Part shown: positions 1-64,000 of the stretch, piece by piece
Position numbering within the stretch: position 1 is the stretch's first letter
How the letters are laid out: each line of letters opens with the position of its first letter
Assembly: GCA_010093705.1 (NCBI GenBank)
Contig: MU006098.1
Location: 944,666-1,008,665, forward strand
Reading direction: 5' to 3'
From: Patellaria atrata CBS 101060
Taxonomy: Eukaryota
DNA: 64,000 bases
The notes under the pieces: generated by a model
Told to the model about the DNA's origin: nothing
What the model saw: only the letters and a program-made list of their open reading frames with translations
Databases searched by the model: none
Made by a program: the position numbers and the translations under genes

Positions 1-2920
1 CCATGACGTGTTCTTGTATTTTTATAAAAAAAAAACACACATGAAGTACTTTGGTCAGTTAAGTGCAGGAACGTAAGGTAGCAGATACCATCGGGTAGCC
101 TTCATATCAGGTTAGTAGTAAGAGCCTCCACTGTGAGGTTGTAAGGTATACTCATCCTTAAAACTACAAGTCCCCGCATTTTTCTTTCAGTGTTTTACTG
201 TACTGTCAAGGTTGAATTACGCCTTTACGGTAGTTCTTATGGATTATTTCAGTTCGCTTCTAATTACGTGCAACCTGTCCTCTTTCGCTCCGTAAGGTAC
301 CTTACGCCATTATTCCCACAAAGTTTACCTTATTATTCCTCACATTCCTCATACTGAAGTCAAGGACGGCACCCATTTTAAACGGTGGAAACATGTTCGG
401 GCTGACATCTGAAACGTCTAGTAGGATCCCGTTGTGCTCTCGGCACCAATCTGCGTATGTGTCTCGAGAAAATTATGAGTAAGGTGTGGTCCCCTCCTCG
501 CTGATCTCTCCCAGCAAAAGCTTTGGTTTTTGGTTTTTAATATGGGTGACGCCCGCAGCGCAGAAGTAGTGGCTTGACCTGCTCAAGATCAATATAATCG
601 AAGCTGCACCTCACTCTGTTCGACAATTCCAGACTGCTTTAGTTTCCTCTTGCTGGTGAATCATTCCTGGCTTGTGGCTGGACGAAAAGTCATCTGCCAT
701 GGAAGAAAAGTCAGATCAGTTTGTGTTATACCGTAAAGCCTTGAAACTACTCCCGTAGTCCCGTATCCCGGCCTGGTTTGAAACCTGGGAAGTCGTACGA
801 AGATCTTCAACTGTATGACTTACGAGTAAAATAATAATACGGAGCAAGAAAAGACCTGACCTTGGGGGTAGTTCTGTTCTACGGGAAACATTATTACCTT
901 GGTCGTGTGTGGTAGATACCTGACCTACCCGTGGGGAAGAAGGGGAGGGGGGGAGGGGGGGGAGGGGTGGGGGTGTAAATCTCACCACAAGGTACAGTAC
1001 CTCGCAGTAGGAGCTTAGATCCAAGGTAGGGCGTCGTCAACATCACAAAGATCTATTCGGCACTTTTCTTAATCTTTGCCTGCACTCCGCAGAGTATCCC
1101 TTGATTTCCTGTTACCTGCTTCTGGTTTGTCTCTTGGGGTAAATTCGGCAACTGGATCGGGGTGTCGATACCGCCAATAGAATTCCATCAGACTGAGGGT
1201 GAAGATGCTGGTGATGCGACAGACGAGCCATGAATCCATCGTTATTGCCATCTCCATACTGCAAGGCCATAACGCTTGTTAAACGTTAAGGAAGTAAAAG
1301 GCGTAGCGAGACGGAGATCGTCTCGTCAATCGCGGCGATCTTAGCCATGAAGCATAACAGAAGAGAGGGATGTACAGCCGATCTCCCTCCGGATACATAG
1401 ACAGGTACGAGAGTTGGCTGTCGTCGTAACTCGTAAGATGTTAATCTTTTACTGCTGATAATCAAGATCGTGCATTGCCTATCCCATTCGCTTCCGACTC
1501 GATCATCGTTCATCGGCTGTCTACGATTAATCAGGTCCGAGTTCCAGACCTCATTCGGCGGCTTTCCGTCTCCTAACATCATATCTCCTCCTGCTCGTCC
1601 AAGAAGGTTTTCGTCGACTACCGGTATGATACTTGCAGAGGACTGGAACAATCGTTACAAAGAACTCATCTGAATTCTACCGCCTGGCAGGGCTGGACCT
1701 CAGAATTGGCCCTAAGGATCTGGAGGTGCCCACTCCGTTTGGCTAGGGATATGTGATGGACTTGGTTTAATTCCCTCTAACGGTAGTGCGTCGTGCTCAT
1801 GTTCTGGATTATCAAATGGTGACGCTCGAAACGGAAGCGGACGGTTCATCTTCGATTCTCAGCTTGGGATGAAATAGAGTTACTGCGACACCAGGTAGCA
1901 AAATGTGGTTACTATAGTTCCACGTCGACGGCGGAAAACTTCAGACTGTGCTGTAGGGAACGACTTGGTGACGTACAACTGATCCAGATTGTGCTGACGC
2001 ACACACCAGGAGTGATCAATCTTTAGCAGCTGCTGATACTCTAGATAAAAAGAGTACACCAGGGTATGTACTCTACAACAATCGTGGGATAGGAGACAGT
2101 ACTGGCCCAAACAAGGGTGATATGTCCTTCACAAAGAGCTGTAAAACCTTGGAGCATAAGTCTTTCCTACATATCTCTCGATAACCTGAGATACTTTCGT
2201 CGCTACTAAATTGAATCGCGAGCACATCAAAGGGGGATAGGCTCTTTAGACCTCCGGGAAAAGATTATTGACGGTAAATTCCATGAACAGTGCCATATAA
2301 AACATCTAGCTCATGAGTCTTTACGCTGTCGTGCTATGAAGAAATGGCATGTTTGAGCATGTCATGTCTCAGAGACATTCTCTACGCAGGGAACAAATCG
2401 GAAGATCCAATTAGGAAAATTAAACCCAGGGAAGAATGTGTGAGGAATATGATCTGGAGATATTTAGACGTGAGATTCTTATCAATTTCGTCATTCTGCT
2501 ATACTTGAGCCCTGTACTAAGGCTGCTGTCGAAAAGAGCGAATACTGGAGATATCGATTTAAGCAAAAGAAAATAACTTGACCGTAGATACTCATAGTAT
2601 TTGACTTAAATAAGCTGATAACTAGGCAGGTGTTGAAGGGGATGTGACAAGTACCTTATCATTCATGGATCCGAGAACACTACCTTGTGACTCATGCCTA
2701 TTTTCCCATCCTAACATACTAGAGCGCGTATGGCAATAAGAAAATAGCCATACTCTTCTTGAAAGAAGTTGAAATGATCTTGAAACACAATCATACATAT
2801 ATTATGCATTACACCGCGCTGGGACGTCCCTTTTTCGTTTCCCTCGGTATATCAGAAACACATAAACGCCGGTTTGTCATGGAAGTGAACACAAAACCTC
2901 TATAGCCCACCATAGTGACA

Positions 2921-4793
2921 TTAGATATTCTCCTCGTTTTCCCTGGTCTTCGCCATTTCCGCAAATGCACAACTTAGCCCCACAACAAAGAGTACCGCAT
3001 TGAATGCCGCCATCAAAAAGAATGGCGCCCCTCTGTCCAGATTATCGAACATCCACCCGCCTAGCTTCGTCAGAAGCAAGATTCCTGCACCTCCATACAA
3101 CGAATAACACCCCGCAATGGAGCCCTTGAGATGCGCTCTCGATGAAGCACCAACTGGCATCTCAATGCTTCTAATATGTGAGGGCATAAGCGGAGAAGTC
3201 TCGTTTAGGAGTGCCTGGGATACAAAGTGCTCAGGACTAAGCAAGGGATCACGAAGAGTGGCAGAACCGACAGATGGCGAGACAAGGGGGGTCGAGGAAG
3301 ATGTATGATTGAAATCGCCGTTCGCCCTGTCTATGCCATTCGCATGGTATGATAGTGGTGGATACGAGGCATTCTGGATACCGTGACTGAGGAGACCGAG
3401 ACTACAAACGATCGCGCCGATTTGACTGATGCCAAGTAGAGCAACGATGAGAAAAACGCCACCACTACCATCATCGCTTTGAGGATCTGGACTTTGGAGG
3501 AGACCAAACGATGCATAACCAGCCATACCGGCCGCGGCGGCTACCAGGAGTGGAATGTTGAATCGTTCATACCTGGCAGAGAGCCAGCCGAACAACGGAG
3601 CGCATATCAATGCTAATAGTTGCGAAGTGCCTGTCAATGTTGCAGCTAGGATATAAGCACGGCGGCAACTCCCTTTAAAGGAGGCATCGTCTTCTGGGTC
3701 CTGCCTGCAGATACCGGAGGAAAAGAAGTAGGAATTCACAAATAACGGGATGAAAAGTGATATAGCAACTGATGACGCTCGTGCGACGAATCCTGCTAGA
3801 TACCCAAGGCCTATCCTGATGTCTTGAAACCCAAGCGAAACCGCCTCTAGAATGAGTCGTCCGTAAGAGAGACTCGGTTGAGATGAAGTTGGTACCTCTA
3901 AGTACTTATCAGGAGCCGCGGTTATAAGCTTCTTCCAAGTTTTATGGCCCTCGCCTGGGAGTTTTTGGAGACCAATGAAGCAGAAGATTGCAATGGCGAA
4001 GGCTACTGTACCAACAGCATAGAAGCTAGCCGCGATAGCAGCACTCGGACTATAATTGCCATACTTTTGAAACTGCGCGGGTAAAGGGAGAAATACCAGA
4101 AGCGCAAGCAATGCTCCTAGCCCAGTAAACATCCCTACGAGTCCAGCTATTTGCGAGGTTGATGCTTTACTAGATTTAGGAGGTGTAGAGTTCCTGGTCG
4201 GTGAACTGGAACGATATCGAGCCGGGGTGATCGTCAACTCTGAGGATATTGAAGGCGTGACATTGTGAGAGTAGCCATTAGACTGTCTAATGCGCAGATT
4301 CGAGCCCGGAAAGGTGATGTGTGTCATCGTAGGCAGAATAGCGGTAACCATGGTGGTCCTGCTCGAAATGTCAGCATCTTCTCTACTGAGGGAATGGAAT
4401 ATGCTATGAGCGCACTCACGTTGCAGCTCCGCCTATGCTAAATAACAGCCTCGCAAGCAATAACTGTGGGTACACATTCTTCGCCTGAACAAATACAAAC
4501 AAACTCAAGCCCACCAATGAAAATCCCACCACAGTTACCGTCCGCACTCCAACCCGATCGCTCACGACACCCCAAAGAGGGCACGCAACAAGAGCGACAA
4601 GTTCATCCGCAAAGCCAAGTGTACCTACAGCATCCCCCACATTATGGCGCTGCTTTATGCGATCGGTGATAACGAAGGAAACCGACGAATTGAGGAAGAC
4701 GAGGAAACTGATACTGAACAGCGCAGCACCGCAGAGGTAGCACGCAATCTGGAGACGGGAAGCAGTAAAACCGAGTGTCAGCAGATTTGCCAT
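2921..4793 (-). CDS. Major facilitator superfamily transporter, 2 exons (4793-4420, 4358-2921)
   Basis: Two hydrophobic ORFs join in frame across a GTGAGT...GCTGAC...CAG intron (4419-4359). MFS motif-A-like 'WGVVSDRVGVR' and 'FGWLSARYER'; many TM segments. Confidence 0.88.
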
Positions 4794-5739
4794 GATGATA
4801 GATGTCGAATTGAGAGCATTGGGAGCATCTGTTCGGAGAGAGCACCTGGTAATTGCAGTGTAGAACGGCTCACTCACAATGAGGTGGCTACGTTTGATAC
4901 TCCGTCCTGTAATCGTAATGTGGCGGCGGGAGCTGACGTCCGGGAAGCGAGTCGCGTTTAATTTCTAGTTTTACCTCACAACCGTCCTACCTCAGTGTAG
5001 GTAGCTTCAACCTAAGTCAAGTATGGAGTACAAAGGACACAGTAATTTACTATAAAGCATCCTAATAGATTCCCGTCGGATCCGCTAAATTACAATTTCC
5101 CAAAGCCTGCAACTCACCAAACAACCAGACTGAGGTGTACGGATACTGTACTGTCCAGTGGACCGGAAACTGTACGAGGAGCCTTCAGTATAGACCTAGG
5201 AATCGGAAACCAGCTCTTCAAAGAACGGTGTATTGAGGACAAAAACTATGCAGACCAGTCTCAACATACGTAGGACTTGACGATACAGTCGATAGTACAG
5301 AGCGTACTCTCCAGATACTTCGAATTCAACACCGCTGTGACGCCACCAGCCGATGGAATTGTAACATGGTGCTGATGAAGTATATTATACCCTAATGATA
5401 GATTATCGTCCGAACATCCTTCCAAAGTTGAATATCAGTTGTCTCATACAGTTAAAGCAAGTATAACGAGAACACGAATATCCAGAACCCCGTCCTAAGA
5501 TAAGGTAAATCATAGAAGACATCTACATTATAAAAAAGAAAAAAGTCCATATCCGGCATTAGCAGCGGCCGCGCATCATCAGAAGACAAACAATAACAAG
5601 GATTCAGCTACGAGGCAACCTGCTCCAGGCGCTGATTAACCCCTCTAGCCGTGGATAGGCCCGTCCCTCGTTCTTGGTCCTTCAATGATAGAATCAATAT
5701 AGAGCACATTCATCTCTCCGTAAAAATTCAGGTCGAAAA

Positions 5740-6575
5740 TCATTTTGTTGACATACCATCTAATTCATAAGGAGGGCGTGTTGGATTTGACATTCCTCTA
5801 GGGTAAGAATACGTCGTCCGATACGCACTCGGTGGCATTACCATGGGCTCCCTTCTCGAAAGAGTCAGATTTCTGTTTCTCTCCTTTCGGTAAAGCCAAA
5901 GGGCCGCCATCAAACCGATCAAGAGAGGCAGACCGACACCAACACCGACACCTGTAAGCGCACCAACAGTGTAAGTGTTACTACTATTTGTAGCCAGCGA
6001 GGCCCCACTCGCTGAAATCGAGGGAGGTGAGATGCTACTTGTAACTGAAGATATTGAAGATGACAGTGGAGGCGTTGATGTACCAGCTGCAGCGATAGAT
6101 AGGGCAAGCTGTGTCGGTCGAAGAACGACTTGACGCACAGCAGTATCGATTTCAAACGTATTCGTTTCGTCGTCGCATTGGTCTCCTCCAACGTCACAGG
6201 CATATTTCTTCACAGGGTACATGGCACATATGGAGATAGCCATTCCATTTGAAGTTCTGTCTAGAAAGAGCGATTAGCAAAGTCAAGCGGGCAACTGTTT
6301 GGAAAACAAGGCGCACCATTCCGACAGTATCTCGCACATACTGGGTCAGTCCAAGATCGATCTGTACAGCTACCACGACTGAGCACACCGTCCCAACATA
6401 AACCGTTTCCAAAGCAGTATGCATTCGCTCCACAACACGCACTGCTCGTGGCCGTAAAGTTGCATGGTACGTCAAATTCTGCAATTGCGCCTGATGGATA
6501 GTAGCATATCTGTGCCTGGGCAGCTAAAAACAAGCAAACTGCAATCACAGCAGAAAGACAATACGAAAAAGCCAT
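5740..6575 (-). CDS. Type I membrane protein: signal peptide, Cys-rich ectodomain, Ser/Thr stalk, single TM (Mid2-like architecture), 2 exons
   Basis: Signal peptide MAFSYCLSAVIAVCLFLAAQA; Cys-rich 'CYYPSG..CC..CFGNGLC..RGSCTDRSW..C'; intron 6316-6261 (GTGCGC..GCTAAT..TAG) joins in frame; TM 'GALTGVGVGVGLPLLIGLMAALWLY' followed by RKERNR. Confidence 0.85.
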
Positions 6576-7300
6576 CAGGGTTGTCGCTAGACGTTATGTC
6601 AGTGGTTGTAGAAAGGTAAAAAACACGTTCTCACCTCCACTAGCGGATAGACAATAAATTCTGGGTTACGCTTCTAGTCTTCTAGTAGGACGAATCCCTA
6701 CGACTCGATGAGGCATCGTGCTTGTTAATATTCATCTCTAAATGTGGTCGAGGGAGAGCTGGTCGACTACTGTACTCTATAGTCTTCAGTAGTCCCTTGG
6801 TCGGTACTACATATCGAGGATTTCGCTTTAACCATTTCCCTTATGAACAGCCCACCGAATGTTCCAAATCCATAAACGCGACAAATGATTTGGTATTCTG
6901 GACAAAGGGATCGTTGGTTGTGACAGCTCAACGTCGAGGAAGTTCATCGTGCGTTTGAGATAACCCCTATGCAGTTGGAAGCATGGATTGCATCACAGCG
7001 CCAAGGTAACTACCTTAATTCTATCGTGCGACATTCCTTGCTAGCCGAGTTAGTTACACCAAAAATAAGATATATACAGGGATATGGACCGATATATATA
7101 ACTTATATATAAATTGGAAACTTATTAAAATAGTTGATTATAGAATTAACGTCAAAAATCATGTACGGTATGGCAACTTTTGCGACAGAACTAACCTGGA
7201 ACAAACAGTCAAGATAAGAATATATATCAAAGAAATGGTGTAGAAGACCACTAGACTATGTTCTTCTTAAAGTATATACGCTGGGTCGTTTGCAGAAGAC

Positions 7301-8380
7301 TTATACCCATCCTTCCAGGCTCATGGTCTTCTGTGTCCATTGTTCCAACTTATCTCGAACGACATCGTTTTTCGCAGACGGACTGAGAGGATCCGCATGG
7401 CTCGCTACTTTGGCGATGCGGACAAAGTATTTTCCACTTTGTTCCGATTTCATTTCTGAGCTCGCCCCACAAAAGACGGACGTGTACGAGCCAATGTCAC
7501 CATTGACATATCCGCCAAAGAAGTTGAAGAACTTCAAAAGGCGTTGAAGATTTGCGTCGGTAGTTCGGCCAGCAAGTTGACTAAAGATTCGGCCTGGTCA
7601 ATATATAGTATAATAGTAGCTCGTCATTGAATTTTCTTACCTCTCCACTAGCCCTGGGGTGTACGGCGCTGGTCCAGATCTCTCCTTTGCCTCCCTTAGC
7701 ATGCTGGGAATTAGGACCGTACAAGCGATGCAATGTTTTTGCGTGTAAGATGTTCGCAAGCTTGCTTTGACCATACTGGGTCATCCCAATATCTTTGGTC
7801 AACTGGTCTTTCATATCTGGGTCTTCGAAGGGCGATACCACCGCGTGGAGAATACCAATGGCCAGCGCTAGTCAGGTTGACTAGCCTTACGTCGCCGGGT
7901 TTGGACACTTTGGCAGTGCGAAGAAGACACGGCAGCAATCGGCAGGTAAAGACCCAATGTGCAAGATAGTTCGTTTGCCATTCGGTAGCATGACCATCCT
8001 TGGTCAAACTATGCTTAATATTCATGACGCCAGCATTGTTGATCAAGCAATGCAATTCATTTCTACAGAAAGGAAGGATTCGCTAGCAGAAACCACTGTG
8101 GCAAGTGATGTATGGTCCATGACAAGAACTTGTAAGTCTGCTTTTGGGTACAATTTCTTTATTGCCAAAACAGTGTCATCCCCCTTTTCGGCTGAACGGA
8201 CGCAGAGATAGACTTTGGCATTGTGAGCTGCCAAGTTCTGGACGGTATAATATCCGCTAAATGATCATGTCAGAGAACTCCTCATACTAGGTTTCACAAA
8301 ACTAGGGGTAACATACATACCAGCGGTCGCCCCAGTTACGATGAAGATCCTCCCGGTAGAGAGTCCGGGTGGAAGGTCAT
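7301..8380 (-). pseudogene. Short-chain dehydrogenase/reductase (retinol dehydrogenase/WWOX-like) pseudogene with four frameshifts
   Basis: Motifs TGATAGIG, NNAG, YGQSK and (V)HPG(LV) are present but split over frames. Frame breaks near 8355, 8056, 7830 and 7656 are not bridged by splice signals. Two normal introns remain (about 8316-8258 and 7640-7581). Confidence 0.8.
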
Positions 8381-8888
8381 AGTAACCTGAAATTTCCAAG
8401 GGGAGATGTAGTGAGCGAAAACGTACTCGGTCTAAGTTAGAAAGAATGAGGTCTGGGGAGCGTGCCAGTTGGACCTCAACATGGAGGCCAGGTTACTTTA
8501 TAACATCTTCCCATGGTGATATCAGACACACTACGGATCGGACGTTAACAAAAAGCCGCGTAAATTTCATGGCAAAGTGTCTCTTAGTTATCTGTGGACA
8601 ACGCGAGAAAAGTAATGAGAATGGTGGGAAGTCCAGATTTGATATTGGCGGAAGAAATAGTCTAGCTCGAAACCGGCAAGGCGCTGTCAGCGGGTTGCAT
8701 AAATGGATCCTCTAGGCCTAACATGGCGAGGTACTCAGGGTCGACGACTGAACGACAGCTTAATTCACCCCAGTGAACGGAAAGTGACTTCCCTCGGGTT
8801 TATAAGGAAGCCATGTATTCTTCTAGAGCACTGTGCTTCGAAGGCGCTCATCTCATCTTTTGTTCAAACATTTTAGGTGCTGCTGCAG

Positions 8889-10082
8889 ATGGAAAATATG
8901 GGCCGTCTGGTCCTTACCCCAATGAAGCAGCTGGCAGAGGTGAGTGATATCATGCGATTTCAACATTTGCTGAGAACTAAACTTGACATTTTGGTAGTAG
9001 GCTGTGGAGGAGAAAGATGACTGGACGGGTATCACAGACACCAAAGTAAGACGACAGAGACAGAATAGGTTGAACCAGAGAGCTCACCGTAAGTATTCTT
9101 GACCGGTCATATCTTGTCCATTGACCACCCTGCAACGCATTTTTCCTCTTGATGACATATCCTACTCCTCTATAATTAATTTTCCAGAGCACACGTGTGA
9201 CTGCTGTACAGAACTTGGCTCCCTGAAGACTACTGTCCCTAGGCTATTATACGCTGATAATGTATTTTAATGTAATCCCAGAATTAATCACGTTCTGAAT
9301 ATGTTCACGGATGGTATGGGATCCTTTTCATATGTATATTCTCCTTGTACATCTCTTTGGAATATCCCTTAATTACCTCAGAGGTTGACATTCAGTGTAC
9401 AGGCCGTCGGAAAGCTACTCCTGTAGCTGTGACAGCGCACCTTACCGACCGTGGCAAGGAGTCCATCCCGAGTCCTCAAGATCAACATGGAAATCCACTC
9501 CCAATGCCTTTAATACCCTACATCTCAGCCTCGGGTTCAGCACCGCACTCATTCACTAACCAGTTTTACTTCCCGCTCTCGTCCGACCACCTCATCACCA
9601 TTATTCAATTCAATGTTCTCCGTGGGATTTTGACCAATATGACCATCCTCAACCTCCTCTCAACTCTTCCATTAGAATGTGGCGGTGCTTTAAACCTCCC
9701 GCAGCATCCTTACCCAGATTCTTCATCAGTTCTGCTCTCTCTCCTGCCCACTCCCCTACAAATACTTACTCAGCACGCTCCCTGGATCGACATATTCCCT
9801 AGTGCCACTGTCCGCGACAACCTTATTCGCAACCAAGGATACTACGACGATGAAGAGCTATGTCACGACATGGTAGGTGGGCTGTACGAGGGCTTCGATG
9901 AGGTGCAGAGGTATGGGATGGTAGTGTGGAACGATCCTTGGGCTGCGGAGGGGTGGGGGGTCACAGAGGGATTTGTACAGGAGTGGGGTTTCTTATTGAA
10001 AGGGGCGGGCGAAATTATTGCGGCAACAAATCGATGGAGAGGTTTAAGGGGAGAAAATGAACTGGTGCTTGAGTACACATGA
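8889..10082 (+). CDS. bZIP-like / DUF3425 transcription factor, 3 exons (8889-8939, 9001-9088, 9403-10082)
   Basis: Exon 2 encodes 'DDWTGITDTKVRRQRQNRLNQRAHR' (basic region). Exon 3 has DUF3425 hallmarks 'DHLITIIQFNVLRG', 'PTPLQ..HAPWIDIFP..RDNLI', 'VWNDPW..GW..TEGF..WG'. Canonical GT-AG introns. Confidence 0.85.
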
Positions 10083-10638
10083 TGGATGTGGGCTTTCCTG
10101 TAGATGGCACAAAAGTGGAGGTAACAGGAGGTAAAAGGTCTACAACACATTTTTCGCTGATATAGTGTAAAACGAACCGTGAGATCTCGGTACTGAACAG
10201 TAGAACAAAAATTCTTTTGGGGTCGATTCAGCGGCGAAGAGCTTATTCCCACCTCAAAGATATCGGATATCCGAGACACTATAAGCCTTTTACAGCGGGA
10301 AAATTTGCGTACCTGCACTCTCTAGTCCAGTTGTACAGCACAGTACAGTATAGGTAGAGACAAAAGACCTCTGACCCTGGCTGTCAGGATCTTAACATGC
10401 ATCAAGCATCTGCTGGATGCATTGGGTCCGATTGACATTTTTCTTTTTGTAGTTGATTAGGAATTAGTGAGTTATACTGTACAATGAAGCAGAAAGTTCT
10501 CTAGTCAGGGTGATTTTCCCCTAGATTAAATCAATCCGAAAATTTCTTGGCGGTACAGTACGTTAACTTCTCGTCTTAATGCTCTATGGCGAACCTTGCA
10601 TCTTTCAGATTATAATCATATCTCTTCTAGAGGGTATA

Positions 10639-12195
10639 ATGGACTCTCTTACGCCTGCAGTTCTAGTTGCACGTTACCTCCGAACAAGCGGATACGACGA
10701 GGTAATCCTAGTTTTATCTTGATGGCTCGACTTTGCGAAATCCGATACTGCGATTGAAAACTCCTGCTTCAATGTGACACGGACTGCTAACTAACGCTTC
10801 AGTCTGAATATCATAGACACTCACAACCTTTCTAAAAGAGGCTGGGCTTCCCCTTGACACAGGTACTTCCAATGGCAAGAATGATATCACCATTGAACAG
10901 GTCTTGCAGGAGAAGAAGACCTTCGATTTGAGCTTGCAGTTCGAAAAGTTAGGGACAGAAGGTGAAGATGGGCGTTGGAAGATTCTTGGTATTGGACAAT
11001 ATCCGCATACTCTCTTAATATGATACTAATTACTTTAGCGCCAAGCACCGCCTTTGCAGTAGATACTCTGCCTTCGTCCTCTAATCTCCTTCACATCTCG
11101 ATCGAGCCCATCCACTTAAGAGACACAGACAGTGTAGAGCTCTCATTGTTTGCAACAACGGCAGATCGGAGAATAAATATGGTGAAACTAGATTCAGGCT
11201 CATTCGACTTGATCAATTCCCATCTACAAACGAACGATTCCCCTGTACTCTCGTCCTTCGTTCTTAGGTCGAGATATCTTATAACAGCATCGATGTCCGG
11301 AAAAGTGACACTGTTCGACCTTCTCAGAAAAGAAAAGCTAGTGGTAAGACAGGACCATTCAAAATATGTGGTCCAATTAGCACACTGGGAAGGTGGCAAC
11401 GACATCTTTCTGGCTACCGCTGGGTGGGATAAGAAGATCTTAATATACCGCCTGGAGCTAGCTACAGGAGGAAAGCCATCATTGGGCGCCCCCATAGGGG
11501 CAGCAAATCTCCCAACTAACCCTGAATCTATTATCTTCGCTGAACATCCAGATTCTACGCTCCCTGTTCTGCTCGCCAGTCGCAAAGATTCCACTCACTT
11601 GTATTTCTTTCTCGTTCCTTCATCTACATCCGACGTTTTAGCATCTCCGTTACCTCTCCAAATGCTAGGGAAGCAAAACCTCGCTCCTCACTCAAACGCG
11701 TGGATATCCTTTACCCCATCCTCGGTTGCACTCTCCCCTATTGATTCCTCTCTCATTGCCATCGCAACCTCTGCAGTCCCCCATATGAAGCTGATAATAG
11801 CTCGACTGCTACTACCACCCCTTCCGTCCTTTGAAGCTAGCGCCGCTATTCAGCCCGAACTCTCACAAGCTTCTCAGGTTCGTACTGCATTGGCTCTGCA
11901 AGAACGGGAAGCAGCCGCCATCCTCATCAATGTGACAACTCTATCACCTCAGACGCAGTACTCGACTCCGGCGCTTGCTTGGAGGCCGGATGGTAGTGGG
12001 ATATGGGTTAACAGTGACGATGGCGTTATTCGAGGCATTGAAACTGGGACTGGAAAGGTGGTGGCCACACTAAGAGGTCACGAAGCCGGATCGAAGATTA
12101 GATGTCTTTGGGCTGGCATGGTAGGGGAGGAGGAGTGGTTGGTGAGTGGTGGTTTCGATCGGAAGTTGATCGTTTGGCGAGAGACGAAAGCATAA
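10639..12195 (+). CDS. LisH-motif plus WD40-repeat protein, 3 exons (10639-10701, 10817-10988, 11039-12195)
   Basis: N-terminal 'LVARYLRTSGYDE|TLTTFLKEAG' LisH motif; WD signatures 'LATAGWDKKILIY' and 'LRGHE..LVSGGFDRKLIVW'. Confidence 0.85.
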
Positions 12196-12808
12196 TACCG
12201 GTTCGGAGAATGGGCGAAGTCATCAAGATCGGTATGAAGGAACGAGTGCAAGTTCATATTTTCCTTTCTACGGGCTGACGAGGGTTCATGAAATGTGAGT
12301 AAGGTGTGATGCATATATCGGCCTTTGTCCGATTGATGAGTATGTTACACATGATGTGACTGAAAAGTCCGAAGGTAAAAGTCCTGTTACACTCACATGG
12401 GTAAGGTAATAACATAAATACCTTACCCTTACCTTACCGTATCCTTTTTTATTACTTTGGTTCTTGTAAGGTAATCAGAAGGTAAGGTACCGTATTCGTC
12501 GTCATAGAGGACTGGGCTTCGACCTAGGTAAGGTTGTGCGGCACCGCTTACCATTTCAAGCCACAGTCAAGTTACCTTATTAATCAGGATTTGGCCGTTT
12601 CCCACTTTCGGACTTGCTTACAATACCTGCACAATCCTCCAAGGGTTCGAACTTCCCACCGACTCCGATACTTTTAGCGCGGCGCTGTATTATAGAATAC
12701 CTTATACACACCAAACACTCGAACTTCTGACCTTATTAGCCTTCGCTCTCCTAGATATCCTTCTTTGTTGTTCTTGAATGTTTCTTCCTTCACATTGAAC
12801 CCGTCCCG

Positions 12809-14925
12809 ATGGACTACTTCTCCCGTCTACGACAGACTCGAAGCCATGCCGACATAGAGCCAGGGCAACAGACACCTGCGATCGAAATCACCGGTCCAGC
12901 TACTCCAGCCACCCCGACTGTGCCCGGAGCCTTTCCTACTGCCTCAACGTCTACTCCAACCCCAGGCTTCAATGGCAGCTCAGTTCGAATAAGAAGATTG
13001 CCTTCGATTGGTACGGTTCCCACCATTTCATCTATCCAAGAGACTCCCTCTTTCGTCACTCCTCGAGAGACCCCGCTCTCCCGAAGCGACTCTGGAGGCC
13101 GTCGAAGAAGTAATTCCCTTCCGCAACGGCCGCCCCCCGCCATATTCGAGCCCGATGTTACGAGAGAGACGACGGCTAGCTTACAGCTGCCAACGTTGCA
13201 GGAGGAAGCGAGCAGCATACCCAGAACACCCGGGGCAGACCAGTCCACGCAAAGTCCCCAGCAGGGGAGAGTCGGCCGGCTGCGGAGCGCAAGTGTCAAT
13301 ACTAAGGCTTTCTTGAGCCGACAGTTGTCACGGACGCCCCAAACCGATACTAATGGAGCTTCGTCTGGCACCGAATTACCACCGGGAGCGTATCCGTCAC
13401 AAGAGTACGAGGCCGGTATCGTAGACATGCTTGATGTTATTGGTACGTAGTTTAGACGTGTAGTCGAAGTGCATTGCTAACAGGTATACCCTAACTATCA
13501 GATCCCGAGGTTTCTACTCTTACAACTTTGAATAACGTGCAAAACTCTCTTTTCACTCCATATCTAGGTAGCTTATTCAGGCCGACCTACAATCTCACAC
13601 CACGACCGGGTCCTACAACGCCTGGTGCAGGCGCTAGAACACCTGTACTAACAAAGGCCCGCTCAAGGGACTTACTAACAGCGGAAAACATTGCGGATGT
13701 GGCCGAAGATGGAAGTAAAGAAAAAGAAGCAGAAGAAGAAGAGGTGAAACAAGATAGCGAGGCAGGAGCCTCTACCCGCAGACACAGCATAACTTCCCAA
13801 TTAAGCGTCGGGGAATCAGAACCGGGTCACAACTATGCAGTGCTTCCACATGGAATATCTCTCGAAGGGTGGAGTGAGGAAGCAAAAGAAGAGTTGAATG
13901 ATCATGTTAGACATTTGCTACATTCACGTCGTGCAGCGTTCAAGCGTAGTATGAGAGGATTTGGACAATATGTTCGAAAACGTAGGTCAAACCCGACCTC
14001 TTTTATGTGAATTCGGGTTTACTTAAAAGTTATAGCCATCGGTTTTTTGATTACTTTATACGCATTCCTCCTGACATTCTGGGGTGCCGCTTGGGTACTT
14101 TTCCTCATTGGTAAGTTCCAACGACTTCGAATTTTGTTAACCTTCGACTTAACCTATCTACTAGGTTGGCTCCACGTGGGTGACCGGCAAGCGTACTTCA
14201 TTGAAATCTGCGATCAAATCCTCACCGCGCTCTTCTGCGTCGTTGGTATTGGGCTGGCTCCCTTCCGTGCCGTCGACACTTACCATATGGCCTACATCGC
14301 CCACTATCATAAGACGACCTGGCGACTGCGGCGCGAGCAGGCCCTGCCCAAACTGCGCGACCACAACGATCTCCCGGAACCCTCCTCGGATCCGGATGTC
14401 GAAGCACAGAGGTCGAATGAACAAGCCATTGTCCTAACCCCCGAGCAGCAGAAGAAACTGGAGTATCATCAACATAAATTTTCGAAGTCACACTCCTTTT
14501 ATAAACCACACGAGACGCTCACCCACCGCGCTTTCTCGCTGAGGCTGCTGATCACCATTGTCACGCTACTAGATGCGCATTCACTCTTCCAGATGGCACT
14601 GGGCGGGACAACATGGGGTATATATTACAAGGACCGGCCCCCAGCCCTGACCGCTACCATTCTCTGCTGTTCTATTAGCTGCAATATTTCCGCGGGTATC
14701 ATCATCTCGGTCGGGGATAAGCGATCGCGGAAGAAGGAAGTGGTGGAGAGATTGTTCAGACAGGCACTCACAGAGCAGGCTATTCACAAGATCGAGAAGA
14801 AGAAGGGAGTCAAGGCGAAGAGAATGGAGGAGGAGAAAAACAAGATTGCCGAACCAATCCGCAAGTTGGAGGACGCGAGGCTGCCGGATAGGAAGACAGG
14901 GATCAAGCCGTATAATGGGACATAA
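12809..14925 (+). CDS. Fungal integral membrane protein (DUF2985-like) with a long disordered N-terminus, 4 exons
   Basis: Three ORFs join in frame across introns 13443-13501, 13982-14035 and 14111-14164. 'DPEVSTLTTLNNVQNSLF' and 'IEICDQILTALFCVVGIGLAPFR' resemble the DUF2985 family. Confidence 0.8.
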
Positions 14926-15204
14926 TGTGAAAGGTGAAATTTTAGAGGGGGGAAGACGGGAAGACTTTGGATAACTTAATATCTTTTGCTTCGATGCAGG
15001 GTTGAGGATGACATGCGTCCTTAATCCTTTCATCTCTCTTCGTTTCTATGGGCTCCCTTGTGCAACCACACCCCCTTTATACCCGTACACTTGACGTCGT
15101 ACCTTACCTCCCTCGCGTTAACATCTACAACTTCACTCTTACGCCCCTATCTCCCTCAGCCCCGACATCAATCTCAACCCAGAATGAAAGCCGCAGGACA
15201 CCAC

Positions 15205-16249
15205 TTACGCATTCAGCCGCTTAGCGTGCCACTCCACATGCTCGTCCGCAAAGCTTGCCATGAAGTAATAACTATGATCGTAATCTGATTGGAAGCGCAG
15301 ATTGATACCCCGATCATTCCCAGCTTCCTTCGCAGCGGCGACAAAGTTCTCGGGTAGGAGCTGCTTTTGTTTGTAGAAATTGTCACCGGTGCCCTAGCAA
15401 TTGAAGAAGAAAGTCTTAGTCCTTTCCTATCCTTGTGCATAGTGGAGGATGGAAATAGGGAAATGTGGAAAGGGGGCCACTTACGACATCGATCAGAAGT
15501 TCGAGCGGGCCACTCCACTTCTTCACTAATTCGGTCGCGTCGTGCTCTTTCCATTTTTCTTGCTGGTCTTCGCCAAAATAGCCTTTGAAGGCCTTCTGGC
15601 CCCATGGGGCGTTGATGGGGTTAGAGATGGGCGCGAAGGCGGAGCAGGACTTGTATTTACCCGGGTTCTTCAGGAACTAGTGCATATCGTCAGTATACCA
15701 CATTCATCTTGCCCTCACATCAACCCGTAAATACGCGTCAGGTCGGTAATCTGTTCTTCTGTGAGCTCCTACCAGAGTCAAAGCGCCATGACCTCCCATA
15801 CTATGTCCCGTAATACCGACCCTGCTCTCATCTAGCTCCTTGAAGCTCTCAAAAAGCGCCTTCGGCAACTCCTCCGTGATATAAGTATACATATTATATC
15901 CCTTACTCCAGGGGTCTTTCGTCGCATCGACGTAGAAACCAGCGCCTGACCCGAAGTCGTACGCGTCGTCCTCGCCTTGGATATTGAGGCCGCGGGGACT
16001 CGTGTCCGGGTAGACGACCGCGATGCCATGCTTGCTTGCACCGTGCTGGAAGAATCCCTTTTCGGAGCAGTTGTCGCCGGTGCAGGTTAGGCCGGAAAGG
16101 TAGAAGAGTACGGGAACTTTGGAAGATGAGGATTGAGGGGGTAGGTAGAGGTTTAGGCCCATGGAGGTGTTTGTGCTGCTAGATTTATGGGTTAGTTTGA
16201 GGAGCTTGCCGCCGAAGGAGGCGATTGTTGCTGTGGTGTTGAAAGCCAT
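15205..16249 (-). CDS. S-formylglutathione hydrolase (esterase D family), 3 exons
   Basis: 'LSGLTCT', 'PDTSPRG', '[12 protein letters not shown]', nucleophile '[10 protein letters not shown]'. Downstream exons give '[15 protein letters not shown]', 'IDV|GTGDNF..QLLPE' and 'YDHSYYF'; stop TAA at 15205-15207. Confidence 0.95.
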
Positions 16250-16925
16250 AGTCTTTAGTCGGTCCGAATAGAATGTTAGGGATGTTCGGCTGTAGATGAA
16301 GAGAAGATCAATAGTTTGAAATAATAGTTGGTATGGACTTTTCCGAGCAGAGAAGGAAGTTTAATACTGAAGAAATGTTGCAAGAATAAAAAGAAGCTCC
16401 CGTTCTCTTGACGAGAGGTGGTGGGGTATTATACATAGGTTGGACGGTAGTTGAATAGCCCCACTTTTACCTTTTTCGTCAGTAGACTGATCAAGTACAT
16501 CGTTGCATTACCATTTTTGGAGAAATGATCCCTCGAGCCGAAAAGTAAACTCATACAGATATCCGATTAAGAAAAGTTAGCAGCGGAATCGAATGTACGT
16601 AGCAAAGGTTGATTCTTCAAGAATTGAACCGAGGAACAGGTATGCTTGAGCGCAATGGGGATCTAAAAGTCCACCTCGCGAACTCTTCAACTCCTTTGAA
16701 AGAGCCAATATATCAGCGCTAACTTAAACAAATGCTCGGACAGAACCTAACGACAAGCCTCCACTCTGACTCCAATCCAAAGTACGGCACTCTAAACGGT
16801 TCTTTTCTGTTCCTGAGAAGACTAGTGCACCGTGTATTTCCGAACTCCAGATCGCCATTCCACCCTAATGCTATGCGAACGATATCGTCGAAACGGAAGA
16901 GAAAGTAGAGCCAAAGGTATGGGTA

Positions 16926-17602
<677 letters not shown>

Positions 17603-17881
17603 TCCGCGTGATTGGGGGTTAGGGCCAGGTATACAAGAGAGAGGTAATATGTGCAGAGTTGCTATCAAAGAAGGAGAAGTAAAAGGCTTTGGAGTTTGGA
17701 ATTTGTTCTCGGCGCAACAATATTTTCCGTTCCGGGTGAAATCTTGGCATCTGACGCAGGGCCACAAGCCAAAAATTATTTCCTTTATGTATGATATACC
17801 TTAACTGCCTCAAGATGTATTATTGTGGAAATACCCTTCTCTTTCTGCCTTCTAACAGTTGAAGTTGTTCCCTTAAATCCA
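17603..17881. promoter_or_regulatory. Compact bidirectional promoter region shared by RPB6 and TFIIIA (279 bp between start codons)
   Basis: Divergent ATGs at 17602 and 17882. Confidence 0.75.
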
Positions 17882-19623
17882 ATGGCGCAAGAAATTCCGG
17901 CTACGATGCTTCTCAAACGTCCACTAGATGAAACCGAGCCCAATGTTCTGCTCAAGAGAGTCCACCAAGGTCTGTATCCCTCAAACCAACATTTACCGCT
18001 ACCTGACCAAAATTGATAGACGATAACGAGAGCGACAGCGATTCTGATTATTCTGATGCGGAGAGTATTACAAGATCTACACGAACCTCAACTCCTATTG
18101 TTCCCACTCCCTCTACGCCGCTATCCCCTGCCCCGTCGAGTAAGGCGCATTGGCGACCGAACATCTATCACTGCACATTTGAAGGATGTAGTCGGTCTTT
18201 CAATCGTCCAGTTCGGCTTGCAGAGCATATAAGATCCCACACAAATGAGCGGCCCTACGCCTGCATTGTCGAAGGTTGCGACAAGACCTTCATCCGTGAC
18301 GGGCATCTCACCCGGCATATGAAAAGTTCCCATAGCAATGTCCGTGACCACGTCTGCGACTGGGAGGGTTGTGATAAGAGGTTCCTTACTGCTACTCGGC
18401 TTCGAAGGCATCAAGACACCCATGAAAAAAAGGAGAAGTACCACTGCACTCAGGACGGCTGCAATGAGTACTTTCGCAAGCACTCTACCCTCCAACGGCA
18501 CATACAAAGCGTACACCTTCACCAGAAGTCATATGTTTGCACCCATACCAATGAAGACACAGGCGAAAGCTGCACCTATAGCGCAGACCAGCCTGGTACC
18601 CTCCGCTCCCACATCAACCGCATGCACTCCGGGGAGAAGTTCTGGTGCAATATCTGCGGTCCAGAGCCATCAGAAGCCACTCCTACCCTCGATAATAATC
18701 TAGACAGTATAGCACGATCCTCTCACAACCTAGTCGGCTTCAAAACTTACACACAATTCCTCGCACACATGCGCGAAGTTCACCCACCCACCTGTCCTCA
18801 CTGCTCGAAAGCTCACGCAACCCCCTCAGCCCTCCAATCGCATATCGAGATCCATCACGGTGGAGTCCCACTCTCCGAACGCCGCACTTTTCTCTGCACT
18901 TTCCCCGGTTGCGATCGGGGTTTCACAAAACAAGGGAACCTGAACGTGCACATCAAGACGGTGCACGACCCCGTCAAAAAGTGGGTTTGTGGCGACACCA
19001 TCAACCACAAAAAGGAGGAGCTGCACAACGTTCCTAATTGGAACGGCCCAGGATGTGGCAGAGACTTCCGAACGAAGGGAAATCTAGAGGAACACATACG
19101 TACCCAACACCTTGGGCTCGAGAGAAAGATGAAAGCGAGAAAGCGGAAGAAGGCTCCAGATTCCGATAGCAAGATCCCTAAATCCCGTGGACCCTCCGGC
19201 GCTCCCGCTGTTTCGACGCTCGCTCGCCTCACCGGCGCAGGGTACGCAGAGGAATCGGGGTACAAGATCGTATGTACGCAGCAGGGGTGTGCCTTCCGCT
19301 TTGCGAGGGATTTCGACCTTGCGACGCATTTGAGGAAGGTGCATAAGATGGGTGAGCAGGACGTGGTGGCGGAGCTGGTTGAAAGAGAGGCAGACAGGGT
19401 GGAGAAGGAAGCGTTGGCTGGTGGGGTATTCTGGATTGGTGGAGAAGCTGATGGGGGTGTGTACGGGAATGTGACTGATATGGGCGAGGATGAAAGAATC
19501 GATGGGAATAGGAAGGAAAGAGATACCATAGGGGATGTGGAACGCGTAAACCGAGGACAAAGGGGGGCGATCGAGGATGAGGCGTGGCTGGATCCAGTTT
19601 TGAGGTACTTGGAACAAGGTTAG
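17882..19623 (+). CDS. PZF1: Transcription factor IIIA (10 C2H2 zinc fingers), 2 exons
   Basis: Ten C2H2 fingers counted, from 'CTFEGC..HIRSH' to 'CTQQGC..HLRKVH'. There is a long spacer before the last finger and insertions in fingers 5, 6 and 9, as in fungal TFIIIA. The gene is head-to-head with RPB6. Short first exon from ATG 17882, intron about 17970-18018. Confidence 0.85.
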
Positions 19624-22600
19624 TTCGGGGTAATGAGCTCTCTTATCATCCGATATTAAAGATGAATATATTCGGGAGTTTCAACTTGTGTTACACTCAT
19701 ACTCTCTGTATATATCACGGGCGTCTGTAGAGGAATATCTCTCGACCGAGTTCCCACTTCATCCTTCCATATATTCCTTATATAAGACGAGAGAGTAACG
19801 ATTGCCCGTTGTCCACACCACTATCCAAGAACCACCATATGATAGGCAACCATGAAATCGCTTTCCTATACGTATCATAGTGAAGAATAGCTCTTGCATT
19901 TTGGGGTCATCCAGACTCGCTACTCCATCTTCACCATCTCGCCTCTATGCTCAGAATGCTTTAGTACCCCGATCCAGCTAGGCGAGCCGGACACTGGTTG
20001 TTAGGGCTTTGAACCGGGGGGGGGTTTGGTCGTACCAAACACACCCGGGGGAGATTTTTGGGTGAGGTTATACAGTAATGTTGAGGTTGGTTGGGTTGTT
20101 GCGGTGTCCAGGTACAGAATATCAGAGCTGAGTGTGGATCTTGGGTCCAAGGGGTCCTGTGCTGCACTGCCTAAATTTTGTAAAACCAGAATTATGGAAA
20201 CGGGACCCTCTATCCATGAAGAGGATGCGAATCGACCAGCCAACGCCAACCACAGGCCTTCACAAAGTATTCGGCCACGGAGTATAAGATAGAAAGCGGA
20301 TACTTGTTTGTGTAAAGACTACAACCGCAAAAGAAGAGGAAACGTCCATAACCGAGGAACTGGAAATGGAATCGCCACGCAGTTTTGAGGTTAACTGTGA
20401 ATAAGCCTTAAGATGGTCTGGTCCCGATTGGAAAGTATAGTAATCGATGAATTGAAGTGCTTGAGTATCTGACCGGTGTTACTCGTAGCTATCCAATCCA
20501 ACGTTCAGTTTGAAACCCGTTCCATCGAAGCTCATCGGAAAATTCCCGAGTCGGCCTATTACTGAATGCGTAACGGGGTTACGAGCTTATGGTTTAACAT
20601 AGGGAGATCGAAAGGACGTCCCGGTCTACCGGTCAACCGTGAAGAGGAGTTTATTCAAGCTGCTTTGCAACGCGGCACGGTATCCAGTGTTGTGGGTTGT
20701 CCGACCCTACGAGCATCGCGAGTCTTGCCGGACTGGTTTTTGTAGCTTACTTCGCAGATGGAAGAGGATCACAACCAAAACAGAACAAGATGAGGATCAA
20801 GAAAAGAGGAAATACTAGAACGATCCACCATCTTTCTACTAAGGGAATTGCGATGTAGGGGCCACTGCGGTTAGAATGGATAACGTGAAGCGTATCTCTC
20901 GGTGTTTGTTGGGACAACGTGCTACAGAGCGGTCGTTTCTCGTCGGTCTATAATGATTCTGCGGAAGATAGAAAAGCTGTGGGACAGGGCATCCCCAGAA
21001 ATTCATCCCCATGGCAGTGTTTCCACACGCACTGTGATGTGAGACCGTAACAAACCCACTACTGTTCAGTTCGTACAAGATTCCACTACACGGTGACACA
21101 TAAACTGTCCCCATGGTGGGAAGTACTTCCGCTAAAAAGCTGCAAGGCTATACTGTACAATAGAAATAATATCCGCCGCAGATGTATGGTTGAAATTGAA
21201 TTCAGCGACATGTGTATTACTCTTCCCTCTCCCTCACTTTTAGCTATGGCATGGTTCACCGAGGGGAAAGCTTCGTGGGTAATGTGCTCCACGTCCCAGA
21301 GCTTGCTAGAGTGGTATGGTGTATGGAAGCTCGACCCAATTAATTCCGAATTAACTTGCGAGGGGTTGTAGTAGCTATTTCCGAGAAATGATATTCGCTG
21401 CACAAGGTGAAATAACCGCAAAAGTCATCCAATTCGCCATGTACGTATCTGAGGACCGTGATAGCCCCGGACATCATATGTGCAGTACGGATATAGTAAT
21501 GAACTCGCAATGAGATCCTAGTCCGAGCTGTCGGTGCAAGGGGTACCGTGATATCGGGTTTGGCCCAAAGCAAAAGTCGAGGAAGAGGGGTTACCGTCCT
21601 CTATTATGGAGCCTATGGCTAAGCGGATATGACTGGGTATCAACTATGTCATAAGTAAGACAGTGTATGCAATGGTGGGTGGCGAGAGATAGCTGCGGAT
21701 TTTGTAATATCACACGGCATGGCCATCAAGTACGCATTCACTCACGGAGAGATTGATCACCCATCTGATCAGACATCGATGAGATTGTGGGGAATGGTCT
21801 CCGATGGCAAAGAAGCATGCATGGACGATGCCACCGGAATGTGCGCTTGAGATCTGGATCTAGTCGGCGTCTATAGACATGTGTTCAGAAAGCTTTTGGC
21901 GGGTTGCCTTATTGCCAGACTGCCTTTCAACAATCCCGATTTGCCTATATCAAGCAATCAAAATCTGTCACAAATCCTCAAGAGAGTATCACCGCATATA
22001 CCGAAAAGGGGCTTGGAACCCCAAGGTCCCGCTCATCTCCGCAGCTCGCCACAGCTCTCACCCGGTAAGTTTTCGAGTAGTTTCCCCCGTGTCGCGTTCA
22101 TTGTGCTAGTGATTCGTTATCATTTTCTTTGCTTAACCGAACCACATCTGCAACTAAGAACAGAATATGGCGTAGAATACGGCCCCCAAGAAACATAAAC
22201 CTCAATGATGACCCATATTGCGATCTCTGTATGTTGAAGTGATGTTAGACACCCCGTGGCATCGTTTGGGCGGGAATTTTGCTCCGTAGGCACAAGTCGC
22301 TTGCATTTGTTGGACGGTAAAACTCGGTTCGGCTTGCCGGTCGGGAATCACGAGAGGAATTGCAAGCTGTGCAAGTATACCGGTATAGATATTTTATAAT
22401 CGATGCTAGGTAACGACACAAGTCCTATGGTAATAGTTGAAATAGGGTTGAAGCGACTAAACGCTATTGAGACTATTGTACAAGAAAGATAAGGTAGTTC
22501 TGTGCCTTGTTTCACGCTGCTCTGAGTGTGGAAAGCTTACCTTGTCGATCGATGTGGGAAACCAGGAGGCTGGTAACATAGATGGCTTTCAGATTTTGTG

Positions 22601-23329
22601 TATCATTCCGAGCCGTGTCGGGTTTGAACTCGCTGCAGAAAACGGATACATGTCACATCTCATTGCGTATGTGAAAGTCTAAAATTTAACAAGGCCAGTC
22701 GATATTCTTGCAGTTAGGGACGGAAAGTCAATGCGGCAACGACAAGGTATTCCATTTGCAAATCCTTATACATGGGACCTATTGCGCGCATCAGCCAAGG
22801 GGTTGCCCACATCACTCAGTATTGCATTCACATACGTACTGTGCAATTGGACTGGTAGATCCACAATGCCAACCCACAGTTACACACCGGAAGTATATAC
22901 TATTTTCCCCGGACATACAACGGTAGGCGGACATTACACCGGTATAAACATTGACATCCTACCCGACGCTAGTCCTTTGGATATCATAGAGCGTAAACTA
23001 GCTTTGACCTTTCTTTCGCGAGCTTGTATTCTTACTTTCTGACATGCAGTAAATTGATCACTTGGAGGAATTTAGACCAGGGAGTCCCCTTGCAATATCA
23101 AAGATTTTCTCACCACCATCGAAAAGAAATATGTCACCATATGTTGATGTTAACTATGCTGATTATCTCCATCGAGGATTTGAAGGACCGTACAACCACT
23201 TATCTCATAATCTACCCCGAAGCAATCGACCCCAATGTTTGTCCGAGCAGCTGAAGAATAAAACAAATAATCCGTTCTAGAAGAGAATGTAATAGCAGCA
23301 TCTCTGCCCCTCTCGACGCAATCAACGAT

Positions 23330-24526
23330 TTAGCGTTGTTCCCGATTCTCCGCCTAGCCGCACGTGTGAGTTAATCAAGGTCCTTAACATTAACAATGGG
23401 ATTTCTTCTTACACGATGAGGCCCTGAACCCTTGGCAATAAGGGGGCTGTATTGATCTGCCACTTTCGTTAATTCCTTGTCCATTCGGACCCTGAGAATC
23501 CTGCCATTGTATTTGAGGCCGTTCAACACTTCGAAAGCTTCACGCGCCTCTTCCTTGGACCCGTATTGTGCGGTTGCATAGCCTTTAGGGTGACCACCCT
23601 TGTCTTTCCCAATCTCGAATTTGACTGGTTTACCATACTTATTGAGGAGTCTTTCAACCTCCGGAGGTCCTGCATTATATGGCAACCCCTGGATGAAAAT
23701 GCCACGCGGCTCAAGCGTGACTAAGCCGCCCGAAGAGTTGACAGGAACATCTCCTAAAGTTAAGTGATATGACACTGACTCTGGTACCGCTGGTGTTGGA
23801 TTACTTGGCTCATAGCTTTCTTTCGGCCCAGAGCTTGCCGAGCCGTAGATTGGAGCACCATATCCCACGGGCTGGTAGGCCTGGCCCGCATACATTTGAA
23901 AATTATGTTCTTGCGGATACGTATAGCTTGGGTAACTATATTGTTGCTGTAGGTTCTGCGGAGTCGCTGCCTGATAGAAATAACTCGGTTGTGCCACTGG
24001 AGCGACATATCCATGTGCGTAAGGTGTGGCGCCTGCTGATAGTGCAGCTTGATAGGAGTTTAGGATGCCGGAGGGGATTGTATGGTCGCTGGGACGACTT
24101 TGGATTTGACAGTTGCACTTGACCAAGAAAGGTTGACCAACCGCCGACATGTTGAATTGATGTACAACATGACCCAAAACCGGCTCAATCATAAGTTCTG
24201 TAGGTGATATCAGCCGGAGTGACCTCGAGATATTCAATAATTGATCTCACCATATGCCTTTATAGCATCCGCTTCGGTCCTAATTGTAAACATGCCATAG
24301 TTTGTCCCGTTGATGTCTGCTCTCACGTCCGTCCAACCAGGTTCACCTCCTACCGCATTCCGAACATAGTCTTTTAAATGTGTCCAAGTCCATGCCCTTG
24401 AGACCTATGATGCATACCGAAGTGTTAAAAAGAGATTATGGATAGGATTGTTCGAATACGCACTCCTGCCACTATGAAATAGAACATATCTCTACCAGCC
24501 ACCCGCCCACCATTTTCATTTGACAT
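23330..24526 (-). CDS. RNA-binding protein with a degenerate N-terminal RRM-like segment and a C-terminal RRM, 3-4 exons
   Basis: Upstream exons give 'MSNENGGRVAGRDMFYFIVAG|VSRAWTWTHLKDYVR..YGMFTIRTEADAIKAY'. C-terminal RRM 'IFIQGLPY..KGYATAQY..AFEVLNGLKYNGRILRV'. The end is 23371 if unspliced, or 23330 if the 23412-23354 intron is used. Confidence 0.8.
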
Positions 24527-26102
24527 CTTGTATGTTTTCCCAAGTAATCACTGCTAGAACTGAGCCAGAATTTATGGTATGAAATGATTTTACTCTCCGT
24601 TTGCTCAATTAAAGTATAAAGCCAACGGTCCCCTTTATAGGTAGTAGTAAAGTTGTACTAATGATTTATGAAGTGTCATGGATGGTACAAAAGTCTAAAC
24701 CCCAACGAAACCCGGTGTCATAGAACAAACAGCCTCCAGAAATATGAGATATTGACTGAGACAGAAAATGAGAACACGAGTCCAGAGAGGATTATCAGGG
24801 ATTTATGCGTGACCATAACGGTTATACCCCCAACTTACGATCTACCAATTTCAGAGAGTTTGATGCATTGCGTGCCGTTGATACCCTAAACGGCGAGAAT
24901 TCAAGTTGGTGGAGTTCTTGAGAGGTGGCTCGGTAGTATGTGACGTGCATGGTAGAGTAAGATCCTGGGCTGATCAGTCGAGTTGTTCACAATACGCGTA
25001 TAAAAGTAGAACTGAAGATGCCTCTTGGTAAATTGCTGCATATGTAAACTGGCCAGGGTTCAGAAACGGCAACGTGGAAGCGCGGTCCACCCCGCTAGTA
25101 CAGTACGGGGCTGAATTGGTATGAAAACCAGGCCGTAGTTCTACGCGTGGCGACTGACTCTGTCTTCTCGGTCGCTGCTCAGCCTACTCAGCAGGAAGAA
25201 CCGATTTGGGACTTACGGTCAAAGGTTACACGACTGAGACTGATCATGCTGGGTTATCTGTACGGTGGATACGCTTTGCATGGCTGGTTGTTGACATTTA
25301 GAGATTTCCGGAGATCTGTTGATTTGGCTGCATGTTCGGGTTCCAAGCTTTCCAGGATCCATTATGTGACAAGTTAAGAAATCGTTGAGTCCAATTGTAA
25401 AATCTATTCCGGTCACATCAACTAACGCAGGGATGCACCGAGGGGGGATTGATGAGGGCACCTATCAGTACGCAGTAGTGTACACTTTCTCTGAACGACC
25501 TTCTTCAGCTTCTTCCGGTAGATTCTTTTTTTTTTTTCCTTTTTGGCCAAAATTGCCCGTGTACTAGCAGTACAGCCCTGAGCCTGCTCACCAATGCGGC
25601 TGAAAGTATGGGCACGCGGTAGGCTAGACTGTCGAGAAAAGGAGGTATGCGTTTGCAGTATGAAAAGGTACGGCATAATTGTGTCTTCGAGCTTTTCGGA
25701 TACTGTAGTTCTAAATAGACCTGGCCGCCCCTGAATCTGAGTTATACCATGACTAAAGGAAGCAGTTGTCGCTATCTGGCTATTGGACGCAGCCAGTAGA
25801 ACTAGATGCACCAAGAGGTAACAGATAAATGGCGATTGTAAGATACAGTACGGTACTATCAGGTGGATTCCTGGTGAAGAATTGCTGCGTCGTATCTCTG
25901 TTGACTTTCTCTACGGTATCACGACGTTATCTAGGTAGTTCTACCGGTACCTGTCAATGCTTGGCACCGTCATAAAGTCTGACTAAGGCACTATAGTTCT
26001 GCTTATTCCGTTATTTCGTACACCACGCCCGTCCCGACGACGCGTTTTGGTAACGCAGGTCAAAAGAGTTCTTGAACAACGCAAGACTTCATTTCGATCA
26101 CC

Positions 26103-26135
<33 letters not shown>

Positions 26136-26325
26136 TTCCTTCACGCTCTCTACGTGTTCTGGATCGTCTACCACCAACTTTCACTCCTGAACATCTTCCC
26201 TTCCCTACACGCCAAGTCCGCGACAATACTCTGCGGGAAAGTGCGCAAGCGTATACTCGCGCCTCCTGACCTCATACACCCATCACCAAACGCACCTCAC
26301 GTATTTCGCACGATAGATATCGATC

Positions 26326-27138
26326 ATGTCGGATTATTCAAAGCTGAAGAACGCGGAACTCGAGGCGATGCTAAAAGAGCGCTCTCTCCCGCATACGGGC
26401 AAGAAGGCAGACATGATTGCTCGCCTGCGGGAAGACGACGAGAAGAAAGCATCTAAAACGCCCGCTGCAGCTGCCGAAGATGAAATTGACTGGGATGACG
26501 ATGCGACTAATGATGCCCCGAAGCCTTTCGACGCCACGACCGCTCCGGGTGCTGCTGCAATTGCCGCCGGGGGCCAAGGTCGGGTCGCAAACCCTCAGAG
26601 TGTACCTAACCAGGTTGCAGACATTGATCCATCCATGACAGATGACCTGACCGTGAAAGCACCGACTGACGAAGGTGCAAAGGATGTCGATGTATCAGAG
26701 GCTAAAACTACTGAGAAAGAGAAGACACCAGTTAACTTCAGTAGCGGCTTGAAAGAGACCACGCTTGAGGAAGAACTGGAGAAGCGCAAAGCCCGAGCGA
26801 AGAAATTTGGACTTCCGATTGAGGATGACGACGAAATCAAGAAGTTAGAACGCGCGAAGAAGTTTGGCGAAACTGCTGCTCCCAAAGGACTAAACCAAGC
26901 TCTGCCTGAAAGGAGTAGGAAAAGGGGCCGCGATGGTGATGACGATAGTGGTCGTGGTGGAAAGAGAGGCGGTAGACGATTCGATGGTAGGCGTGGTGGA
27001 AGGAAGCCGGCCAGGCAAGACCGTGACAGGCGGGATGATGGAGAACGCAAACCGAAAGACTCACGCACCGAGTTCAGTGAGGCGGATAGGAAGAGGAACG
27101 AAGCGCGCAAGCAAAGGTTTGCGGCCGCGGCTTCCTGA
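26326..27138 (+). CDS. THO1: SAP-domain ribonucleoprotein (Tho1/SARNP/MOS11 family)
   Basis: N-terminal SAP 'YSKLKNAELEAMLKERSLPHTGKKADMIARL'; repeated 'RKARAKKFG', 'LERAKKFG' and 'EARKQRF' motifs; single exon. Confidence 0.88.
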   Translation: MSDYSKLKNAELEAMLKERSLPHTGKKADMIARLREDDEKKASKTPAAAAEDEIDWDDDATNDAPKPFDATTAPGAAAIAAGGQGRVANPQSVPNQVADIDPSMTDDLTVKAPTDEGAKDVDVSEAKTTEKEKTPVNFSSGLKETTLEEELEKRKARAKKFGLPIEDDDEIKKLERAKKFGETAAPKGLNQALPERSRKRGRDGDDDSGRGGKRGGRRFDGRRGGRKPARQDRDRRDDGERKPKDSRTEFSEADRKRNEARKQRFAAAAS

Positions 27139-30100
27139 ACTTTCAAATAGAAAGTGGAGAATCTCATACACCAGTCCCTGATACAGCTGGATCTTGGTTT
27201 GGAGTTTGATATGGGCTTTTGCTTCATGGCGTCTCTTTCAATTTTCACCTCAAGATATCGATCAGAACCCCTTCGGACGGTCCACAATGGCATCACACTT
27301 GTCCCCCGTTATATTTTGCGCTACTCTTGGATCCTACTCACCTGAATTAACTCATCGATGTTAAGTCCGGATAACGGGGGAATTGGATGCGCTGGTTGCC
27401 ATTTCACAGTAAAGAGCTCACACTATCTGCTGCAATCGAGAATTGTTCAAAGTAACTCTGCGACACTTGGGACATGAAGTCCTATAATTGATTAATGTAA
27501 CTGAGTTATACTGATTTGTTTTTTTTGCAATCTCCTAGCCACTTGCACCTCTCTATGGTGTCCCCGACGACGCTTATCTTGTCTTCCTTAACTTAAGTTC
27601 ATCAAAGAGAAAGAAAGCGCTCAGGTTCTCTTCATATGACCTAAAATCATTCGTAGAAAGTTTGGGCATTCTTCTTCCTACTGATAGGGCAGCGTAGGTA
27701 GAAGATCTCAACGAATTGAATCAGCTCCCTGACCTCCTAGTCTCTGTCAACCGTGATTACCTATCGCAGAATATATTTAGCACGAGTCACGTCCCAAGCT
27801 CCAGGGGAAGCTGCATATATATGAAGTTTTGAAGCGAGGAACCTACTCAGTCCTCTAGAACGTGGCTATCTGGTTTGTTGTCAAGTCATCTTCTACTCAC
27901 ATTTCCTTCACCTTACTACGCGCACCCTCCCGCGGTCTTCAACCTAACCTATACCCGTACTCCATTCAAAATTCACATAAGATATTCCACCGTGTATCTT
28001 TGCGGCTCAACATACTTTCCGAGTCGATAACGGTATAACCATTCGTTGCCGCTCATACAGTACCGCTTCACTTACTAAATTTCATCAATGGTCAAGTCAC
28101 AGCCTTGGTCAAGAGCATGTTCATGCAGTACACCAAAGAATTGGACAACGTTATTAAATACTGCCACTGAGTGAAGGCACGTTTTAGAGATTATCACCGA
28201 TGGGAGCAAGGATGGTCCATCGAGGTACAGTGTTCAACTACAGTGATATAAGTACAAACATTCTTCATCCATCTCTAAGCCTTTCCAAGTTTTCCTTGTC
28301 TACCATAACGTCACGTCCTTCTCCCCATTCATTATTCATAAATATGTCTCAATGCTCCCAGTCCATTCTGACAGCGTTAGCATTCCCCACCTTCTTAGAA
28401 CTTCCAGAAGCGTATCGTAATTTAGGGTCTTGACATAGCTGCATTCTTCGGTTACTGTACGCTTAGTTGTTGTACATCTAATGCTATCTATCAAGTGAAT
28501 CTCTTTCAATATCTCGTTTCTCCGTACTTGTACTTGCACAGCCATATCTCAGCTCTCTTTCTTTCTGTTTGAGGCGCATAGTAGGATAACATTATCCTGA
28601 CACAGGGTGTGTTATTCGAACAAAATGCACTCTCTTTTCATTTGCGGTCCGGTAAATCTCCGAGAAGAAGAAGAGAGCTATTGCCCACTGCTCCTCCTCC
28701 TCCTATAATGCTCGGCGAATTCCAGCTTCACTTTTATTTGTTAACGTCTTCTCGTGGTTGAGGGCAGACTCTGTCAGGTATGTTTCCTCGGGCAGATAAC
28801 ATATTTTTATATGTCTAGGCCACTTCATTGCATGTCTATTGTCTTCAACCACTCTCACTTGCATTGTCGCCTTGAAAATATCAAGCAAACAAGATTAAGG
28901 GTGCCCTTATCTATGACAGCTAAGATTATCAAGTACATCACCGACGGTTGGTGCAATGCTCCTTCTCCCGACTTTATCGAACGAATAACCTTCAAGCAGT
29001 ACTCGGTAGACGAGGTGTTTGTTGAGCTGGACCTAGTATTTACAGGAAACCATCCTCAACTTCTCCAAGCCCAAACGTGTGGACCTGGGAATGCCGGACG
29101 TTCGTGCCGCTTCTAACATAGTGGTAGACAGGTATCAAGCCTCTGATTAGCTGAAGCCAATCTCTTCACACCATCTTTCAAGTAACGTGACTGAAATTTC
29201 AAAAACCAGGGTTGGAGTTGGGACGAATGAAATAATGAAAGTCATCCAAGACATGCTAGCGTACGGATCACTTTGCGAGTCCTGCCAGAAAGCTGTCCAA
29301 GGAGGTCATGAAGCAAGTGATGGCTTATCCCGCGAGATATTCGCCCGTAGCGTTGTCGGACATGCCAGATTTTATCCTTTGCCATCATTGATCTTGTGGT
29401 CAGTCTGGATTGAGAAGAAAAAAAAAAGGCTGCAAATAATAACTCCAATGTGAATTTTGCCGTCGTTAAGGTCGGGTATTGATGCGTTGTCAAGGTGGCG
29501 TTGGATGATCGGTTGCCTCAGCCACAACAGAGCCGCACCAAATGGATCTTTCAGCTTCCTTACAAAAGGTAGATTGGAGCGGAATCCCCGGCGATGCACA
29601 GAGCTTGTGGCTTTAACGTGTTAGCGACGTTAGGCTGGTCTTTCAATTCCGGAGTTGGAGAGCATATCAACCCACTACTGACAAGTCTCTGTTTCGAGAA
29701 GAAGAAAAAGGATCAGGATCCTGTATTATGCCTATCATTGAGACAAAAGGCTAGAAGCGAAATAACCCTACGTATGGAAAGGTGGCACGAGGACGCTGAG
29801 AATGCCTACTGTGGTATTTTGTTCGGGATTCTACATTACTGTCAGAACCAGCTGGGGTGTAGTTCTACGTCTCTCTGGCAGTTCGCTCTCATTATTGGGA
29901 GATGGCTATTATTGGGGGAAGAAGAGTAGTAGAACGATATTGAGCAGAAACTCCCTATGAAGAAAGAAGATTCAACTGGTCAATCTGGTCAATACTGGTA
30001 GTAGCTCTAAAAGTCCAACGGATTTCTTTTGAAGCAGCCTCACCCTATCGCTTCCACCAGAATAAGAACCATCCAGAAATGTTCAGCAGAGTTCATGCAA

Positions 30101-31387
30101 CGCCTCAAATGTCGTTCATGAAGTCTAGTATTTCTAGTAGGCTACATATCAAGGCTGTTCAAAGGGATAGCGTTCGAAAAGTTCAGCTTGGGACATTACA
30201 AGCTGGTGGACAAGTTAAAAAGAGACGAAAATAGCAGAAAAAAGGGCTACAGTACCTTATAGTATATTGTGTGGGGGGAAGACTAGTAAAACAAAGGACT
30301 TCGTGGTGGAAATCTCCAGTTAGTCAACGGACACTCCGCACCCCCTGGTTCTACCTGTCCAGCACAAGTCACCACCACAAACTCTCTCCAATCGTCTTCC
30401 GCGATGCATGTCCTCGACATCTACTGGTCACTCCGCAGTCCACCATCATCCCTCATGCCTAGCCGCCCGCAGCCCAGATGCCGGGTCGAGGCGAAGGCGT
30501 GGGCTTCCCTCCTCTCTCTGGCGTCTGGCGTCTCTTTTTGCGGGCAGACCAAGGACGTTGTCATCCTACCTACTACGAGTACAGTATATACCAAACCCCC
30601 CACCTCTTCTCTCCCTCTATCTTGACACTCCACCACCGCACGAGTCCTCTACATCTGATCCGATCGGACCATTCGGATCTGGAAATAGAAGAATTGGAGA
30701 GTAAAACCCTCCAGGATAGCTTCAGGAAGAGAGCGGACCCTCCCGTCCCCCTCTCGTCTATGGTGGATTGAAAAGACAAAAACTCTCCTGCGACTCCTAC
30801 CCGACACGACTGCATTCGATCGATTACAACTACGCATAATATTACCTATAAGCAACGCAAAACTTGTTGTTCTGGCCCGAAAACATCCTCTAGCCGCGCA
30901 AACCCATTCGCTCGGCACGGCCGGTGGCGGAGTCGTCCATCACTATCTTACTTCGCTTCTCTATCCATCTATTACCCACCGGTCGATACTAATTGCAAAA
31001 TACAAGATACAAGATACAATATACGATTACATCCAGTAGACAAAATCGCCTTCTGACCCGAAACACCACTCAAGCACTTCTAACTTTCACCACACCATAC
31101 CGGACTGCGTTGACCCCGCGAAGCACCTACACAGCATAGACAGCACGCTTCCATTCCAACAAAACGTCTCCTTTCCTGCGGCTGAAGATAACCCAGTAAG
31201 TGGGACCTTGATCCAATTTGCTCCATCCATATCGGTTACAACTGCTTACGCTTTGATTGTTTTCAGATCGCACAACGTCGGACCAGATGCCTTCATGAGT
31301 TCCTCCGTGCGCACAAGAAACCGACTTACGTTTTGCAGTCAAATTTCCGCTGAGGCATACCACAGCAGCACGTAGTGGCCTCCCGCG

Positions 31388-34300
31388 ATGGCATCGTATA
31401 AGTCAAAATACAACGCTGCAGGCCGGCGGTCTGAGAAAGACCAACTGTCTTCGTCCCGTCAAGTCCTAACAAGGCTTCCCACCAGGGCAATCACTCCTAC
31501 CTCCGCAGAGTCAAGCATTCCCGCCCCGATGGTGTCAAAACTCAATAAGAGGGGTGTCAGTAAACCGGACGCGGTTATACAGACCGCGAAAGCTGTAACT
31601 ACATACAAGGGGCCAATAAAACATAATCCGATGTCAAAAAATCAACAGCGCGCTGGAAGCGGGAGGCCAGTGGCAACGCAGAATGGTTCGTTAGATGCTC
31701 CCTCCTCACGATCATACGGGTATCCAGGGTCCTCCCGCTATAGACTGGATCCGAGCACGAGCGTTCGCACGCCCTCTCTAGTGTCAGGTTCTTCTGTTTC
31801 GACCGTAGACAGTCCGAGGTCAGCTATGCTTCGGAAGAAGCCCTCAACGATCGGTAGACACGACTATGGCCGAATGCGATCTGCATCAGCTTCTTCGCAA
31901 GAGGGCACTCATTCTGCAAAGATTACACGTGAAGAGTATAACGATCCATTTCCCGGGTCAATCTTAGGGATCACGATGCCCCCCGCTGACAGACCCCTGA
32001 CCCTCGCCCATCTGGAACCAGTTGACCATGGCGAGATGACTGTTGGGTTGGAAGCGCCCTACCAGCTGGCAACTAAAAACTTGGGACCTCCAACGCCATA
32101 CTACGCCGTGTCCGCAAGCCCTTCCACAAGATATTCGGAATCACCAGGACAGTTTAGTCATAGTTCTACGCCGACATCAATGTCCTCACATTCCCCGGGC
32201 ATCACGTTCAGCTTGAAAACAACTCCTCGCATTCGGCAAACGAGTCCCACCGTTAGTCGGCCTCCAGTCACTCGTCGTAAAACGGACGAAGAGTCAACGC
32301 TACGTGAACCACAAGGTCTTGCATCTGTGCGGGAGTCCACTACCTCGTCCTCCTCTGCATCTACGATTAGAGATGCGACTAAAGCAAATGACAGGGGTAA
32401 GGCTTCAACACGTGCAGCGCCGCCACCTAGCCCATCTCCAAGGAAATCCTCAAAAGCTTCAGTAGAAGACAGGAAAGAAGTGGCCGGTTCCCAGATTCCA
32501 AATGCGACTTCTCCCCCGGGTCAAACACCCCCAGAACTCGCCCATCTGTTGGATTCTCCGCAGTTGGCGTCAAACGCTAAACAACCCAGTAGACCCATTA
32601 GAACAGGGACGTCTGATATATCCAGTCTCCGCCAACCTTCTCCTATCATCCAGAGTAATCTTACCAGTCTATCTTATGGCCATCATCGCCGAACAAGCTC
32701 GACCGAATCCCATTCTGCCAGCTCATCTCTTCCCCAATCTCGCACCATCCCTTCTAAGCCGTCCTCACGCAACCCTTCTCCAAACCTGAACCTGTCGTCA
32801 TCGTTGTTACCGATCTCGTCTCGCACAGCAGCGTCTACGCGTGGTCAAACCCCTGATATTGTTAGCGACACTGAAAGGAACGTGAGAAAGGAACCTCCAC
32901 AACCCACTCCTAGCCCGAGCAAATCGGGTTCCAGGTTTGCCTTCTTTTCAAGGAGAACGAAAACAGAACCGGTCACATCATCCAGTCGCCCTCCTGCCAA
33001 GTTAAAGAAAGGCCCTATGGCTGGTACCGGTCATGAAGGGTACGGCCGGTATGCTCACAGAGGCCGCAGTGGCAGCACAACCAGCGCAACCGGAAGCGCA
33101 GGTCGTTCTGCTAGTGCTGACAGTGTTTCTGGGAGCGTGCCCAGGAGTTCGACCAGTCGAAAGAACAGTACTTCTACTAAAGGTGATCCCGAGCTGGATA
33201 ACTTTCTGAAAGACAGACTGACTCCTGTTCCTATACGCGGTGAAGGCGGCCTTGATTGCACCCGGAGCACTAGCAGTTTAGACTCGACCCTCGATCGCCC
33301 GAGCTTGGATAGAAAACCTGCTGGCAACGGCCTTTCGGATCCCAGACTTGGGGGACCTACGCTATTACCCTCTGCTTTGCCAGATTCCAGTCGGGCTCTA
33401 TCGCCTTTCAGGCGGATGATGCCGGGTTCTCGTAGACCTTCAGATAGTAGTGACAACGAAAGTACTATCATTGGACGCCCAACCCTCGCTGCCCGTCGGT
33501 CATTCAGGAGATCACAATTGACGGATAACAAGTTGCTCCAGGTAATGCCCTCTCCGATCAACACGACACTGTCTCCCTCAATGGCAATGGTGGATAGTGC
33601 TATGACAAGCGAATTATCAATACCCGATACCGGCAACACCTTCCCTAGGTTGGACAAAGTTTCGGAAGGTAAGGAGAGCAATTGGCTAAGGCCAAAAAAG
33701 GTCGAGCAGCCTGTAAAGCCCTCCAAGCCGTCACGAAAATGGAACTTCTTCCAACGTGCTCATGCACACTCTCCAAAAAGGGAAGAAAGTGTTCCCGATG
33801 TACCTATTACTATCAACCGTCAACCGATATCAAGGACTGTTGCTCATTATGCGATGATGGAAAACAACGAACAGATAGACCTTGAAGAACTTGACAGAAT
33901 CATGCAAGAGGCAGATAAATCTGGCGATGATCAGCCTATGGTATTCAAAAATTCCTTAATTGCAGGAATGGACGAGACGATGAGGTCGCACGACACGCAG
34001 TCCATCCTCTTACCTTCACCACCTGCTTTTGCTAGAGAGTTTACCCAGCTTACCAGATCTGCTTCGCCCAGTGTGCCGCTTAAGAAGGAGGGTTCTTCAA
34101 GCCGTCCTCCTTTGGATGGGTTAGTCAACAACGCGCGTCTCTTCGATCCAGCTAATTTTTCTCCGCCTCTCAGTGGCCTTCCGATTCCTGCACCACCACC
34201 TAGCAGTTCTCCCTCACGTCCTAGCAGACTAGCACAGGTTGGGCGGATTCCCGCAGTGGTCTCAAAGAGGGACAGAGAACGGACTCTCCCCGCGCAGTCC

Positions 34301-36249
34301 TTTTCCCGCCCTTTTGCTCCCACGCAACCTAGTCCAGCTGTGAAGCCGTCCGGCTTTAACTCTCCGGCCTCAGGCTCTGATCAAATCCAGGGAGAACCTG
34401 CGCACTTAGGTTCCGTCAATCCCCAAGCGACGGCTCAACCTGAAGAACCAACCGATTTTGCAAGCGCAGCTCATCCGCACACTAATCCGTTCTCTCCGCC
34501 TGAATTCTTCTCTTTCCCGCCCAGGAAGAATTCGGAGCTGTCATACTCAAGTAGCTCGGGCATTTTCAGTTTGAGCGCGTCAACAGCCATTATCCCGTCC
34601 AAAGACGCTCCCCTTTCCGAAGACGAGGTGTGGAATGAGTATGATGATTTAATTGACGAAGTCATCTCGCCAAAGGACATTAAATCACCCATTTCCGCTA
34701 CATCTTCGCTCGGGGCACCTTTTCAATACGCTGCGATGGTTTCTCAAAGGGACATCGAAGCTTCTAAATTAGATATACCAGCACCCCTTAACATCTCGGG
34801 CCAAGTGTCATCAAAAGATGGATCTTCAAAACCACAGATCCTAAGGACTTCGCGCTTACTGGCGAGTTTGCACTCTTCTGGTGCTCCACTCACGCCAATA
34901 TCAATGTCGGAGTTCATTAACGGCTACGGCGAACGTAATCTTAGTGTTATTGATCCGGTGTCGGGGCGTCTTAGTTTACCTTCTACTCACCGCAGCTCCG
35001 CACGTTCAAGCCTACCTGCATCTGTCCGCTTAAGTTTTCAACCTCGTCATTCCAAGAGCGCTTCCACCGGATCTCCGACCGTGTTGCATGAGTCCGAGGA
35101 ACTGAAAACAACGACCAAATCCACAAACCGCTATAGGGATACGCGACTCATCGCTATGGCGGAACATACTGATGGATTATCTATGGCAAATCTGCGCTTC
35201 GGTGCACTCATGACAAGCAAATGGCTTTCATTCGGACAGGTTCTGTTTAGCCCAGCTCACCTCGAGGTAAAGGAGGGGAATGACAACCGGGTGCTTATAA
35301 TTGACGGGCTCGGGAAAGGTATGTCAACTTTATAGTTCATTCTTTCACATCGGCTCTCGCCAGTTGACAAAGATGACTAACTCACTGTTTAGACTGGTCC
35401 TATTACGTTGCTCTCACTTATCCTAATGCCCACATCTACAATCTCGGCGCTGAACTAGGCTCTCCTCCCGGCTCTTCGACCCCCGGCCCCACAAATACGT
35501 TCTCTGGTCTCTCCAATCACCGCCACCTATACCACCCATCTCTCACCAGTGCAACCCACGTCCCGTTTCCATTCCCGAAGGGTTTCTTTACCGCTTGCGT
35601 GTTCCGCTTCCCACCACTCTGTCCTGATTCCTCCCTGCGCTTCGCCATCAGCGAGTGCAAGCGCGTCCTTCGTCCTGGCGGCTACCTCGAGATCTGCGCC
35701 GTGGACCTCGACCTCGTGAACATGGGTAATCTCGCTCGAAGAGCAATCAGACAGCTCAAAACACGCATAATGGGGCGTAATATCAGCGGGGTGGGTGAAG
35801 TCAGCCTCAAACCTGTTGGTGACAATTTGGTCAGGTTGGTTGGAAGAAGAGGCTTCGAAAGCCTTAAAAGCTGTAGTGTCGGTGTTCCCGTCGCTGGTGG
35901 TTGGCCCGGAAGCCAGGAACTTGCCTCCTCAAACAACGAGAACAAGAACACGAAGAGTAAACCAGAGGGACTCATGTCCTTTGGTGACTTGCTTTCCGAG
36001 CGCAAGAACGATGGATCTACGGATGAGAATATTGCTAAGATGGTCGCGAGGGTAGGGAGGTGGTGGTACAGTCGCTGCTACGAGGGTGTTGTCCCGTTGG
36101 GATCGGATGATGAAGAGGGGGCGGATGAAAGTATTTGGAGCGACGGCGCTTTATTGAGGGAGTGTGAGAAACGGGGCACGACGTTCAAGCTTAGCATTTG
36201 CTTCGCGCAGAAACCTATGGTTGCGAGGAGGAGGACTGTCTCGGTGTAA
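31388..36249 (+). CDS. Large Ser/Pro-rich protein with a C-terminal SAM-dependent methyltransferase (type 11-like) domain, 2 exons (31388-35318, 35393-36249)
   Basis: 1315-aa low-complexity ORF ending 'KWLSFGQVLFSPAH..RVLIIDGLGK'. A GTATGT..GACTAAC..TAG intron is followed by 'DWSYYVALTYP..FRFP..ECKRVLRPGGYLEI..FAQKP'. Confidence 0.87.
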
Positions 36250-39200
36250 TTGCACAGTGGAAGTAGCGAGAGGGGAAGGGGGTTTTGCAAACGATGATTT
36301 TTAACGACTTGCACGAAACGAGCGACCACGACAATGATGACAACGAAAGATGAAGACATTTCGAACGTTTTACCTTTTATCTCGGCGCAAGCTTTTTTTT
36401 TTTTTTTTGGAGCGACTTGGGCATAGCGGGCACCTCCTCTCTCACGATTTTTTTTTTGATCTGCACTGGAGCGTTCTTTCTTTATCAATCTGCATAGCGT
36501 GGCAGGGACTACAACAGACATACGTAAAGGGTCGGGCGCTCTTTTACCCTCGCGGGTTTATATACGAAACGAAAAGATGAATATGAAAGAGATGGACGGG
36601 TGGATGGCGCGAGCCAGGAAAACGCCATTTCTACTTCATAGGCTAGGACATGCTGGTAATGGACATTAGCACTTAATTTTAGGTTGGTGGATTCGGGGAT
36701 TGTGGATGACGGGGAAGAAGAAGGTGGATGATACCCAGAGAGAGTTGCATGAAACATATATACCCATAATGCAGAATTGTGATTCTATGATTGATTTGCC
36801 CTCTTTCGTGATTGTGAGGCGTTTGTACGCTAGGAATACCCGTGTAAATCAATAAGCGTAACTTAATGGTAAACATCTTTTGCGCTTTTGAACTTTGAGG
36901 GAAAACTTTTGAGTTAGTATCAAATCTAGTGCCCTCTCCCGATTTGACTCTTAAGGGGACGGACGTCGGGTGCGGGCTAGTAAGGGAACGTACTGCGAGA
37001 CAATCCCAAATGTCTTAAAGACATCACGTTCTTCTTCGACGTGTACATGTGCCGTCCAGCACCAACGCTTCCTGGTCTCCACGTTTAAAGGCAGGCAGGC
37101 TCATCGTGAACTGATAACCCAGTCTGGCCTTCTTCAATCCAGAAGGAAGGTCAATCCCCCAATGTCACATATCAACTGGAAAATGACGAATATGAATTTA
37201 AGATTTTTGGCCGAAGGTACAGCTCCCTTCCATTACCGTCCCATAGATTTGCGTTTAAGGTGCTCGCGGCGAGTATGGTGTGTTTGACCACCGTGTAACA
37301 TATAATTCAAAGTTTGTCGATCCCGCTTGTTGGCATAAACCAGATGGTGGACTGGACCAGGTACTTAAGAACCAAGGCCAGACTCCACGGAGACGCTGTG
37401 AGTGAAAGATAGAGAACTACAAGAACAAACTGAGGACAAGGGAGGGCAATGGAAGCAAACTATTGGCTGCACGCCTTTCAACTGGAAAAGTGGCATACCA
37501 CTCGAAAGATGACTACGGGTGTAAGTGATGAGAGAATGTCTCCTGTCTCCCTTTCGCTGAAGTGTGATGAGACCTCGCTGCAGACGTTGTACTGTACAAT
37601 GGAAATCCAATCAATACTGCCAACCTTCAACTCCTTATTACTCTGAAGAAGTTCATGGAACTCCAAGTTGATTTGATAGGTACGATCGCTTATCCAAGTA
37701 AGAAATGAACTTTAATTGATAATGAACGCTTATGGTCGCACAAGTGCCATGCGACTGAAGTGTCAGAAGACGTAGGAGAACATATTGTCTTGCGGAAAGT
37801 TTGTTCGGGCCTCCTTCGTCGAGAATCAGCCCATGGAAGCACACAGTTCTGATACTGGCCCGGAGACAAGTGAAATCACATTTAGCATCGTTCTCAGAGG
37901 TTGCTTTATCCCAACAGTAACTGAGCACACAATGTGACTTTACAACTTACGATTCCTTACCTTCACGTTAAATGATAACCCCACTCTGCTGAAGCTGAAA
38001 CGATATGGATACGTGAACACATGTTCGGCCTGATAGCGGGCGCAGGAACGCACAGATAAGTAAGAATGCATATACTATCATCGTTACTGAATCAACTCGG
38101 ACTCTAGAGTGAGTAGATGTGCTTTGCACGGTAGCACAGCAGACGTGATATAAAAGCATATGCGCTAGAACATATCTGAACGCGTATAGAAGAGCTTAAA
38201 GCAGCGACTGATGCCTATCCGTGGCATTTCGCTTCTGGAAGGGTGTGCGGATGGGCCGCGGAGAATTGATAAGAGAGAATACCGAACCACTGATCTATGC
38301 TACGCTTTGGTATCCAAAAAAAAAAAAAAAAAAAACGTGTAAGATGATCGCTGTTGGTGGTCCTTGAGGCAAACGCGTGTGGTTGAAAGCGCGGATCGAT
38401 AAGGGGCCATGCATAGTATGTGCATAATAGATACTGTACTTTCCTGGGTCGACGACGGCTTTGCAAAGCAAAAGTAGGTAGTCTGACCACACTAACTTTA
38501 AAGGACGCTATAAGGCGTGCAAGGGATAGCCGACAAGAGTGTACGATCGACGTATCAAAGCGCCATAGTACGCAGCAGGAACGGGAAAGTCTGCCTTGAT
38601 ATAATAAGCAAGGCGTATGCTAATATTCTCCTACAGATGTTGTAGTCTCAACGTGTGATGAAAAGGTCAAGCAGCACATGGTGATGCGGAGGGATTCAGC
38701 CACCGTGCAAAGTGAGAGGTAATGGATATCAAGGACACACGTGTGGCTTTAATAAGATGCTGAAATAAAAAAGGTGTGTAGGTGTCGGTACATCCCCGAC
38801 CCACGAACTGGGAGTGCAAATAGAGCTATAGACTTTGAGAGAGAAGATAGATACCGGGTAAGGTAAAGTTTAATCTAGAACTGATGGAAAGCGCGCAGCA
38901 GAAAGGTAGAGATATCGAGAATCATATGCGCACAGGTATAGATGCCTTCTGGTAAAGTTAAAGGACGGACCGTAGGGAACCGTCGAACGGGAACCGCCTG
39001 CGGGCCGCTCATAGGGAGACCGGAATGGCTGCAGCCTATTCTCTCAGGTTCTAGGTTGCAATAATTGAAAGACAGTGTTTCAGAATGCTGACATGAGGGT
39101 GCTTTGGGCATCTTTTGTGATGCTGTCGTGTAGACTCTAAAAAACTGCGAGTGTGCTACAATCTTGGGACGCATACAGATCCGCTTAGAATTTGAACTAG

Positions 39201-39586
39201 TTTGTGTACCAGGAACGAGATCGGAAAAATGATACCACAGCTACACTAATCAGAGAAGACTATTTTACCCTAGAGTGAGAGAAATGTATGTAGGGTGAAC
39301 TCGAAGGCGTTGATGTAGTAAGCGAGGGCTGCAGGAATAAGTTCTAATCAGAAGCTTTTCGAGAATCTGATGAAAGCCAGACGCACCGAAGTTTCTGAGG
39401 AAGATGACTGGCGTTCCCGGATCGAGCTTGATGCATATTTGATATCAGAACGCCTGTTATAGGCGGGAGAAGAAAACTAGTTCTAACCTTTGGTGTCTAT
39501 TGGTTCTTTCCGATTGTTTTTTCCCAGGACTTGCATCACCGGAAGCAGGTATGATCTCCACAAACAGAAAAATTGGACAATCGCTT

Positions 39587-39671
39587 GAGTAAGGTAGTAG
39601 GGAGTAAGGTAGTAGGGAGTAAGGTGGTAGTGAGTAAGGTGGTGGTGAGTAAGGTAGTAGTGAGTAAGGTA
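39587..39671. repeat. 15-bp tandem repeat GAGTAAGGTRGTRGK, about 5.7 copies
   Basis: Read directly: gagtaaggtagtagg x2, gagtaaggtggtagt, gagtaaggtggtggt, gagtaaggtagtagt, gagtaaggta. Confidence 0.95.
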
Positions 39672-41179
39672 TACTCCGTCCTGAAGTATTTATTTAACCA
39701 GGTTCATGGACCTCTAGAAAGATGATGTGCAGGAGGACAAGGCGTCTGCATTTTCAACCGTGCTTGCTCCTGGTTCTCGAATCCCGCCTCGATGCACGAA
39801 AGACTGAGCTGATTCTTCTGCCGGTACTCGGTAAGGTGGAGCATCGTTCATCGTTCATCTATTCTCGAATATCATTGACGCCATAGCAATATATGAATGA
39901 TCAACAACAACCATGAGTACAATATATTGCGGGGCAGCGTGAGCAGCTGATTCTTCTTTCTTACAAGTTTGAGGCCCGAATGTTCGGACAAAGGAGAAAA
40001 GAGGTGGGATTATTTTGGAGGATGGGCTATTGGCGCCTATCTCTCAGGTGACATTTGTATTTATCCATTGCAGAGGAAAAGCTGGAGGTTTCGTCTTGTA
40101 ACTCCCTGAACCGTTGCCGCTTTACGAATACTGTCATCACGAACGACTCGCGGCATATTCCTTTGACAACGTGAGCCTATCGAACTTGGAAGATGAGGTG
40201 TAGGATGGTGGTGGGTGGCTGGGGATTACAGACGCCAGGCGAAGGCGCAACGGAAGGCACACGCAACCTTTTCCACCTCACCTCAAGTTTATCCAGCAAA
40301 TAATACCTTACTGTATTATAGTCGTTTTCCTCCTCTGTTGCTTGTATTTTCACCCTTTTCGGATCGTTTGTTACAGATCGTGATGAGGTGGGTTCTTACC
40401 TTAATAGACGCTGCCCGGTGCTTCTTTCCGTAAAGGTGTATGTTTACGGTACGATAAAAGATTTCTGGAAAAACGTTTTTCGCTTCGAAATGAGTCGACG
40501 GGCCGGGAAGCCTCGGCGATGGGTGCTCCGAACAGCAGTACCTTTTTCTCATTATTACTACCAAGTAATATCCTTAACTTGTACTGTACAACCCAATGGT
40601 CGAATTGCGAACGCGTTCTTTGGCTATGAACCCATTATTACTAGTTCGATCCAAAAGCCGCTTCACCTTCCACCCAAATCCAAGGTCAAAGGGAAGAATA
40701 CGATGGGAGTACCTTTTTTTGTATCCAGATCGCATGAAATGATGAAAGAAGCTAAAGGGGAGCGCCATCCCTCTTGTGGATAGTTTCACCTGTTAGTTTT
40801 CTTTCTCCACACCCGACAAAACTTGAGACGCAACCCACACACCCTTACCTTATCTTACCTTACTTCCATCCCTCCGACCCCGGACTCGAAGGGAAAATTC
40901 GAGGTCGAGTCAACAACGTTAAGAACTTTCTTCATGGGAGGGATGGGTGGATGTGCGCGTTGGATGTCTTGATGTCCTGCATGTCAGAAAAGAAAAAGCC
41001 CAGATCGATAATTGACCGTTGCATCCTCTTTTGTAACTGTCATCCTTCCAAAGTCGTGCTTGGCCTAAAATTGCCTAGGTAAGTTATCTAGTAAGGTAAA
41101 GGAAGGCTAGACGTGCCAGAGAGCCGTACCCCATGTTCTCCCCTCGTCTATACATATTAAACCCTTGGGTACACCCAAT

Positions 41180-41305
41180 GACACCCAGTTGACACCCAGT
41201 TGACACCCAGTTACCATCCAGTTGACATCCAGTTGACACCCAGTTGACACCCAGTTGACACCCCATGATTTCCATAATTTCCATAATTTCCATAATTTCC
41301 ATAAT
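41180..41305. repeat. Compound minisatellite: (GACACCCAGTT) about 7.5 copies followed by (TTTCCATAA) about 4 copies
   Basis: Read directly; lies about 200 bp upstream of the sugar-porter ATG. Confidence 0.95.
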
Positions 41306-41501
41306 CCAGAATTACAGTATCATTCGCGTGGCTATCAATCAAAATCTTGCTAGACTCGATATCGTCTGGATCTGACTCTCCGCAATACTGGACCTCGTAA
41401 TCCGCATATTGCAAAATTCCATACCCAGATTATTATGAATTGATCTTGCTCTCTCTTCTCTCTCTCCACCCCTCATGTTCTTAACAACCTCAACCTCCAA
41501 A

Positions 41502-43446
41502 ATGGGACCTGGCACGGCGCGCGACAGGACTTCTTCCAACATATCACCCAGTTATCGGAGTAGCGGCTATGGCTCGTCTGCCTACACCAGCGAAGATGGA
41601 CAGGAATACAGATTGGTTCACAATGTCGCCTTCGAGGATGCCATGGTTAAGGCGAAGCCATCGCCTTTCACCAAGAGGATGTTCATGGTAGCTTTCTCCT
41701 TTTCAAACTTCCAAACTTGCCCTCGGAAATCCGAACGTTGACGACTCTTTAGCTATACTACTGTCTAGCAGTTGCCACGGTGAATTCGGTCATCAATGGC
41801 TACGATACCTCTTTGATGGGCGCAATCAATTCCTATGAACAGTACCGTGATTATTTCGGTTTCGACCCGATAAAGGGAACGCCGACGACCGGTATCGTTT
41901 ACGCCATTTACACCATTGGCAACATAGTGGGTTCGTTCTTTGCTGGCCCTGCCAGTGACATCCGAGGTATGTAAAGCTCCCCGAAACACGGAGAAATTCC
42001 ACCAAAACTAACAAGTGAACAGGGCGAAAGTGGGGCATGTTCACTGGTGCTGCCATAATCATCGTAGGAACATGTGTGCAAGCTACCTGCAGCAACTTGG
42101 GCGGCTTCATCGGTGGGCGTTTCGTCCTTGGGTTTGGATTAGCTATATGCGCCGCTGCTGGTCCAGCATACACCTCGGAAATGTCACATCCTGCTTACAG
42201 GGGCGTCATGACTGGTATCTTCAACTCCTGCTGGTTCGTTGGCGGGATACCAGGAACCTTTGTCCCTTATGCGACATCTTACATTGACTCGAGCATGTCC
42301 TGGAGGTTGCCGGTATGGTTTCAGCTGGTCGGCGCTGGAATCGTCTGTTGTTTAGCACCATTTCTTCCAGAAACACCTCGATGGCTTATCGCAAATGATA
42401 GACATGAAGAGGCATTGGCGGTCATGGTAAGTACAGATGATTATTTCTCCACACTTTGCCAAGACTGATTTTGAAAAAGACAAAATATCATGGTGAAGGT
42501 GACCGCAACTCCCCGATAGTCCAACTCGAGTATCGCGAAATGGTCGAAGACATCTCCGTTACAGGTTCAGATAAAAGGTGGTGGGACTATCGGGAACTCA
42601 TCAATAGTCGTGAAGTCCGTTATCGATCATTCCTCGTCGTTGCAATGGCTTTCTTCACACAGGTATGAATGATGCAGTGTTGTTCGGCTTTCCAGGTACT
42701 AACACTCACTACAGTGGATCGGCAACGGCCCTGTCTCATATTACTATCCACAAATGCTTGCTACAGCTGGAATAACCAACAACAAGACACGCCTTCTGCT
42801 TAACGGCGTGCAGAACGTCGTCTCCTTCTCCGGCGCACTCTTTGGCGCCGCATTTACCGACAAATGGGGTCGCCGTCCACAGCTGTTGGTTAGCACGGGA
42901 ATCATCATTTGCATATTCGCAACCATCTGCGCTCTCAATGCCACCAATGTCACCACACGGAGCAACACGATCGTCGCAAAGAACCAGAGTCAGGCCAAGG
43001 CCATGATCGCCATCATCTTTATCTTCGGCTTTGTGTACTCCGCAGGCCATACTCCGCTTCAGGCACTGTACCCGGTAGAATGTCTGCGCTACGAAAGCAG
43101 AGCAAAAGGAATGGGCATGTACAATTTCTTCGTGAACATAGCGGGGTTTTACAACACCTTTGCCACGGGGATCGCCTTCACACGCGCCGGGTGGAAATAT
43201 TATTTCCTGTTCATCTTCTGGGACATCTTCGAATTCGTCATCATCTACTTCTTCTTCGTCGAGACCAAGGCCCGCACGCTAGAAGAGCTGACAGAGATCT
43301 TCCGAGCCAACAAACCGGTTCAAGCTTCCAAGGGCATGACCCAGGTTGTGCTGAACGACAAGGACGGCACAAACGGCGTGACGGAAGTCCTGGACAAAGG
43401 CACCGAGTTTCAGCGGCTGGGAAGGCGTGGTGATGAGTTCTTCTGA
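41502..43446 (+). CDS. Sugar porter (MFS), lactose permease / cellodextrin transporter-like, 5 exons
   Basis: 'NGYDTSLMGAIN', 'SDIRG|RK', 'GGRFVLGFG', 'PETPRWL', 'SDKRWWDYREL', 'Q|WIGNGPVSYYYP', 'DKWGRRP', 'YPVECL..RAKG', 'FVETKARTLEE'. Alternative in-frame ATG at 41475. Confidence 0.93.
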
Positions 43447-44120
43447 TTGTCAAAGAAATAGACATCTTTCCCCTTCTCTCGTTTGGGTCTGGCGCCTACT
43501 CATATTATTGCATTGCGTCGGGGTTGCGGAAGCGACCATTGGGTTTTTTTTTTTTTTTTGGTTTTTTTTTTCCTTTGTGCATTTTGCTGGAGTGGGGGCA
43601 TTTACGACGGAAGATACCACGGGTTTAGGATTGCGTTCATCGTTTTTGAAGAGAGGGCATGGGCTTACGACCTTGACGGCCGTACAAGGGGGAAACGGGC
43701 TGGTGGTGAAATTTCAAGGCGGGTGATGGGATCTAATCTCAATAGATCGAATGTATTTGTGAGATAGTTCTAAGGGCTACTGTAGACAAAACTGTTGTAG
43801 TTACGTAGTAGTTCTGGATAATCAAGGCATGTCACATATTTGAACGCCTCATACATTTTGCCCGGGAATAAAGTAGCCATCGACTAGAAGCAGATTCCAA
43901 TTCTCTCAAGCACATTTCTTCTCAGGCTCGCAGCCCAGTCCGAGCTTCGGGGGGGCAAAGACCCCACGTGTAGAAATACCCCAAACTTCCCCAGACTTTT
44001 CCCCAGACATTTAATATATTCCTTTCATGCACGCCTTAATCTATGCATGTAATATAAAAATTATATTACCCACCAAGGATTATTTATCTGAACTAGTCTA
44101 GAGAAAGGGGGAGTATGAGG

Positions 44121-44170
44121 TATATGTATATATGTATATATGTATATATGTATATATATATATATATATA
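44121..44170. repeat. (TATATG)n / (TA)n microsatellite
   Basis: Read directly. Confidence 0.9.
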
Positions 44171-45641
44171 TCTTCACGATTCCTAAGCAACAGGTTTGCC
44201 GCTCTGGCGATCTGATGGAAAATTCAAGGAGGAAAAGGTGATCGAGAATACCTTACTTCAAGATAACAAAGAGAAGTGTAGTAGACATTTCTTTTAATAT
44301 CAACGTCTACCTAGGTGCGTTTATTAGTTCTTGTTTTTACTGTATGGGGTACAGTACAGTACCAGGATCGGATACCCTCTCCAATCCGGAAAGGTGGTCT
44401 CTCATACGAACACGGATTAAGGTCCATCTATATCCCAATGTTCAAAACTAAGGCAAGAGCATTATCAAGTATGAAAGTAGCCTGTTAAGAACGGAATTCA
44501 AGCTAGTCGAGGAATCAGGTTTACATAGCCACTTATATTCTTTCCCAGCACGATTCAGACGGCTATTATCCTCAATTAGGGGATGAGACATGATAGACTT
44601 ACAAATACTTGAATTTTTTTTACTTTTTTTTTTTTATTTTTTTAGCCTATGATAAGTGCCGTTTCATCTGATTCTCGTTTGGGTGATTCTTTCTGCGAGT
44701 TGTGGTCCTGTCTCATATCATCTTTTCCGTCTGTCTGTTATTGCTCCTCCATCTCTGCTGCGGAATGATGAAACTAGGCTCTCTCAAACAAATACGATAT
44801 GAACTTAGAAATGAACCCATTACGCATGGAAATAGAATCACGTACAGTATCTAAGAACAAAGAAATCCAACTGTCTGGTATCTGATGATCAACTCAGATG
44901 GCTAGTTTGAGCGCCAAATTACTGTACTGGAAACAACGTAGTAGCCCTATCTACAAGTATGATCTTCTAACTCTTTTTTTCACTATACGATACAATCTCA
45001 AATTCTTCTAGGGCTTCACCATAGATATTTCAGGTGGTTGAACAGAACTTTCTGTAGCTTTTCACAAGACATTCGTGAATGAATCTGTACCAGAAATGGT
45101 AGAAGACAGGATTTTTCCTCGAAGCAACAGACGTATGTCATAGTATAGTGAAAGGGAATCCATATCAATTCCTATTGTTCGATACTCTCAGTATTTGTTT
45201 TCAGCTGTACAGTGAATCAGCGCGAGCGGAATTTAGTGTGAGCATCCACATGGTGAGTTCAAATATCCGTACATTTCAACAAATTTCACGCCTATCATAA
45301 TACTACCCGTCATCTCTCTCTATGAATGTTTAAAACTATTATCCATAAGGAAGAAATTTCGCGAAGGGTTTCTCAGTATCAATGCCATTTATATATATAT
45401 ATATAGAGGCCTATTCCGTACACCCCTCAAGTTCCCTTCCCTAGATAGGCTTGTTACCCTACACCATGGTACATCACCAGCCTGACATTAGCGCAACCGG
45501 TGTGTTGGTTTAATTGCTGGATAAGAAGGGACGAAGGTCAGCAGAGAAGTACAACTTCACCCGTATCAGATGTCTATATATCTAATTTACTTCGGATATG
45601 GTGGCTATTGAGACATAACAGGCCATATCCAAGTCTTTCTA

Positions 45642-46900
45642 CTAGAAGGAGCATTTGAAGGCGTGTGAATGACCATGAGACCACACCATCACACGCCCGC
45701 TCCTAGTAAACCCGACATCAGGAGCCATAGTCGTTGGTCTCCCCTTACCCGCCCACACAGGAGGACTACACCAGTTAGCTGATTGAAGTTCGCCTGGCCT
45801 CCACGCCGAGAGTAACAAACCTATTTTCCCATCTATGCGTGCAAATACCTCCAGGTTTGAGAACGGTGTTGCGCAGATAACGTTCGATCGATAAGTACCT
45901 GATCCCGTAAGCATACTCCCTATGGACGAAGGAACATTCGGGACCGTACTGATAGCGTATGTCACGGTACCTAGGCTCGATGGCCTGGAGGCCACCTGGG
46001 ACATTAGTGTCGTAGAGTGCCATGACGAACATCTCCGAGTGGTTCTAAAAGGCATACCAGCTGTGAGACAAACGTGAAAGGCCGACAACGCAGCGCTCAC
46101 GCACTCACCTCATGTTGCGCGGTGAGCGAGTATCCTGTAGCTACCGCCACGTCCTTCTCATACGCTGCAAGCCACGTAATCGAGTCTACAACGTTAATTT
46201 TAGGCGTGGAAGGGCCGCATGGTTCCATACGATCATTCAGGAGTACAACACTCACTGGAAAACTGCCCACCGGAGATATTCGCTGGATATCCATGCATGT
46301 CAATAATATGGCCCATCTCATGTGCATAGGTCGTTAACCCTGTTGTTCGGTATAGTAGGATATCATCATTAACGCTTTCCGCGCTGAGCTTGTCGATATA
46401 CGGTAGAGCGATGTTGTTGCGGGCGTAAGAACGAAGTTCTACGGGTAGACGGCCGAAAAGTTCGATCATGAGATCCAGAGTATTCGTAGCGTTTTCATGC
46501 CGACAAAACACCCAGGGGTACGGACACTAAGTGATGATGTTAGCTGAGATAAATAGAGTACTTGAAATTAGAGGTACTGTACGTACATCTTCGTAGTATA
46601 CATCGAAAGCGTCAATAGACGCAAGGGAATGATTGGAGAGTCTAATGTGGTCTCTGCAATCCGAGGGAAGCCACCCAGCGGGCCCTAAAATGATCAAAGT
46701 TCACTTGTGTTCGGATTGGTGTATCCTGGGTTCTGACATTTTGTGTATCTTGATTCAGTCGGCATCAACACGTCGCGTAAACCACGCTCTATAGGACCGT
46801 CCCTGTCTATGTGAAGGGGGTTCTTGATTAGTTTTACTGGTACATATGCCGCAAAGATGGAAGCTGAGTCTAAAAGAATGAGGTATTGTAGTACACGCAT
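45642..46900 (-). CDS. Probably secreted Con-13 (conidiation-specific protein 13)-like protein with an HExxH motif, 5-6 introns
   Basis: Exons splice in frame to give 'KW|PAGWLPSDC..FDVYYED|CPYPWVFCRH..FGRLPV..HEMGHIID..|SITWLAAYEKD..AQHE|NHSEMF..PGGICTHRWENS|PPV'. Hydrophobic N-terminus. Confidence 0.72.
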
Positions 46901-47088
46901 AGTGTTGAGCTGCGCTCATACCTTTGAAATTGGGAGAGAAAGAGTAGTATATCGAGTGATCATAAGAGATTTCTTTTGTTTGTTTACTTGATTTGTAATC
47001 GTGGAAATTCTTCTCTACTCGCGTCTGACAGGTTGAGTATCCAAGGATGAGTGTACGTTTAAAGCCAATCATGGCATTTTACAGCTCT

Positions 47089-49415
47089 TCACGTCTCCTT
47101 GTCCTCCAATCTGGCCTCCCAAATGCACCTCTTGCACCTACACAACCCACCTAGAGCCCCAGCAGCCCACTCTCTCCGTTCTCCAACGGGCAGATCGATG
47201 TCGCAATAATGACTCAGGACCTCTTCACCCTTCACCAAACCACCTCTTGCTCTTTTCTCTTTGCCCTTCCACAGCGGCCTCTCCTCAGACTTCTTCGTCC
47301 AAAATCTCATTTCGCCGTCCCATTCCCACTTCACATTAGGATCGCAGCTATGGTTCGCAAGACACCATATTGGGTGTACGGCGCCCACCTCCGGCCTCCC
47401 GTCTCTCCCCTGCCTCGCTGATGCCGTCCCTCTGAACTTTGCATATAGAGTATTGAACACCCAGAAATCGTAGATATCGCTCTTTTCAAATATATTCACA
47501 TCCATTCTCTCGAGCATGTTCAATGGTGCTAAAATATTCGCCTTAAAGGTCCACGGCAGTGTCCGGGAAAAGCCACCATGAGCCTGTTCTTCTGTTTTCG
47601 GAGTATGAGATGCCCATGCTCCATCCATCGGAGGCGGTTTGAAGGTGGAAAGCGCAGGTGAGTTGTTATAATCTCCCCAAATAAATACCATTTCCGGAAC
47701 TCCCAGAGGATGTATAGATTTGGTCTCGGCCATAGCGAGGACGCGAAGTAGAAGTAGTGAGTAAAGAGCATCTGCTGCCTCCGTTGCTGGTACGTCTGTG
47801 GCAATGGATTCGGCAGCGGTGCCGCAAAGTGCAGGGTGATAAGAACTTTGCGCGAGATCATGGCACTCCAGGCTACAGAAAACAGCCTCGTCGCACTCTT
47901 CACACATGCATGATGTTTGCTCTTCTCCATTCATCTCGGAGAAGTCCGGAAGAAGCTTACTGCAAGCATCACAAAAGGAGTCGTGAATACGAGCATTCGC
48001 CGTGATTAGTGACTTTTCCGTAAAGACGAGTTCATCGCCCGGGATATCTCTTTTCGCAAAAACACCAAGCTGTTTCACCATTTTGCTTTCTTTGGATGAA
48101 AAGCTAGAGAGAGTCAGTCGATCTATTCTCGCAGACTCCTGTATGATGATATCGAACAGGAGCATACGGCCGTACTTGCCTCTCACCAGAAAATGTTAAT
48201 ACTGGTAACTCTGCTACTCGCACTTCGAGGTCAGGGGCCATATATTCCATCGACGCATTCAGTATCGCTAGAGACTCAGATGAGCATCTATTCGGTTCCC
48301 ACTCATTCCAAGGATACACCTCACGTCGCACAACACCCCTTTCAGGATAATTCTCAACGGGAATGTTTGCGTCCCACGGAATTCCCCTTAATTCGAATTT
48401 CGCCTGGATAGTATCCAGAACCTGGGTCTGTAGTTTACGGAGTCCGCTTGAATGTGGTAGCCTCTGCAATGCTTGGGCACTGAATTCATAGGCACTCTTC
48501 AGGCAACCGCAAGCCTGAAGGTTATTGATAAGCATGGGGTATCTGTACAAGGTTAAATAGGTATCATAGAGTTGAGATCAGTAGACGAGAATGTGGAACT
48601 TACGTGAGCTGTAAGAATATCTTCTCCGCCCAAAGCCTAACCTCGTCCTCATCAACCTGGCAATCAATCTTGATCTTTATGTCCTTGAAGGATGTGAACC
48701 TTGCTCTCAAACCTTGATCGTCTGCAAACTGCGAGGCTGCATATCGCGTCTTGCCGGCCCTACGTGAGACATGTATCTGCAAAGCGGAGAAAGCCTGTTG
48801 ATGGTATTCCCCAGACTCGTCCAGGACCTCGTCCACCAGCAACAGGATTTTGTAAGCTTCCCCGGACGCAAGGTCTGGATAACCGAGATATTCGTATCGT
48901 CGTATAAGCTGTTCCCGGAGGTCCATGTTATAGGGATTTTCGTAGAGGAGCGATTGCATTACCTCCAGACGATATAGATTGATCCTATAGTCCAAATTTG
49001 CGGTCGTATCCGGGATCTGCACCATCCATATATCAGCTGCTTTCTCGCAGGAGATCTCGGTTTGTATACGTACGTTCGGACGCCAATTTCGAAATTCCGG
49101 GCTCAGAACTACTTCCCCGTCGAGCACCGTTCGAAATTTGTGGCCTGCATCGCACGGCTCTCTTGTGGTCATGACTAACGGTCTCCCATTCGGCGATAGG
49201 GGATTAAAAAATGTTCTTTCTGCTTGAACATGGTCGGCCGCTGATGGTTTAGAGTTTGTCATCTGTGATACTCCATGGTAGGAGCCATTGGTAACTGTAT
49301 CCGTCGAGGGCTCATATGTGGGATCTGACTCTGCGGATAAGAAAGGTTTGTACGAGGCAATATTCCGTGTGAGTTGATCCAGTGCATCCTGAACCCGGAT
49401 GAACGCAGGATCCAT
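47089..49415 (-). CDS. SET-domain (SMYD/Set5-like, split SET with MYND-type zinc finger) protein lysine methyltransferase, 3 exons
   Basis: 'QLGVFAKRDIPGDELVFTE', 'CDAC..CEEC..FCSLECHDLA..YH..C', 'ANHSCDPN', 'GEEVLSHY', post-SET 'CRCKRC'. Confidence 0.9.
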
Positions 49416-49985
49416 TAGGGTTATCAAGTATGGGAAATAACAACGTACTGTAAAAAATTCGATTCCGTGATCTGGAGTGTAATGATTTTCAGTGTCTAGG
49501 TCCGTGCGGGTTGGTGTACATATAAGGTAGTTCTAGTTCGAATGTGTCCTATTCTTCATCGACACCTTTTGAATTTTTGTACTCTGTTAGATTTGTCCAC
49601 ATGATGCAATTAGGGGAATATAAAATAAGACTACGGAGTACAGTGTGGTTATAGGTTTTTATCACATGGAGAGACGTTGTCATCGCGACCCGTATACTCT
49701 ATACATACATGGCTACAGTATGAAGGGAGACATCCAACTCGACCCGTAGAGGTGGGTCGATACGCGGGATTTACAGTACAACACCTTCGAGCACAAACTC
49801 AACACGAAGTAAACGAAAAAATGTGTTGGATAATACACCGTTACCAGGAAGTGACAGCAAGCGCAACTACGAGTGTCTACCATCAAGGAGGGAAGAATTA
49901 ACACAGCATCAAACCTACATTCAAAAAGACAAGTAAACTGTGCATTGTACGTCGGGTCACACATAAGTTTGTGGATACATGAGGT

Positions 49986-51641
49986 CTACGACAACGGTTT
50001 CTCCCCCGGAGGTTGGGGCTCATCATATGATCTAAACTCCATCACCGTTTCTGTGCCTTCATGGAATCTGGACTCCTCTTCCGTTTGAGGAATGTGGCCG
50101 TAAGCCCTAGAACCCTCGTGAGTTGAACTATCCCCGGCGAGTTGAAGCTGAGGTTCCACATTTGCAGTATTTGCGGTTGCACTGCTGTCATCGTCCTTTT
50201 TTATATCTACCTCGCTGACCTCGGTGGCCTTAGTCGGAAGTGTATGGGATTTGCGTTCTGGCGACCGCTTTTTGTCTAACTTTTGACCCTCCGGGACATC
50301 TTCGCCACGGGTTGGTTCGATCTCCGGTGAGGTTTCATCCATTACTGACGAGGAAGATTCGAGGCCTGAGCCCCAGGTTCCAGCGGCTGGCTTCCGGCCG
50401 TAGATGAATACTCTATGCACTCATTCGTAAGTTCTCCGTGCAAGAAAAGGAGAAAACGACAGTAAAACCAAGTACTTACACCGTGAAGTAGAAGTGCGAC
50501 TTTTGCGCCTGAAGCTCCTTTCGAAATTCGGACAGGAGTACTTCGACCCTTTCTCTAGAAAAGCCCAAAATTCTCGTGAAGAAAGCCAATGCCATACCCT
50601 GGGCCCCATCCAAAATATCCTGCAAACACCATTTCCCTAGCAGTTTCTCGCGCTTCCCTTTCGCCCACGGACCGATCGGCCTAGATCGTATTAGTACGCG
50701 AAGTATTAGCAATTTTGAGAGTGTTCGGCGGACCATTTGAATCGCTTTACGTGGATATCAACGAATCCAGCTTGCCGTAGCAAGTCTGGTATCTTCATTG
50801 CCGCATCTAGGTCTAAACCCGCTTTCGTTCCAGCTTCGTACAAATGCTCCACAAACTCGTACATAGGGGAGTCGGGAGGGGCAGAACCGTCATCACACTT
50901 TGGCCTTATATGGACTTCCTGCAGTTCGAAGTATCCGCCCCTTTTGAGACCTTTGAATGCTCGTTGAATATAGGCTGGCCAGTCGCGAATTCCGATAACC
51001 ATAGCCCGAGAGTGGATAAAGTCGAATTTCCGGTCATGAGTCCATTCCAGTTCCACATTATCGACAAGAAAGCTGCAATTCGTGGGGACTTCTGTGGGTT
51101 GGATCGGACTTAAATCGATACCAAGTACATTGGCTGATGGATGCTCGTCCGCAAACTCAATGGTCCATATGCCTGTGCCGCAACCGACATCCAGAACATC
51201 ATGTACCACCTCTTTTGGAACTGGGGCAAGGTAGAGACGACCCCCTAGGGTCAACCGAAAGAGATGGTGTTGTAGGTCCAGCCTATCCGCCTCAATTTCG
51301 TCGTTTGGGAGATAATATTGACCATCGTAGTAGGCATGGTAACGGCGACCGTTCTCTTCGCGATAAGCAAGCGTGGAGGGAGTCAAGGACTGAGTGGTTC
51401 TATTAAACTGGTTAGCCTTGTTAAGACGAACTGTATTTCTTGCTCTCGCAGTTCTTACGAAAGAGTATCGTCCCCCAAAGCCGAGTCACGATCACTGAAT
51501 GTAGACTATTTGCCAAGTCATGATATATTAGCATCATAAGGTATGCGGAGGTTCAGGCTAATAGATAGATCCTACCTCCGCCTCCAGAGAGTCACTACTG
51601 GATATGTTATCAACTATATCAACTATAAGATTTTCTGCCAT
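49986..51641 (-). CDS. LaeA-like (Llm / Methyltransf_23) SAM-dependent methyltransferase with an acidic C-terminal tail, 5 exons
   Basis: 'ENGRRYHAY..YYLPNDE.E.DRLDLQH', 'VLDVGCGTGIW', 'GIDLSPIQP', 'FDFIHSR', 'LKRGGYFELQE', 'W|PIGPW', 'YGRKP'. All introns are GT-AG and in frame. Confidence 0.92.
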
Positions 51642-52713
51642 TGTTCATGAGAAGCTTAAACTTCTCGCTCTCAAAGTTCATGGCTGCGACGAATTGTATA
51701 GAGCGACCAAAATTGATTGACATGGCAAAGAGAAGGATTGATCGGACCAATCTTCCGGATTAGCCTAGAAGTTAAGGGTGGGGGGATCGCAACAGCATCT
51801 ATCGTTATTTGTGCGGTTCGTATGTACTGTACTGTACTATGCATGTATCGCTTGTACGTTAGATCGATTGACCTTAGGTTGGATTACCCCACGAGATATG
51901 TGTCCCTTCTTGACGGAGAGAGCCGTAGAAACACACAAAGTTCAAGTACCATTTATCACACTTTGAAATTTTAAATGTAGGTCTGTATACTAAAGGATGT
52001 ATTGAATAAGAAAAGTTGAATCTTGGGATTTACTCGTAAACGATTCTCAACCATTTTCTCCCCCTCCTTCCATCCACATAGGATCTCGGATTCGACCAGT
52101 CAGGACAGGAGATCTCCGACAGCAAAGATTGATGGGTACAGTATGTACCTCCGTGCTCTAATACGGAGTACTGGTCGGGTACCTGGTGTACTGCACTGTA
52201 ACTTACCAGTACAGTACAAACTGCAAAGTACCTCACCCGGAGACATGAATCAACTTATCTTATAGACAACTTTAAAGACAAGTGGTTTAAAAAAGTTTCA
52301 ATAGAGAAAGACAAGCTTTGGGCCATCCGATCAAAACCACTCAAGTTGGCGGTGGACTTTCTCCCCCATTGTCGACAAGGCAGTTCTACACTGCATGTAA
52401 GTTTAAAATACCGTACAACAACACAGTAAAGGATCAATGCAGAACTACCCGACTGGCGCTATAGTGACTTGGAATTTGTCTACTTACTTTATCTTATTCC
52501 GCTCTGTACTTGTACCCTACCTCAGTTCTAGTTGGACAGTATCTGACCGTGCCACTTCTCAGCCGTTCCTCATCCCGAAGATCCGCGTCTTATATTTGTA
52601 TCTACTGTACCAGAAACCCATCCGAAGAACAAAGAGCACAGTAGTCTAATGCCGAACGCTAGGTAAAAGTCTAGTTCTACTGTACCTACCCTAGGTATGC
52701 ATTTGCTCTAGGG

Positions 52714-55306
52714 ATGGCAGACCCACTCTCAATCGCCGCGAGTGTTGTCGCACTCGCGACAGCGGCCGCGCAAATCAGTAAAGCTATCTCCCACCTACGC
52801 AGACTTGGGGAAGTTCCAGGTCAAATATACGCCCTGAGGAACGAGGTCACCGATCTAGAAGTCGTGCTCCGGCAGATTGAAAACGCACTCGAGCTGAATA
52901 CGTTAACTCAACAGGACCATCGTCGCTCGTTGAATGACATGCTGGTTCGAGCAAAGGGCAATCTCTCTGAACTTGCGAAAGCTCTTGAGCGTGTTGCGAA
53001 TGCATGTGAAAAAAGTAAGGCTAAAGTCATAAGCAGGACTGCCGTTTGGTTGAGAGAGAAATCACACCTGCAGAGGCTTCTAAACGACATACAGACAGTC
53101 AAAGAAGCACTAAATCTCATACTTGGGGTCTCAAATTCGTAAGTCCATTGCTTTATTCCCTTTTGAACCAAGCGCATCAAAGGCCGACTGTGAATCTCCA
53201 GGCGAGACCTTCATCACATCCAATTAGAACTTCATAAAGTCTCCATCATGACTACGCAGTCGGGACAACTTCACGAAAAGCATTCGAGAACGGTCACTCG
53301 CGATCTTGATAATCACCACCTTGCATTGAGTTCACGTATGGACCAGCACTATCAAGACTTAAGTAGCCGCCTTACGATTCTGGGACGGTTGATTCTCCAG
53401 CAAGCTCATGGGGAAGCGGCTCCTCCGTATACAGAAGAAGCAGCTGCGACAATGGATGAAACGGGGGCGAGTAGATCACGCAAAATCGATGGCCTTCAAG
53501 TTTTCGTTTCGCAGCCTAATAAATGTTCGACTTGGTGTCCCTGTGCTTGTCACGCAAAGCGAAAGCCAAAAGTCACTGAGCTCGGAATCGTGGAGAAAGT
53601 CATCGGGAAAATGTTTATTGGCTATGCCGGATTACCCTTTCTCAACAAAAAATGCGATTTCAGGGGCTGCAGACACCAACGAGCCCCTACTGTTATTATG
53701 GAATATTGGTTCCCATGGTGGTTTGTAGCGATGAACGTGAAGCTCGATTTCAAATATCTACCAACTGTCGGATCCCAATTTCAAGTAACAACTTCAAGGA
53801 GAGTACCGGATAACTCTCAATCAATTGCCTTTGTTATGCAAAGGGATATCGATGGTCTAAGATACCTGTTCAATAATGGCTTAGCGTCCCCCAGGGATGT
53901 TAGTGACTCCCGTGGCTTCACCTTGATGAGAGTAAGTCCCTTCTCGGCTGTACTTTACGTCCTCCTTTTGAATATCGTTAGTGGGCCCTTTACGGAGAAT
54001 GGCGATACGACGTTGTCCAGTTCCTGATAAGTCAAGGCGCACCTGTGGATGAAATGTGTGTATAGTTCTAGCTGCGTGTAATCTTCGCATAACTAACGAA
54101 GTAGATCATACGATAATGTTTGAGACTTCATTTTTCGGGGTCAAGTTGGGCGTAAGGAACAAGAAGGGCTCCGCTGCATAACAGAAGATGGTGAACGGGA
54201 CTGGGTAGAAGATCAGAACTTTCCACTCGTTCATAGGATAGTACTCGGACTGTCCTCCAAATCATTAGCTGTTGAACTTCAGGAGAACCCCTTAGCAACT
54301 TACCTTACGGATGCATCTGGTCGGACTGCGCTCGACTGGGCTGTGGCAAGAGGCCAAGTAGAAGATGTCGCTCTCCTTCTTGCCAACGGTGCTAATCCGA
54401 ACACCATGGATATTACTGGCCGTACGGCAATGCTCCATGCTGTAGATTGCGATAGTTCTCCGTGTGTCCGTCTTCTTCTTGAAGCAGGTGCTGATACAAA
54501 TCCTAAGTTACCGAAGGGTGTTTTCCGCAGCAGTCCCCTGACCGCCGCCGCTATGGGAGGGAAAAGAGATTTGATGAGAGTTCTCCTAGAATTCGACGCT
54601 GACGCCAATATTAGAAATCCGGAGGGACTGACACCGTTACATTCTGTTGCGCGTTTTCGAACCGCTGATTGTGCCCTAGTTTTACTAGAGCATGGTGCGG
54701 ATCTTAATGCTCTCTCTCGCGATGGAAGAACCCCACTGACAATGGCAATTATTTATAACAATCATGAGGTCTTACAGCTCTTCATTGACCGCTGTTATGA
54801 GTATATTACTTCTGCACGCCTCCGAGGTATGTACTGTACTGTATTGTCGCACATATTGAACGTAGAAATCTCAAAGGTCAGAAGAGCTCATTGTCGTTTT
54901 AATAGGTCCTCAACTACTCCCAGTTATTGCAGAGTACGCCGACATCAGAACCATGTCTATTCTTGCCTCATCCCATCCCTTAAAACTCTCGTACGATATC
55001 AGTCCTGGTAGCATGATCAGGAATCGAGAACTATTACTCGGACGTTTTGACTATTCCGAGAAATTGTTAGAAATCTTTGAAGAATTAATCACCATCGCTC
55101 AAGTGGATAACGTCAACTCCCCATCTGTCGATAGTCTCTTAGAGTCCGGTCTTTTCCGTACTGCTAGGTCATCTTTTCGGTCCGATCTGGCTGAAGCGAT
55201 GGAAGCTCTTGACTTTTCAGACGGGTCTACAGACGGGAGTGTGGGTAAGTTTGAAGATTCAAGAGAAGCTCTATCTCCCATCGAAAAACCCCCGTGTACA
55301 TTTTAG
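52714..55306 (+). pseudogene. HeLo-like (fungal STAND N-terminal) domain + Cys-rich segment + ankyrin repeats, 5 exons, interrupted by one in-frame TGA at 54121-54123
   Basis: N-terminus 'MADPLSIAASVVALATAAAQI'; 'CSTWCPCACH', 'EYWFPWWF'; ankyrins 'GRTALDWA', 'GRTAMLHA', 'SPLTAA', 'GLTPLHSV', 'GRTPLTMA'. Exons 52714-53138, 53202-53931, 53982-54055, 54105-54826, 54906-55306. Exon 4 reads SYDNV*DFIFRG. Confidence 0.75.
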
Positions 55307-55626
55307 TTGTATCTTAGACACGGATAGTAATATACCGCTGTTAAGGTGTTGGGAAAGTATACGGACACTTCAAAACGTACTTTTGGACCCGAGCTAAATG
55401 TGAGACTACTGTATGCCCAGAGAAGCTATCCAGGAGGAATCCCCATACGGACAGTACATTATTCCATACCAAAATACTATGTTTATTTACTTAACGCGAT
55501 GTTATATTTTGTTGTAGAACACGTAAGGTGTTATCTGTATGGGGATTCCTGCCATAGATAGCTCCTCTGGGGCATACAGTACATAAGAGTGATCGAAGAA
55601 TGCTGACATTACAATCCATCACATCG

Positions 55627-56577
55627 CTAGTCGGCTGATGGAATGGCAAGTCCAATGAAAAATCCGGGCTCGTTGATATTGCAGTTTTTATAACTGATAA
55701 TTCCACCTTAGTCAGCGACTTGGACTGCTCTTTCTCTTAAATCTGGGTAGGCACAAACCTTAAAACCCCAATCGCTCCTGGTGACATCATCATGGGCAAT
55801 TTCTCCTCCAACGGATACTTCAACCACCTTTTCGCAAACGCCCTTAGAATAAGGCCATGGGCCACCTAGAAACCATCAGTTCCCCTTAGAATCTTGGAGC
55901 TGGAGCTGGAGTACAAACTTACCAGCACGATATCTGCAGGATGTTGACCATCTATATACCGCGCCTGAATCTCCCTAATCGTCGAGATTAGGTTATCCAA
56001 CCTCTTTGTGACCTGCTGGACAGACCTGTAGAATATCATCGGTAAGATGTGCGCGTACATATTTTCCGGGGGGGTTGGTGGAGAACCTACTCTCCTCCCT
56101 CTTCACACCCATCCCTCCAGATATCCCACTCTCTCTCTACATCCAGCCCTTTCTGTTTCCTACCTTCTCTAATATCTTCCACCTTCATCCCCTCATACGC
56201 GCCGTAATCCCATTCTGCGATGTCCTCCGTGACCGTCACATTCTCTCTGTCAAGGCCGGTGCAGTTTCCGAAGAGAAGCTCGAAGGTCGTCTGTGCACGC
56301 TTGCGAGGGGAAACGTATATATGGTTGACGCGGGATGGATCGATCAGTTTCTTGGGACCGACTAGATACGCGCCGGTAGACGTGACTTGGGCTTCCCCGG
56401 CTGGGGTTAGGGGCACTTCGGTTGTACCCGTGTACTGGCCGCTCTTCGTCCATTCTGTCTCGCCTGCACGGATGCTTATTAGAGGGTGAGGCGTCGAGAA
56501 GGAGACGTGTGAGCGGGTTAATACAAACCGTGTCGGCATAGGAACACGCGAGGGGTTGAGGCGTCGAGATCGGACAT
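55627..56577 (-). CDS. Histidine phosphatase (phosphoglycerate mutase family), sedoheptulose-1,7-bisphosphatase Shb17-like, 5 exons
   Basis: 'TPRVFLCRH|GETEWTKSGQYTGTT', 'SPRKRAQTT', 'EWDYGAYEG', 'WDIWRDGCEEGE', 'VAHGLILRAFAKRW', 'GVLS|Y'. Confidence 0.9.
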
Positions 56578-57665
56578 TTTGGGGTAAGTGAGGGGGGAGG
56601 GGACGGGGGGTGTGAGGTGGTTGGAGGGGATCAGGTAAGTGTATTGTTACCTAAAGGTATCTTATTGATGGGTATCTCGTAATCGTGAGACACAATCAAC
56701 CTGATAATTGTGAGGGGTAAGGTACCTAAGGTAAGGTAGTCTCTAATGCAAGTCTCTAATGCAAACATCCCCCCGCATTTTGGCGTTTAGGGCAAAGGCG
56801 TAGTTCGATCTTCGATCATGATTATTGCGATTGCGATTGCGATTGTGATTCCGATTTCCATGCGGCCAAGATGAGGTCGTCAGTGATGGTAAATTAATGC
56901 GGCAGGGTCTTGTGATCGCTGGTAAGGTAACTACCCAGGCGTACAGTGCAGTACAAGTATACAACTCCACATGTATGTATCTTTTGAGCAAACTTTTGGT
57001 GTGGGAGTGTGACAAGCGTAAATATCCTCCTGGTGATAGTATTTTGGTAAGTGAGCCACTTTAGGGTAACGTACTTTGCAATATGGGAGGAGTCAGCTCG
57101 TCTGTCTTGTTGGAGACGGACTTATGCGTTGCTTCAGAGGAAAAGGATTGTTTGGAGACATTGGATGCACTCGTCATCATATGATAATAGATAAAGATAT
57201 TTGATGTATCTAAAGAACTACTGCCGGTTAACACTCAATATCTGTTCAAGCTTGACTGTTACCAAGTTATCAACCCTACGTCGACAATCACCTTGTTCGA
57301 CTAAAAAGACATCCCTTTTAATCTTGTACAGTACCTCGTACTGTAGCATCTCCCCTTAGATATTCCGCGGAGTACTGCACAAAAGGATCATTCCATTCCT
57401 CACCCCGAGTAGATATCCGGTCTACCAGCACTATCTAACGCGGCCCGTTTAATGACGTCCTTGGATAATGGCTTCATGGCTAAGGTTCCTGTCCACTATA
57501 CTCTCCACAATAGTGGCTGTGTACTGTTGCCGACACGAAGATGGTATCATAATGTCGAAGATATAACGTTGGTCTTCATAGGCGCCTGGTAATGTTGCTG
57601 TTCCTCGTTTTCCAAGGACAAACACTTTACGAGATTCAAGATTCCCACCGCCTTGTCGACAAGCT

Positions 57666-58184
57666 TCATCTAGGATAACCCACAAGACTAGCACAGCGAC
57701 CACAATAATAAAGGTTTACGCCAAATTGGACCTTATGACTGCCTGTCGAAACTGCCGAACCCGTGCTGAAATCCCTTCGGCACCGAAGGCAACGAACAAA
57801 GGTAGGTGGTACTGGAGTAGAATTTGCGGTCGAAGAGGTTGACGAAGACCGGGAATATGTTTCCGTAGCGTCCTCAGAACCGTCATCTTCAAGATCGAAA
57901 ACGTCTTGTATCGCTTGCGCCTTCCGTGGCATTTGAGTGTATGCAGCAGTAGTTTGAAGCTGGAGGACCTTCGACGCTTGCGAGTTTGCTGTCATGTCTA
58001 GAGGCGTTGGTAGCTCCCGGTATGCCAATAACGGATTGTACGGATCCGGAGATGGAAGTTCTCCTGAGCTGTCAGCAGGAGAGGGGAGCGGTGTTTCGAT
58101 GGAGAAGTGGGTCGAGGGATGAGGGATGTAGGTGAAGTAGCTGGCCTGTTGGCTATCGCATAACCTTAAGGTTGTTTCAAACAT
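57666..58184 (-). CDS. Hypothetical Ser/Thr-rich protein with a C-terminal CxxC...CxxC module
   Basis: Single ORF; first ATG at 58184 (the ORF track starts at a TTG). Ends 'RCLRCRR...GVNLYYCGRCASLVGYPR'. Confidence 0.65.
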   Translation of the reverse strand: MFETTLRLCDSQQASYFTYIPHPSTHFSIETPLPSPADSSGELPSPDPYNPLLAYRELPTPLDMTANSQASKVLQLQTTAAYTQMPRKAQAIQDVFDLEDDGSEDATETYSRSSSTSSTANSTPVPPTFVRCLRCRRDFSTGSAVSTGSHKVQFGVNLYYCGRCASLVGYPR

Positions 58185-61100
58185 GTAGGCCAGGTAAGAA
58201 GGCAAGGTGGGTAAGGTATGTGTTACAGGCTCGGTTTGGAATGAGGATTTGGGGTTGGTTATCTCAAGAGTATAATAAGATAGGAAGGTTGCAAGGGGAC
58301 AAGGGAGTGAGGGCGTATATGTGCTAGACGGACCCCATCACGGAGGAAGATAAAATTATGCTAGAGTTTAGGTACGCTGCTGGAGTGTGAATAATTTCTC
58401 AATCGGATCCGACAAGGCGGATCGAGCAACAAAGGGTGTGCAAGGTGGTTGGTAAGAGATGGTAAAGTACAAATACTGTACTGGTACCTTTTAGGTTACC
58501 TGTACTGTACAGCCCACCTCAGTAAGTGCGTCCACCCGACGCGCCGTCCAACAAATGAAGTGCCTTACGTGGGTTGACTACTGATACTGAGGTTTCGAGG
58601 AAAAATATGAGAGTTGTGAGGTCTCGATGCCTCACCAGCCCACTCGATTCCAGACCCGAATCACGCGCTCAAAAGAGTTTAGGGGAAACCTAAGCTCTGC
58701 TAGGCATAGATCAAACAAAAGCTGCGAATCCTGGATCAAGGAAGGACCTGAGGAGTTGATCCTTCCCTACCAGGTATCTTTTTGATACTGTACTCCGTAC
58801 TTTCCTACCGTTGATTTCTTACCTTCTTATAAGGTTCTCCATCGAAGATCCTTCACGTTCTGAAAACAACCACCTAAGAGCCCAGGTACTGCTCGATATC
58901 TCATGGATGCTTTCCCTCCTTTACCTTGTACAGTGCTTTCTGCAACAACCCGACTTCCGGTTTCCTTTGCTGTGTTGGTGTCTTAACGTTCAACTTCCCG
59001 GATTGAAAATCTCGCCACGGCCCAGTGAGAATGTACGGAGTACTGTAGAACTATGGTAAGGTACTATACTCTTCTGTACTGCCGTGTACGTCGGTCGTCC
59101 CGTCATGACTTCGAAACTGAATCATATTTTATCTTCCGTCCAGCTCATTCTCGTAACTACAATGGAACGGGGACCGTGGTGTACTGTAGCAGTACCTTAC
59201 TGTACAAACAAAATTCACCGAAGGCCCACGGCTGACTACCGTACATATCACACCGCTACCTTGACTCCTGGGTGTCGTGTCACCTAGGCTCACCGGAATC
59301 CAAGATCAAATTCTCAATACTCAGCTAGAGTGAGATGGGAAGATGAGATTTACTCCGCTGGAACGCCAGGAACCCAATACAATTCGTCATAAAAATACAA
59401 TGGAAGTATGAGAATGTACATACTTTACGGATAACTCATTAAGCTGGGATGATAAAAGGCTAGATTTCGAACTTCTGACCTTCTGACCCTTCTAGAAAAC
59501 CGTTCGACATGGATAGACGGATACGTGCCCCCCGGTGCGGCTCTAGGTAGCAAGGGGTAAGGTAGGTTCTAGACTCTTGAGTGAACTGAGTCTCATAACG
59601 AAAACACCTCACGGTATCCCATCCATCCAATACAGTACCTTTTAGGTTACTTTTATCTTTCTCTCCGTCCTTACCTGTGCTAGCACGAAGTGCTCTCGGC
59701 AACCTGGAACCGTAAGGTAATATAAGGAAATATATACGGTAACGAAAGGTAACGTACCGCCTCCCCTTCATTTTCGAAGTTTTCCTCTTCCACTCAGGTT
59801 ACACTACCCAATTATTACAATAAGATATTCTTAGCTATATTAAGCTTTCAGATCATTCCAGGCCTCGTCTTAGAGTGCGTCGACCGGTGCATCCATCTCT
59901 TGAATAGGACTACCTTACCTTCCCTAAGGTACCGGGCCGGGCGTAAGGTAACTTCGTCGATAAGGTAGGTACGGTACATTAGATTAGCAAAGGTCCCCCG
60001 TCTAAGGTAGTTCTAAGGCGTAGTCCAGACCCCGAGGCCACTTATCAAGGTAAACTCCCGTCTATCTCGATTGGTTCTGCACTGTGCCAATACCAGCATG
60101 TACCCAACTCGTGATAATCGCCACCGGGGCTTCCAGTTTTTGTCCTTGTACTATTGGAATGGGACTAGCTGGACACTGCTCAATCTCCAGCATGGTTTAC
60201 CTCAAATCGCAAAGTACTAATAAGGTATTTCCAGGTCCAATTCGCGAGAGGAAAAGGGGTCATCTCGATCAGCCCATCGGATTCGGTTTACCATATCTCA
60301 GTAACCTTCCAGATTATTGCTTCCTAATCAATAATACGATTTTTTAGGACGACTCCCTTCCTCTCTTGCCTATCTGGATACCTTACTACCTCACTATACC
60401 GTATCAGCCTCCATATCGTGTACCCGTCCGGACCCATTCCATCAGCTTATCTAAGCTACCTGGCTTTAAGCGGTGAAGTCCATGCACAAGTACGGTAGAA
60501 GGGAAGGTAATGTAAGGTAAGGTAAGGTAGTATCAGTACGCCTACACCTTTGAGTTCTCGCGCAATTCTTACTCTAGACTGTAAATACAGCCATCCAGCA
60601 TTGGCTCAAAATCGTACTCACCGCATGAAAACGATTTTGTTGGTATGAGAAAAGACAAAATATCCCTATCGTAGGGTTTGCGATGCAACCAGCCCAACTA
60701 TCCTTTGGATAAAACAGACGGCCGTCTTCAAACCTCGGTGTGTCGACAGGACCATTTGCGGCTCACTGGTGTGTGATCCGGGCTACCTCTTTGTGTCTAT
60801 CAAAGTTTTGGTACTATCTTAGTGGTATAGGAAATACTATAGTTCGCCATCCTCCGCTCGCGTTGTAGACGAGTAAAAGGCATGTAAGTGTCAAGAGAAA
60901 TTAACAAGCTGTATGTGTCAGTTACCCGTGAACTTCTGATATACGGAACGATGTTGACGGGAAGATGGAATGGTTTTGTAATATGGTCCCTTTATACCTA
61001 TTCACGTGTTCGCGCGTTCGTCCAGTCCGTTATCTAGAATTTGAAACAACCCCCCCTTCCCCCTTCTCCCCGCGGAATGGAAATCTTATTATTTATTTTG

Positions 61101-62182
61101 GCATTAAGAGGAACAACAACAGGATCGCATTCGCATTCGCACTGGGGGTTGAGATTTATACCGCAGGAAACATTGCCTTATAACTTTAAAAACTAGTGCA
61201 GAATTCGGAAATTGATCTGAATGTATATATATGTATCTATTCAATAAATACGTGTGGGCTCGCTTGTTGACATGCACCGTCTACCTTACTTTATCCCTCT
61301 GGATTCTATTTGCAATTGATTTCTACCCGCGCCGTCGGGATTACGTCAAGGCGTCATAGAGGTGGCGAAGGGATAGTTCAAGTTTGGTGAAACGACTAAA
61401 GGTACTGTAGTTGGTTCTACCTTAAGGTAGAGATAAGCATAAGATACCTTAATAAAATTCTCTTGTAGTATAATCTATCTAATAGGTATGGATAAGGTAC
61501 AAAAAGCCAATGATTGACGTAACTTCACCTATTAACTCTCCTTCCATCGTTGCAAAGGCCCCTGTGAGGTTGACATTCTGAGATGTGTCCGAAAGACAAG
61601 CTAGTTTTATTACTTCTGCGCTTGGAGATTTCCATTCATTATTTTTTTTTTCTTTTAATTTTTCTTCCATAATTTAAATGTCCTTTTGAGAGTCCCCTTG
61701 TGACAAAGTATAAGCTTGGCCAACAATCTTATTCTTTCGTCTCTAGAACTAAACCGAAGGGTGCAGCCAGCGGGATTTCTGGCGCAAACATCATTACCGT
61801 ATCGTAACGATTTCTGCCGGGCGTCATTGATTGCACCGTTAACGAAACCAAGTCTTTTTTTCTAACCCTAACCCTGTCCGCTTCACTCATCATCGTTTTG
61901 AAGATAAGGACTTTAGTTTCATAATATATATGCTTCAAACTACCCGACTCCATTCCCACCTCGGATTTCTTACGAGCGGAGCACTTACATTCGCGGGCCC
62001 TTCTGTCTGGAAATTCATCAACCCACGATCTTGTTCGCTTTGATCGTCTTGTCAAGGTATGATCCATTCTTAGAGGCATGACGTCCACTATAATATCTAC
62101 CATACGAAGATACTAACAAGGCAACATCGGAATAGGTGACATATACATCGTACAGTACAACATCCCATTTACGACAGATACG

Positions 62183-62977
62183 ATGGGAAAGCCGCCAAAT
62201 CTCTACGCCTATCCGAGCACAGATGACCTCGCAAAGAGTCTACGGGCGTATGTTATCGATGCACAGAACAACGCGCTCGAACGTCACCATGTCTTCAGAG
62301 TTGGCGTTTCCGGCGGATCGTTGCCTAAAACTCTAGCAAAAGCACTTTTGCAAGGAGGGTCTGCTAGCGAGGACGATAAGTGCCAATTCGGCAAATGGGA
62401 GATTTTCTTCGCCGATGAACGGGCCGTTCCGCTAGATCACGAGGACAGCAATTACAGACTCGTCAAGGAGGAACTATTAGACAAAATACCTCCGGACATG
62501 GGCCCTCCGACAGTCTTTCCCATTGACGTCAACTACCTCGATGACATACAGGAAATGGCTGACCAGTACGAACAAACACTAGTGAAGTCATTTGCGGCTA
62601 GGGATAGCGTTAAGACTCCAATGTTCGACCTCTTGCTTCTTGGCTGCGGACCGGACGGACATACGTGCAGTCTATTTCCCGGCTCTCCCCTGCTGAGAGA
62701 ACACGACGCCTGGGTACTACCCATCAGCAACTCTCCAAAGCCTCCTCCAAAACGGATCACCCTCTCACTGCCTGTTGCAGCGCATGGTCTCAAGATCGCT
62801 TTCGTGGCTACCGGAGGTGGTAAAGCGGACATCCTGCGGAAGATATTCGATACTGAGGAGGGCCATCAACTTCCTTGTGGCCTGATTAATACGTTGGGTC
62901 AAGAACGTGTCAGTTGGTTTGTGGACTATGACGCGGTAAACGGCGTACAGTTTCCCAGCCGGAGGGGAGCCTTGTAA
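62183..62977 (+). CDS. 6-phosphogluconolactonase (Sol family)
   Basis: 'VGVSGGSLP', 'WEIFFADERAVPLDHEDSNY', 'FDLLLLGCGPDGHTCSLFPG', 'SPKPPPKRITLSLP'. Probable 5'-UTR intron 62057-62135. Confidence 0.95.
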   Translation: MGKPPNLYAYPSTDDLAKSLRAYVIDAQNNALERHHVFRVGVSGGSLPKTLAKALLQGGSASEDDKCQFGKWEIFFADERAVPLDHEDSNYRLVKEELLDKIPPDMGPPTVFPIDVNYLDDIQEMADQYEQTLVKSFAARDSVKTPMFDLLLLGCGPDGHTCSLFPGSPLLREHDAWVLPISNSPKPPPKRITLSLPVAAHGLKIAFVATGGGKADILRKIFDTEEGHQLPCGLINTLGQERVSWFVDYDAVNGVQFPSRRGAL

Positions 62978-63425
62978 GGAAATTCAAGGGGGGTTTTCTG
63001 GTTTAGATTTACGAAAGGAAAGTTAGGCGGTACGATTTATGAATTTAGCGGAGCAAACTCGCCCACTTTGCGTTCGTTACTGATATCCAAGGGCTCACTG
63101 CACGGTGAATTGTGATAGAACGCATTGAAGTGTTATATTGGGGCGTTGTTCACGCAAGTTTAACATTAGAGGGGATTTGGGATATTAGTCGATAGATCGT
63201 GGATATGAATGAAATTATGGATTGAATTCGTTCGTGCTATTGCTCCTAAACCTAATAAGATGTCATGATTCCATTGTACAAGTCGTTCCATTAGAAAGAT
63301 ATCCATCTTAGGCTGGAGCCCGTCACGTGCGGCTTGGCATGATCGCTTCCGCAAAGATAAGTTTAAGGTAAATATAAACATGTGCGGTCAGCCCGGAAAC
63401 AACATCATTTCCCATTTCTGGCACT

Positions 63426-64000
63426 ATGTCTCGAAAACCAGGAGCGCGAACCTCGTACCTGCAGAAGCCAACTTCAATTTCGATCTCGGGTGCAGCCCTT
63501 GGAGATGTAGGCTTGGAGCAGAAACCTTCCTCCCCCACGAAGCTGATTGCGCTCAGTACATCCACAATAAGACTTGATGTCTCTCCTACGCGTTTGCCGA
63601 TCCCGGCGCCAGGATTCCAGCCTACGAATAAAAATGAAGTAAAACGGCGCAGTCTGCTCCAGCAGAAGGAAGAGGCAGCAAGACACCTTTCTCACTCGGA
63701 ATCAGGAACCGATGAAGGATCGAAACAGAAACGCGTTAGTTCTGTGGTGAACGGATCAAAATGTACCTCTCGGCCTTTGTCTTTTACGAGGACGACGAGT
63801 TACCAGACGAAACGTGATGCGAAGGTGGTTACAAGAACACAGGATCCACATCAGTCCAAGAGGGAGAAACCACCAAACGTGCAAGCTACCACATTAAGTA
63901 GATCACAGTCGGTACGGAAGCCCTCAAATGAGTCTCAACCTACTTCGACGTTTTCACACTCTCGTGCCCGCAATCAGTCGACTAGCATATTAGGTACCTC
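63426..64000 (+). CDS. 5' part of a Ser/Thr/Pro-rich hypothetical protein running off the window edge
   Basis: ATG at 63426 opens a frame (MSRKPGARTSYLQKPTSIS...) with no stop before 64000. It is absent from the ORF track because it has no stop codon. Confidence 0.65.
   Translation, partial: MSRKPGARTSYLQKPTSISISGAALGDVGLEQKPSSPTKLIALSTSTIRLDVSPTRLPIPAPGFQPTNKNEVKRRSLLQQKEEAARHLSHSESGTDEGSKQKRVSSVVNGSKCTSRPLSFTRTTSYQTKRDAKVVTRTQDPHQSKREKPPNVQATTLSRSQSVRKPSNESQPTSTFSHSRARNQSTSILGT

Follow-up and report, generated by a model that had tools for sequence, protein, structure and literature searches.

The locus analysed here raises the question of where the short TA-bounded words scattered over its non-coding DNA come from, and whether they are scars left by excised transposons. 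The window (the whole 64,000-nucleotide stretch of ascomycete DNA under study) contains 53 copies of TACAGTA/TACTGTA and 58 of TAAGGTA/TACCTTA, both strands taken together, while Markov models predict for each word 6-10 copies at orders 0-3 and 17-19 at order 4. The first-pass annotation, working by eye, had put the former at over 30 against about 8 expected and had judged the latter about as common; both statements hold (8-10 expected for either word). The 12 positions that it cited for TACAGTA/TACTGTA all carry the word, its five named chains are all present, and the enrichment persists in the window against the third- and fourth-order background that it had proposed as a check. As it had also claimed, the words are nearly all intergenic or intronic: 108 of the 111 main words fall outside the coding segments, defined as the confident calls of a conservative HMM. 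Within the non-coding DNA of the window, TACAGTA occurs 51 times and TAAGGTA 57 times, the maxima reached in 50 order-4 simulations being 31 and 32. Next in rank among the TA-NNN-TA classes of the window come TAAGATA (18) and TACGGTA (16). For the two words said to recur, TACGGTA (6-8 expected) and TACGGAGTA (4 against 0.4), the excess is genuine and weaker than that of the main words. Because strong enrichment is limited to 2 of the 32 TA-NNN-TA classes, the description of this DNA as saturated with such heptamers was an overstatement. A further 8-mer class that had been overlooked, TAGAACTA/TAGTTCTA, of the type TA-GAAC-TA/TA-GTTC-TA, occurs 14 times in the window.

Table 1. Positions of TA-bounded words, their clusters and chains, and the MITE copy in the window.
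Feature	Position	Strand	Remark
Dispersed TA-x-TA words, 145 in total	74..63370	.	53 CAG/CTG, 58 AGG/CCT, 16 CGG/CCG, 14 GAAC/GTTC, 4 CGGAG/CTCCG
Inverted same-family chain TA-AGG-TA-CCT-TA	293..304	.	reverse order (CCT, then AGG) at 61418-61429
Cluster of 9 AGG/CCT/CCG words	12402..12704	.	in spacer
Mixed chain TA-CTG-TA-GTTC-TA	25701..25713	.	
Mixed chain TA-CAG-TA-CGG-TA	25844..25855	.	
Mixed chain TA-CAG-TA-CCT-TA	30248..30259	.	
Mixed chain TA-CCT-TA-CTG-TA	40304..40315	.	second copy 59193-59204
Mixed chain TA-AGG-TA-GTTC-TA	49523..49535	.	second copy 60003-60015
Truncated copy of a MITE of about 288 bp, GGG...CCC ends	55351..55581	+	not TA-targeting; TACTGTA/TACAGTA at 55407 and 55575 inside arms
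5-bp paralog indel site within the MITE	55524..55530	+	TA-AGG-TA in main subfamily (one base decayed here); single TA in L112 and L115
Densest cluster, 28 words in 1.75 kb	58786..60529	.	long spacer upstream of 6-phosphogluconolactonase gene; subclusters 58786-59237 and 59558-60523
Mixed chain TA-CTG-TA-CTCCG-TA	58786..58799	.	
Three-family chain TA-CGGAG-TA-CTG-TA-GAAC-TA	59034..59053	.	
Direct chain TA-AGG-TA-AGG-TA-AGG-TA	60513..60529	+	proto-microsatellite

The excess is not confined to the window. In a genome sample of 40 evenly spaced 10-kb stretches, CAG/CTG (134 against 47) and AGG/CCT (111 against 40) rank first and second among the 32 TA-NNN-TA classes, and GAAC/GTTC (49 against 9.7) ranks first among the 136 TA-N4-TA classes; with poly-A and shifted forms of the words set aside, every other XY-NNN-XY frame falls well short. 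The excess spans the genome and lies wholly in non-coding DNA, where the three main words reach observed/expected values of 224/69, 212/62 and 70/13.5, as opposed to a ratio of about 1 in coding DNA. Words cluster on a scale of 100 bp, and their density in the window is two- to three-fold that of the genome. A halo of one-mismatch forms about equals the exact excess in size; for GAAC and CAG it is biased towards transitions, in line with decay. Scaled up by hand, the counts would correspond to some 10,000-13,000 scars in the genome if the words are footprints. As the excess words amount to about 0.6% of non-coding bases, the proposal that footprints account for a large part of the intergenic sequence is wrong.

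The three strongest words correspond to the termini of TA-inserting elements residing in the same genome: CTG/CAG and AGG/CCT directly, and GAAC/GTTC through a 3+1 join (GAA+C). A DD34E family whose ends read CTGTGG next to the TA is present in four full copies and one partial copy, and a second DDE_3 family, with CTGTGA ends at the TA, is also resident. The DD34E family (L003), with a DDE_3 and HTH_Tnp_Tc3_2 transposase, D-34-E spacing (counted by hand), TIRs and a TA duplication, we take to be Tc1-like. Among 25 distinct ends of a pogo-like family with AGGG at the TA, 24 start with AGG, and its matches are up to 100% identical; a pogo-like GAAG family has eight ends and two intact 624-aa ORFs. 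The AGG, GAAG and GAC families share a DDE_1 transposase with D-35-D spacing (D275, D311), TIRs and a TA duplication, and are presumably pogo/Fot1-like. For the two leading 3-mers and the leading 4-mer all to match resident termini, the probability is about 0.005, a figure calculated by hand and post hoc. Of the families predicted in the first-pass annotation, those ending in CTG/CAG and AGG/CCT were thus found as TA-flanked residents and the CCG family was not; the TIR search that it had proposed also yielded the unpredicted GAAG family, which fits the overlooked GAAC word.

Since the commonest non-coding words match the tips of resident elements, they are probably, for the most part, excision footprints of transposons of the Tc1/mariner/pogo group, as judged from the sequence. 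An element would insert at a TA and duplicate it; upon excision with staggered cuts a few terminal bases would stay on each flank, and end joining would give TA, terminal bases and TA in either orientation. Tc1-like families with CTG ends would thereby produce the CTG/CAG word, a pogo-like family with AGG ends the AGG/CCT word, and a pogo-like family with GAAG ends GAAC/GTTC, from three bases of one end and one of the other. Such scars, presumably neutral, would persist in non-coding DNA only and accumulate at preferred sites that later elements hit anew. Point mutations would erode them, and slippage would at times lengthen them into (GTAAG)n arrays. The three-plus-one join for GAAG ends differs from the three-plus-zero join for AGG ends, a mismatch that counts against this origin.

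Some resident elements directly adjoin words. Seven of 87 element ends (90 TA-flanked ends minus three spurious B-family probe matches) abut a word, against 2.1% expected (p=0.0025, or p=0.06 with the background doubled for local clustering); these include two of the four full CTG elements, next to their own word. A second observation comes from the MITE in the window, whose subfamilies differ by TA versus TA-AGG-TA. This 5-bp indel, which is unpolarised and lies one substitution from a tandem duplication, counts for footprints and is the only footprint-like case in a paralog screen run without L028, L089, L090 and low-GC alignments. Among metagenome loci, none of which is more than 80% identical to loci of this genome, no footprint-like indel was seen. 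The MITE itself was considered as a CTG-ended and then as a CGG-ended TA element, and both were ruled out by alignment; as its ends are GGG...CCC, it is no source of footprints. Two of the 53 TACAGTA copies are internal to its inverted arms, a point on which the first-pass annotation needs correcting.

Chains in which words share a TA do exist, as had been noted, and carry less weight than was given to them. Families are mixed in 12 of the 19 chains of the window, and both orientations occur (for CAG-family pairs, 13 direct and 10 inverted by hand count in a listing of the first 100 out of 2543 genome matches); both features speak for footprints. Adjacency through a shared TA exceeds the rate for other TAs in the surrounding 100 bp by a factor of only about 1.4, which is not significant against local clustering (p=0.13), and chaining was dropped as proof. 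Taken as a whole, the footprint interpretation of the first-pass annotation thus stands in part: two of its three families are borne out, its chains weigh less and its quantitative claim fails.

Several results count against an origin by excision. The most numerous family, pogo elements with ACGT ends (39 of the 87 ends), has no word: ACG/CGT occurs 38 times against 34, ACGT 6 against 7.5, and AC/GT is not enriched. The GAA/TTC and AGGT words predicted for other families are likewise not enriched. Conversely, the CGG/CCG and CGGAG/CTCCG cores match no resident terminus among the DDE loci read or by pattern; a CCG- or CTCC-ended family is absent among those loci, and the pattern search gave four matches against six in the control. 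In other fungi, elements of the same clade commonly have CCG ends, and these two words may stem from families that have since disappeared or escaped notice. Attempts to predict words across hosts from the ends of elements mostly failed, fungi with the same ends being mostly without words: in flanks near transposons, the GAAC word of GAAG-type elements occurred 4 times against 3.3 in 81 kb, that of CCG-type elements 3 against 2.9 in 38 kb and that of AGG-type elements 1 against 1.1 in 11 kb. On the side of excision, the CAG word reached 7 against 1.6 in one host of a CAG element (L258), and in other fungi a GAAG element (L232) adjoins TA-GAAC-TA and a CAG element (L249) adjoins TA-CTG-TA. Finally, the mirror symmetry of flanks expected of footprints at a palindromic target fails for the AGG and CAG words. 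Isolated TAAGGTA is preceded by G in 32 of 94 cases and followed by C in 14 (p=0.004), and isolated TACAGTA shows an asymmetry of 57 versus 39 of 112 (p=0.02); the flanks of the GAAC word are roughly symmetric.

This flank asymmetry, with G preceding the word, would suit binding sites of general regulatory factors, one or several, near which transposons land in open chromatin, an unlikely explanation and still the best placed of the alternatives. Candidate sites are GTAAGGTA, GTACAGTA and GTTCTAGAAC, the last of which resembles an HSE. The non-coding location and the clustering within 100 bp agree with such sites, and so does the distribution of AGG and GAAC, whose density in divergent spacers is roughly double that in convergent ones (11.9 versus 5.1 and 2.5 versus 0.9 per 1000 TA, from rough HMM gene calls). 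Moreover, a ChIP motif reported for Ustilaginoidea virens is TACGGAGTA (PMC8344781). Against regulatory sites, by the same calls the CAG word is no less dense in convergent spacers than in divergent ones (10.3 versus 8.8), the three words pooled are about equally frequent upstream and downstream of coding segments (146/6903 and 127/6934 TA), and flanks near transposons in other fungi show no AGG or GAAC enrichment and a weak one for CAG. Regulatory sites also leave unaccounted the TA at both ends of three unrelated words, the match with resident termini and the paralog indel.

An improbable alternative keeps the transposon origin of the words but not the clean excision joins: they would be end relics left by internal deletion or by gap repair that was aborted, or else old words from inside the TIRs of decayed MITEs. 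Two window copies do lie within a MITE and heavily mutated, AT-rich element copies are present in the genome, but pooled flank profiles show no continuation of a TIR beyond the words, and stubs of TIRs would lack the TA that the words have on each side. Slightly less probable still is an origin by slippage, the words being what is left of microsatellites with 5-bp (and 6-bp) units or of short tandem duplications. GTAAGGTAAGGTA occurs 134 times and its reversed control 7 times, as many as 11 of the matches overlapping in a single run, and a single change separates the MITE indel from a duplication; direct pairs, however, number only 9 for 224 AGG words and likewise 9 for 241 CAG words, for which reason slippage was rejected as the main cause, and it cannot yield inverted or mixed-family chains. 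That TAAGGTA represents 5' splice sites (AG|GTA, GTAAG), as some donor-like copies in the window suggest (51537, 54301, 58212), is very improbable and was rejected as the main cause, being largely refuted by strand bias (AGG 32 versus CCT 55 on the sense strand between same-strand coding segments, p=0.02) and leaving the CAG and GAAC words unexplained.

Excision footprints have precedents. The Fot1 and impala elements of fungi leave footprints. Passer, of the pogo superfamily, leaves 0-4 bp (PMC9976928, in the part available); the pogo-like families found here likewise have DDE_1 transposases and target TA. TACAGTA and TACTGTA are the canonical footprints of Sleeping Beauty and Tc1-type elements (accessible parts of 10.1101/659086 and PMC2874221); the 7-mers are identical, the target is TA and a DD34E transposase family with CTG/CAG termini resides here, but those are single engineered events, whereas here thousands of natural, apparently fixed words are read from one genome. 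At a Triticeae beta-amylase intron, Stowaway/Osmar5 elements reinserted beside an old footprint and left remnants of 2-4 plus 1-2 bases (PMC1925063, in part). The repeated use of one site is a shared trait, and the unequal remnants resemble GAA+C (and CTCC+G); that case concerns one locus, a species phylogeny and heterogeneous footprints, while here few stereotyped words from several families are found throughout one genome. The literature searched yielded no report of pogo footprints as the leading non-coding words of a genome and no genome-wide excision-footprint record in fungi; the accessible parts of PMC8419926, 10.64898/2026.10.05.756768, PMC13728883 and PMC1636448 hold nothing decisive on footprints.

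If the words are indeed footprints, a compact genome in which each family has only between a handful and a few dozen copies would have fixed some 10,000-13,000 excision scars, and copy number would badly understate DNA-transposon traffic. The scars would map the landing sites of elements and record extinct families, motif searches in fungal promoters would pick them as false regulatory motifs, and the natural excision rate of cut-and-paste elements, long unknown, would become testable from population indels. More tentatively, the top lineage-specific non-coding words of filamentous fungi, TACGGAGTA included, could be a family-coded, readable fossil record of DNA-transposon excisions that outnumber surviving copies hundred- to thousand-fold, map past insertion hot spots and seed microsatellites and possibly regulatory sites.

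Two minor observations may be added. The GAC word, also predicted from the resident families, is mildly enriched (44 against 30 in one count, 50 against 36 in another), and the best homolog of the 6-phosphogluconolactonase of the window is 83% identical.

The first-pass annotation described heptamers in which two TA dinucleotides enclose three bases, placed mainly outside coding DNA and often chained through a shared TA. All 12 positions cited for TACAGTA/TACTGTA (the CAG word) were confirmed in the window, as were the five chains cited, and 108 of 111 words lie outside the coding segments called by a conservative coding HMM. The window contains 58 copies of TAAGGTA/TACCTTA (the AGG word) and 53 of the CAG word, the Markov expectation being 6-10 (orders 0-3) or 17-19 (order 4); the remaining 30 TA-NNN-TA classes reach at most 18. 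The 51 CAG and 57 AGG words in the window's non-coding DNA are more than any of 50 order-4 simulations gave (at most 31 and 32, respectively). Over the whole genome, counting both strands, TACAGTA occurs 8913 times and TACCTTA 7655 times, versus 3939 and 5060 for their reversed controls. We used for class counts a sample of 40 evenly spaced 10-kb stretches, in which CAG/CTG (134 observed vs. 47 expected) and AGG/CCT (111 vs. 40) lead, CCG/CGG shows 59 vs. 39, and TA-GAAC-TA/TA-GTTC-TA (the GAAC word) leads the four-base cores (49 vs. 9.7). The non-coding excess over 654 kb is 3.2-fold for CAG, 3.4-fold for AGG and 5.2-fold for GAAC, and coding DNA shows no excess of any of them. Word enrichment is a real feature. 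Per non-coding base, the window exceeds the sample 2.3 times for CAG and 3.1 times for AGG, density being highest in its last 24 kb. Excess exact words make up 0.58% of non-coding DNA, about 1.4% in the window (hand estimate); contrary to the proposal, the words therefore did not write much of the intergenic sequence.

Excerpts of the literature describe that Tc1/mariner elements duplicate TA on insertion and that end joining leaves a footprint (PMC2874221), TACTGTA and TACAGTA being the excision products of Sleeping Beauty (10.1101/659086). Family searches of the genome returned 19 DDE_3 and 66 DDE_1 matches, and ends were examined in the best 15 loci of each and in about 28 further places. 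The first seven groups of the table, found at these loci, are all TA-flanked. Each of the three strongest words matches a resident terminus (CAG, AGG, GAAC), the GAAC word combining three bases of one GAAG end with one of the other; the chance of such a triple match is about 0.005 (a post hoc hand estimate). The predicted families with CTG/CAG and AGG/CCT ends thus exist, and a CCG-ended one was not found among the examined loci; a search of the genome for CCG-type TIRs gave 4 matches vs. 6 in the control. The ACGT ends have no corresponding word. Upon removal of 3 spurious cases from 90 flagged ends, 7 of 87 true ends adjoin one of ten words tested; the rate at non-coding TAs is 2.1% (p = 0.0025, or p = 0.06 for a background of 4%). 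Two of the four complete CTG elements adjoin TA-CAG-TA. Some families combine nearly intact members with very AT-rich, decayed transposon copies (L028, L089, L090, L177) of the kind expected from repeat-induced point mutation.

Mobile elements, repeats and genes (L, loci of the P. atrata genome; G000:C, contigs of its assembly)
Feature	Position	Start or ends	Observation
DD34E Tc1-like family		CTGTGG	4 full copies, 1 partial; CTTTGG at two ends
Second DDE_3 family	L001, L002	CTGTGA	TA-flanked; about 2.8 kb; second ORF (230-250 aa) on the strand opposite the transposase
Pogo-like family		AGGG	25 distinct ends, AGG in 24
Pogo-like family	L075, L078	GAAG	8 ends; intact 624-aa ORFs at these two loci
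GACG-starting family		GACG	3 ends
ACCC-starting family		ACCC	2 ends
ACGT-starting elements		ACGT	39 ends
DDE_3 (Tc1/IS630-like) elements	L007:1295-2734, L009:1281-2717, L010:1279-2734	CAC...GTG	L007 and L009 flanked by 3-bp duplications instead of TA, unusual for the class
MITE, ~288 bp	window 55351-55581	GGG...CCC	Truncated copy
(GTAAG)n microsatellites	G000:C10:439892-439954, C3:1084782-1084839, C6:1151203-1151250		8-11 overlapping matches
Degenerate 15-bp tandem array	window 39590-39671		Around TAAGGTA
Similar array	G000:C2:2257513-2257555		
Multi-C2H2 zinc-finger gene	window 18007-19623		Product presumably TFIIIA-like
PigL_N/SesA gene	window 52675-55011		N-terminal domain, with ankyrin repeats
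6-phosphogluconolactonase gene	window 62183-62974		

The pattern TAMNKTAMNKTA has 2543 genome matches vs. 862 in the control; the first 100 include four-unit mixed chains and, by hand count, 13 direct vs. 10 inverted CAG-family pairs. Among 19 chains of the window, 12 mix families, 2 are inverted and 5 direct. Slippage cannot be the source of mixed and inverted chains. Words cluster strongly regardless of chains: a non-direct word starts at 4.6% of shared TAs, compared with 3.3% of other TAs within 100 bp (p = 0.13) and 2.3% of those 101-300 bp away (p = 0.002). (GTAAG)n arrays number 134 vs. 7 in the control; the microsatellites probably expanded from the AGG word.

One-mismatch neighbours show an excess of the same order as the exact words, transition-biased for GAAC (74 vs. 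22) and CAG, without such bias for AGG, as steady gain and decay of words would give. The window's MITE belongs to a family (L094-L103, L112 and L115 loci) with 10 copies 83-100% identical to the window piece, and two of the window's TACAGTA lie inside its arms. At one site the main subfamily carries TA-AGG-TA vs. a single TA in the related copies L112 and L115, a paralog difference one substitution away from a tandem duplication, in which either form may be ancestral; the filtered paralog indel screen yielded no other footprint-like case. L099 shows an 8-bp target duplication and L102 one with a single mismatch, which suggests a hAT- or Mutator-type parent for the family.

Taken together, we consider it probable that the words are excision footprints. 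Several families would have returned repeatedly to the same open sites outside coding DNA; scars made in coding sequence would have been purged, old ones would have decayed and some may have expanded into (GTAAG)n arrays. According to passages of the respective sources, Stowaway re-inserts beside footprints of 2-4 plus 1-2 terminal bases (PMC1925063) and the pogo-type Passer leaves 0-4 bp (PMC9976928). The footprint reading does not account for ACGT ends lacking a word, for 3+1 vs. 3+0 joins, for the source of CCG and CGGAG words, or for flank asymmetry: G precedes isolated TAAGGTA in 32 of 94 cases and C follows in 14, and for isolated TACAGTA the flank counts are 57 of 112 before vs. 39 after. 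That the words are binding sites appears unlikely. A source seen in excerpt gives TACGGAGTA as a ChIP motif (PMC8344781); AGG and GAAC densities are about twofold in divergent vs. convergent spacers, and CAG density is no higher in divergent ones. Splice donors are excluded as the source of AGG, since the sense strand carries fewer AGG (32) than CCT (55). Our literature search, which covered listings and the openings of abstracts and took in few subscription journals, turned up no fungal genome in which footprints are described as the main non-coding words.

A metagenome scan with a pogo-clade alignment kept 78 of 481 confirmed loci from other fungi, 43 of which were sorted by eye into ends GAAG, GGAG, CCG, CAG, ACG or AGG. 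Pooled flanks show no excess in GAAG hosts (81 kb; GAAC 4 vs. 3.3), CCG hosts (38 kb; 3 vs. 2.9) or AGG hosts (11 kb; 1 vs. 1.1). Only in CAG hosts is the matching word in excess (7 vs. 2.1), with all 7 copies at locus L258, and 2 of 83 listed ends adjoin their own predicted word (L232, GAAC; L249, CTG). The word triad is not universal among these hosts, and the lack of excess indicates that element presence alone does not fill a genome with its word; such filling would need long activity and end-joining repair. In these other fungi, CCG/CAG-ended pogo elements often face another TIR head to head across a single TA (L217, L236, L240, L246, L250 and L264), which suggests that they inserted at a TA next to an existing element.

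The assembly comprises 28.7 Mb in 127 contigs, the window being G000:C10:944666-1008665. The window carries fungal genes; no database protein exceeds 83% identity to its 6-phosphogluconolactonase, and the best matches that are named come from Dothideomycetes.
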